A stretch of DNA of 33,435 nt from a candidate division WOR-3 bacterium (GTDB lineage: Bacteria; Hydrothermota; UBA3073), in assembly GCA_034722095.1 (NCBI GenBank), contig JAYENM010000339.1, positions 1 to 33,435 on the forward strand, given 5' to 3'. Under the pieces are notes generated by a model. It saw only the letters and a list, made by a program, of their open reading frames with translations. It was not told the origin of the DNA and did no database searches. This document shows positions 1-33,435 of this stretch, piece by piece. Each line of letters starts with the position of its first letter. Position 1 is the stretch's first letter. Position numbers and translations under genes: made by a program.

Positions 1-56
1 AACGGACAACCACTCACAGAGCCGTATGGCAAGGGTTGTCCCTACAAATTCTCTTT

Positions 57-76
57 CCTGCCTACCGTCAGGCAGG
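57..76. repeat. CCTGCC..GGCAGG core hairpin
   Basis: cctgcct accgtc aggcagg (7-bp stem). Confidence 0.7.
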
Positions 77-280
77 CAATCCCTGTTTTTAACTAATAAA
101 TTTCAATGTAGGAAGACTAAAAAACGGAATAAAGAGGTTAATTTTGTGAGAGGTCACAGAGGGGAGGGACAAAGATCTTTCATAAATCTTTAATGAATCA
201 AATTCTCTGTGCTCTCTGTGGTTCGAAGAATGCTGTGCATTAGGTTTTTGACAATACCGGTATAATTACAAGGGGGTAAT

Positions 281-1285
281 ATGGCAGTAAAGATTGGAAT
301 AAATGGCTTCGGGCGGATAGGAAGGCTTGTTAATAGGATTGCAATGAAGGATAAAGAGATAGAGATTGTAGGGATAAATGATATAGTAGATGCGAAGATA
401 CTGGCACATCTATTCAAATATGATTCTACCTATGGTGTACTTGATATGGATGTGCAGGGAAGCGATGGGACGATAGTTATAGATGGAGAAAAAATTCCCA
501 CATTTATGGAGAAAGAACCTAACAAACTTCCATGGAAAGACCTTGGAGCCGATATAGTAGTAGAAGCAACGGGAAAATTCCGCTCGAGGGATAAGGCAGC
601 CCTGCACATTGAGGCAGGTGCAAAGAAGGTTATAATTACTGCCCCCGCAAAGGGGATACCCGCTGACTGTGCGGTCGTTATGGGTGTGAATGAGGAAAGC
701 TACGATCCCTTGAAACATGATGTTATTGATAATGCATCCTGCACTACGAACTGTTTTGCACCTATGGTAAAGATATTGCATGAGACATTCGGGATAGAGA
801 GGGGATTTATGACAACAATCCATTCATACACGGCGGACCAGAGACTCATTGATGCGCCACACAAGGACCTGAGAAGGGCGAGAGCTGCTGCCCATTCTAT
901 AATTCCCACTACTACAGGGGCAGCAAAGGCAATTGAGATAATCATCCCTGAATTGAAAGGAACATTGGATGCTATTTCTGTCAGGGTTCCAACCATTGAT
1001 GCCTCACTTGTTGACTTTGTATGTACTGTAAAAAAGGAAACATCGAAGGAAGAAGTAAATAACGCCTTCAAGAGGGCATCCGAAAGAAACCCACGATATA
1101 TTGAATATCTGAAAGATGAGGTTGTCTCCTGTGATATCATAGGCAATCCCCACTCTATGATATTCGATCCGTATGAAACAAAGGTCATTGGCAATCTCGT
1201 AAAGGTGCTCGCATGGTATGACAATGAATATGGGTATGCGTCAAGGGTTGTAGATCTTGCTCATTATATAGGCGAAAGGCTGTAG
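281..1285 (+). CDS. gap: glyceraldehyde-3-phosphate dehydrogenase (type I)
   Basis: 334-aa ORF. NAD-binding GINGFGRIGR at the N-terminus, catalytic SCTTNC, C-terminal WYDNEYGY. GGGGG SD 4 nt before the ATG. Confidence 0.97.
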   Translation: MAVKIGINGFGRIGRLVNRIAMKDKEIEIVGINDIVDAKILAHLFKYDSTYGVLDMDVQGSDGTIVIDGEKIPTFMEKEPNKLPWKDLGADIVVEATGKFRSRDKAALHIEAGAKKVIITAPAKGIPADCAVVMGVNEESYDPLKHDVIDNASCTTNCFAPMVKILHETFGIERGFMTTIHSYTADQRLIDAPHKDLRRARAAAHSIIPTTTGAAKAIEIIIPELKGTLDAISVRVPTIDASLVDFVCTVKKETSKEEVNNAFKRASERNPRYIEYLKDEVVSCDIIGNPHSMIFDPYETKVIGNLVKVLAWYDNEYGYASRVVDLAHYIGERL

Positions 1286-1295
1286 AATATGAACT

Positions 1296-1318
1296 GTAGG
1301 CACGAATTCAATTCGTGC
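1296..1318 (+). repeat. REP-like element: GTAG head plus palindrome GCACGAATT/AATTCGTGC
   Basis: gtaggcacgaattcaattcgtgc. Perfect 9-bp arms, 11 nt after the gap stop. Confidence 0.8.
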
Positions 1319-1330
1319 AGGTAACAACCC

Positions 1331-1370
1331 TGATTCTAACCACAAAGTTCACAAAGAAAATCTAAAATCT
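1331..1370 (+). repeat. 40-nt gene-end module, copy 1
   Basis: tgattctaaccacaaagttcacaaagaaaatctaaaatct matches 5002-5041 at 39 of 40 positions. It forms the left arm of an imperfect hairpin with 1397-1415. Confidence 0.85.
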
Positions 1371-1446
1371 GTAATCTTCAATCTTGTAATCCAATCTCTG
1401 TGTTCTCTGTGGTTGGTTCTCCTGGTAATGTTATAAAGGGGGAGTT

Positions 1447-2628
1447 ATGTTGTCTCTTAGAGATATCGATTTTAAAGCTAAAAAGGTTCTTCTGCGAGTT
1501 GATTTTAATGTTCCGTTAAAGGAAGGGGAGATAGCCGATGATACGAGAATTCAGGCATCGCTGGATACTATAAATTATATACTTGATAAAGGGGGAAGGC
1601 TTATAATCATCTCCCATCTTGGAAGGCCAAAGGGTGAAAAGGTCAAGGATATGAGTCTTGCCCCCGTGGCTCAACGATTATCTTCTTTAATTTCAAGACC
1701 TGTTAAATTTATTCCTGATTGTATCGGACCCGAGGTGGAAAATGCAATTGTGGGTCTTAGAGACGGTGAAGCCATTCTTCTTGAAAACCTGCGATTTTAT
1801 AGAGAGGAGGAAGGGAACGATTCGGAATTTGCAAGAAAACTTGCAGGGTCTGCTGATGTTTATGTGAATGATGCCTTCGCCACAGCGCATCGTGCGCATG
1901 CATCTACAGTAGGGGTAACACATTATATAAAGACAAAAATGCCCGGGTTTTTGATGGAAAAGGAGATCAAGTGGCTCAGTAAAGCATGTGAATCACCACC
2001 CCACCCCTTCTTGGTAATACTTGGTGGAGCAAAGGTATCAACAAAGATAGATGTGATAGAAAATCTTCTGCCGAAGTGTGATAAATTACTAATAAGTGGT
2101 GGAATGACTTATACCTTTTTCCGGAGTTTAGGCAAGGGAGTGGGAAATTCTATACTGGAGGAGGACAAGCTGGATGTTGCTAGGAAGATACTGGACAAGG
2201 CAGGGGATAAATTGTTACTTCCATCCGACTGTATTGTTGCGAACAGGATTGCTGAAGATGCTGAAATGAAGGTTATGGAGGAGATACCCGACGGCTGGAT
2301 AGGAGTTGATACGGGACCCTTAACCATAGAACGTTACAAAAGAGAGATAGAATCTGCAAAAACTATTCTGTGGAATGGCCCGCCTGGTATATTTGAAATT
2401 AACAGATTTTCAAATAGCACGAAGGAAATTATCTTTGCCCTGAAGAATGCGAAAGAAAAAGGCGCAATAGTGATAGCAGGAGGGGGAGATACAGCATCGG
2501 CAATAAACAAAGTCGGTCTTAAAGAGGGTTTTAGCCACATATCAACGGGTGGAGGTGCATCGCTTAAATTCCTTGCTGGCAAAAAACTCCCGGGAATTGT
2601 TGCACTTATGTCAGAAGAGACAGGCTAA
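1447..2628 (+). CDS. pgk: phosphoglycerate kinase
   Basis: 393-aa ORF. RVDFNVP N-terminal motif, SHLGRPKG, C-terminal GGGDTA and STGGGASL motifs. GGGGG SD 4 nt upstream. Confidence 0.97.
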   Translation: MLSLRDIDFKAKKVLLRVDFNVPLKEGEIADDTRIQASLDTINYILDKGGRLIIISHLGRPKGEKVKDMSLAPVAQRLSSLISRPVKFIPDCIGPEVENAIVGLRDGEAILLENLRFYREEEGNDSEFARKLAGSADVYVNDAFATAHRAHASTVGVTHYIKTKMPGFLMEKEIKWLSKACESPPHPFLVILGGAKVSTKIDVIENLLPKCDKLLISGGMTYTFFRSLGKGVGNSILEEDKLDVARKILDKAGDKLLLPSDCIVANRIAEDAEMKVMEEIPDGWIGVDTGPLTIERYKREIESAKTILWNGPPGIFEINRFSNSTKEIIFALKNAKEKGAIVIAGGGDTASAINKVGLKEGFSHISTGGGASLKFLAGKKLPGIVALMSEETG

Positions 2629-2803
2629 ACTTACCACTGCTTTTCTTGACGCTGATTTCCGCTGATATGTTGAAGTCATTGGGTCGTTCAGGTTAATTAG
2701 GTCATTGAGTCAATAACCTAATTACCTAATAACTTAATTACCATTTTTATCTGTGTTAATCCGTGTTAATCTGCGTCCGATTTTTTTATAGATGGGGGGA
2801 CAA

Positions 2804-3940
2804 ATGAACCTACACGAATACCAGGCAAAGGAGATAATGAGGAGATACGGTCTTCCTGTTCAGGAGGGTAAAGTCGCCACAACCCCAGAAGAGGCAGAGA
2901 AGATTGCAATGGAGTATAATGGTTCTGTTATGGTAAAAGCGCAGGTCCATACAGGTGGAAGGGGAAAGGCAGGTGGCGTTAAGTATGCAGAAACAGTTAA
3001 TGAGGTAAAGAACTATAGCACAAGTATACTTGCTATGAAGATTAAGAACCTCCCTGTGAAGAAGGTATTGATAGCAAAGGCGGTGGATATAAAAAAGGAA
3101 TACTATCTGGCGGTAATAATGGACAGGGATAAGAAGTTTCCTCTCTTTATGGCGTCGAGAGAGGGTGGGATGGATATTGAAGAGGTTGCAAGAGAGAAAC
3201 CCGAGGCAATAACCAAGCTATGGGTTGACCCCGTGTATGGGTTCTTTCCCCATCAGGCAAAGGAGATAGCACTTTCACTCTTTGACGACAAGACACTTGC
3301 ACTCCAGAGTGTAAATATAGTAATAGCACTTTATGAACTGTTTGCAGAATGCGATGCCCAGATCGCTGAGGTGAATCCACTCGCACTCGATGGAGGGGGA
3401 AAACTCTGGGTTACAGACGCAAAGGTGGTACTTGACGATAATGCACTTTCAAAACATCCTGAGCTTGAGAACTTGAGAGACCCTGACCCCGGGGAAGAAA
3501 AGGAACTGGCAGCAAAGGAAGCGGGTCTTTCGTATATACCCCTGTTCGGAGATATAGGGTGTGTTGTCAATGGTGCTGGTCTTGCAATGGCAACTATGGA
3601 CCTTATAAAGAAGTATGGTGGAGAACCTGCAAACTTTCTTGACATTGGTGGCAGTTCTTCGCCCGAGAAGGTGGAGAAGGCACTGGAGATCCTTCTTACA
3701 GATAGAAATGTAAGAGTAATATTTTTCAATATCTTTGGTGGTATTACAAGGTGTGACGATGTTGCAAAGGGTATAGTTCAAGCTACAACGAAGATGAAGA
3801 TAGAACTTCCTATGGTGGCAAGACTCACAGGGACAAACGAGAATAAGGCAAAGAAGATACTTAAGGATTCCCCAATAGTTCCTGTTCTATCTATGCGAGA
3901 AGGAGCAGTAAAGGCAATAGAACTGGCAAAAACCGATTAG
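2804..3940 (+). CDS. sucC: succinate--CoA ligase (ADP-forming) beta subunit
   Basis: The track ORF starts at 2792. The ATG at 2804 gives the canonical MNLHEYQAK N-terminus and has a G6 SD 4 nt upstream. ATP-grasp-type sequence, followed by sucD. Confidence 0.95.
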   Translation: MNLHEYQAKEIMRRYGLPVQEGKVATTPEEAEKIAMEYNGSVMVKAQVHTGGRGKAGGVKYAETVNEVKNYSTSILAMKIKNLPVKKVLIAKAVDIKKEYYLAVIMDRDKKFPLFMASREGGMDIEEVAREKPEAITKLWVDPVYGFFPHQAKEIALSLFDDKTLALQSVNIVIALYELFAECDAQIAEVNPLALDGGGKLWVTDAKVVLDDNALSKHPELENLRDPDPGEEKELAAKEAGLSYIPLFGDIGCVVNGAGLAMATMDLIKKYGGEPANFLDIGGSSSPEKVEKALEILLTDRNVRVIFFNIFGGITRCDDVAKGIVQATTKMKIELPMVARLTGTNENKAKKILKDSPIVPVLSMREGAVKAIELAKTD

Positions 3941-3971
3941 AAGAAAAAAATTACATATCAAGGATTAAAAT

Positions 3972-4097
3972 CCTAAATTCTAAATTCGAAACTCTAAACA
4001 ATATCTAAATCCCAATTCTCCAATGTACTAAACAAGTTTGGGATTTATAATTTGGGGCATTAGAAATTGTTTAGGATTTAGGAATTATGATTTAGAA
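3972..4097. repeat. sucC-sucD spacer palindrome built from heptamer words
   Basis: The left arm is cctaaat|tctaaat|tcgaaac|tctaaac (3972-3999). The right arm is tttagga|tttagga|attatga|tttagaa (4070-4097). The inner 10-bp stem taaatcccaa/ttgggattta lies at about 4006-4047. Confidence 0.75.
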
Positions 4098-4129
4098 TTT
4101 TTGCATTTTGGTATTACTATGGGGGTTAT

Positions 4130-4996
4130 TTGAGTATCCTTATTAACGAAAATACACGGGTATGTGTCCAGGGGATAACTGGAAGGGATGGTTCATTTCA
4201 TACAGAGAAAATGGCTGAATATGGTACGAAGGTGGTATGTGGAGTGACACCCGGTAAAGGGGGAACAAACTTCTTAGATATTCCTGTGTATGATATGATG
4301 AAAGATGCTGTAAAGAAAGAAGGAGCGAATACAAGCATAATATTTGTTCCTGCAAAATTTGCGGTAGATGCCCTCTTTGAGACAGGAGATTCAGGAGTAA
4401 AGCTTGTTGTGTGCATAAGCGAAGGTATACCTGTGCTTGACATAGCAAAGGTATTAAAGTTTTACAGAGAAAGGGGGGTTATGCTTATAGGCCCAAATTC
4501 TCCTGGGCTTATATCACCGGGCAAGAGCAAGGTAGGTATTCTTCCCTCAAACATTTTTAAAAAGGGTAGTATCGGAGTTATATCAAGGAGTGGAACCCTC
4601 ACATACGAACTCGTTTCGCATATAACAAAATCAGGATTTGGAGAGTCAACCTGCATAGGTATAGGTGGAGATCCCCTGCTTGGGCTCAAGTTTATAGACT
4701 GTCTTAAACTATTTGAAGAAGACTCTGAGACAGATGCAATTCTTTTGGTCGGAGAAATCGGAGGACATGATGAGGAGGATGCAGCGGATTTTATAAGAGA
4801 TAATGTAAGCAAGCCTGTTGTTGCCTTTATGGCAGGAAAGACTGCGCCTCCTGGTAAGCGGATGGGGCATGCTGGTGCGATAATCTCTGGAGGGGCTGGA
4901 ACCGCAAAGGAGAAGATAGAGAAGTTTGAGAGCGTAGGGATTAGGGTTGCATCCGAACCCGAGGAGGTAGGAACTCTTTTTAAGGAACTTCTTTGA
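4130..4996 (+). CDS. sucD: succinate--CoA ligase alpha subunit
   Basis: 288-aa ORF with a TTG start behind a GGGGG SD. CoA-binding QGITGRDGSFHT and phosphohistidine loop MGHAGAIISGG. Confidence 0.95.
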   Translation: MSILINENTRVCVQGITGRDGSFHTEKMAEYGTKVVCGVTPGKGGTNFLDIPVYDMMKDAVKKEGANTSIIFVPAKFAVDALFETGDSGVKLVVCISEGIPVLDIAKVLKFYRERGVMLIGPNSPGLISPGKSKVGILPSNIFKKGSIGVISRSGTLTYELVSHITKSGFGESTCIGIGGDPLLGLKFIDCLKLFEEDSETDAILLVGEIGGHDEEDAADFIRDNVSKPVVAFMAGKTAPPGKRMGHAGAIISGGAGTAKEKIEKFESVGIRVASEPEEVGTLFKELL

Positions 4997-5001
4997 AGGA
5001 C

Positions 5002-5041
5002 TGAATCTAACCACAAAGTTCACAAAGAAAATCTAAAATCT
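5002..5041 (+). repeat. 40-nt gene-end module, copy 2
   Basis: tgaatctaaccacaaagttcacaaagaaaatctaaaatct. Positions 5010-5029 pair with 5049-5068 (18 of 20). Confidence 0.85.
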
Positions 5042-5080
5042 CTTGGTGTTCTTTGTGCCCTTTGTGGTGAAAAATGGACT

Positions 5081-5103
5081 GTAGGGCACGGTTTTAACCG
5101 TGC
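5081..5103 (+). repeat. REP-like element: GTAGG head plus palindrome GCACGGTT/AACCGTGC
   Basis: gtagggcacggttttaaccgtgc. 8-bp arms, downstream of sucD. Confidence 0.8.
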
Positions 5104-5129
5104 GAACATTACTTCTTTAACTTGCTATT

Positions 5130-5354
5130 ATGAAGAAATATACTATAAAAATAAATAAAGATTGGTGTAAAGGGTGCAACCTTTGTGTTGCTTTCTGTCC
5201 TCGTAATGTCCTTGCAATAGGAAAAGACAGGATGGCAGAGCCAGTGAAAGAAGATGACTGCACGGGATGCCTTGTTTGTGAATATAAATGCCCTGATTTT
5301 GCAATTACCGTAAACAGTTTCGAAGAATCTTGTAGAGTGAAAGTAAATAGATAG
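5130..5354 (+). CDS. 2x[4Fe-4S] ferredoxin, delta-subunit-like for 2-oxoacid:ferredoxin oxidoreductase
   Basis: 74-aa ORF with two CxxCxxCxxxCP motifs (CKGCNLCVAFCP, CTGCLVCEYKCP). Size and layout match the delta subunits of four-subunit 2-oxoacid:ferredoxin oxidoreductases. Confidence 0.8.
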   Translation: MKKYTIKINKDWCKGCNLCVAFCPRNVLAIGKDRMAEPVKEDDCTGCLVCEYKCPDFAITVNSFEESCRVKVNR

Positions 5355-5451
5355 AGAACCACAGATTCCACAGATTTAATTTATTTAGACTCTTCTTTAT
5401 ATGGATGTGATACTATTCGTTGGCTAACGGATGGCTGAAGAAGGAAAAACG

Positions 5452-6783
5452 ATGTCTTTGGTTTTACAGTTTATGATAATGGCAACATACTTCTCAGGAA
5501 TGTATCTTGGTGGTGAGAAGATCGGCTATACAATAATAGATACGAAACCTACAGAAAGTGGATATATTTTAAAGGAGATAGTGTTTATAAGACTTGGTAT
5601 GATGGGAGCGAAGAGGACAATGGAGACGTCATCGGTGTATGAACTTGATAGGGGATACCGACTTAAAAAATTCTCATTTGAACTCGAATCGGAGACACAG
5701 AAAATCTCATCTAACGGAGAGATAAAAGAGCAAGAACTTATATACAGCGTGAAGACAGGAAATAGAGAGAGAAGTGAGAGAATAAAACTTGATGGGGATG
5801 TATATGTGTCCCAGTCAATCCCTTTTCTTGTTTCTACCTTAAGAAAGAACCTGTTGCTTTCCGTGTTTGACCCCACCATATTTGCAGTAAATCAGGCAAA
5901 GGTGAGTATAATAAAGGAGACAGGTGATTCTATAAAGATCGAGACAGAATTACTGGGGGCGAAATCAACAACCTGGGTGGGAAAGAATGGGGAGATACTA
6001 CGGTCAGAGGAACCTATGGGTATTCTGATGGTCAAAGAGAATAAGAAAAAGGCATTGGAGTTTGGAGAGACATCACCTGAGATACTCACTATGTTTGCAA
6101 TACCCGCAGGTATGGAGATAAAAAATCCCAGGCAGGTAACCTATCTTAAGGCAATAGTAAAGGGTAGATTCAAAGAGACAGAAAGGCAGAAACTCTCCGA
6201 CGATACACTCACGATTGAAAGTATTGGACCTGATGAGGGAATAAGAACAATACCTGCAAGGGGATTTGGATGCAACAGAGCAAAACCGCAACCGGTTCCT
6301 GAAGAACTAAAGAGATACCTTGAAGATACTCCTCTTATCCAGGTAAGCGACAGAAAGATAAAGAGTAAATCCAACCAGATAGTGAAAGGCGCAAAAGATG
6401 AATGGGACAGGGTAAAGAAACTTGTCTCCTGGATAGATAAGAATGTAAAGGATTTTCCATCTGCGACAATTCCAAGTGCTGTTGATGTTCTGAAAACACT
6501 TGAAGGTGACTGTAATGAACACGCTGTCTTTTTCTGTGCCCTCTCAAGGGCGGCAGGGATTCCTGCGGATATATGTGTAGGTCTGGTTCTGATGGATGGA
6601 TATTTTTATTACCATGCCTGGAATAAGGTATGGGTGGGAAGATGGGTCGAGGTGGACCCGACTTTCAATCAGATAATAGCAGACGCCACACATATTACAC
6701 TTGAAGAGGGTGGACTCAAGGATTGGGCAAAGATAATGGACCTTATTGGAAATATTGAGATAAAGGTAGTAGAGTATAGATGA
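5452..6783 (+). CDS. transglutaminase-like superfamily protein with N-terminal hydrophobic anchor
   Basis: The track ORF is 5431..6783. The ATG at 5452 is preferred (GAAGGA SD 6 nt upstream). C-terminal transglutaminase-like core: GDCNEHAVFF (Cys), YYHAWN (His), VEVDPT (Asp). Confidence 0.8.
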   Translation: MSLVLQFMIMATYFSGMYLGGEKIGYTIIDTKPTESGYILKEIVFIRLGMMGAKRTMETSSVYELDRGYRLKKFSFELESETQKISSNGEIKEQELIYSVKTGNRERSERIKLDGDVYVSQSIPFLVSTLRKNLLLSVFDPTIFAVNQAKVSIIKETGDSIKIETELLGAKSTTWVGKNGEILRSEEPMGILMVKENKKKALEFGETSPEILTMFAIPAGMEIKNPRQVTYLKAIVKGRFKETERQKLSDDTLTIESIGPDEGIRTIPARGFGCNRAKPQPVPEELKRYLEDTPLIQVSDRKIKSKSNQIVKGAKDEWDRVKKLVSWIDKNVKDFPSATIPSAVDVLKTLEGDCNEHAVFFCALSRAAGIPADICVGLVLMDGYFYYHAWNKVWVGRWVEVDPTFNQIIADATHITLEEGGLKDWAKIMDLIGNIEIKVVEYR

Positions 6784-6831
6784 TAGTTGGTTAGTTAGTT
6801 TGTTAGTTGGATAGTTGGTTAGTTTGTTAGA
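6784..6831 (+). repeat. phase-locked degenerate octamer array (TAGTTGGT-type words, 6 units)
   Basis: tagttggt|tagttagt|ttgttagt|tggatagt|tggttagt|ttgttaga. The same words occur at 15871-15897 and, reverse-complemented, at 15905-15945, 21951-21977 and 26157-26191. Confidence 0.8.
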
Positions 6832-6871
6832 TGTGTGATTGGTTTTTGCATTTTGATTTTTTTCATGATGC

Positions 6872-7624
6872 ATGATGGATGTTGATAGAATATCCGGGAG
6901 TAGGCTCTTTACAAAGGAGAAGTTTCTCTTCTATAAAAGGCTACCATCTACCCAGGACCGTGCTAAAGAACTCATTAAAAATAGCGTGGGTGAGGCAGGA
7001 TATGTAATCGTGGCAGATGAGCAATACAGAGGGAGGGGAAGGTTTAGAAGGGTATGGTCTTCTCACAAGGGAGAATCACTTACATTTTCTTTCATTACGG
7101 AGAAGATTCCACTTCTGTCTATGAGGACTGCGTTGTCTGTTGCTGAAACACTTGAAGAAGAATGCGGACTTCGGGCAGAGGTTGAATGGCCAAATGACAT
7201 TGTAGTGAATGGCAGAAAGATATGCGGAATACTGATTGAGACAGAGAGGAATCTTGCAATCATTGGAGTTGGAATGAATGTCAATGAAACTGTACTTCCC
7301 CTTGAGAGTGCAACATCTGTAAGGATAGAAACTGGAATACCAGCCAGTAGAGAGGCAATACTCTCCTTATTTCTTTCTATTTTCGAGGGTAACCTAACGA
7401 GGGAAAACATAATGGATTGTGTGAGAGAATACCTGTCTTTTATGGATAGATATGTTGAGATAGAAACTGAGAACGGGGTTGTAAGGGGTGAATTTATTAA
7501 CTTGGGCGAAGATGGGGAGATTATAATAAGGACCGAGAGTGGGTCCATAGCGAGTTTTCTGCCTGGTGAAGCAAAAAGGATGCATAAATTAACCGCCCCG
7601 TTGTTAGCGGGGACGGATAGATAA
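6872..7624 (+). CDS. birA: biotin--[acetyl-CoA-carboxylase] ligase, class I (no HTH domain)
   Basis: 250-aa ORF with the biotin-protein ligase signature GRGRFRRVWSS (GRGRxGRxW). The length is too short for an N-terminal repressor domain. Confidence 0.85.
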   Translation: MMDVDRISGSRLFTKEKFLFYKRLPSTQDRAKELIKNSVGEAGYVIVADEQYRGRGRFRRVWSSHKGESLTFSFITEKIPLLSMRTALSVAETLEEECGLRAEVEWPNDIVVNGRKICGILIETERNLAIIGVGMNVNETVLPLESATSVRIETGIPASREAILSLFLSIFEGNLTRENIMDCVREYLSFMDRYVEIETENGVVRGEFINLGEDGEIIIRTESGSIASFLPGEAKRMHKLTAPLLAGTDR

Positions 7625-7635
7625 AGAGGGTAAAT

Positions 7636-7779
7636 TAGGTCATTTGGTAATTTGGTAATTAAGTCATTAGGTAATTAGGTCATTGGGCTATCAAGCTATT
7701 AGGTAATTAGGTTATTGACGCAACGACGCTAAGACGCAATGACCCAATAACTTAAGTATATCAGTGTAAACCTGCGTCA
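7636..7779 (+). repeat. phase-locked degenerate octamer array, 18 units without indels
   Basis: taggtcat|ttggtaat|ttggtaat|taagtcat|taggtaat|taggtcat|tgggctat|caagctat|taggtaat|taggttat|tgacgcaa|cgacgcta|agacgcaa|tgacccaa|taacttaa|gtatatca|gtgtaaac|ctgcgtca. Confidence 0.8.
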
Positions 7780-7788
7780 AAAAAATAT

Positions 7789-7811
7789 GTAGGCACGGTT
7801 TCAAACTGTGC
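7789..7811 (+). repeat. REP-like element (left half of an inverted doublet)
   Basis: gtaggcacggtttcaaactgtgc. Arms GCACGGTTT/AAACTGTGC with one mismatch. Confidence 0.8.
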
Positions 7812-7818
7812 AGATCTA

Positions 7819-7834
7819 CCTGTCGCTAGACAGG
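7819..7834. repeat. CCTGTC..GACAGG core hairpin at the centre of the REP doublet
   Basis: cctgtc gcta gacagg. Confidence 0.7.
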
Positions 7835-7839
7835 CAATA

Positions 7840-7862
7840 GCACAAATTGAATTTGTGCCTAC
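7840..7862 (-). repeat. REP-like element (right half of an inverted doublet)
   Basis: gcacaaattgaatttgtgcctac on the plus strand, which is GTAGGCACAAATT..AATTTGTGC on the minus strand. Identical to 9987-10009. Confidence 0.8.
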
Positions 7863-7917
7863 AATCTCAATGACCTAATAACTCAATAACTTTAACATAT
7901 CTGTTTAATCAGTTGAT

Positions 7918-9453
7918 ATGGTAGCAGGTGTAAATTCTGAAGCAGTTCTGGGAATAAATGCATACCTTGTTCTGGTAGAGGTTGACCTTGCAAGGGGTGT
8001 TCCTACATTTTCAACCGTCGGTCTGCCAGATGCAGCGGTGAAAGAGTCAAAAGACAGGGTAGGGACTGCTATAAAGAACTCAGGGTTTGAAGTCCCACTG
8101 AAGAGAATAACCGTGAACCTTGCCCCTGCGGATATGAAGAAAGAAGGTTCTGGATTTGATCTTCCTATCGCCCTTGGCATTCTCGCTGCAAATGGTACCG
8201 TAAAGAAGGATAAACTCGAAGAAACCATAATAGCAGGAGAACTCTCTCTTGATGGCACACTGAGGGGGATACGAGGTGCGCTTCCCATAGCTCTTTCCTG
8301 CAAGGAGAATAACTTCACAAAGATGCTTCTGCCAGAGGAAAATGCAAGAGAGGCAGCCATAACTCAGGATATCAATGTCTATCCAGTAAAGTCACTGAGG
8401 GAAGCTGTTCAATTCTTGAACGATGAAATAGAGATCCAACCCTGCCGGGTAAACCTTGACGAGGTGTGGGAACAGGCATCGCAGTATATAGAGGACTTCT
8501 CGGATGTAAAAGGGCAAGAAGGTGCAAAACGTGCCCTTGAAGTTGCTGCAGCTGGAGGACACAATCTGCTGATGATTGGCCCACCCGGTTCTGGTAAGAC
8601 AATGCTCGCAAGGAGACTGCCTACAATATTACCAGAGCTCACACTTTCAGAGGCACTTGAGACAACAAAGATACACTCGGTTGTGGGACTTCTTGGGGGG
8701 AAAGCAATAGTTGCTACAAGGCCATTCAGAAGCCCACATCATACAGTATCAGATGCAGGTCTCATTGGCGGTGGACAGCACCCAAGACCGGGAGAGGTCT
8801 CGTTGGCACACAATGGTGTACTTTTCCTTGACGAACTACCTGAATTCAACAAGAATGTACTGGAGGTTATGAGACAGCCGATAGAGGATGAAAAAGTCAC
8901 GATATCAAGGGCAGCTATATCACTGACATTCCCATCGAGGTTTATGCTCGTGGCTGCAATGAACCCCTGTCCTTGTGGGTATTTTGGAGATCCACACCAC
9001 AACTGCACCTGCACGCCGGGAATGATTCAAAAGTATGTTTCAAAGATATCGGGACCGCTTCTGGACAGGATAGATATACACATAGAGGTACCAGCCCTCA
9101 CATACGATGAGCTTAAAGAACGTTCATCTGGAGAGAAAAGTGTGGTGATAAGGGAGAGGGTTAATAAGGCGAGAAAGAGGCAACTTGAAAGATATAAGGA
9201 TAGAAAAGGTATGTATTGTAATGCACAACTCGCATCGAAGGATACTAGAAGGTATTGTGAGATTGATGCTTCCTGTGATGAACTCCTGCGGGCGGCGATA
9301 TCAAAGTTTGGTTTATCTGCAAGGGCGTATGATAGAATCCTTAAAGTATCGCGAACAATAGCGGATATAGAGGATTCCCCAAATATACAACCACCCCACA
9401 TCTCTGAGGCAATTCAGTATAGAACTCTTGATAGGAAATATTGGATGGTGTAG
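7918..9453 (+). CDS. comM: YifB/ComM family Mg-chelatase-like AAA+ ATPase
   Basis: 511-aa ORF. N-terminal Lon-protease-like domain ([15 protein letters not shown]), Walker A GPPGSGKT, Walker [12 protein letters not shown]-terminal Mg-chelatase subunit-like domain. Confidence 0.9.
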
Positions 9454-9598
9454 GTATTAAGATAGTTATTTCTATTTTTCAGCTCATAGGAGTCTGTGAC
9501 CTGACCTCATCACCCCAACTCTGTCAGATATAAACGAGTTAGGCGAGATATGACCGAATGCCAGATTCGTAAAATACTTGTGCAAAAGGGAAATAGAT

Positions 9599-9829
9599 AT
9601 GAGCGATGATAAGTATGAGAAGATAGTTACTCTTAATAACGAAGTGGAAGCAAGGTTATTAGAGTCTATATTGCGGGAAAGCAATATTCCGTGTTTCTTG
9701 AAGTCGTACCATGATTCTATGTATGATGGATTATGGCAAAGTCGGATGGGTTGGGGGCATGTCGAAGCACCTTCCGAATACAAAGAAGAGATATTGAGAC
9801 TGTACAAAAATATGAGGAATGCAAAGTAG
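9599..9829 (+). CDS. small hypothetical protein, DUF2007-like (putative signal-transducing fold)
   Basis: The track ORF is 9578..9829. The ATG at 9599 has AAAGGG 8 nt upstream. The 76-aa product (MSDDKYEKIVTLNNEVEARLLESILRESNIPCF...) resembles the DUF2007 pattern from memory only. It overlaps an antisense ORF that looks non-coding. Confidence 0.45.
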   Translation: MSDDKYEKIVTLNNEVEARLLESILRESNIPCFLKSYHDSMYDGLWQSRMGWGHVEAPSEYKEEILRLYKNMRNAK

Positions 9830-9837
9830 GTTAGAAA

Positions 9838-9864
9838 TTGGAGTCGGGTCTTTAATTTTAAATA
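9838..9864 (-). repeat. 27-nt repeat, inverted copy
   Basis: tggagtcgggtctttaattttaaatat matches the reverse complement of 10119-10145 at 23 of 27 positions. Confidence 0.75.
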
Positions 9865-9897
9865 TTAGCTTCTTACTGCCAACCAACCTCTTTTTAT

Positions 9898-9926
9898 ATT
9901 ATACAATCAATTCCATCTAAAGTCAA
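9898..9926 (-). promoter_or_regulatory. consensus sigma70-like promoter on the minus strand (TTGACT-N17-TATAAT)
   Basis: The reverse complement of 9898-9926 reads TTGACTttagatggaattgattgTATAAT. The -35 element is 9921-9926, the -10 element is 9898-9903, and the spacer is exactly 17 nt. No obvious downstream gene. The sequence context is AT-rich. Confidence 0.3.
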
Positions 9927-9986
9927 GAAAAGAAATAAAAAGAGCAGAGCTTAGCGTCTGCCTGTCCATACGGATCCTTCGGACTG

Positions 9987-10009
9987 GCACAAATTGAATT
10001 TGTGCCTAC
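9987..10009 (-). repeat. REP-like element
   Basis: 23 nt identical to 7840-7862. Confidence 0.8.
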
Positions 10010-10118
10010 AAAATAGTATCCAACTCGGGTTATTCCAATGCCTCAATTATGTCAAAACCGGCGGAAGGACTGATAGCGGATAAACCTGTCCCAAAAGAAC
10101 GGGTTGAAGCGGTGATAA

Positions 10119-10145
10119 AAATTTAAAATTAAAGACCTGACCCCC
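10119..10145 (+). repeat. 27-nt repeat, direct copy upstream of the beta-lactamase-fold gene
   Basis: aaatttaaaattaaagacctgaccccc. Confidence 0.85.
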
Positions 10146-10177
10146 ACGAGCGGAGGGATAGGGGGAGGATAACAAAG

Positions 10178-11101
10178 ATGGTCACTAATATTTTATCTAT
10201 TACTACATTATTCATCTTGGTTGGGTGTGAGTCTACGGAGACTAAATTAGATAAAGTGTTACAAAGACAGATTGAAACTGCTGTAGAGAGTTTTCATGGC
10301 GATGTTGGTATTTATGTTCGTCATCTCTCAAAAAACATCACAGCTGGCATTAATGAAAATGACCTCTTTCCTACAGCTAGTATGATAAAAGTACCCATCC
10401 TGGTCAAGATATTTGATAAAATTGAAAAAGGTGAATTGACCATAGACAGCAGGGTCATTTATTATAAAGATTCCATTAATTATCCCTGGAAAGGTGACGA
10501 TGCCATTTCACGATTTAAAGATGGAGAAGATATTAGTATTGGCAAGCTTATGGCACATATGATCACCTTTAGTGATAACCATGCCGGTATCTGGCTTCAG
10601 GAATTGGCTGGGTCAGGGACTGAAATTAATGAATGGTTAAATCAAGAGGGTTTTCGTTCCACGCGAGTTAACTCAAGGACTACGGGTAGAGAAGATGATT
10701 ATGAGCGATATGGGTGGGGACAGACGACACCAAGAGAAACGGCAGAATTATTGGTTATGATAAGAGAGGGAAGGGCAGTGTCAAAACGAGCGAGTGATGA
10801 TATGTTCCGTCATCTAACCCGAATATACTGGGATGGGAATGCCCTTTCTCAAATTCCGCCTACTATTCAAGTAGCATCTAAGCAAGGGGCACTTGACCAG
10901 TCAAGATCCGAGGTAGTAATTGTTAATGCGCCACATGGTGATTATGTATTCTGTATCATAACAAAAAATCAAAAAGATACGAGTTGGGTGATATCTAACG
11001 AAGGTTCTGTATTAATTAGAAATATATCAAATCTACTCTGGAATTATTTTGAACCAGACTTTGGATGGGAACAAGAAATTGGTATAGAAGAATATTGGTG
11101 A
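10178..11101 (+). CDS. class-A beta-lactamase-fold serine hydrolase, predicted lipoprotein
   Basis: 307-aa ORF. Signal peptide with lipobox LVGC. SxxK (SMIK), SDN and a KTG-variant (KQG) motif in the order expected for the class A beta-lactamase / PF13354-type fold. GGGGGAGGA SD upstream. Confidence 0.8.
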   Translation: MVTNILSITTLFILVGCESTETKLDKVLQRQIETAVESFHGDVGIYVRHLSKNITAGINENDLFPTASMIKVPILVKIFDKIEKGELTIDSRVIYYKDSINYPWKGDDAISRFKDGEDISIGKLMAHMITFSDNHAGIWLQELAGSGTEINEWLNQEGFRSTRVNSRTTGREDDYERYGWGQTTPRETAELLVMIREGRAVSKRASDDMFRHLTRIYWDGNALSQIPPTIQVASKQGALDQSRSEVVIVNAPHGDYVFCIITKNQKDTSWVISNEGSVLIRNISNLLWNYFEPDFGWEQEIGIEEYW

Positions 11102-11166
11102 TTATTCGGCCCGAAGGGATTGAGGGAAGTACAGAGGTGTGAGAAGAGAGATTGAAGAACTGCTTG

Positions 11167-11193
11167 AAATTTAAAATAAAAGACCTGACCCCC
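11167..11193 (+). repeat. 27-nt repeat, direct copy downstream of the beta-lactamase-fold gene
   Basis: aaatttaaaataaaagacctgaccccc matches 10119-10145 at 26 of 27 positions. Confidence 0.85.
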
Positions 11194-11199
11194 GGTGCT

Positions 11200-13155
11200 A
11201 TGAGAAAATATGCCATAATTTTACTATCCCTGCTTTTTCTTACCTGTTTTAATCCGCATCCGCAGGCTCCTGAATGGGACATAGATATAACCATCCCCCT
11301 CGTTAAAGAGCGGTATCCAGTCATAAACATTGTAGATACTCTCAATCCAAATATTGGAATACAGGTTGGTGAGGATTCCATCATGCAACTTTATCTGGAG
11401 ATAGATATAGATACCTTCACTGTTGAAGATTCGCTGTATTTGGAAGATATGGATACTCTTATATCAAGAAGAATTGGAGATGCGTGGATAAGTAACCTTG
11501 GTATAACTAATGTTTCTGTATCTGTTAGGGAGATAGCTGAGGGTATAGGAATTGGACCCCCTGACACCCCATACGTAGTCCCCTTTATTCCACCTTTTTC
11601 ATACACATCATCATTAAAGTCCGGCACATTTGATATGGTAGATTCTATCTGTTTTACTGTTGTATGCCTTTCAGTGCGTTTTGTCAACCAGACAGAAGTG
11701 AGTTTTGATTCTGTAAGCTTTATACCTGTGAGTGGCCTGGAGATAGATCCCATTATCTTTACTCAACTCTCCAGCAATTCACTCATAGATACAACGTTGT
11801 ACATAGAAAACGCTGTAATTAAGGGGGGTATTCAGGCCCGACTGGGCTTCGCTACAGTAGATACGCTCTTTGGAGTTCTTCTTTCTCCGGACGATTCTGT
11901 TTTCGTTTCTTTGGTTCTTGATTCTGTAAAGATAGGAAGCGGTAGGATTAAAATTCCCTCTTTTAGAGATTCAATAGATTACGAGTTTAATTTCCCCTTT
12001 TTCTCTGATTATTCCTTCGACCTGGACAGCGTAGTATTTTCACGGGGGAGCTTATATCTCAATATAGATAACGGTCTGCCAATTGGAGGGAGATTGACTG
12101 CTGATATTGAACAGCTGGATGCCTCGTTTGTAGTTTCATTATCGCCTTATACAACATCCACAGAAGAGTTGAGCCTTACCGATATGACCTATGATAATAC
12201 AGGTTCTCCTGTCGGGAGCACGCTCCTATCTATGAAACTGATAATGGCTTTAGACTCCTCCTGTGGTTTTGTTGACATTACTGCCAATGATAACATCGCA
12301 GTAGGGGTTAATCTTGAGGTGCCGGATTACAGTTTGATCGCCGGGGAGATAGTCGAACCAATCACCTATCCAATTGATTACAACCTGGAAGTTCCTGTAG
12401 AATATGGTGATATTGGTTGCGTCAGGCTTGCAGAATCTCGCCTGTATGTGGATATATGGAATACCATAGGTTTTGCATCCAGTATAATTGGTAACATTAC
12501 CGGCAAAAATTCATATTCTGACTCTGTGTCTATTCCATTCTCATTATTAGTGGATCCCGGAACTCCTTCTTTACCACCAGCACACAGTGAATTCTCCTGT
12601 AATCTTGCACCCATTTTAGATATTTTACCTGAGGAGATTGTCATCTCCGGAGATGTTTCACTTGAGGCGGGAAAGGGGGTTTTGGAAAAGACTTCTTATA
12701 TTACTGGCAGTGTTCGTAATGAGACTCCTTTCAGAGTAGCATTTACACAGGATACAATCTATTTTGATACTTCTGAAGTAGAGATGAGTAAGGATTTGAC
12801 AGATGCTCTCTCAAATTTACAGTCAGTAAATCTGCAAGTTGATGTGCGAAATCATTTTCCTCTCGGACTGGACTGCGATATTGTAGTAATGAAGTATTCT
12901 CCAGAAGTGGATTCTTTAGTAAAAAGGATAACCATACCCCCAGCGCCTTGTGACCAGAACGGAGTGGCAATATCCCCGAGGATTGCTACCATAGAAATAG
13001 CTCTGGATTCGCTTGAGTTTGATATACTTCAAAATCCTCCATTTTCAACATTTGCCATTCTCTATATCCCGGAAACCGATACGATAGCGGTTCACGCAAG
13101 GGACTATCTTGAGTTTGATGCATATTGTGTGATTGGAGTGAGAATAAGAGAATGA
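11200..13155 (+). CDS. large secreted or surface protein of unknown function (possible lipoprotein)
   Basis: The track ORF starts at TTG 11152. The ATG at 11200 gives MRKYAIILLSLLFLTC, a signal peptide with Cys16 (non-canonical lipobox FLTC). Beta-rich, D/S/I-rich sequence with recurring LYxxIxNxxPxG-like segments. I recognised no family. The start codon is uncertain. Confidence 0.65.
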   Translation: MRKYAIILLSLLFLTCFNPHPQAPEWDIDITIPLVKERYPVINIVDTLNPNIGIQVGEDSIMQLYLEIDIDTFTVEDSLYLEDMDTLISRRIGDAWISNLGITNVSVSVREIAEGIGIGPPDTPYVVPFIPPFSYTSSLKSGTFDMVDSICFTVVCLSVRFVNQTEVSFDSVSFIPVSGLEIDPIIFTQLSSNSLIDTTLYIENAVIKGGIQARLGFATVDTLFGVLLSPDDSVFVSLVLDSVKIGSGRIKIPSFRDSIDYEFNFPFFSDYSFDLDSVVFSRGSLYLNIDNGLPIGGRLTADIEQLDASFVVSLSPYTTSTEELSLTDMTYDNTGSPVGSTLLSMKLIMALDSSCGFVDITANDNIAVGVNLEVPDYSLIAGEIVEPITYPIDYNLEVPVEYGDIGCVRLAESRLYVDIWNTIGFASSIIGNITGKNSYSDSVSIPFSLLVDPGTPSLPPAHSEFSCNLAPILDILPEEIVISGDVSLEAGKGVLEKTSYITGSVRNETPFRVAFTQDTIYFDTSEVEMSKDLTDALSNLQSVNLQVDVRNHFPLGLDCDIVVMKYSPEVDSLVKRITIPPAPCDQNGVAISPRIATIEIALDSLEFDILQNPPFSTFAILYIPETDTIAVHARDYLEFDAYCVIGVRIRE

Positions 13156-14357
13156 TACATCTTCTTATACTATTCCAGATTTTGGGTCTGTGGGCAAACA
13201 ATGCAAACTATCTTGTGCTCTCAGGCACAAATACGGTGTTCTCCAGAGGTGTGGATGCTATACTCTATAATCCTGCTAATCTCTCTCTGGACAAGGGCTT
13301 CTCAATGAGGGTAATATCCCCATCTTTTGGGGTCTTTAACACTTCCTTTTCTCTCTCTAAATATAATTACTATAGCAGTGGTGTCTTCCTGGAGGAGGCA
13401 GATAAGAAGGAGATCATGAATTCCATACCGAATACAGGACTTGCACTATTAGTAAACACAAATATCACCGGGTTTGAATTTTCCAGTGGTGGATTTGCTT
13501 TCTCGGCCAGAGCCCTGGGTTTCGGCAAAGTGACAATACCCAAGATCTTCTTTGACCTGATATTGTGGGGCAATGAATTAGACAGAGTTTATCAATTTGA
13601 AAGGATGGATGAGGCGGCAGTTGCTTTTCTTTCGTTTACTTCTTCCTATGGTAGGATGTTAGGTATAAACGGAAGGAATCTCTCATTAGGTGGTGGCGTC
13701 AGATACATTTACGGACTCTACACTGCTTATATAAGCGAAGCGAATTTGTATCTACTTACATCGAAGTATGCGCTCAACGGGGATGGGTTTTTGAAATACT
13801 GCACTGGGCAAGGAGGTGGAGGATTTGCCTTTGATTTTGGACTTTGTACAGAGATTTCAGATGTAGCAAGGGTCGGTTTCAGTCTTTTGAATGTCAATAC
13901 AGGTATAAACTGGTTATCAAACACACACGAAGGGTGGCTTAGTATAAGGATTGATTCACTCAATCTCAGCAACACGGAGGATGTGATTACATCCAGCGAT
14001 TCTTCCTATACCAGAGGTCCTTTTAAAACCTCTCTCCCTGCATATCTAATGCTTGCATTTGAATACGATAAGGGAAATTTGCAATGCGGAGTGGGCTATG
14101 AACAGGCGATAAATGAAACGCCCATATCATCAAGAAAACCTCAGTTGTCCCTTGCGGTGAAGTATAACTTTGGAACATGGTTTGTGCCGATGGCTGGGAT
14201 GGCAATTGGTGGGGAAGAAGGATTTTTAGTAGGTATAGGTTCCTGTTTCGCTATAAAAAAGGTGGGATTGAACTTTGGTATACAGAATGTGGGAACTCCG
14301 TTTTATGGTATACGAGGACTAAAACTGGGAGTAGATATAGGATATAAGATACTATAA
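13152..14357 (+). CDS. putative outer-membrane beta-barrel protein (PorV/PorQ/UPF0164-like, divergent)
   Basis: The track ORF starts at 13125. The ATG at 13152 overlaps the upstream stop (ATGA) and gives the signal-like MIHLLILFQILGLWA. It has an N-terminal GVDAILYNPANL motif, and its alternating aromatic/Gly-rich strands are typical of beta-barrels. Confidence 0.55.
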   Translation: MIHLLILFQILGLWANNANYLVLSGTNTVFSRGVDAILYNPANLSLDKGFSMRVISPSFGVFNTSFSLSKYNYYSSGVFLEEADKKEIMNSIPNTGLALLVNTNITGFEFSSGGFAFSARALGFGKVTIPKIFFDLILWGNELDRVYQFERMDEAAVAFLSFTSSYGRMLGINGRNLSLGGGVRYIYGLYTAYISEANLYLLTSKYALNGDGFLKYCTGQGGGGFAFDFGLCTEISDVARVGFSLLNVNTGINWLSNTHEGWLSIRIDSLNLSNTEDVITSSDSSYTRGPFKTSLPAYLMLAFEYDKGNLQCGVGYEQAINETPISSRKPQLSLAVKYNFGTWFVPMAGMAIGGEEGFLVGIGSCFAIKKVGLNFGIQNVGTPFYGIRGLKLGVDIGYKIL

Positions 14358-14374
14358 AATTGAAAGGAACACAA

Positions 14375-15271
14375 TCAGAATTCTACACTACCTGAAAGTC
14401 TTGAATTTGTCCCAAGTTGTGGATGATAACTCTGCCCGTAGTCTACAGTAAGACTACCCAGCTTGATCCCGGCACCGAAACTCATATCACCCTTATCCCA
14501 TCCAACCCTCACTGCGAATCTGTCCTTATAGACATACTCTACCCCTATATGTGGATCGCTCTTTATGGCGTCGAGTTTGGTGATTTTGTTTTCAATATTT
14601 GTATCCAGCCCGCCTGCTAATATAAATTTGCCTGAGAATCTCTCTGCGGGAACTTCATAAGATATTCCCATCTTGAGCAGTGGAACAATGAATTCCTTTG
14701 TGCCTGCATTCCAGAAGAGGAGCGTTGTTGTCAGGTTCTCTATATACAATCCGACTGAGAATGGATAAAAATTATATAATACGCCTCCATCTATACCAAA
14801 CCCATATGCACTGCCCTCTTGCCATCTTCTGTATATCGTCTTGACATTTGCACCAAGGTATAGGCAGGAGGTAGTGACCTCGCCAAACTTTACTTTTTTA
14901 CCATAAGTAAAATATAATACCCAATCATCCACATTTGCAGTATCTAAAGCAACAGAGTCATTGGTGAATATTATGTCTGGATAACCTACCTGATAGAGCG
15001 CAAGCCCTAAGCCCTGCATTTTATCCGACATTGCAGAAGATACAGCATTATAGTTGATTATTCCGCCAAAACTCTCTGAATGGAAGAGGAAAATCTGTTT
15101 TCCTTCCTCTCGCACAATACAGGCTGGATTCCAGAACGGGGATTCTGAAATTCTTGCCAGGGTAACATACGCACCTCCCATAGCCTGCGCCCTTCCACTA
15201 ACAGGAAGATCTAAAAATTCACCCGCGTATTTCGCGCCGAATGATACGAGAAATGAAAGAAGGAGAAACAT
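14375..15271 (-). CDS. PorV/PorQ (UPF0164)-like outer-membrane beta-barrel protein
   Basis: 298-aa ORF. Short signal peptide, SGRAQAMGGAYV...WNPA motif characteristic of this OMP family, C-terminal Phe (…SGSVEF). Confidence 0.6.
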   Translation of the reverse strand: MFLLLSFLVSFGAKYAGEFLDLPVSGRAQAMGGAYVTLARISESPFWNPACIVREEGKQIFLFHSESFGGIINYNAVSSAMSDKMQGLGLALYQVGYPDIIFTNDSVALDTANVDDWVLYFTYGKKVKFGEVTTSCLYLGANVKTIYRRWQEGSAYGFGIDGGVLYNFYPFSVGLYIENLTTTLLFWNAGTKEFIVPLLKMGISYEVPAERFSGKFILAGGLDTNIENKITKLDAIKSDPHIGVEYVYKDRFAVRVGWDKGDMSFGAGIKLGSLTVDYGQSYHPQLGTNSRLSGSVEF

Positions 15272-15298
15272 ATCAAGCCGATTTTGAAGGTTAGAAAT

Positions 15299-15823
15299 TT
15301 AGGGTGAGTAACCAAGACCAATATCAAGAATCTCGAGATTGGATTTCTCTGTCCCCTTTGGAACCCTGTTCTTGACAGCCTTTTTAATAGCATTATTACT
15401 TACTATTTTTGTAATCCTCACAAATGCCCCAAGCGCTGCTATATTTGTCCCTATCTCTCTTCCGGTCTTATCTCTTACCGTTTCAGAAAAGGGAATAAGG
15501 TAGACATTTTTGTGCTCGAAGGTCTTCACATAGAATAGATCCGCTATAAGGATTCCGTCCTTTTTTAACCTGTGCTTGTACCTGTCGTATCCTTCTTGCG
15601 AGAGAGCTATCATACAATCCGCTGATGTAATCTTTGGATAGTCTATCTCTTGGTCAGATATGACAATCTCAGAGACTGTTACCTCGCCTCTTGCGGCTGC
15701 GCCGTATCTTTCAGAATTGGCAACATTCCTGCCGTCGTATATGCCTGCTGCCTCTGTAAGTATATATCCTCCAAGGATTATACCCTGCCCACCACTTCCA
15801 ACACAGATAATCTCTTTACGCAT
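15299..15823 (-). CDS. 2-oxoacid:ferredoxin oxidoreductase gamma subunit
   Basis: 174-aa ORF. N-terminal IICVGSGGQGIILGG motif typical of gamma subunits. Follows the beta subunit gene. Confidence 0.9.
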   Translation of the reverse strand: MRKEIICVGSGGQGIILGGYILTEAAGIYDGRNVANSERYGAAARGEVTVSEIVISDQEIDYPKITSADCMIALSQEGYDRYKHRLKKDGILIADLFYVKTFEHKNVYLIPFSETVRDKTGREIGTNIAALGAFVRITKIVSNNAIKKAVKNRVPKGTEKSNLEILDIGLGYSP

Positions 15824-15965
15824 ACCCTATACGAAAATTAAAAATCAAAATGCAAAAATCAAAAAGGTATTTAGTTTGCTGGTTTGTTAGTTTGTTAAAA
15901 TCAAACCAACTATCAGCCTAACCAACTATCCAACCAACCAACTACTTCAGCCTTTTGGTATTCTA

Positions 15966-16793
15966 TCAGGATCTAATGCTCTTTGCCTTTTCTACAATCT
16001 CTTTCTCATATAACTCTGTGTACTCAGGTCTTAACACATTTAGAAATTCGCCTGTAAGTATCTTTTCGCCTATCTCTTCTTTCGTCTTGCCCTTTACCGC
16101 GCTTATACCAATCGTATTTTCTTTGAGCCACATAAAATTCTCAACAGGCGTTCTCATCTTATTTCTCCTTCCGTACGCAGTAGGGCAGGTAGAAAGCACA
16201 TCAACAACCGAAAATCCTTTGTGGAGAAGTGCTTTCTTTAGCAGTTTATCAAGTGCTGGCACATGGTATACGGTTCCCCTTGCAACATAGGACGCACCAC
16301 AACCTATTGCGAGTTCAACTATATCAAATGGAGGCTCTACAGCCCCATAAGGAGCGGTCGAGGCAAAGCTACCACGAGGAGTCGTCGGAGAAGCCTGTCC
16401 CCCTGTCATTCCGTAGATGTAGTTGTTACAAATGATGGCTGTGATATCTATATTTCTTCTTGCTGTGTGTATGAAGTGATTTCCACCTATTGCCACCGCA
16501 TCTCCATCCCCCATAACAACTATAACCTTTAGAGAAGGATTTGCAAGTTTTATGCCGGTTGCGAATGTGAGTGCCCTTCCATGCGTGGTATGGAGTGTAT
16601 GACAGTCAACATACCCGGGCATTCTCCCGCAGCACCCGATTCCCGAAATCATACACACTTCGTCCTTCTTCCATCCAATACTATCTACTGCTCGGAGAAT
16701 GGATGCAAGGGCTATCCCATGCCCACACCCGGAGCACCATATAAACGGAAGTTTTTTCTTTCTTATGTAATTAATCGCAATCTCAGTCTTCAT
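15966..16793 (-). CDS. 2-oxoacid:ferredoxin oxidoreductase beta (TPP-binding) subunit
   Basis: 275-aa ORF. WCSGCGHG near the N-terminus and a TPP-binding GDGDAVAIGGNH motif. Confidence 0.92.
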   Translation of the reverse strand: MKTEIAINYIRKKKLPFIWCSGCGHGIALASILRAVDSIGWKKDEVCMISGIGCCGRMPGYVDCHTLHTTHGRALTFATGIKLANPSLKVIVVMGDGDAVAIGGNHFIHTARRNIDITAIICNNYIYGMTGGQASPTTPRGSFASTAPYGAVEPPFDIVELAIGCGASYVARGTVYHVPALDKLLKKALLHKGFSVVDVLSTCPTAYGRRNKMRTPVENFMWLKENTIGISAVKGKTKEEIGEKILTGEFLNVLRPEYTELYEKEIVEKAKSIRS

Positions 16794-16842
16794 ACAATTC
16801 AGTTACAGAGCATATCAGAAGACCAGTGTATCGGTTCGACTG

Positions 16843-16864
16843 AGCTCACCGAAGGCTCACCGAA
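16843..16864 (+). repeat. perfect tandem duplication of the 11-mer GCTCACCGAAG
   Basis: gctcaccgaag gctcaccgaag. Confidence 0.85.
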
Positions 16865-16907
16865 GTCAGTGGGCAGAATGTCAGAACAGACTGGTAGTCG
16901 GTAATCG

Positions 16908-17186
16908 GTTATCAGTAATCGGTAAATTCCAAGGCGTATCAGAATATCAGCAGATCAGTCCATACGGATCCGTAGGGATAGGCAGAATATCAGGATACCA
17001 GAAGATCAGGCAGCCTGATGCTCTGATATACTGATACCCTCCCGACTGATATTCTGATCTCCCGATATACTCGTCATGTTATGCTTCCTACTGATATTCT
17101 GATCGTCGGATACACTTGTTTTTCCTGACCACTGATGACCAATCACTGATTACCTGCTCCGCTGGTATCCTTCCTACTAATAATCT
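16908..17186 (+). repeat. copy A of a ~280-bp structured non-coding element (between the oxidoreductase beta and alpha genes)
   Basis: Hand alignment to 30474-30751 shows about 15 differences in ~270 nt. The interior is built of ATCAG/CTGAT octamer triplets in nested inverted arrangement plus the palindrome TACGGATCCGTA (16963-16974). Confidence 0.9.
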
Positions 17187-17211
17187 AATTCGCTAATGCA
17201 CTTATCCTACC

Positions 17212-17382
17212 GGTTTATCGCAACTGGAACAGGCTGTACAAAAACAACAGTGCAGCAAGTTGGAGTTAATCCGTAAGGATTTTAGATAAAAGGCTTACGC
17301 CTTAACTCCATCACAATCCGGTTTATCGCAACCACGGAAGGGTGTTCCTACCCTGACCCTACACTATAAGGTTTATCGCAAC
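17212..17382 (+). repeat. three copies of the 13-mer GGTTTATCGCAAC (17212, 17320, 17370)
   Basis: Exact 13-nt matches at three positions with irregular spacing (108 and 50 nt). Confidence 0.85.
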
Positions 17383-17395
17383 CGGGAGGTTGCTC

Positions 17396-18493
17396 CTACA
17401 TAGATATATTGTGTAATATCTCTTCAGGTGTAATTATTGTGCCATCTGCCTTTCCAATAAACCTAACATCGCATTCTGATGCACGCTCAACCTCTCTCAC
17501 AATCTGACCAAGATTCATCTCACAAACATATATCATATCTACCTTCTTTGATAATTTCTTTACTTCTCCATATGGAAACGGCCATAACGTAATTGGTCTT
17601 ACAAATCCTATTCTTTCTCCCTTTTTTCTTATTTCGTTTACAACCCTCAAACTACTCCTCGAGGTTGAGCCATACGAAAATATACAGATTTTGGCATCAT
17701 CCATAAACCTTACATCTAAATCCCTTACATCTGCTTCTTTTATCTTGGTTGCAAGCCTTTGCTGGAGTTTTTGAACCTTTTCTGGATTTGATGTTGGGAA
17801 TCCTGTTTCATCATGCGCAAGACCTGTTATGTGAAACCTGTAACCTCTACCGTACGGAGCGAGTGGTGGGACATCGTATCTTGAATCAAATGGAAGATAT
17901 TCTTGCGGCGGGACATTTGGGAAGCCCCTCTCTAATACTTCTATACTTGTATCTAATTCCACTTTCTCTCTCAGGTGTGCAAGAATCTCATCCGAAAGAA
18001 GGATGACTGGTGTTCTGTATTTTTCAGAGTAGTTAAATGCCCTGATTGTAAGAGAGTAGCATTCCCGGACAGAGAACGGTGTAAGAACTATTATTGGATG
18101 GTCACCATGTGTACCCCATCTTGATTGCATGGCGTCGCCCTGTGATGGGTAGGTGGGAAGACCCGTCGAAGGTCCCCCTCTCTGGACATCAACTATCACA
18201 CAGGGAATCTCTCCCATAGCAGCAAATCCTATGTGTTCTTGCATCAGGGAGAGGCCAGGGCCTGACGTTGCTGTCATAGATTTTATACCTGTGAGGGAAG
18301 CACCAAGGCAGGCGCCAAGACTTGCAATTTCGTCTTCCATCTGGATGAATTTTCCTCCCAGGGTCGGGAGTCGGAGGGACATAAGTTCTGCTATATCAGA
18401 GGATGGTGTAATAGGATAACCACCAAAGAATCTACATTTAGAGGCAAGTGCTCCTTCTACAATTGCCTCATTACCTGAGAGAAGCAAAGGCAT
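17396..18493 (-). CDS. 2-oxoacid:ferredoxin oxidoreductase alpha subunit (KorA/OorA-like)
   Basis: 365-aa ORF. N-terminal GNEAIVEGA...GGYPITPSS motif of alpha subunits. The ATG lies 1 nt after the rplQ stop. Confidence 0.92.
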   Translation of the reverse strand: MPLLLSGNEAIVEGALASKCRFFGGYPITPSSDIAELMSLRLPTLGGKFIQMEDEIASLGACLGASLTGIKSMTATSGPGLSLMQEHIGFAAMGEIPCVIVDVQRGGPSTGLPTYPSQGDAMQSRWGTHGDHPIIVLTPFSVRECYSLTIRAFNYSEKYRTPVILLSDEILAHLREKVELDTSIEVLERGFPNVPPQEYLPFDSRYDVPPLAPYGRGYRFHITGLAHDETGFPTSNPEKVQKLQQRLATKIKEADVRDLDVRFMDDAKICIFSYGSTSRSSLRVVNEIRKKGERIGFVRPITLWPFPYGEVKKLSKKVDMIYVCEMNLGQIVREVERASECDVRFIGKADGTIITPEEILHNISM

Positions 18494-18494
18494 A

Positions 18495-18884
18495 CTATTC
18501 TTCTTTTGGCTTTCTTCTCATCACCTTTTCCATATCTACCAGTTCCAACATACAGATATTGGCACCGTCTCCTTTTCTCTGGCCAAGACTGAGAATCCTT
18601 GTGTATCCGCCGTTCCTATTCTTATATACAGGGGCTATCTCATCCCACACTTTTTTAACAGTTTTTTTATCTCCTGTGAGAGAGTAGGCAAGTCTCCTGG
18701 AGTGGAGATCACCCTTCTTGGAGAGGGTGACGATCTTTTCGGCAAGAAGTCTCACCCTCTTCGCCTTTTCATTAGTCGTCTTTATAGAATGATGGGTAAA
18801 GAGAGATATCACAAGACTTTTTAGCATTGCATCCCGTTTTTGCTTTTCTCTTCCCAATTTTGCGATTTTGGAACGGTGTCTCAT
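18495..18884 (-). CDS. rplQ: 50S ribosomal protein L17
   Basis: 129-aa ORF starting MRHRSKIAKLGR. Overlaps the rpoA stop (ATGA). Canonical position after rpoA. Confidence 0.95.
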   Translation of the reverse strand: MRHRSKIAKLGREKQKRDAMLKSLVISLFTHHSIKTTNEKAKRVRLLAEKIVTLSKKGDLHSRRLAYSLTGDKKTVKKVWDEIAPVYKNRNGGYTRILSLGQRKGDGANICMLELVDMEKVMRRKPKEE

Positions 18885-19843
18885 TTTCCCTCCAGTTTTG
18901 AGGGTTCCATACCGAACGAGAGACCGTAACTCTTCAGTATGGTTGATAGTTCCTGCAATGATTTCTTACCGAAGTTGGGAAATTTGAGCATTTCCTGCTC
19001 TGTCATCTGAACAAGGTCTCGCAGGGTCTCAATACCCGCTGTTTTCAAACAGTTGGCAGCCCTCACTGATAGTTCCAGTTCCGATATCTTTATATTGAGT
19101 GTCTTTTTGAGTCTCTTTTTGTCTTCAGGCTCTTCTCTTTCCCTCTCGATAGTAATTTCGCGGAGTTTCAAAAATGGCTCGATATGGTCTCGTAAAAGAG
19201 CAGCTGCTATTGTTTCTGCATCCTCTGGTTTAATTCTTCCATCTGTCCAAATCTCAAGAATAAGCTTCTCGCGGTTCTTTACGCCGACACTCTCAACCTT
19301 AAAATTTACTCTCTCAATGGGTGAGTAGAGCGCATCTATAAATATTGTTCCGATAGGTGCACGGTTATAACCTGGAAGTTCCTCTCTAGGTACATATCCT
19401 CTTCCTGTAGTCACGCCGAGTATTACATTCAGGTTAACATCATCCTTCATCACTGTTGCTATAAGATGTTCAGGATTTATTATCTCAAAAGTCCCGTCAG
19501 ATTCTATATTTTTTGCATAAACAGGTCCCTTTCCCTTGATAGATAGTTCTATCTCCTTTTCGAACTTGTCAAACAATTTTATCTTTATGCCCTTGAGATT
19601 GAGTAGAATATGGGGAAGATCTTCCAGAACACCATCTATGGTCGAAAACTCATGTAAGACGCCATCTATTCTTACGAATGAGATCGTAGAACCTTGCATA
19701 GAAGAGAGCAATGTTCTCCTGAAAGCATTTCCCAGTGTAGTGCCAAAAGATCTCTCAATGGGAGATAACACAAACCTTGCGTATTTGTCATCAGCCTCGA
19801 CTGTTTTTATCTTATCAGGTATTTGAAATGGTCTCAATTTCAT
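18881..19843 (-). CDS. rpoA: DNA-directed RNA polymerase alpha subunit
   Basis: 320-aa ORF. Alpha NTD plus CTD helix-hairpin-helix (ELELSVRAANCLK). GGGGG SD 5 nt upstream. Confidence 0.97.
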   Translation of the reverse strand: MKLRPFQIPDKIKTVEADDKYARFVLSPIERSFGTTLGNAFRRTLLSSMQGSTISFVRIDGVLHEFSTIDGVLEDLPHILLNLKGIKIKLFDKFEKEIELSIKGKGPVYAKNIESDGTFEIINPEHLIATVMKDDVNLNVILGVTTGRGYVPREELPGYNRAPIGTIFIDALYSPIERVNFKVESVGVKNREKLILEIWTDGRIKPEDAETIAAALLRDHIEPFLKLREITIEREREEPEDKKRLKKTLNIKISELELSVRAANCLKTAGIETLRDLVQMTEQEMLKFPNFGKKSLQELSTILKSYGLSFGMEPSKLEGK

Positions 19844-19949
19844 TCCTACCCCCTATAGATGTAAATATTGTGTATAGTATTAACCACAGAGGACAAAAAT
19901 TTAAAAATTAAATATCAAAATGACAAACCAAAAATCCAAAAGGGCCACG

Positions 19950-19968
19950 CCTGCCTGCCGCAGGCAGG
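19950..19968. repeat. CCTGCC..GGCAGG core hairpin at the centre of the rpoA-rpsD spacer
   Basis: cctgcctgc c gcaggcagg. The spacer also has 11-bp perfect outer arms at 19881-19891 and 20047-20057 (aaccacagagg/cctctgtggtt). Confidence 0.75.
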
Positions 19969-20079
19969 GATTTCACTGATAAAAAATATTTCAATCTGTG
20001 AAAATCTGTGTAATCTGTGGTTATGATTTTTGATTTATCTCTGCGACCTCTGTGGTTTTTTCATATGGTTTTTACAAAG

Positions 20080-20700
20080 CTACTTAGAATAAAGTTCAAC
20101 GATAAGTCTCTCCTCTATTTCCTCTGGGACATCATCTCTCCTGGGGAGACTTACAATCTCAATATTTAAAGATTCTTTGTCAAATGTGATCCACTTTGGA
20201 GGTGCAACCTTCATAAGTAAAGCATCTTCTATATTTGGAGGTACTTTGGTCTTTCTCAGAGTTATTACATCAGTCACTTTTACCGCATAAGATGGTATAT
20301 CTACCCTTCTATTGTTCACCATAAAATGGCCATGTGTGACAAGTTGTCTTGCTTCCATTCGTGATCTTGCAAGTCCTGTTCGGTATATAACATTATCAAG
20401 ACGGAGTTCTAATTCCTTGAGAAGTTCCTCTCCTGTTACTCCCTTCTTCCGTGTAGCTTTTTCAAAATAATTTCTGAATTGGTGCTCTGTCAACCTATAC
20501 ATCCTCTTTACTCTCTGTTTCTCTCTCAGATGTCTTCCGTAATCGGTCTCTTTACGCATAAAACCCTTGCCGAGTTCTCCGGGTCGCTTACGGTTTTTCT
20601 CTATAGAGCACTTTGCTGATGAACATCTCTTGCCTTTTAGAAATAACTTCTTACCATCCCTTCTGCATAGTCTACAAACTGGTCCGTGGTATACAGCCAT
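20080..20700 (-). CDS. rpsD: 30S ribosomal protein S4
   Basis: The track ORF extends to 20736. The ATG at 20700 (MAVYHGPVCRLCRR...) sits behind GGAGGA and directly after the rpsK stop. Cys-rich N-terminus plus S4 domain. Confidence 0.93.
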   Translation of the reverse strand: MAVYHGPVCRLCRRDGKKLFLKGKRCSSAKCSIEKNRKRPGELGKGFMRKETDYGRHLREKQRVKRMYRLTEHQFRNYFEKATRKKGVTGEELLKELELRLDNVIYRTGLARSRMEARQLVTHGHFMVNNRRVDIPSYAVKVTDVITLRKTKVPPNIEDALLMKVAPPKWITFDKESLNIEIVSLPRRDDVPEEIEERLIVELYSK

Positions 20701-20701
20701 A

Positions 20702-21073
20702 CTATATCCTCCTCTTCTTTGGTGGCCTACAACCATTGTGAGGAATAGGCGTTACATCTCTTATATATGCTATAACAAGCCCTGCCGCTTTGATAGCCCT
20801 TACAGCAGAATCCCTACCTGCGCCAGGACCCTTAACCCATACCTCTACATTTCTCATTCCAATGTCTGCAAGTTCTTTTGCAATTTTTTTTGCACAGATA
20901 CCTGCTGCAAATGGAGTTCCTTTCTTGGACCCTTTGAAACCAATACTCCCAGCACTTGCCCATAAAAGACAGGCCCCTTTCTCATCTGTTATTGTAACAA
21001 TCGTATTATTAAATGTAGACAATATATGAACTATACCTTTTTCAGGTGCTTTTCGCAGTCTCTTCTTCTTCAT
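20702..21073 (-). CDS. rpsK: 30S ribosomal protein S11
   Basis: 123-aa ORF with [18 protein letters not shown] and a C-terminal ...[12 protein letters not shown] motif. Confidence 0.96.
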
Positions 21074-21225
21074 TTAACCCCCCCACCGTAATTTCAAAAT
21101 CCAAATACCCAATTTCCAACAAAATTCCAAAACCCCAATGCTAACTTAAGCACACCTCATTTTTCTGATATTTGACATTTGATATTTTATTGGAAATTTG
21201 CAATTGGAAATTAGACATTTATTTT

Positions 21226-21612
21226 TTATTTCTTTGCTTTTGCCTTCTTTTTAAGTGCGATCTGTGCCTTCCGTGGACCCTTTCTCGTTCTGGCATTTGT
21301 CCGAGTTCGTTGACCCCTTACAGGAAGTCCTTTTTTATGTCTGACACCCCTTGCGCAATTTATGTTAATAAGCCTTTTTATGTTCTCCTGGACCTCCCGC
21401 CTCAATGCTCCTTCTATTTTATAATCAGATTCTATTACGTTCCTGAGTGCCTCGACCTCCTCATCAGTTAGGTCCTTTATCCTTCTGTCAGGAGATACCT
21501 TACTCTTTTGCAGTATATTATGTGATGTAGAAATGCCAATACCGTATATATACGTAAGGGCTATCTCAATCCGTTTATTTGGTGGAAGTTCAACTCCCGA
21601 AATCCTCGCCAT
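21226..21612 (-). CDS. rpsM: 30S ribosomal protein S13
   Basis: 128-aa ORF starting [10 protein letters not shown] with a basic C-terminal tail. Confidence 0.96.
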
Positions 21613-21636
21613 CCATCCCCCTTAGTAAAATTAAAT

Positions 21637-21762
21637 ATCAAAAATCAAAAATCAAAAATCGTGAACCGTAAGTCGTGATCCGGAATCCGTGGTCCATTAC
21701 CCATAATCTAAAATCAAATATCAAAATTTTAAAATTTACATTTTGATTTTTACATTTAGGTT
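21637..21762 (+). repeat. phase-locked degenerate heptamer array, 18 units without indels
   Basis: atcaaaa x3|atcgtga|accgtaa|gtcgtga|tccggaa|tccgtgg|tccatta|cccataa|tctaaaa|tcaaata|tcaaaat|tttaaaa|tttacat|tttgatt|tttacat|ttaggtt. The first and last units are mutually complementary. Confidence 0.8.
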
Positions 21763-21777
21763 GCTGAAAGCAACCGC

Positions 21778-21891
21778 TCATCCCTGTCTCTGCTTATGCT
21801 TAGGGTTTTTACACACAACCCTCAAAACACCTTTTCTCTTCACAATCTGACACTTTGCACAAATTTTCTTTATAGACGCTCTTACCTTCAT
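21778..21891 (-). CDS. rpmJ: 50S ribosomal protein L36 (Zn-binding form)
   Basis: Not in the ORF track (under 60 aa). Hand translation of the minus strand gives [37 protein letters not shown] plus a stop. CxxC...C...H pattern. Canonical position between infA and rpsM. Confidence 0.92.
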
Positions 21892-21938
21892 AAATACTCC
21901 CGTTACCCCATAATATGCATTAGCCACAGAAAAACATA

Positions 21939-21959
21939 GTTTGTTAGACTCTAACAAAC
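21939..21959. repeat. perfect 9-bp hairpin between infA and rpmJ
   Basis: gtttgttag act ctaacaaac. Confidence 0.8.
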
Positions 21960-22007
21960 CAACAAACTAACCAACTCTCAGCTCTTGTGATAATCTTACC
22001 TGCGTTT

Positions 22008-22226
22008 CTACTTAAATCTGTGTAGTATTCTTCCTCTGGAGAGGTCATAAGGCGAAAGTTCCACTACAACCCTATCCCCGGGTAGGATTTTTATGAAGTG
22101 TACCCTCATCTTACCAGACACATGAGCAAGCACCTTATGTCCAGTATCAAGGACTACCCTGAACATTCCTCCCTTAAGTGCCTCTTCAACTACACCTTCA
22201 ACCCTTATACCCTTTTTTTCAGCCAT
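22008..22226 (-). CDS. infA: translation initiation factor IF-1
   Basis: 72-aa ORF. S1-like fold sequence ...[22 protein letters not shown]...[12 protein letters not shown]. Confidence 0.96.
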
Positions 22227-22888
22227 AAACCGGCAAAACCAGAATTGAGTCCTAATTCCTTTCTACCCGTACCTTTTATTCCTTTCACTGCCTGCATTAT
22301 TCTATCATGCACCTCTTCTATACTACCACTTCCGTCTATCTTGATAAGTTTTTCTCTTTTTCTGTAGTAATTTATCAACGGAGAGGTCTCATTTTCATAG
22401 ACATCTATTCTCTTTTTTATCGTTTCTTCCGCATCATCTACCCTTGAGGTGAGTTTACTCCCGCATATATCGCAGATATCAGGTGTTTTCGGTGGATTCG
22501 ATGATAAATTATATACCGTTTTACAATTCGGGCATACCTTCCTTTTACTGATTCTCTGTATAATATCAGGACTCTCCAGATAAAGGTAGAATACATAGTC
22601 AGGTTTAATTTTCTCAAGCAAAATTGCCTGTGGAATATTCCTTGGAAACCCCTCCAGAACAAAAGATTGCGGGAGATTCGCCAGCAACATATCTATGATG
22701 ACCTTATCTGGAACAAGTTCCCCATTTTTTACATATCTTTTTGCCTTACCTCCAAGTTCTGTCTTCATTGCAATCTCGTCACGAATTATATCTCCTGCCG
22801 AGATAAACGGTATTCCCAGTTTCTCTGCCACCATCCTCGCCTGAGTGCCCTTACCCGAGCCAGGGGGACCTATAAATAGGACTTTCAT
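22205..22888 (-). CDS. adk: adenylate kinase (Zn-lid type)
   Basis: 227-aa ORF. P-loop [10 protein letters not shown] and a lid with CPNC...CDIC. A C-terminal tail of about 20 aa overlaps the infA start by 22 nt. Confidence 0.94.
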
Positions 22889-24201
22889 TACCCTCTTCTG
22901 CCCCTTATTTTTCCCTTTCTTAGGAATCCATCGTAGTGTCTCATCGTAAGTTGCGCCTCTATTTGTCTCATTGTATCGAGTGCAACACCAACAACGATGA
23001 GAACAGATGTGCCACCGAAGACGAACGGGGCGTTAAGCTTATGTAGAATTATAGCAGGCACTATCGCTACAAGAGCAAAAAACAGTGCCCCAGGAAAGGT
23101 TATTCTGGATATTATCCTGTCTATGTAGTCGGCTGTGCTCTTGCCCGGCCTCACGCCCGGTATAAATCCTCCATATTTTTTCATGTTATCCGCGATATCA
23201 ATTGGGTTCAAGACAACAGCCGTGTAGAAATAGGCGAAAAATACTATCAGACTTGCATAGACTATATTATACAGCCAGTTCATAGGGGAGAAGAAGACCA
23301 TAAGGTTTTGTATCCAGTCGCTACCTGAAAAAAATCTTGCTATTGTGGCAGGAAAGGTAAGGACTGCCTGGGCAAATATTATTGGTATTATGCCAGCAGC
23401 ATTTACATTCAATGGAAGATGGGTAGACCTTCCTCCATATATCTTCCTTCCGATAACCCTTTGTGCATACTGAACGGGAACCCTTCGCTGCCCCTGGGTT
23501 ATTATGACGACAGCTGCAATTATTCCAATGATTACTATAACCGTAACAACGGCCGCAATGGGGCTCATAGCACCAATGCGTACCATATTGAATGTTGTTA
23601 TAAAATCTCTCGGAAACCTCGCTATTATACCAATCATTATTATCAATGATATACCATTTCCTATGCCTCTGTCTGTGATAAGTTCTCCAAGCCACATTAT
23701 AAATAGTGTACCCGTGATCAGTGTGATGATGGAAAGAAGTCTGAAAGACAACCCGGGATTTATAACCACAGGCTCTCCTGAAGGTGCCTGTGCAGATTCA
23801 AGAAATATACATACACCGAGTGCCTGTATAGCGGCTATTCCTATAGTGAGATATCGTGTATGCTGATTTATTTTTCTTCTACCCTCTTCTCCCTCTTTCT
23901 GTAATTTCTGGTAATACGGCATTGCCGCTCCCAGAAGTTGTAGTATGATAGAGGCGGATATATATGGCATTATTCCCAATCCAAATATTGCACCCGACGA
24001 GAGACCGCCTCCCACAAATATATCATACAGTCCAAGTGCAGTTGCTCTGGCACTCTCAAAGAAGCTGGCAAGGGCAGAGGTATTGATACCTGGAAGGGGT
24101 ATATGCCCTCCCAACCTGTATACCGCAAACATTGCGAGCGTAAACAGAATTTTGTTGCGCAGGTCAGGTATCTTGAATGCATTTCGTAGAGTTCCCAACA
24201 T
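22888..24201 (-). CDS. secY: preprotein translocase subunit SecY
   Basis: 437-aa multi-pass membrane ORF in the canonical position between rplO and adk. The stop overlaps the adk start (TAATG). Confidence 0.96.
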   Translation of the reverse strand: MLGTLRNAFKIPDLRNKILFTLAMFAVYRLGGHIPLPGINTSALASFFESARATALGLYDIFVGGGLSSGAIFGLGIMPYISASIILQLLGAAMPYYQKLQKEGEEGRRKINQHTRYLTIGIAAIQALGVCIFLESAQAPSGEPVVINPGLSFRLLSIITLITGTLFIMWLGELITDRGIGNGISLIIMIGIIARFPRDFITTFNMVRIGAMSPIAAVVTVIVIIGIIAAVVIITQGQRRVPVQYAQRVIGRKIYGGRSTHLPLNVNAAGIIPIIFAQAVLTFPATIARFFSGSDWIQNLMVFFSPMNWLYNIVYASLIVFFAYFYTAVVLNPIDIADNMKKYGGFIPGVRPGKSTADYIDRIISRITFPGALFFALVAIVPAIILHKLNAPFVFGGTSVLIVVGVALDTMRQIEAQLTMRHYDGFLRKGKIRGRRG

Positions 24202-24231
24202 AATACAATAATCAGTTATTGAGTCATTAGG

Positions 24232-24675
24232 TTATTGAATAGCCCTTTTCGATATTCTCCCTCCCCTTGCCTCGATCTTCTCTCTAGCAGATGCAGAAAC
24301 TTTTATCCCTTCTATAGTAAGTTTTTTTGTAAGTTCACCATCCCCGAGTATCTTCACAGGTTTTTTTTTCTTTATAAGACCTGAAGTACGAAGCAGTTTT
24401 TCATTTACCACAGTTCCGTCTTCGAATTTATTCAGTTGCTTTACATTTACCACTTCGTACACTATCGCTGAAGGATTGCGGAATCCTCTCTTTGGCAGCC
24501 TTCTGTAGAGTGGAGTTTGACCACCTTCAAACCACGGAGAGATCTTTTTACCCGCTCTTGCTTTCTCTCCCTTATGCCCTCTACCAGATGTTCCACCTAC
24601 CCCTGAGGATGCTCCTCTGCCTCGTCTCTTTTTTTCCTTTGTATTTATTTTTTTTAAGTTGTGTAACTCCGCCAT
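24232..24675 (-). CDS. rplO: 50S ribosomal protein L15
   Basis: The track ORF extends to 24699. The ATG at 24675 (MAELHNLKK...) has a GAAGGA SD. Contains GRGASSGVGGTSGRGHKG. Confidence 0.93.
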   Translation of the reverse strand: MAELHNLKKINTKEKKRRGRGASSGVGGTSGRGHKGEKARAGKKISPWFEGGQTPLYRRLPKRGFRNPSAIVYEVVNVKQLNKFEDGTVVNEKLLRTSGLIKKKKPVKILGDGELTKKLTIEGIKVSASAREKIEARGGRISKRAIQ

Positions 24676-24728
24676 ATATAATCCTTCTAAAAATCTCAAG
24701 TATCAAATTACAAACAAGCACCAAGCAC

Positions 24729-24748
24729 CCTGCCTCCCGTCAGGCAGG
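24729..24748. repeat. CCTGCC..GGCAGG core hairpin in the rplO-rpmD spacer
   Basis: cctgcct cccgtc aggcagg, nearly identical to 57-76. Confidence 0.75.
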
Positions 24749-24851
24749 CAAATTACAAATAACAAATCTCAAGATCCGTATGGACAATATTTAAATCTCA
24801 ATAACCTAAATTCTAAGCTCTAATTTGGTTTGAACTTAAAAAATAAGTTAC

Positions 24852-25040
24852 TTAATGTGATACTACTTCTTCAACCCTTACAAGATGCCTTACCTTTCTT
24901 ATCATTCCCCGTATCTGGGGCGTATCGTTATGGATCCTCTCATCATGTGGATGATGAAGCCCGAGCGCGAGCAGGGTGCGCTTCTGATCGGACTTTACTC
25001 CTATTTTACTCTTTATCTGTATTACCTTTATCTTATTCAT
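24852..25040 (-). CDS. rpmD: 50S ribosomal protein L30
   Basis: 62-aa ORF starting [11 protein letters not shown], with ...[10 protein letters not shown]. Confidence 0.93.
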
Positions 25041-25075
25041 ATCCGGATATTCAAGATGAGCAGGAGGAAAGTTCT

Positions 25076-25549
25076 TTATAATTGTACTCCTCTTATTTTC
25101 TCAATCTCTTCTTTGGTTTGCATGGAGAGAAGTCCATAAAGTGTTGCCTTCACAAGATTCTTTGTGGTATTGCTGCCCAGAGACTTTGTAAGAATATTTC
25201 TCACCCCGGCAAGCTCTAACACAGCCCTTACGGGTTCACAGGCAATAATGCCTGTTCCAGGGGCAGCGGGTTTCATCAGAAGCTTTGCTCCTCCACACTT
25301 GGAAACAATAGAATGCGGTATAGTCCCGTTTATTACCTTGACACTTTTCATACTTCTTTGTGCCTTTTCTGCTCCTTTTCTAACCGCTGCTGAGACTTCA
25401 TGTGCTTTACCAAAGGCGACTCCTACACGAGATACACCGTCTCCTACAACCACAACGACGGAAAATCTAAAACGTTTTCCTCCTTTTACCACTTTTGATA
25501 CACGATTTACCTCAACTACCCTTTCCTCAAGTTCTTTTTCTTCCTCCAC
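25076..25549 (-). CDS. rpsE: 30S ribosomal protein S5
   Basis: The track ORF starts at TTG 25573. GTG at 25549 is preferred because GGGGG lies 4 nt upstream, the spacing seen at other genes here. Contains [16 protein letters not shown]. Confidence 0.9.
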
Positions 25550-25776
25550 AATACCCCCGGTAAACAAAATCAAAAATCAAATTTCAAAAATCAAAATTAT
25601 AGCCACAGATTAAAGCGACTTCAAAAATTCTAAATAACAATTACTAAATCTGCAGAGTCCTGCGGACAATATCTAAATCCCAATTTTTCAAATTCCAAAC
25701 CAACTGTTCTTGTTTGGAACATTTGAATTTATAACTTAGAATTTGTTTAGAATTTCGGATTTAGAATTTAGGATTT

Positions 25777-26115
25777 CTAAAATCTCAATCCTCCCTCTTT
25801 TGCACCCTCCGCAAGGGCTTTGATTATGCCGTGATACTTATAACCGGAACGATCAAAAACAACACTTTCTATTTTCTGTTTTTTTGCCTTTTTTGCAAGT
25901 CTCTTTCCGCATTCCTTTGCTGCTTCCAGCTTGCTCAGATTAGTACCTTTTAATTGAAGTGTGGAAGAACTCACGAGGGTATTTGATGCAATATCATCAA
26001 TCAACTGCGCATACACATACCTGAGACTTCTATAAACACAAAGTCTCGGTTTTTCCCTCATACCGAATACCTTCTTGCGTATTTTCCTATGTCTTTTTTC
26101 TCTTCCTCTCTCCAT
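25777..26115 (-). CDS. rplR: 50S ribosomal protein L18
   Basis: The track ORF extends to 26157. The ATG at 26115 (MERGREKRHRKIRKK...) gives the typical L18 N-terminus. C-terminal YHGIIKALAEGAKEGGL. Confidence 0.92.
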   Translation of the reverse strand: MERGREKRHRKIRKKVFGMREKPRLCVYRSLRYVYAQLIDDIASNTLVSSSTLQLKGTNLSKLEAAKECGKRLAKKAKKQKIESVVFDRSGYKYHGIIKALAEGAKEGGLRF

Positions 26116-26209
26116 AAGCCCTTTATAAGTAATGAGTAACAAATAACAACAATCCACCCAACTAACAAACTAACCAACTAACAAACTAACTCTTCACACG
26201 CCTTACGCT

Positions 26210-26758
26210 TTATACCCCGGTTGCGACCGCACGTTTACCCTGCTTGCGCCTCACATACTCGTCCTGGTACCTTATTCCCTTACCTTTGTATGGTTCAGGA
26301 GGCTTAAAATTCCTTATTACACTCGCTGTATTACCAACCAATTCTTTATCTATGCCTGTTACCGTTATACGCCGTGGATCAGGAACCGTGATCTTTACCC
26401 CATCAGGCGCTTTATAGACAAAGGAATGAGAAAAACCGACAGAGAGCTCAAGCATATCACCTGACATTTTCGCCCTGTATCCCACACCGACTATCTCCAG
26501 AACCTTAGTGTATCCTTCACTGACCCCTTTAACCATATTTGCGAGAAGTGCTCGTGTCAATCCATAGTAGGGTTGTAGGGAGCTGGATTTCTTCTTTGGA
26601 AGCACAATTATATTACCATTTTTTTTCTGAATATCAAAATCTGGATGGAACTCCCTTGAAAGACAACCCTTTGGGCCACTGACCTTAACTTTAGTGCCTT
26701 CTATTTCAAGCTGAACATCATCTGGTATTGGTATAGGTTTCTTTCCTATTTTAGACAT
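26210..26758 (-). CDS. rplF: 50S ribosomal protein L6
   Basis: 182-aa ORF starting MSKIGKKPIPIP. Confidence 0.96.
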   Translation of the reverse strand: MSKIGKKPIPIPDDVQLEIEGTKVKVSGPKGCLSREFHPDFDIQKKNGNIIVLPKKKSSSLQPYYGLTRALLANMVKGVSEGYTKVLEIVGVGYRAKMSGDMLELSVGFSHSFVYKAPDGVKITVPDPRRITVTGIDKELVGNTASVIRNFKPPEPYKGKGIRYQDEYVRRKQGKRAVATGV

Positions 26759-26864
26759 AATATCTTAATAAAATACAAAGTACAAAATTATTTCTCCAAA
26801 ATTTGATTTCCTATGCGCCACTCCACCGCGCATTCCGCATTTCACATTGGACATAACTTATGGC

Positions 26865-27245
26865 TTACCATAGATAAAAAAGGACTTCTCCTCCAACGCC
26901 TTCTTTCTTTGCCATCCTGTCGGAAAGTACGCCCTTTGACGTGGAGAGAATGGCAGTGCCAAGTCCCTCCCTCACCCGTGGCATATTTTTCAGGTTGGCA
27001 TAAATTCTACGACTCGGTTTGCTAATCCTTTTAAGTCCTTTTATAGCATCCTTCTTGAGGTGTAAAGCAAGTATCTTTTTGGGATGTTTGCCCTTTGTCT
27101 CAAATTTCTCCAGGTAACCCTCTTTCAGAAGAATACTGGCGATGTCCTCTAGAATATTGGAAGAGGGCAATTCCAGATAAAACACCTCTCTCCTTAAGGA
27201 GTTGCGTATCCTTGCTATCATATCACCTATAATATCATTAGTCAT
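26865..27245 (-). CDS. rpsH: 30S ribosomal protein S8
   Basis: 126-aa ORF starting MTNDIIGDMIARIRN and ending ...GGEVLFYLW. Confidence 0.96.
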   Translation of the reverse strand: MTNDIIGDMIARIRNSLRREVFYLELPSSNILEDIASILLKEGYLEKFETKGKHPKKILALHLKKDAIKGLKRISKPSRRIYANLKNMPRVREGLGTAILSTSKGVLSDRMAKKEGVGGEVLFYLW

Positions 27246-27251
27246 AATATT

Positions 27252-27437
27252 TCACCAACTTGCCTTTCTAACACCGGGTATTTCACCCCTCAGTGCTAAC
27301 TCCCTGAAACAAATTCTGCACAGACCAAATTTGGTATAGTATCCCCTTGCCCTGCCACATCTCATGCATCGGTTGTATTTTCTCACCTTGTATTTTGGTT
27401 CTCTTTTAGCCTTTACTTTCCAAGATGTCTTCGCCAT
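27252..27437 (-). CDS. rpsN: 30S ribosomal protein S14, type Z (Zn-binding, 61 aa)
   Basis: 61-aa ORF with [20 protein letters not shown] (CxxC...CxxC). Confidence 0.95.
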
Positions 27438-27531
27438 AACCCCCCTTGCAGTTGAGTAATTAGGTTATAAGGTAATTAGGTAATTAACTGTTTAGTCCCT
27501 TAAATGACCCAATGACGCAATGACTCAATAT

Positions 27532-28071
27532 TTATCTCTTAAATGGCATTCCAAGGCTTTTAAATAGTTCAAATGCCTCTTCGTCACTTCTTGCCGTGGT
27601 AACGAAGTTTACATCCATCCCAAAGGTAAACTTTACCTTATCGAATTTTATTTCCGGAAATATTGTATGTTCTGTGATGCCCAAGTTATAATTTCCTTTG
27701 CCGTCAAAGGAGTCTGGATCTATACCACGGAAATCTCTTATCCTCGGGATTGCAAAGTTAGTAAGCCTATCAAAAAAGTCAAACATCCTCTCACCCCGTA
27801 GGGTAGCCTTCAATCCGATAGGTTTTCCCTTGCGAAGTTTAAATGAGGCAACGGACTTTCCTGCTTTTATTACGACTGGTTTCTGTCCTGTGATTATCGC
27901 AAGGTCGGAAGAGACAATGTCTATAAGTTTAGGATCCCCTATTGCCTCTCCCAGGCCCACATTAACTACTATTTTTTTGAGCATTGGAACCTCGTATAGA
28001 TTTTTATACCCGAACCTCTTTATCATAGCAGGCACTACTGTCTTATAATATAGCTCTTTAATTCTTGACAT
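27532..28071 (-). CDS. rplE: 50S ribosomal protein L5
   Basis: 179-aa ORF starting MSRIKELYYKTVVPAMIKRFGYKN. Confidence 0.96.
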   Translation of the reverse strand: MSRIKELYYKTVVPAMIKRFGYKNLYEVPMLKKIVVNVGLGEAIGDPKLIDIVSSDLAIITGQKPVVIKAGKSVASFKLRKGKPIGLKATLRGERMFDFFDRLTNFAIPRIRDFRGIDPDSFDGKGNYNLGITEHTIFPEIKFDKVKFTFGMDVNFVTTARSDEEAFELFKSLGMPFKR

Positions 28072-28105
28072 AGTTTACTTATTAGATTCAATCAAAAAGC
28101 CATGT

Positions 28106-28414
28106 CTAATCTATCATCTCCTTGCACTTTTTACATTTCCGTGCCCTCATATCTCCAACTCTGCTTATTGAAATCTTCACCGTATTTCTACACTTCGGAC
28201 ATACAAGCATGACATTTGAGGCACTGATGGGCCCTTCCCTGTGCAATATACCTCCCGGTTCCTCCGCTGAACGCGCCCGCATGTGTTTCTTCTGAAAATT
28301 AATCCCTTCAACTATGAGCATCCCTTTTCTTGGGAATACCCTCAACACCTTCCCCGTCTTGCCTTTGTATTCTCCTAAGGTTACTTTTACCGTATCATTC
28401 TTTTTTATCTTCAT
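28106..28414 (-). CDS. rplX: 50S ribosomal protein L24 with C-terminal CxxC-x18-CxxC segment
   Basis: 102-aa ORF with a KOW motif (KKNDTVKVTLGEYKGKTGKV). The C-terminus is CPKCRNTVKISISRVGDMRARKCKKC. Confidence 0.95.
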   Translation of the reverse strand: MKIKKNDTVKVTLGEYKGKTGKVLRVFPRKGMLIVEGINFQKKHMRARSAEEPGGILHREGPISASNVMLVCPKCRNTVKISISRVGDMRARKCKKCKEMID

Positions 28415-28416
28415 AT

Positions 28417-28785
28417 CTATATCACCTCGGGTGCCATAGAGATTATCTTCATAAAGTTCTTATCTCGTAATTCTCTCGAGACCGGTCCAAACACCCTTGT
28501 TCCTATTGGCTCAAGTTGATTATTTATAAGCACACAAGCATTGTCATCAAACCTCACATAACTCCCGTCATTTCTTCTCATCTCCTTTCTCGTGCGAACA
28601 ATAACTGCCTTCTGAATAGTTCCGCTCTTTATCTGACTCCTAGGAACCGTTTCCTTTATTGCGACCACAATGACATCACCTGACCTTGCATATCTCTTTC
28701 TGGAGTATCCAGGCATCCCAATACACATACCGACTTTTGCCCCTGAATTATCTACTATTCCCAATCTTGTTCGTAGTGTGATCAT
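28417..28785 (-). CDS. rplN: 50S ribosomal protein L14
   Basis: 122-aa ORF starting [17 protein letters not shown]. Confidence 0.96.
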
Positions 28786-29015
28786 TTCTTTACCTCGACT
28801 ATCCTGAAGTGTTTCTTTTTTGACAAGGGTCTTGTTTCTTCTATTACAACAGTATCCCCAAGCTTGGTCTTGTTATTCTCATCGTGGCACATTACCTTCA
28901 TATATTTTCTGACGACCTTGCCCAACAATGGATGTTTCCTTTTAATCTCTACCTTAACAAGACAACTTCTGTCCATCTTATCAGATATAACTTCACCTGA
29001 AAACCTTCTTTTCAT
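28782..29015 (-). CDS. rpsQ: 30S ribosomal protein S17
   Basis: 77-aa ORF with ...[27 protein letters not shown]. Overlaps the rplN start. Confidence 0.95.
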
Positions 29016-29052
29016 ACGCTATCTCCCTGCCAACTAAAAAGGTATTGAAATC

Positions 29053-29256
29053 TCACTTTTTATCTCCCGTAATTTCCTTTTCTCTCAGTATTGTCTTTAT
29101 TCGTGCTATCTCTCTCTTTATCTTTTTGATATCCGAGGGCTTTGGGGTTTCAGCTTGTTTCTTAAACCTTATACTCATGAACTCTTCATGCAGGTCATGT
29201 AGCTTTTGCTTTAGCTCGTCAGCAGAAAACTCCCGCAGTTCAAAGGGCTTCACCAA
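29053..29256 (-). CDS. rpmC: 50S ribosomal protein L29
   Basis: 67-aa ORF with ...[21 protein letters not shown]. Confidence 0.93.
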
Positions 29257-29668
29257 GGCCTCCTTTTCTTATTATAATTTTGGTTTTCACAGGCAGTTTT
29301 GAGGCTCCAAGTCTTAAGGCCTCCATTGCCTCTTCCTTGGGTATACCACCAAGTTCAAATAGTATTCTACCCGGTTTTACAACGGCAACCCAGAACTCCG
29401 GCGAGCCTTTACCCTTACCCATTCTTGTCTCTGCTGGCTTTTTGGTAACAGGCTTGTCAGGAAATATTCTTATCCACAACTTTCCTGACCTCTTTAGGTA
29501 TCTGGATATTGCAACTCTGGCTGCCTCTATCTGACGCTGGGTAATCCACGCAGGTTCAAGTGTCTTTAAGGCATAGTTCCCAAAAACAAGCGAATTTCCT
29601 CGTGTTGCAATACCCTTTCTTCTGCCCCTGTGTTGCTTTCTGTATTTTACTCTTGATGGTTGTAACAT
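29240..29668 (-). CDS. rplP: 50S ribosomal protein L16
   Basis: 142-aa ORF starting [16 protein letters not shown]. Confidence 0.96.
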
Positions 29669-29754
29669 ACCTTCACATTAAAATGTAAAATTAGCAAATC
29701 AAATTTTTAATTGATAATTTTACATTGCTAATTTTGCAATGAATCAGCGGACTT

Positions 29755-30384
29755 TTATATTTCTACATTGCCCTTGTATATCCAGACTTTTACCCCGACA
29801 ACGCCAGAGATAGTTTTTGAAGGTATATAAGAATAATCAAGATCTGCCCTGAGTGTTTGAAGTGGCACCCTGCCCTCTCTATACCATTCGTTCCTGGCAA
29901 TCTCTGCCCCGCCGAGTCTCCCCTTGCACATTACCTTTATACCCAATGCACCCATACGTATAGCCTGCTGTACAGCCCGTTTCATAGCCCTCCTATGGGA
30001 CACTCTCTCCTCTATTTGTCTTGCTATGTTCTGAGCAACAATTCTGGCATCTGTCTCAGGCACTTTTACCTCTTCTATATTTATATAAACATCCTTGCTC
30101 TTGGTTAAAAATGCAAGTTCATTTTTGAGCCTTTCGACCTCTACTCCTTTCCTGCCTATTATAATTCCAGGTCTTGCACTATATATTGTAATTGTGAGTT
30201 TTGCCTCAGTTCGTTCTATCTCTACATCTGATATTGCTGCACGTACGAATCTCTTCTCAATATATTTTCTGATGGTGGCATCTTCTGTAATATACTCCTT
30301 GAATTTATTCTTTGTTATCCATCGAGACTTCCAGTTTTTGGTTATACCCAATCTAAAACCATACGGATGTGTCTTTTGTCCCAC
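29755..30384 (-). CDS. rpsC: 30S ribosomal protein S3
   Basis: 209-aa ORF starting [14 protein letters not shown], with a KH domain. Confidence 0.96.
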
Positions 30385-30424
30385 TAATCCTCCTTATTAT
30401 TAAATCATGTATTATCAAACCCAA

Positions 30425-30444
30425 CCTGCCTGACGGCAGTCAGG
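30425..30444. repeat. CCTGCC..CAGG core hairpin next to element copy B
   Basis: cctgcctgacggcagtcagg (one mismatch in the stem). Confidence 0.65.
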
Positions 30445-30473
30445 GAGACACTGAAATCACACATTGGTTACAG

Positions 30474-30751
30474 GTAATCACTAATCGGTAAATTCCAAGG
30501 CATATCAGGATATCAGTGGATCAATCCATACGGATCCGTAGGGATAGGCAGAGTATCAGGTTATCAGAAGATCAGGCAGCCTGATGCTCTGATATACTGA
30601 TACCCCCCGACTGATATTCTGATCTCCCGATATACTCGTCATGTTATGCTTCCTACTGATATTCTGATCGTCGGATACGCTTGTTTTTCCTGACCACTGA
30701 TGACCGATCACTGATTACCCGATCTGCTGGTTTCCTTCCTACTGATACTCT
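30474..30751 (+). repeat. copy B of the ~280-bp structured non-coding element (between rpsC and rplV)
   Basis: Same orientation as copy A. Identical runs correspond to 17001-17038 and 17042-17113 of copy A. Palindrome TACGGATCCGTA at 30529-30540. Confidence 0.9.
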
Positions 30752-30762
30752 TTTTCTCACGA

Positions 30763-31116
30763 TCACCGATTACTGCTAACCTCATCGGTAACCACACACT
30801 TAAGATGGCTGAATCTCCTGTGTATTATATCTCTTCTTCCCCTTGCTCTCGGATTGAGTCTTTTTAATCTAAAACTCTGTTCTACAATAACAGATTTAAT
30901 TATAGCATCTTTCTCGCTTATATCCTCCTCTTTTTTTACTTTTAAATTTGCATAAGCAGATTTAATAGCCTTTGCAACCAGATTTGTATGTGTAGAAGGA
31001 AGCTGTTGCATTGCAGCAAGCGCCTCTTCCACACTCATGCCACGGAGTGGAGACACAAGCCTCACAAGTTTTTTGGAGGAAATTCTCAGGTATTTCTGAT
31101 AGGCAAAGCTTTCCAT
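30763..31116 (-). CDS. rplV: 50S ribosomal protein L22
   Basis: 117-aa ORF with ...YLRISSKKLVRLVSPLRGMSVEEA. The last codons are made of spacer-repeat words (see findings). Confidence 0.94.
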   Translation of the reverse strand: MESFAYQKYLRISSKKLVRLVSPLRGMSVEEALAAMQQLPSTHTNLVAKAIKSAYANLKVKKEEDISEKDAIIKSVIVEQSFRLKRLNPRARGRRDIIHRRFSHLKCVVTDEVSSNR

Positions 31117-31391
31117 TATGGCTTCCTCCTTGTCTCTTTGGCCTTCTTTCCACCATGCTGTCTAAAAACCTTACTGGGTGCAAATTCTGCTAATTTATGC
31201 CCCACCATATTCTCCGTTATATATACAGGGATAAACCTGTTTCCATTGTGAATCTGAATTGTATGCCCAACAAACTCAGGTGTAATTATAGACCTTCTTG
31301 CCCATGTCTTTATCGGTTTCTTGTCACCGCTTTTTATCTTCTTTAACAATTTTTCATCTATGTAAGGTCCTTTTTTAAGTGATCTTGCCAT
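31116..31391 (-). CDS. rpsS: 30S ribosomal protein S19
   Basis: 91-aa ORF starting [15 protein letters not shown], with ...GHKLAEFAP. Confidence 0.96.
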
Positions 31392-31412
31392 TACCCCCCC
31401 TAAACTTTGTTA

Positions 31413-32231
31413 TCACTTTCTTCTTTGTAAGATAAACTTATTTGATGGTTTTTTCTTTTTTCTTGTCTTTTTACCCTTTGCTGGAACACCGGTGGGCGAC
31501 CTTGGGATATGCCCTTTGCTCCTACCTTCTCCTCCGCCCATCGGATGGTCAACGGGGTTCATCGCAGAACCTCTTACCTTGGGTCTTCTACCCAGATGTC
31601 TTACTCTACCTGCCTTGCCGATGATAACGGCGCGGTTGTCAGGATTGGATACCTGACCAAGCGTAGCATAACAGTCAAGATGCACAAGTCTTACTTCTCC
31701 GGATGAAAGCTTTAAATGCGCATAAGCTCCTTCTTTTGCAAGGATTTTGGCTGATGTACCTGCTGCCCTTACGAGTTTGCCTCCTCTTCCTGGTTCAAGT
31801 TCTATATTGTGGATATCCATACCCGGTGGAATATGTTTCAACGGAAGTGCATTTCCGACTTTTACTGGCGCCTCCGGGCCTGATATGACCCTGTCCCCAA
31901 CAGACAGTCCAACAGGACAGAGGATATATCTCTTCTCGCCGTCTATATAGGAAAGCCTTGCTATTCTTGCGCCTCTATTTGGGTCATACTCAATATGTGT
32001 TACCTTTGCTTCTATTCCGTGTTTATTCCTTTTGAAATCAATAATACGTAGAAATCTCTTTGCTCCGCCTCCTCTGTGTCTCACGGTTATCCTGCCCTTT
32101 GTATCCCTGCCCGCCTTCGACTTTAGTGGACGAACAAGAGATTTCAAAGGTCTCTCTTTTGAGAGGACGGAGAAGTCCTCAAATGTCGTATGTCTCCTTG
32201 AAGGAGTTATCGGTCTTACTTTCTTTACCAT
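31413..32231 (-). CDS. rplB: 50S ribosomal protein L2
   Basis: The track ORF extends to 32273. The ATG at 32231 gives the canonical [15 protein letters not shown]-terminus. C-terminal ...[12 protein letters not shown]. Confidence 0.94.
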
Positions 32232-32259
32232 AATCTTAAAAAGCTCGGGAAATAGTGAA

Positions 32260-32553
32260 TTACATGCCCTCAAATACAGCTATTGTGTCACCCTCTTTAA
32301 GTTTTACAATTGCTTTCTTCTTTTTTGCCTTTCTGCCTGTCCAACGACCAAGTCTTTTTGGCTTACCTATGAGATTGAATGTTCTCACCTTTAGAGGTCT
32401 CACCTTAAAGAGCTCCTCAATTGCTTTGCCTATCTCAATTTTGTTCGCATCAGGATGGACCCAGAAGGTGTAACTGTTGGTCTTTGCCTTGAGTTTCAAT
32501 GCCTTCTCTGTGAGAAGGGGTGATATTATTATATTTCTTGCGTCCTTATCCAA
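32260..32553 (-). CDS. rplW: 50S ribosomal protein L23
   Basis: 97-aa ORF with ...ISPLLTEKA...[17 protein letters not shown]. Confidence 0.94.
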
Positions 32554-33172
32554 GTCTCTCCTCCAGTGAAAGAAGCCCTTTTAAGGAAAATATTATTGTG
32601 TCCGCTGAGAGAACTGCCAATGCGTTCAGGTCACTTGCAGTGATAAAGCTTACCCCGGGAATATTTCTACCAGATTTATACACATTGGTATTGGTCTTTT
32701 CCAGAGTAAAGAGTAACTTTGTACTCTCCTTAACACCAAAAGTTTTCAGCATATCATAAAATATCTTTGTCTTTGGATGCTCTATTGTAATCTCATCTAT
32801 GATGAGGATCTTGCCATTCTTTGCCATAAGTGAAAGAGAAGAGAGGAGTGCAAGTCTCTTCTTCTTTTTAGGCATGTCTATATTGTAGTCTCTCGGTTTT
32901 GGGCCAAAGGTTACACCGCCACCTCTCCATATAGGGGACCTTGTTGAACCCGCTCTTGCCATTCCTGTATGTTTCTGACGCCAGGGCTTTCTGCCTCCTC
33001 CTCTTACTTCCCCTCGTTTCTTGGCCGATGCAGTTCCCTCTCTTGCGTTTGCCATATATGCCCTTATAACTTCAGAGATGAGGGTCTTGTTTATCTCTTG
33101 CTCAAATACAGAAGGGGAAAGCTTTCTCTTTCCTACGATACTGCCATCTTTTGAATACACATTTATTCTCAT
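32546..33172 (-). CDS. rplD: 50S ribosomal protein L4
   Basis: The track ORF extends to 33229 across a perfect hairpin. The ATG at 33172 (MRINVYSKDG...) gives a typical L4 N-terminus. Contains GGGRKPWRQKHTGMARAGS. Confidence 0.92.
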   Translation of the reverse strand: MRINVYSKDGSIVGKRKLSPSVFEQEINKTLISEVIRAYMANAREGTASAKKRGEVRGGGRKPWRQKHTGMARAGSTRSPIWRGGGVTFGPKPRDYNIDMPKKKKRLALLSSLSLMAKNGKILIIDEITIEHPKTKIFYDMLKTFGVKESTKLLFTLEKTNTNVYKSGRNIPGVSFITASDLNALAVLSADTIIFSLKGLLSLEERLG

Positions 33173-33190
33173 AATAAAATTAGGTATAAA

Positions 33191-33219
33191 GCCACAGAAA
33201 AACAGGGTGTTTCTGTGGC
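33191..33219. repeat. perfect 10-bp hairpin between rplC and rplD
   Basis: gccacagaaa aacagggtg tttctgtggc. Confidence 0.8.
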
Positions 33220-33235
33220 TGATATTCAAGCAAGT

Positions 33236-33435
33236 TTAACCTTTTATGACAAGAAAACCACCTTTTATTCCCGGGACAGTTCCCTTAAGATATATAAGAT
33301 TCTGATCCTCATCTATTTTTACGATGGAGAGGTTCTTCAATGTAACCTTATCTGCTCCAGTCTTCCCTGCCATTTTTTTGCCCTTCCAGACCCTTCCAGG
33401 GTCAGCACTGGAACCTATAGACCCCTGGACACGAT
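33236..33435 (-). CDS. rplC: 50S ribosomal protein L3 (C-terminal fragment; gene continues beyond the window)
   Basis: Hand translation of the minus strand from 33433 gives RVQGSIGSSADPGRVWKGKKMAGKTGADKVTLKNLSIVKIDEDQNLIYLKGTVPGIKGGFLVIKG plus a stop at 33236-33238. Confidence 0.9.
   Translation of the reverse strand, partial: RVQGSIGSSADPGRVWKGKKMAGKTGADKVTLKNLSIVKIDEDQNLIYLKGTVPGIKGGFLVIKG

Follow-up and report, generated by a model that had tools for sequence, protein, structure and literature searches.

Two spacers in the window, as we call the whole stretch of 33,435 nucleotides under analysis, carry nearly the same sequence, one within an oxidoreductase operon and the other within a ribosomal protein operon. 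The question raised by this pair is whether it is a two-copy oddity of one genome, a structured RNA acting on its operons or a sample of something more widespread. Over 272 columns, exact alignment of copy A (16915-17186) with copy B (30481-30751) found 17 substitutions and one 1-nt indel, an identity of 93.4%. The first-pass annotation, which had described a near-identical pair in the same orientation, was right about the relationship and about the single 1-nt indel; its figure of about 15 differences was too low. Local similarity extends over 16907-17186 and 30473-30751, and a repeat search of the window paired the copies as 16900-17191 and 30466-30756 and returned no further repeat longer than 45 nt. 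Two long unbroken runs of identity are present as had been described, and they are slightly longer than the 38 and 72 nt given, namely 41 nt (16999-17039) and 73 nt (17041-17113). Nine differences were located in 16915-16998 and eight in 17114-17186, and the centre (16999-17113) is invariant save for the indel. Both ends thus carry substitutions, and the earlier idea that these cluster in the first ~75 nt was dropped. The sequence ATCAGNNNATCAGNNNATCAG was matched four times in the window against an expectation of 0.00.

Both copies are non-coding, lie in direct orientation and are each placed between genes of one direction. The gene setting, beta and alpha oxidoreductase genes for one copy and rpsC and rplV for the other, was corroborated by Pfam. 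Copy A occupies a spacer between the korA/porA-like alpha gene (17396-18493, minus strand) and the gene for the TPP-binding beta subunit, korB (15966-16793, minus strand), in the order rpoA-rplQ-korA(alpha)-[602 nt, copy A]-korB(beta)-korG(gamma). Copy B lies between rplV (30763-31116, minus strand) and rpsC (29755-30384, minus strand), in the order rplB-rpsS-rplV-[378 nt, copy B]-rpsC. MAG GCA_030627085.1 ('Candidatus Stahlbacteria bacterium CSMAG_552') encodes an RpsC protein 100% identical to the one in the window, and WOR-3 bacterium JGI_Cruoil_03_44_89 one that is 90% identical.

Copy A was resolved into an ordered series of parts, all of which read on the plus strand except where a part is palindromic. 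An outer left stem with a 7-nt period (GGTAGTC GGTAATC GGTTATC AGTAATC GGTAAAT; 16891-16925, or 16893-16925 according to Tandem Repeats Finder) pairs in folds with 17127-17155. It is followed by the left outer triple of pentads, three ATCAG in 8-nt phase (16938-16958, starting at 16938, 16946 and 16954), and by a 20-nt palindromic module, TCCATACGGATCCGTAGGGA (16959-16978), which forms the side hairpin and includes TACGGATCCGTA at 16963. Then come the middle motif TAGGCAGAAT and the left inner triple ATCAG, ACCAG, ATCAG (together 16979-17009; A[TC]CAG at 16989, 16997 and 17005), both part of the family consensus given below, and an extra array of three CTGAT (17015-17035; at 17015, 17023 and 17031), which pairs with 16989-17009 in folds. 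The right inner triple CTGAT, CTGAT, CCGAT follows (17046-17066; C[TC]GAT at 17046, 17054 and 17062), and the motif GCTTCCTA with the right outer triple pentad (17082-17111) matches the pattern TCCYACTGATNNNCTGATNNTCNGATA used for searching. Alignments and folds placed behind it a conserved ACACTTGTTTTTCCTGA, the outer right stem (CCACTGATGACCAATCACTGATTACC) and a tail common to copy B (17112-17186). The entire element of copy B (30473-30751, plus strand, rplV/rpsC spacer) has its triple pentads at 30504-30524, 30555-30575, 30581-30601, 30611-30631 and 30656-30676 and its 20-nt module at 30525-30544. Every motif position that had been listed for copy A proved correct, and the description of the copies as non-coding sequences with nested ATCAG/CTGAT stems and a side hairpin was upheld. 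Modules related to TCCATACGGATCCGTAGGGA were also found at 9965-9980 and 24769-24784 (six matches against 0.23 expected). The remainder of the korA-korB spacer (17212-17382, plus strand) consists of separate modules, three copies of GGTTTATCGCAAC (at 17212, 17320 and 17370; three matches against 0.02 expected) and small hairpins, which are partly kept at the orthologous locus of WOR-3 RS_17_14.

A degenerate pattern derived from the right arm, TCCYACTGATNNNCTGATNNTCNGATA, for which we calculated a chance expectation of ~0.1, retrieved 40 loci from species-representative genomes. The notion of a two-copy oddity had to be given up on the strength of this search: as judged from sequence matches, the window pair is part of a dispersed family found over several phyla and not a private duplication. 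The family comprises more than 40 intergenic loci in ~20 MAGs, with locus G+C contents of 33-61%. The labels of the carrier MAGs, taken as recorded and with one protein comparison behind them, are WOR-3, Stahlbacteria, Omnitrophota and PVC group. There are at least six copies in Stahlbacteria CSMAG_552 and at least 13 in 'bacterium b2.sp2_bin.59'; further carriers are Stahlbacteria CG08, WOR-3 RS_16_8, RS_17_14 and CSMAG_2245, one Omnitrophota MAG, one PVC-group MAG, the complete 1.77-Mb chromosome OY969425.1 and several unclassified bins. S1 genes lie near the element, 4 nt away at locus L130 and ~1.8 kb away at locus L102, and the two proteins are only 43% identical, pointing to phylum-level divergence of the carriers.

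Family loci were examined as 8-kb segments. Copies of a short form were first retrieved by short conserved words; they came from the orthologous locus rpoA-rplQ-korA-[spacer]-korB of WOR-3 RS_17_14 (L101), from a different locus in the CSMAG_552 MAG (L095) and from a locus on a JGI metagenome contig (L102). A second CSMAG_552 locus (L109) emerged from the later scan with the family pattern. A 19-nt 'head' pattern gave matches that were mostly due to chance, the real ones being only L095, L101 and L102. Triple pentads at 8-nt phase occurred one to five times in nearly every locus fetched with an element pattern and were absent from 510 kb of loci taken from other phyla as controls. The plasmid, phage and IMG/VR collections searched contained no copies, so that a plasmid or viral vector is without sign.

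The core of the element was described from 23-24 non-redundant copies, and one orientation per copy was used in the pairing tests. It measures 107-180 nt. Its arms of 52 nt hold six pentads each (ATCAG in the left, CTGAT in the right), arranged as two triplets round the middle motif TAGGMAG/CTTCCYA. The consensus of the left arm is AAGC-(N)ATCAG NNN ATCAG NNN ATCAG - TAGG[C/A]AG[A/G]NT - ATCAG NNT A[T/C]CAG NNT ATCAG, and that of the right arm is CTGAT NNN CTGAT NNN CTGAT - A(T)TCTTCC[C/T]A - CTGAT NNN CTGAT NNT CTGAT-A[C/T][A/G]CT. The centre between the arms is variable (3-75 nt), can take inserts and often includes a G+C-rich mini-hairpin. Either strand, when single-stranded, yields a long hairpin of 5-bp ATCAG:CTGAT helices with 3x3 mismatched loops between them. 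As to terminal inverted repeats, the arms are themselves inverted arrays that pair in register, and the lineage-specific outer stems of a 7-nt array (GGTAATC-like) that flank the core also pair in the WOR-3 copies.

With the arms in exact register, 75% of cells pair, compared with 33-46% after one partner has been shifted by 1-3 columns. In the pentads, the sequence of which is nearly invariant, 90% of cells pair, and in the 3-nt spacers, which carry almost no information, 19% do. The outer spacers pair in 9% of cells (13/144) against 22% expected from column composition; this depletion below chance is only suggestive, because the copies are partly related and the effective sample is smaller than 24. 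The compensatory covariation score was lower than that of 500 out of 500 shuffles. Transition-type mismatches showed no strand preference (66 G·T on the plus versus 60 on the minus strand). A conserved RNA structure maintained by compensatory change receives no support from these values, the helices being built from invariant ATCAG:CTGAT. The A16943 to G exchange in copy B, which had been noted as turning an A-T pair of the outer stem into a wobble, carries no information, because throughout the family its spacer position holds either G·T or A·T. Invariant pentads, free spacers and the lack of covariation together indicate that the conserved entity is a word at a fixed phase and not a compensated helix. 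Comparison of the copies thus demonstrates that sequence is conserved rather than structure.

All copies are intergenic. In 15 cases the genes on either side share a direction, ten of these pairs running opposite to the canonical orientation of the element (eight loci and the two window copies) and five in the same direction; the flanking genes are convergent in four cases and divergent in two. The mixed orientations and the occurrence between convergent and divergent gene pairs speak against an operon-specific RNA role. The neighbours are housekeeping genes, e.g. rpsA, tsaD and ftsZ. No neighbour protein family recurred save at orthologous loci, and no transposase was present among the neighbour families recurring at two or more loci. 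Target-site duplications were neither found at the borders of a 332-nt indel (GTGT/ATCGG ... CTCCG/CTGG) nor evident around 13 copies of b2.sp2_bin.59, and the loci examined revealed neither clean terminal repeats at indel borders nor a transposase-bearing parent. At one locus (L116), 975 nt between the arms encode a PF05635 '23S rRNA intervening sequence protein', which is not a transposase, and an ORF of no assigned family. This is a single case, and association of PF05635 with the element is not recurrent.

Comparison with close relatives revealed rapid turnover at both window sites. Three alleles were observed at the korA-korB site, i.e. the full element, an allele lacking 332 nt and one with another hairpin family. 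Two independent assemblies of the same species, L147 (DAOUSS010000136.1) and L148 (JGI Ga0326329_1008903), are without window 16830-17161, which is therefore the presence/absence unit of copy A. Their junction reads AGACCAGTGT-AA-CTGGTATCC, with ACCAG-TGTAA-CTGGT in place of the element. A third relative, L149, with a KorB 97% identical, has a korA-korB spacer of 131 nt that belongs to a different hairpin family, AACCGCAGAGTTCACAGAG...CTCTGTGAACTCTGTGGTT, of which there are four occurrences in the window, too. The family is accordingly both multicopy (13 or more copies in b2.sp2_bin.59 and six or more in CSMAG_552) and polymorphic for presence and absence, with the empty korA-korB allele of L147 and L148.

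At the rplV-rpsC site, four alleles exist among close strains whose flanks are 97.6-99.2% identical. Flank identity to the window is 97.8-99.2% for L086, 97.6-99.2% for L086 and L087 taken together and 95.5-99.0% for L089. All three loci retain the locus-specific flanks and the ends of the element, and their interiors differ. The interval replaced corresponds to 30510-30641 in L086, where 34 unrelated nt stand instead, to 30510-30659 in L089 and to 30495-30688 in L087. BLAST break points and alignments mark the interior of copy B at 30510-30641 as a candidate tract of conversion or replacement. In RS_17_14, a distant WOR-3 genome, ATCAG elements are likewise present at the two sites (L101 and L139). 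Comparison of the window with L101 gave identities of 75% for coding DNA, 51.5% for third codon positions and ~84-88% for aligned spacer columns.

The two window copies represent a long form of the element, which equals the short form plus the 20-nt module TCCATACGGATCCGTAGGGA after the third pentad, the extra CTGAT triplet (17015-17035) and ~25 nt of centre. According to the alignments, the module is absent from L095, L101, L102 and L109, and the extra triplet is absent from short forms. An exact 33-nt core of the long form had no match in the genome contigs searched; the long form is thus so far known from the window alone. The suspicion that a recent event lies behind the near-identity of the pair was borne out, in that close strains differ inside the rplV-rpsC element and two same-species assemblies are without the korA-korB element. 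Most likely, the interiors of copies A and B were lately homogenised by gene conversion or by replacement from a like copy. This view is based on the absence of the long-form features at the same sites in relatives and on the overlap between the replaced tract of copy B and the invariant centre. Recent homogenisation of the interiors would explain 93% identity combined with an invariant centre.

The data establish a quasi-palindromic family that crosses phyla, is independent of orientation and undergoes fast structural turnover with presence/absence alleles. We consider it probable, though well short of certain, that this 'ATCAG-octad hairpin' is a dispersed, REP/BIME/MITE-like palindromic cassette that is recognised by its sequence, and not an operon-specific riboregulator. 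In its behaviour the family is an exchangeable cassette: it occupies spacers of housekeeping operons in either orientation, units and modules are gained or lost, and close strains show it deleted or swapped for other hairpin families. The window genome would then carry a derived long form at two ancestrally occupied sites. The pentads at fixed phase would serve as putative recognition sites, either for a host nucleic-acid-binding protein or for a mobilising enzyme acting in trans. A scan of both window spacers detected no promoter or terminator consensus, and no G+C-rich stem followed by a T run was present inside the elements. The former result suggests that the element is probably co-transcribed with its flanking genes, and the hairpin would be at most a generic intercistronic structure. 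All presence/absence alleles could be explained by deletion and recombination at the hairpin. A real cellular function, rather than recognition by a mobiliser, could lie behind the conservation, which exceeds that of synonymous sites and extends over several phyla.

Such a function might consist in a hitherto undescribed cis-acting nucleic-acid signal common to several phyla. Six phased pentads per arm with unpaired spacers would be read by a conserved multi-domain nucleic-acid-binding protein, for which a protein with repeated OB-fold domains, such as ribosomal protein S1, and a cooperative binder of tandem boxes are candidates. The element would be a functional module set into housekeeping operons, and the other 7-8-nt hairpins in the spacers of this lineage would be variants of the same system. 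We regard this possibility as rather unlikely. Alternatively, and again with no great likelihood, recognition might occur on duplex DNA, where a nucleoid-associated or regulatory protein would bind in a cooperative manner to twelve ATCAG/CTGAT sites, arranged at 8-bp phase in two converging sets, and the hairpin would be a by-product. This proposal shares the element of recognition with the cassette and puts its function in chromosome organisation or transcription; models for it are the binders of tandem 7-8-bp boxes and the IHF/HU-type regulator proposed for paired sites in Geobacter. It is consistent with invariant pentads, free spacers, the lack of covariation and of an orientation rule, the preservation of the motif over G+C contents of 33-61% and a spacer more conserved than synonymous sites, and the published description of tandem hepta-/octanucleotide paired sites in G. 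metallireducens contains the same proposal (PMC2700814). However, it explains neither the inversion of the arms round a centre, often with a G+C-rich mini-hairpin, nor spacers that are less complementary than expected by chance. Moreover, close strains do without the element at both window sites, and a duplex array is without a candidate protein.

It is distinctly unlikely that the element is a functional RNA structure within polycistronic mRNA, adjusting the expression of rplV relative to rpsC and of korA relative to korB by being processed, by blocking exonucleases or by uncoupling translation. The window copies do lie between co-directional genes, their spacers lack a promoter or terminator consensus, a distant relative carries the element at both sites, and REP, ERIC and Correia elements affect mRNA in this way in other bacteria. 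Folding of copies A and B on both strands gave a long nested hairpin with z = -5.1, -4.3 and -3.5 relative to shuffles. The transcribed strand is very stable (-107 and -98 kcal/mol, z = -5.1 and -3.5). Most window spacers likewise beat their shuffles, with z = -2 to -10 versus 0 for coding and control segments. Against these points stand the lack of covariation, wobble mismatches without strand bias, the occurrence in both orientations and next to convergent and divergent neighbours, and the deletion or replacement of the element at both sites in close strains. In addition, 3x3 loops every 5 bp should make the hairpin a poor substrate for a double-strand-specific RNase. Rfam gave no match at the gathering score in the window and only chance-level matches at E <= 10 in the two spacers that carry the element, and tRNA/tmRNA scans of the window returned none. 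Among known classes, CRISPR or TIGR-like arrays were rejected because a spacer-repeat organisation is absent, and neither these nor integron attC sites, riboswitches or leaders and ribosomal-protein autoregulatory sites fit an element present at many loci in either orientation.

Nearly every spacer of the window contains hairpins with arms of 7-8-nt periodic units, small recurrent palindromes among them. The unit words include AATTAGGT, TTAGTTGG/AACCAACT, AAAATCA, TTTAGGA and CACAGAG. Intergenic autocorrelation peaks at lags 7 and 8 (0.33-0.36 versus 0.26), which is not the case in coding DNA. The element might thus be an inert mutational by-product, with replication slippage building 7-8-nt arrays and template switching building palindromes in the long spacers of this lineage. 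Autocorrelation at these lags is raised in all window spacers, many unrelated array families coexist in the window and alleles turn over fast, as this explanation would have it. Yet slippage would copy whole units, whereas conservation is limited to the pentad and does not extend to the 3-nt spacers. An identical set of pentad, phase and middle motif is found at G+C contents of 33-61% and at phylum-level divergence, and conservation of the spacer exceeds that of synonymous sites. A by-product therefore appears very improbable to us.

In independent short-read (Logan) contigs of the runs SRR26901925 and SRR26901928, the sequence agrees exactly with the window on either side of the element and breaks off at or inside it, presumably because it is repeated in those samples. 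Genomes of these organisms are also contained in the runs SRR23614668 and SRR22580798. An assembly artefact, in which the interior of one copy was filled from the other during metagenome assembly, might be suspected because the Logan contigs do not cross the interior of either copy and the A/B centre is identical over 115 nt save one indel, but it is scarcely credible given that the copies differ at 18 positions, also in the long-form part (beside the 20-nt module, GGATCAATCC in B versus AGATCAGTCC in A), that copy B has family-consensus variants left of the centre which are absent from copy A, that Logan contig L003 reaches ~100 nt into copy B with B-specific bases and that related elements are present at both sites in other genomes.

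The family is unusual in three respects. The same pentad, 8-nt phase and middle motif are maintained despite phylum-level divergence and a range of almost 30 points in G+C content, and conservation of sequence rather than pairing points to a specific reader protein. Furthermore, the element resides inside essential operons (the S10 ribosomal-protein operon and that of a 2-oxoacid:ferredoxin oxidoreductase), yet it is swapped between near-identical strains. The ATCAG element therefore offers a workable handle on the roles of such elements and on the turnover of intergenic DNA in uncultured lineages. At ribosomal-protein operons, short-read contigs end where these repeats lie, and assemblies are likely to be broken there by them. 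Breaks of this kind affect MAG completeness and the recovery of marker genes in the carrier phyla.

Bacteria commonly carry dispersed palindromic repeats, most of which stay within one genus and are poorly understood. REP/BIME, BOX, ERIC and Correia/NEMIS elements are dispersed, non-coding, palindromic, intergenic, often co-transcribed within operons, modular or mosaic, non-autonomous and variable between strains, and some of them are bound by host proteins or alter the fate of mRNA. All these families are restricted to a species or genus, REPs measure 20-40 nt, and Correia elements are marked by TA duplications and defined terminal repeats. We know of no REP/BIME, BOX, ERIC or Correia element that is made of phased pentad arrays with mismatched spacers. 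The ATCAG element has no sequence similarity to any of them and, unlike them, spans phyla. Its core of 107-180 nt is not a cluster of 20-40-nt palindromes as in REP/BIME, and small REP-like palindromes occur nearby as separate modules. With MITEs it shares inverted arms, a short variable centre, multiple copies, presence/absence alleles and nested insertions (the cargo of L116); it differs from them in that no target-site duplication, transposase-bearing parent or clean terminal repeats at the indel borders were found in the loci examined. The family thus resembles REP/BIME, BOX, ERIC, Correia elements and MITEs in its behaviour but departs from them in the defining features of unit size and target duplication, and the loci examined revealed no transposase parent. 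In the literature, we found no description of repeats in WOR-3 or Stahlbacteria and none of the ATCAG-octad motif.

Closer architectural parallels have been published. The nearest of them, the paired 'global regulator binding sites' of classes 1-3 in Geobacter metallireducens, are described as multicopy, intergenic sequences of three to five tandem 7-9-nt units, in which two arrays lie on opposite strands at variable distance; some separate genes of one operon, as between proB and proA (Aklujkar et al. 2009, PMC2700814). Binding of an IHF/HU-type global regulator was proposed for these sites (PMC2700814), which are not known to have been characterised. Like them, the ATCAG element consists of paired opposite arrays, here with 3+3 units in each arm and a centre of 3-75 nt, at more than 40 loci, and the class 3 units given in the paper (CTCCTGA ATTCTGA) share a YCTGA core with the CTGAT arm. 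The Geobacter sites differ in a period of 7 instead of 8 and in the sequence of their units; the passages describing them report one genome and mention no middle motif. The resemblance is therefore one of architecture, drawn from the published description, and as regards homology the comparison covers only the YCTGA core.

TAACTGA heptamers are intergenic repeats of Beggiatoaceae, Cyanobacteria and Bacteroidetes (MacGregor 2015, PMC4679880). They occur inside ribosomal-protein operons and near rpsA, and binding of S1, Csp or CsrA-type proteins was suggested (PMC4679880). These heptamers and the cyanobacterial STRR sequences have in common with the ATCAG element short tandem units that contain CTGA, an intergenic location and a patchy distribution across phyla. 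They differ in being direct repeats of the whole heptamer; most lie immediately before a start codon, and neither an inverted partner array nor a hairpin accompanies them. The ATCAG element is not a head-to-tail array of whole heptamers, having a period of 8, conservation at five of eight positions and inverted pairs. The family described here is real, well delimited and new, and the kind to which it belongs, that of dispersed intergenic palindromic repeats or paired tandem-repeat sites, is already known. Its notable novelty relative to these systems lies in the spread across phyla, the invariant phased pentads and the unpaired spacers.

Identical proteins were found next to unrelated intergenic DNA. 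RpsC (P0006) was encoded identically by three retrieved loci, L090, L091, and L092, whereas the sequence upstream of rpsC was unrelated between L090/L092, which carried an AATTTGA-type region, and L091, which carried an ATCGG/ATCAG-type hairpin. Because the same protein is accompanied by unrelated upstream DNA, this comparison adds further evidence that spacers turn over faster than proteins. The korA-korB spacer of the strain whose KorB is 97% identical (L149) contained, in place of the ATCAG element, a hairpin of a second type (2159-2289). This second hairpin family, based on AACCACA[A/G]AG...CTCTGTGGTT, was also seen in the window at about 150-225, 1330-1420, 5001-5070, and 19880-20060, and the stretches 1330-1370 and 5001-5041 were 98% identical.

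In nearly every intergenic spacer of the window, arrays of 7- or 8-nt units formed hairpin arms, for example at 2690-2745, 3960-4105, 6784-6845, 7633-7750, 15871-15944, 21100-21225, 25660-25776, and 27450-27530. The arm units included AATTAGGT, TTAGTTGG/AACCAACT, AAAATCA, TTTAGGA/TCCTAAA, and AATGACCC, among others. An autocorrelation peak at a lag of 7-8 was restricted to intergenic DNA of the window, and most of its spacers gave folding z values of -2 to -10.

Smaller modules were present as well. The korA-korB spacer of the window harbored three copies of GGTTTATCGCAAC (17212-17224, 17320-17332, and 17370-17382; chance expectation, 0.02), each adjoined by a small hairpin such as GCAACC-GGGA-GGTTGC, and these modules were partially conserved in the distant WOR-3 genome RS_17_14 (L101). 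In the window, korA (region 17396-18884) begins one base past rplQ, which places the 2-oxoacid:ferredoxin oxidoreductase genes directly downstream of rpoA-rplQ, and L101 and L149 share this conserved gene order. What appeared to be a long spacer after sucD contained a 74-residue reading frame on the plus strand (5130-5354). Its product, as translated by eye, has two CxxCxxCxxxCP motifs, so that the frame probably represents the gene of a small 2x[4Fe-4S] ferredoxin.

Independent short-read Logan contigs of the window organism (L001-L005) were compared with window positions 15880, 16916, 17289, 26162, 30510, and 30649. They terminated at the ATCAG element or at other short spacer repeats. At 17289 the latter were the GGTTTATCGCAAC repeats between korA and korB, and at both 15880 and 26162 they were octamer arrays. 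The ATCAG element and the short spacer repeats would break assemblies within the ribosomal-protein operon.

Elsewhere, the ATCAG element occurred with cargo or within larger units. Between ftsZ and the gene for GTP-dependent PEP carboxykinase in CAZMPJ010000001.1 (L116, 4866-5952), its arms were separated by 975 nt containing two reading frames, an unknown one of 155 residues and one whose product matched PF05635 (E = 4e-30), the "23S rRNA intervening sequence protein" family. The only other PF05635-like match among the fetched loci was a single weak one in L140, about 1.2 kb from the ATCAG element there. The latter locus belongs to "bacterium b2.sp2_bin.59" (JBHIER01; L113, L120, L123, L128-L133, L135, L140, and L142-L144), in which at least 13 copies lay inside a larger unit that was itself conserved and read ...TATAGTATTACCAATAAAATCTTTGTTTTTTGTGCAAAGAAATTAAAGC-hairpin-ACTTATTCTCAAAGTGCGATTGCGGCTCTGCCGCGCTAGG. 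The arms were duplicated in part of these copies, and in some a different small palindrome (TTCACCCCGTGAGATAA...CTCACGGGGT) was present as a nested insert.

Small palindromes resembling REP sequences occurred several times among the window spacers, at 57-80, 19950-19975, 24730-24750, and 30425-30445 and additionally at 1298-1322, 7840-7864, and 9987-10011. Their types included CCTGCC-N-GGCAGG and (TAG)GCAC...GTGC, and those at 7840-7864 and 9987-10011 were 100% identical over 25 nt.

Follow-up and report, generated by a model that had tools for sequence, protein, structure and literature searches.

Gene order and spacer lengths

The window (the whole stretch of DNA analysed, 33,435 nucleotides) comes from an uncultured Stahlbacteria (WOR-3) genome and carries the S10-spc-alpha genes on its minus strand, in the canonical order given in a preliminary description made from the sequence alone. 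Spacer lengths were computed after picking conserved start codons, and every length quoted in that description was obtained again: rplV-rpsC 378 nt (30385-30762), rpsD-rpoA 236 nt (19844-20079), rplR-rpsE ~227 nt (25550-25776), rpmD-rplO 176 nt (24676-24851), rpmJ-rpsM 165 nt (21613-21777), rpsM-rpsK 152 nt (21074-21225), infA-rpmJ 116 nt (21892-22007), rpsH-rplF 106 nt (26759-26864), rplF-rplR 94 nt (26116-26209), rplE-rpsN 94 nt (27438-27531), rpsC-rplP 86 nt (29669-29754) and rplC-rplD 63 nt (33173-33235), all on the minus strand, together with two spacers outside the operon, sucC-sucD (189 nt, 3941-4129, plus strand) and OFOR alpha-beta (602 nt, 16794-17395, minus strand). The tight or overlapping junctions (rplD/rplW, -8 nt; rpsS/rplV, -1; rpsQ/rplN, -4; rpoA/rplQ, -4; secY/adk, -1) and the four cited hairpins were also as described, save that one left arm lies at 19882-19892 and not at 19881-19891.

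The spacers are indeed unusually long. In the operon of the window, positive spacers add up to 2024 nt and 11 junctions are at least 50 nt long, versus 204-258 nt and 0-1 such junctions in the compact WOR-3 relatives L016, L010 and L008 (~2.0 kb against ~0.2 kb), and these compact operons show the ancestral state. An own, G-rich Shine-Dalgarno sequence is kept by 10 of the 12 genes downstream of long spacers. Since the spacers are spanned by independent assemblies (L001, L002) and by Logan contigs from four metagenomes, they are not assembly artefacts.

Composition of the spacers in the ribosomal protein operon

The spacers have a mosaic make-up, in which inverted arrays (foldbacks) of tandemly repeated 7-9-nt words are combined with small GC palindromes and MITE-like pieces. 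Tandem arrays of period 6-10 occupy 16.6% of the non-coding DNA of the window versus 0.49% of the coding DNA, and identical words recur at distant spacers in both orientations. Logan contigs are interrupted at the spacers, and words there have a depth 3-9 times that of the flanks, which indicates that the spacer sequences are multi-copy. The long spacers were compared with relatives L001-L007, and their folding was expressed as z-scores against dinucleotide shuffles.

The rpsD-rpoA spacer is a foldback whose CACAGAG-word arms, AACCACAGAGG (19882-19892) and CCTCTGTGGTT (20047-20057), pair perfectly over 11 bp. Between the arms, words of the types CACAGAT and AAATCA/TGATTT accompany a 19-nt GC palindrome, CCTGCCTGCCGCAGGCAGG (19950-19968), which is exactly the segment missing from a strain in metagenome run X6. 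This spacer folds with a z of -3.9, and its arm motif is also found at 204-223, at 1395-1414 and in many phyla. The junction always measures 230-280 nt in seven genomes, with differing content. The rpsM-rpsK spacer is a TTTCCAA/TTGGAAA word foldback with a 35-bp quasi-continuous helix (z -3.5); its conservation in L003 and L006 is 76-79%, L004 and L005 lack it (16 nt), L007 has other words in its place, and strains X6 and X7 have lost 14 nt (two units) of it. An array of TAGTTKGT words, a 9-bp hairpin (21939-21959) and half a CACAGA arm make up the infA-rpmJ spacer (z -0.5), in which strains differ by +12 and +16 nt of words.

The rpmD-rplO spacer consists of word arrays with a GC palindrome, CCTGCCTGACGGGAGGCAGG (24729-24748), and has a z of -2.6. 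An 18-nt insertion, CCATACGGATCTTGAGAT (24766-24783), is absent in L001 and L002, L002 carries an extra insertion of 431 nt, and the junction measures 176 nt in the window and 158, 589, 3, 170, 423, -4 and 65 nt in L001 to L007, respectively. A gene-less ("solo") foldback of the AAATYCT family, with arms at ~25614-25711 and 25722-25789, forms the rplR-rpsE spacer and is followed by a (TTTTGAT)n array adjoining the rpsE Shine-Dalgarno sequence; this junction is 320 nt long in L002, with wholly different content save the 3' ~65 nt, and only 21 nt in L004 and L005. The rplF-rplR spacer is a one-directional array of GTTAGTTKGTTAG words (26145-26190) that does not fold (z +1.1); L002 has 14 nt more of these words, and in L003 the whole junction is 15 nt. 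GAATGYG words and an AT-rich tract compose the rpsH-rplF spacer (z +0.1), to which L002 adds 16 nt of words.

At rplE-rpsN, ~77-85 nt (27447-27531) correspond to an inserted word foldback, TTGAGTCATTGCGTCATTGGGTCATT ... AATTACCTAATTACC ... ACTCAA. The same junction is 17 nt in L003 and in L002, a 98% relative, and 16 nt in L004 and L005; L007 has an independent 87-nt insertion of other words. The rpsC-rplP spacer is an AT-rich palindrome (z -2.1), unrelated in sequence to its counterparts in L003 (264 nt), L004 (196 nt) and L007 (54 nt). The longest spacer of the operon, rplV-rpsC, comprises a ~290-nt ATCAG/CTGAT word foldback (30466-30756) with the palindrome CCCTACGGATCCGTATGGA at 30525-30543, and a GC hairpin (30425-30445); it forms a long imperfect hairpin (z -4.3 / -3.7). 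Word depth in this spacer reached 114 versus ~13 in X4, and 560 versus 12 at position 30524. In X6, 37 nt stand in place of 135 nt, and L004 has a shorter homologue. Finally, rplC-rplD holds a CACAGA-type word hairpin with a 10-bp stem, GCCACAGAAA ... TTTCTGTGGC (33191-33219; z -5.0).

Spacers outside the operon

The preliminary description placed sucC-sucD and the oxidoreductase alpha/beta junction in the same category, and word foldbacks were found in both. The sucC-sucD spacer is a solo AAATYCT foldback (arms 3960-4008 and 4028-4103) with a 42-bp quasi-continuous helix. The OFOR alpha-beta spacer (z -5.3) contains a second copy of the ~290-nt ATCAG/CTGAT foldback (16900-17191), 90-93% identical to that of rplV-rpsC, and three copies of GGTTGCGATAAACC (17212-17383). 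Upstream of the gap gene, positions 1-280 (plus strand) are part of a ~430-nt composite element with a GC hairpin (57-76), a CACAGAG foldback (~150-225) and a TTGACAATACC end, which terminates in TTGACA ... TATAAT. This region shares 88.5% identity with the 431-nt rpmD-rplO insertion of L002 (positions 163-283 of the insertion), a block that matches window positions 46-259. The lpl-comM spacer (293 nt, 7625-7917, plus strand; z -5.0) contains 10.5 units of AATTAGGT, GACGCAAN words, GC hairpins and an inverted AATGACCTAATAAC array, which indicates that the phenomenon is window-wide and not specific to the ribosomal protein operon.

Turnover between strains and relatives

Strains that share 98-99% identity in their coding DNA differ by gain, loss or replacement of spacer content, and whole spacers appear or disappear while gene order stays unchanged. 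Differences between strains amount to 7, 8, 12 or 14 nt (word units), to precisely the 19-nt hairpin of 19950-19968, or to larger blocks (77 and 135 nt); overall, the units of turnover are single words, the 19-nt hairpin and blocks of 77 to 431 nt. At orthologous junctions the spacers are, for the most part, less conserved than third codon positions.

One spacer, rpmJ-rpsM, is the exception, and from its sequence conservation it does behave as a constrained element. It is built from words of the same kinds as the others: in 5' to 3' order, a hairpin, GGTTGCTTTCAGCAACC, AAAATCA/TGATTTT words, a CACGGAT/CACGATT core and a U-rich (UUUUUGA)n array that borders directly on the Shine-Dalgarno sequence of rpsM. 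Its identity to L003, L004 and L005 is 96%, 92% and 90%, against 63%, 52% and 51% at third codon positions, and the maximum lies inside the spacer, dropping in both adjoining genes. The core motif occurs once per contig on the four relatives' contigs that hold it. A 47-aa ORF overlapping the spacer was not conserved in the relatives compared, the fold z was only -1.3, and an Rfam search gave no match. Either strong constraint (likely on an alpha-operon leader/promoter region) or spread by precise homing would account for these data.

Probable relationship to 23S rRNA intervening sequences

In L007, the rplV-rpsC junction contains a four-helix-bundle gene of the 23S rRNA intervening-sequence (IVS) protein family (PF05635/TIGR02436), flanked by inverted AAATYCT arrays, the words also present in the sucC-sucD and rplR-rpsE spacers of the window. 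A survey was made of 48 metagenome loci that were retrieved by the PF05635 protein alone and extend for 250 nt or more on either side. Between the gene flanks, the best inverted-repeat score had a median of 17.8, versus 9.0 for direct repeats and 8.6 for shuffles, and in 38 of the 48 loci it was at least 13, placing the gene between inverted arrays. The gene was co-oriented with both neighbours in 36 of 44 loci, and at least five loci lay between Aconitase and Aconitase_C subunit genes. Using nhmmer, arm profiles of these metagenome elements matched the rplR-rpsE spacer (E = 3e-10 and 2e-13) and the sucC-sucD spacer (E from 1e-7 to 9e-13).

CACAGAG-word foldbacks were found in many phyla, and in other phyla their arms enclose GxxExxY nuclease-like genes. 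These loci were retrieved by the motif itself, and chance alone would yield ~70 matches, so weight is given only to copies that are word-extended or paired. Five of the six GxxExxY genes in CACAGAG loci lay within 135 nt of the motif, some of them inside the arms (L313, L235). Of 127 cases of the GC palindrome in other phyla, 30 had word arrays no more than 80 nt away, versus 7.5% of random positions; frequently the palindrome splits an array, and sometimes one copy sits inside another. The neighbourhoods of 120 CACAGAG loci contained no transposase, no RAYT and no other recurrent mobility gene, nor was a clear target-site duplication seen. The window and L001-L006 contain neither a four-helix-bundle nor a GxxExxY gene, so the link rests on arm homology and on one relative. 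Such homology is demonstrated, by sequence comparison, for the AAATYCT and CACAGAG word families only; the TAGTTKGT, AATTAGGT, ATCAG and TTTCCAA families are assigned to the same putative class by analogy. The PF05635 and GxxExxY genes may be either the elements' own or cargo that landed in pre-existing arrays.

Folding, transcription signals and alternative explanations

Folding is significant for six of the 12 long spacers (sense z -5.0, -4.3, -3.9, -3.5, -2.6 and -2.1; coding controls, -0.19 +/- 1.0), and the other six fold no better than dinucleotide shuffles. Hence the proposed comparison with shuffled controls upheld the claim of structured spacers for one half of the set and not for the other. 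Quasi-continuous helices of at least 20 bp are present in most spacers. The antisense strand folds as well as the sense strand, which indicates that the spacers are palindromes at the DNA level.

These results bear on the idea that the spacers are host-selected intra-operonic RNA elements that tune stability, processing or translational decoupling. We regard this as unlikely: the six folded spacers, the 90-96% conservation of rpmJ-rpsM at saturated synonymous sites and the lesser one of rpsM-rpsK, the near-constant length of rpsD-rpoA and the U-rich (UUUUGAU)n arrays that immediately precede the Shine-Dalgarno sequences of rpsM, rpsE, ofrG and rpoA agree with it, whereas the unfolded half, the equal antisense folding, the variable presence, length and content of most junctions among close relatives, identities under those of third codon positions, the same modules between unrelated genes and in other phyla, compact relatives that manage without spacers and an Rfam search with no family matching the spacers argue against it. 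The likeness to enterobacterial REP/BIME drawn in the preliminary description is apt in kind, but its extension to dedicated, selected RNA elements was not supported by the folding, the fast turnover or the spread of the families across phyla, rpmJ-rpsM excepted.

It is very improbable that each long spacer holds its own terminator and promoter, the operon then being a string of independent transcription units. Weak -35/-10-like hexamers do occur in some AT-rich tracts (e.g. TTGAAG-17-TATAAT at 25624-25596), as does the TTGACA ... TATAAT end of the composite upstream of gap. Most hairpins lack a U-tract, as had been claimed of all of them, but partial tails follow those of infA-rpmJ (UGUUUUUCUG) and rplC-rplD (UUUAU). 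However, terminator-like sites numbered 11 versus 11.6 +/- 4.0 in shuffles and consensus promoter-like sites 40 versus 33.4 +/- 5.5 (a weak test, as WOR-3's own consensus may differ), in line with the earlier view that the spacers are not terminators, and strains gain and lose them without change in gene order. Very improbable, too, is that the spacers are pure replication-slippage microsatellites, short intergenic tracts expanded into tandem words by a lineage-specific mutational bias, with no mobility or IVS kinship, as this would explain the exact word-unit differences and the variable unit counts among L001, L002 and the window but not the 290-nt element and the L002 block at unlinked loci, the inverted arrays, the discrete 18-19-nt palindrome indels, or the same words and termini flanking PF05635 and PF13366 genes across phyla.

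Proposed origin of the spacers

We consider it probable that most long spacers, rpmJ-rpsM apart, are insertions of small selfish IVS-like foldback elements, here in solo form. Coxiella has a 23S rRNA IVS that is a selfish stem-loop; its S23p ORF is preceded by 2-3 strain-variable tandem heptamers (GACAGAT), and RNase III excises the element (PMC4990558). By our model, an element would have a short centre enclosed by two arrays of 7-9-nt words in inverted orientation; these arrays would often be broken up by 18-20-nt GC palindromes and joined into larger MITE-like composites. Full-length relatives would carry, between arms of these kinds, either the ~120-aa four-helix-bundle gene (PF05635/TIGR02436, "23S rRNA intervening-sequence protein") or a GxxExxY PD-(D/E)xK nuclease-like gene, and would usually lie in sense orientation inside operons. 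Three modes of change would operate: slippage, by which single words are gained or lost, the insertion or excision of the mini-palindromes, and the insertion, loss or exchange of whole blocks.

The spacers are presumably co-transcribed with the operon, each downstream gene being translated from its own Shine-Dalgarno sequence, and RNase III may cut the long imperfect RNA duplexes, or these may serve as 3' stabilisers, at little net cost to the host; by analogy with the 23S rRNA IVS, such processing or stabilisation of the mRNA is plausible (PMC4990558). Because elements would persist only where genes do not overlap, they would accumulate at non-overlapping junctions and leave the coupled overlaps untouched. 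Most of the long spacers thus appear to be gene-less relatives of the selfish 23S rRNA intervening sequences and not purpose-built regulatory RNAs.

Gene map and spacer lengths

The window belongs to an uncultured Candidatus Stahlbacteria (WOR-3) genome. The S10-spc-alpha genes occupy the minus strand of the window, from 33435 down to 18495, and the plus-strand half carries gap, pgk, sucCD and other genes. Only 1 nt separates the rplQ stop (18495) from the start (18493) of the gene for the alpha subunit of 2-oxoacid:ferredoxin oxidoreductase (OFOR; window 18493-18497), and the ribosomal-protein super-operon appears to continue straight into central-metabolism genes. Two small genes lie inside apparent long spacers. 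One (5130-5354), between sucD and a transglutaminase-like gene, encodes 74 aa with two CxxCxxC...CP motifs and reads as a putative 2x[4Fe-4S] ferredoxin-like protein; the other (9599-9829) encodes a 76-aa DUF2007 protein (PF09413, E = 1e-6). ORFs 11152-13155 (667 aa) and 14375-15271 (298 aa) gave no Pfam match at E <= 1e-3, and ARAGORN found no tRNA or tmRNA in the window. The map gene is absent between adk and infA (22205-22290), where adk has an odd C-terminal tail and overlaps infA by 22 nt; a gap is present instead in the relatives L003 (39 nt) and L004 (24 nt), and the strains of sequencing runs X6 and X7 have 72 other letters in place of 3 nt at 22270-22274.

Loci from assemblies of relatives were used for comparison. 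SecY identity to the window was 100% in L001 and 98% in L002 (both Stahlbacteria MAGs), 90% in L003, 88% in L004 and L005, 87% in L006, 81% in L007 and 63-66% in L008, L010 and L016. In the brine metagenome X4, 99% of the sampled words of the window were present.

The preliminary description had reported unusually long spacers at many junctions of this operon, next to others that overlap. All the lengths that it quoted were reproduced once gene starts were set at conserved N-termini, the overlapping junctions were as claimed, and the four hairpins that it cited exist, the left 11-bp arm of one (19882-19892) being shifted by one base from the position given. Positive spacer amounted to 2024 nt in the window, with 11 junctions of at least 50 nt. 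The totals were 1853 nt in L004, of which ~250 nt are the coding L15 tail, and 1734 nt in L007. The proposed comparison with relatives bore out the anomaly, since the distant compact WOR-3 genomes L010, L016 and L008 contained only 235, 204 and 258 nt of spacer, respectively, versus the 2024 nt of the window. These spacers are not assembly artefacts, because they are spanned by independent MAGs and by contigs of four metagenomes in the Logan assemblies.

Apparent rplO-secY spacers of 182-261 nt in L004-L006 were discarded. They are the coding sequence of an E/K-rich L15 tail, which mimics a spacer because gaps had been extrapolated from the protein of the window; L15 of L004 (~10740-11000), L005 and L006 bears a 60-85-aa Glu/Lys-rich C-terminal extension at the rplO 3' end. 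The ribosomal-protein operons of Zixibacteria-like loci (L009, L011-L015 and L020) also show many 50-280-nt spacers, with few tandem arrays (0-18 nt/kb).

Anatomy of the repeats

Most of the spacers are probably insertions of gene-less foldback elements, similar to the intervening sequences (IVS) of 23S rRNA, and their debris. Four kinds of piece make up these mosaics: tandem words, GC palindromes, MITE-like composites and a ~290-nt foldback. The words, with a period of 7-9 nt, comprise AAAATCA, AATTAGGT, TAGTTKGT, AAATYCT, ATCAGNN, CACAGAK, TTTCCAA and AATGACCC. As a rule, each array is followed by one made of the reverse-complement word, and the pair forms a foldback. Each word recurs at 3-6 spacers in the window, and the spacers of unrelated plus-strand genes are built of the same pieces as those of the ribosomal-protein genes. 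TRF detected 35 arrays of period 6-10, which cover 16.6% of the non-coding versus 0.49% of the coding DNA. Array density was 25-47 nt/kb in the window, L001-L003, L005 and L007, 14 nt/kb in L004 and 7 nt/kb in L006; the median of 72 other loci was 7 nt/kb.

The GC palindromes (18-20 nt) include four copies of CCTGCCT..CG..AGGCAGG, plus the TACGGATCCGTA family. Those at 57-76, 19950-19968, 24729-24748 and 30425-30445 are confined to spacers and show raised word depth. The ~290-nt ATCAG/CTGAT foldback is located in the rplV-rpsC spacer (30385-30762), and a copy 90-93% identical to it is present in the OFOR alpha-beta spacer (16794-17395). The latter spacer also contains, at 17212-17383, three copies of GGTTGCGATAAACC (0-1 mismatch) lying 50 and 108 nt apart and occurring nowhere else, versus 0.14 matches expected by chance; they may represent binding sites or a degenerate mini-array.

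Two ORFs within spacers were rejected as genes. The 51-aa ORF at 30556-30711 (rplV-rpsC spacer) is a by-product of the repeats, and the 47-aa ORF at 21638-21781 (rpmJ-rpsM spacer) loses its ATG start and acquires a 1-nt insertion in L004 and L005. Both spurious ORFs encode internally repeated peptides (SDDQNISR and LIFDF). Word arrays of this kind may mislead gene callers, and be annotated as 'hypothetical proteins'.

Turnover between strains and relatives

Which junction is long varies among the relatives. The rplE-rpsN spacer measures 94 nt in the window, 17 nt in L002 (the 98% relative) and L003, 16 nt in L004 and L005, and 87 nt, made of different words, in L007. The rpmD-rplO spacer is 176 nt long in the window and 158, 589, 3, 170, 423, -4 and 65 nt in L001 to L007. 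Among relatives with the rplR-rpsE junction (~25550-25776; 227 nt in the window), lengths of 320 (L002), 240 (L003), 21 (L004), 21 (L005) and 84 nt (L007) were found, and the content in L002 is wholly different from that of the window save for the 3' ~65 nt. Spacer identity was generally lower than identity at third codon positions. The overlapping junctions had expanded in none of the genomes compared.

Changes were also visible between close strains. Comparison with 98-99% identical strains revealed an 18-nt insertion at 24766-24783. L002 carries a 431-nt insertion, positions 163-283 of which match window 46-167 at 88.5%. The Logan contigs showed exact loss of the 19-nt hairpin at 19950-19968, word-unit changes of -14, +12, +8 and -7 nt, replacement of a 135-nt stretch by 37 nt and one additional 77-nt block. 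Contigs break at the spacers, where word depth is 3-9x that of the flanks (560 vs 12 at position 30524); word repeats break metagenome assemblies at operon spacers. At the rplO-secY junction of L001, a ~100-nt word array immediately precedes the last codons of rplO, and run X6 has 77 extra letters at 24250 (window 24232-24251). Therefore, the repeats sometimes invade coding 3' ends and remodel the protein tail.

Folding and signals in the spacers

Each spacer was compared with dinucleotide shuffles (z for 40 coding controls, -0.19 +/- 1.0). The claim that the spacers are structured held for six of the 12 long ribosomal-protein spacers, namely rplC-rplD (-5.0), rplV-rpsC (-4.3), rpsD-rpoA (-3.9), rpsM-rpsK (-3.5), rpmD-rplO (-2.6) and rpsC-rplP (-2.1), but not for rplF-rplR (+1.1), rplE-rpsN (+0.2), rpsH-rplF (+0.1), infA-rpmJ (-0.5), rpmJ-rpsM (-1.3) and rplR-rpsE (-1.5). 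The antisense strands fold about equally well, indicating that these are palindromes at the DNA level. Most long spacers contain a quasi-continuous helix of at least 20 bp; such helices span 42 bp in sucC-sucD (3941-4129), 35 bp in rpsM-rpsK, 31 bp in rplR-rpsE and 28+25 bp in rplV-rpsC.

Terminator-like sites were not enriched (11 vs 11.6 +/- 4.0 in shuffles), in agreement with the view that the hairpins are not terminators, and neither were promoter-like sites in a consensus scan (40 vs 33.4 +/- 5.5). Most hairpins lack a U-tract, as stated, although those of infA-rpmJ and rplC-rplD carry partial U-tails. No Rfam family, known ribosomal-protein leaders included, gave a match at E <= 1 over both strands of the whole window. 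The only metatranscriptomes linked to sources of the window sequence (X1-X3) matched it in short repeat fragments alone.

The Shine-Dalgarno sequence is mostly GGGGG(G), not GGAGG, as in rpsM, rpsK, rpsN, rpsE, rpoA, rpsS, gap, pgk and sucD; examples across the window lie at 21613-21625, 27438-27450 and 1436-1446. Ten of the 12 genes downstream of long spacers keep their own, mostly GGGGG, and for this reason foldbacks are probably tolerated at non-overlapping junctions. No recognisable Shine-Dalgarno sequence was found for the remaining two, rplD and rplF. The spacers are probably co-transcribed with their neighbours, and at the RNA level they may be cut by RNase III or stabilise mRNA 3' ends; their presence would be nearly neutral.

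A four-helix-bundle gene between inverted arrays

The rplV-rpsC spacer of L007 is 562 nt long and holds a gene for a 119-aa four-helix-bundle protein (TIGR02436, 75 bits; PF05635, '23S rRNA-intervening sequence protein'). This gene is flanked by inverted AAATCCT/AAATTCT arrays, whose words are also those of the sucC-sucD and rplR-rpsE spacers of the window. No PF05635/TIGR02436 ORF was detected in the window or in L001-L006; hence, the copies in the window are at most gene-less derivatives.

The L007 protein, used as the single query, retrieved 80 metagenome loci, 48 of them with flanks of 250 nt or more at both ends of the gene. In these 48 loci, the best inverted-repeat score between flanks had a median of 17.8 (direct repeats, 9.0; shuffles, 8.6 +/- ~1), and it reached at least 13 in 38 of the 48 protein-retrieved loci. 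The arms consist of AAATCCT/AAACTCT/AAATCCG arrays, and the repeat extends into the first codons of the gene. Neighbours were co-oriented with the four-helix-bundle gene upstream in 43 of 46 cases, downstream in 40 of 46 and on both sides in 36 of 44, and in at least 5 loci the element separates the genes for the Aconitase and Aconitase_C subunits of a dehydratase. This orientation and placement indicate that the elements live inside operons.

Profiles built from the arms of the metagenome loci matched the window (nhmmer) at 3960-4008, 4028-4103 and 25614-25789, with E values of 1e-7 to 2e-13. Arms are homologous for two word families, homology to ORF-carrying copies having been assessed by profile for the AAATYCT family only. 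Since the arm profiles score on both strands, they gave no strand call for the orientation of solo (gene-less) foldbacks with respect to transcription. Other four-helix-bundle genes are flanked by inverted arrays of AGAAAGT (a Bacteroidia MAG) and GGGGCTT (Zixibacteria). Those of an Uhrbacteria MAG lie between inverted arrays of GGTGATTAA and GAGTGAT, the GAGTGAT array being split by CCTGCCTGCCGGCAGGCAGG. In L011, L012, L020 and L043, a four-helix-bundle gene flanked by GGGGCTT/AAGCCCC arrays is located ~7-9 kb downstream of secY.

The rpmJ-rpsM spacer

One spacer behaves differently. Between the window and L003, L004 and L005, the 165-nt rpmJ-rpsM spacer shows 96%, 92% and 90% identity, versus 63%, 52% and 51% at third codon positions, and the identity profile peaks in the spacer and drops in both flanking genes. 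Its words (AAAATCA, CACGGAT) are of the same kinds as elsewhere, a U-rich array adjoins the Shine-Dalgarno sequence, and its core motif is present on contigs of four relatives, a single time on each. In L006 and L007, the junction is filled by other sequence. In E. coli, the alpha operon promoter/leader is found at the corresponding position. Either the spacer is under strong constraint, as expected for an alpha-operon promoter or leader, or it spreads by precise homing, as proposed for IVS; the five sequences compared are near-identical (90-96%), too alike for covariation to separate the two.

The CACAGAG motif across phyla

The arm motif of the rpsD-rpoA spacer (19844-20079), CTCTGTGNNCTCTGTGGTT, extends beyond one lineage. 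When 185,579 species genomes were scanned, it was found in at least 120 stretches, with 146 matches among those listed and ~70 matches expected by chance in the whole collection. The matches listed came from Planctomycetota, Acidobacteriota, Nitrospirota, Omnitrophota, Proteobacteria, Cyanobacteria and Methanosarcinales-type archaea; 81 of these 146 had a third word in register, and the same matches included 12 complete AACCACAGAG-NN-CACAGAG ... CTCTGTG-NN-CTCTGTGGTT hairpins of 62-518 nt. The archaeal MAGs with the motif were L233, L269, L295, L296 and L298 (Ethanoperedens, Methanothrix, Methanosarcinales, Methanoperedenaceae). CACAGAG words lie upstream of CTCTGTGNNCTCTGTGGTT in L233, and the distribution suggests that the CACAGAG word family is spread across domains.

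Among the loci listed, 5 of 6 GxxExxY genes (TIGR04256/PF13366, PD-(D/E)xK nuclease-like) were within 135 nt of the motif, and the arms enclose the gene in L313 (Omnitrophota) and L235 (Geobacteraceae). Relatives of GxxExxY were found in none of the viral contigs, and the GxxExxY-CACAGAG link therefore rests on motif-retrieved loci. No recurrent transposase-like ORF was present near the CACAGAG loci (at least 120 listed) or in the window.

Of 127 cases of the palindrome CCTGCCTGCCGGCAGGCAGG across phyla, among the matches listed, 30 had a word array no more than 80 nt away, versus 7.5% of positions taken at random. In many cases the palindrome splits an array, and some copies are nested in one another; such nesting is the hallmark of recurrent insertion at a favoured palindromic target. 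Copies inside another copy were seen in L104, L111, L117, L151 and L157, e.g. CCTGCCTACC[CTGCCTACCGGCAGGCAGG]CGGCAGGCAGG.

Comparison with known repeat systems

One close counterpart is the IVS with an S23p ORF of Coxiella and Leptospira (PMC4990558). The Coxiella IVS, a selfish element of 428 nt, has a 28-bp stem at its ends, an ORF for the four-helix-bundle protein S23p and, just upstream of it, 2-3 strain-variable tandem heptamers (GACAGAT), and it is excised by RNase III (PMC4990558). This published anatomy matches that of the protein-carrying foldbacks described here. Both are selfish insertions whose complementary ends form a long stem (helices up to 42 bp in the window; inverted-repeat flanks in 38 of 48 loci), both have a PF05635/TIGR02436 protein inside full-length copies (L007 and the 80 metagenome loci) with tandem heptamers of strain-variable number directly upstream of the ORF, and both lie in sense orientation in a highly transcribed unit. 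Unlike the IVS, which reside in 23S helix 25/45, the elements here stand between protein-coding cistrons (ribosomal-protein genes, sucCD, OFOR, aconitase-type subunits), the window copies are without ORF, the arms are whole word arrays, and RNase III cutting is proposed by analogy.

The STRR heptamers of heterocystous cyanobacteria, found e.g. between hupS and hupL (PMC2670836), are likewise tandem ~7-bp, hairpin-capable words in intergenic or intra-operonic spacers, with stability or translational coupling as proposed roles (PMC2670836). The 7-nt tandem units of the window are also essentially non-coding and dispersed. However, phylum and words differ, and inverted arrays, mini-palindrome insertions and a small-gene link are documented here.

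The small dispersed repeats (SDR) of Nostoc were reportedly described by Elhai et al. in 2008. Compared by description only, they resemble the GC palindromes as ~20-nt palindromic units that appear inserted in heptamer arrays and in each other and whose presence varies between close genomes, but the CCTGCCT..CG..AGGCAGG family is found here in many phyla. The name SDR is cited in PMC3116915.

The comparison with REP/BIME made in the preliminary description is apt. Like REP/BIME and the REPIN with their RAYT (PMC3116915), the GC palindromes are short, extragenic and present in high copy; shared features are the often intra-operonic location, mosaic clusters, hairpins in ssDNA or mRNA and a proposed selfish nature (PMC3116915). 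In contrast to one 20-35-nt palindrome, the units here are tandem words, and these are common to several phyla, while REPs are restricted to single lineages. Neither a RAYT nor another Y1 transposase was seen in the window or near the CACAGAG loci (at least 120 listed).

MITE and foldback transposons share a length below 600 bp, lack of coding capacity, strain insertion polymorphism and terminal inverted repeats, represented here by the 11-bp arms and by the ~16-nt imperfect ends GGTRKTGTCAAAWAA of the 431-nt block (by eye). The arms of eukaryotic foldback elements are built of subterminal tandem repeats, as in these spacers. Unlike in MITE, neither a target-site duplication nor a cognate transposase could be established; at the insertions examined, possible 4-5-nt duplications (TTGT, GAGAT) were indistinguishable from microhomology, and none was clear.

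The observation of long spacers was confirmed. Its interpretation was supported in part, as the spacers are not terminators, the likeness to REP/BIME holds and half of the spacers are structured; however, they are probably for the most part selfish foldback repeats that evolve fast and are related to IVS elements, and not dedicated regulatory RNAs.

Significance of the spacer elements

Few bacterial gene strings are as compact and conserved as ribosomal-protein operons. The presence of ~2 kb of fast-turning repeat DNA in one of them points to the insertion tolerance of a translationally independent operon. The 'word-array' intergenic DNA of an uncultured phylum is given a concrete identity, which ties it to the 23S rRNA IVS and to the four-helix-bundle/S23p and GxxExxY families, enigmatic high-copy small proteins. 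With this link, the role of S23p-like proteins, the movement of IVS and the nature of STRR become testable. The searchable literature, which is incomplete, yielded no prior account of WOR-3/Stahlbacteria repeats or of these word sequences, nor of four-helix-bundle or GxxExxY genes as mobile or operon-riding foldback elements. The 165-nt rpmJ-rpsM element may be a new cis-regulatory leader.

We tentatively propose, at somewhat less than an even chance, that the window is one colonised case of a class of selfish elements that ride in operons across phyla. In such a class, a four-helix-bundle (Avd/S23p-like) or GxxExxY gene would be optional within inverted arrays, the arrays would be targets of ~20-nt palindromic mini-insertions, movement would occur by a non-transposase mechanism, and IVS, STRR and SDR would be special cases. 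If true, the existence of this class would explain why the four-helix-bundle and GxxExxY families occur in dozens of copies per genome.
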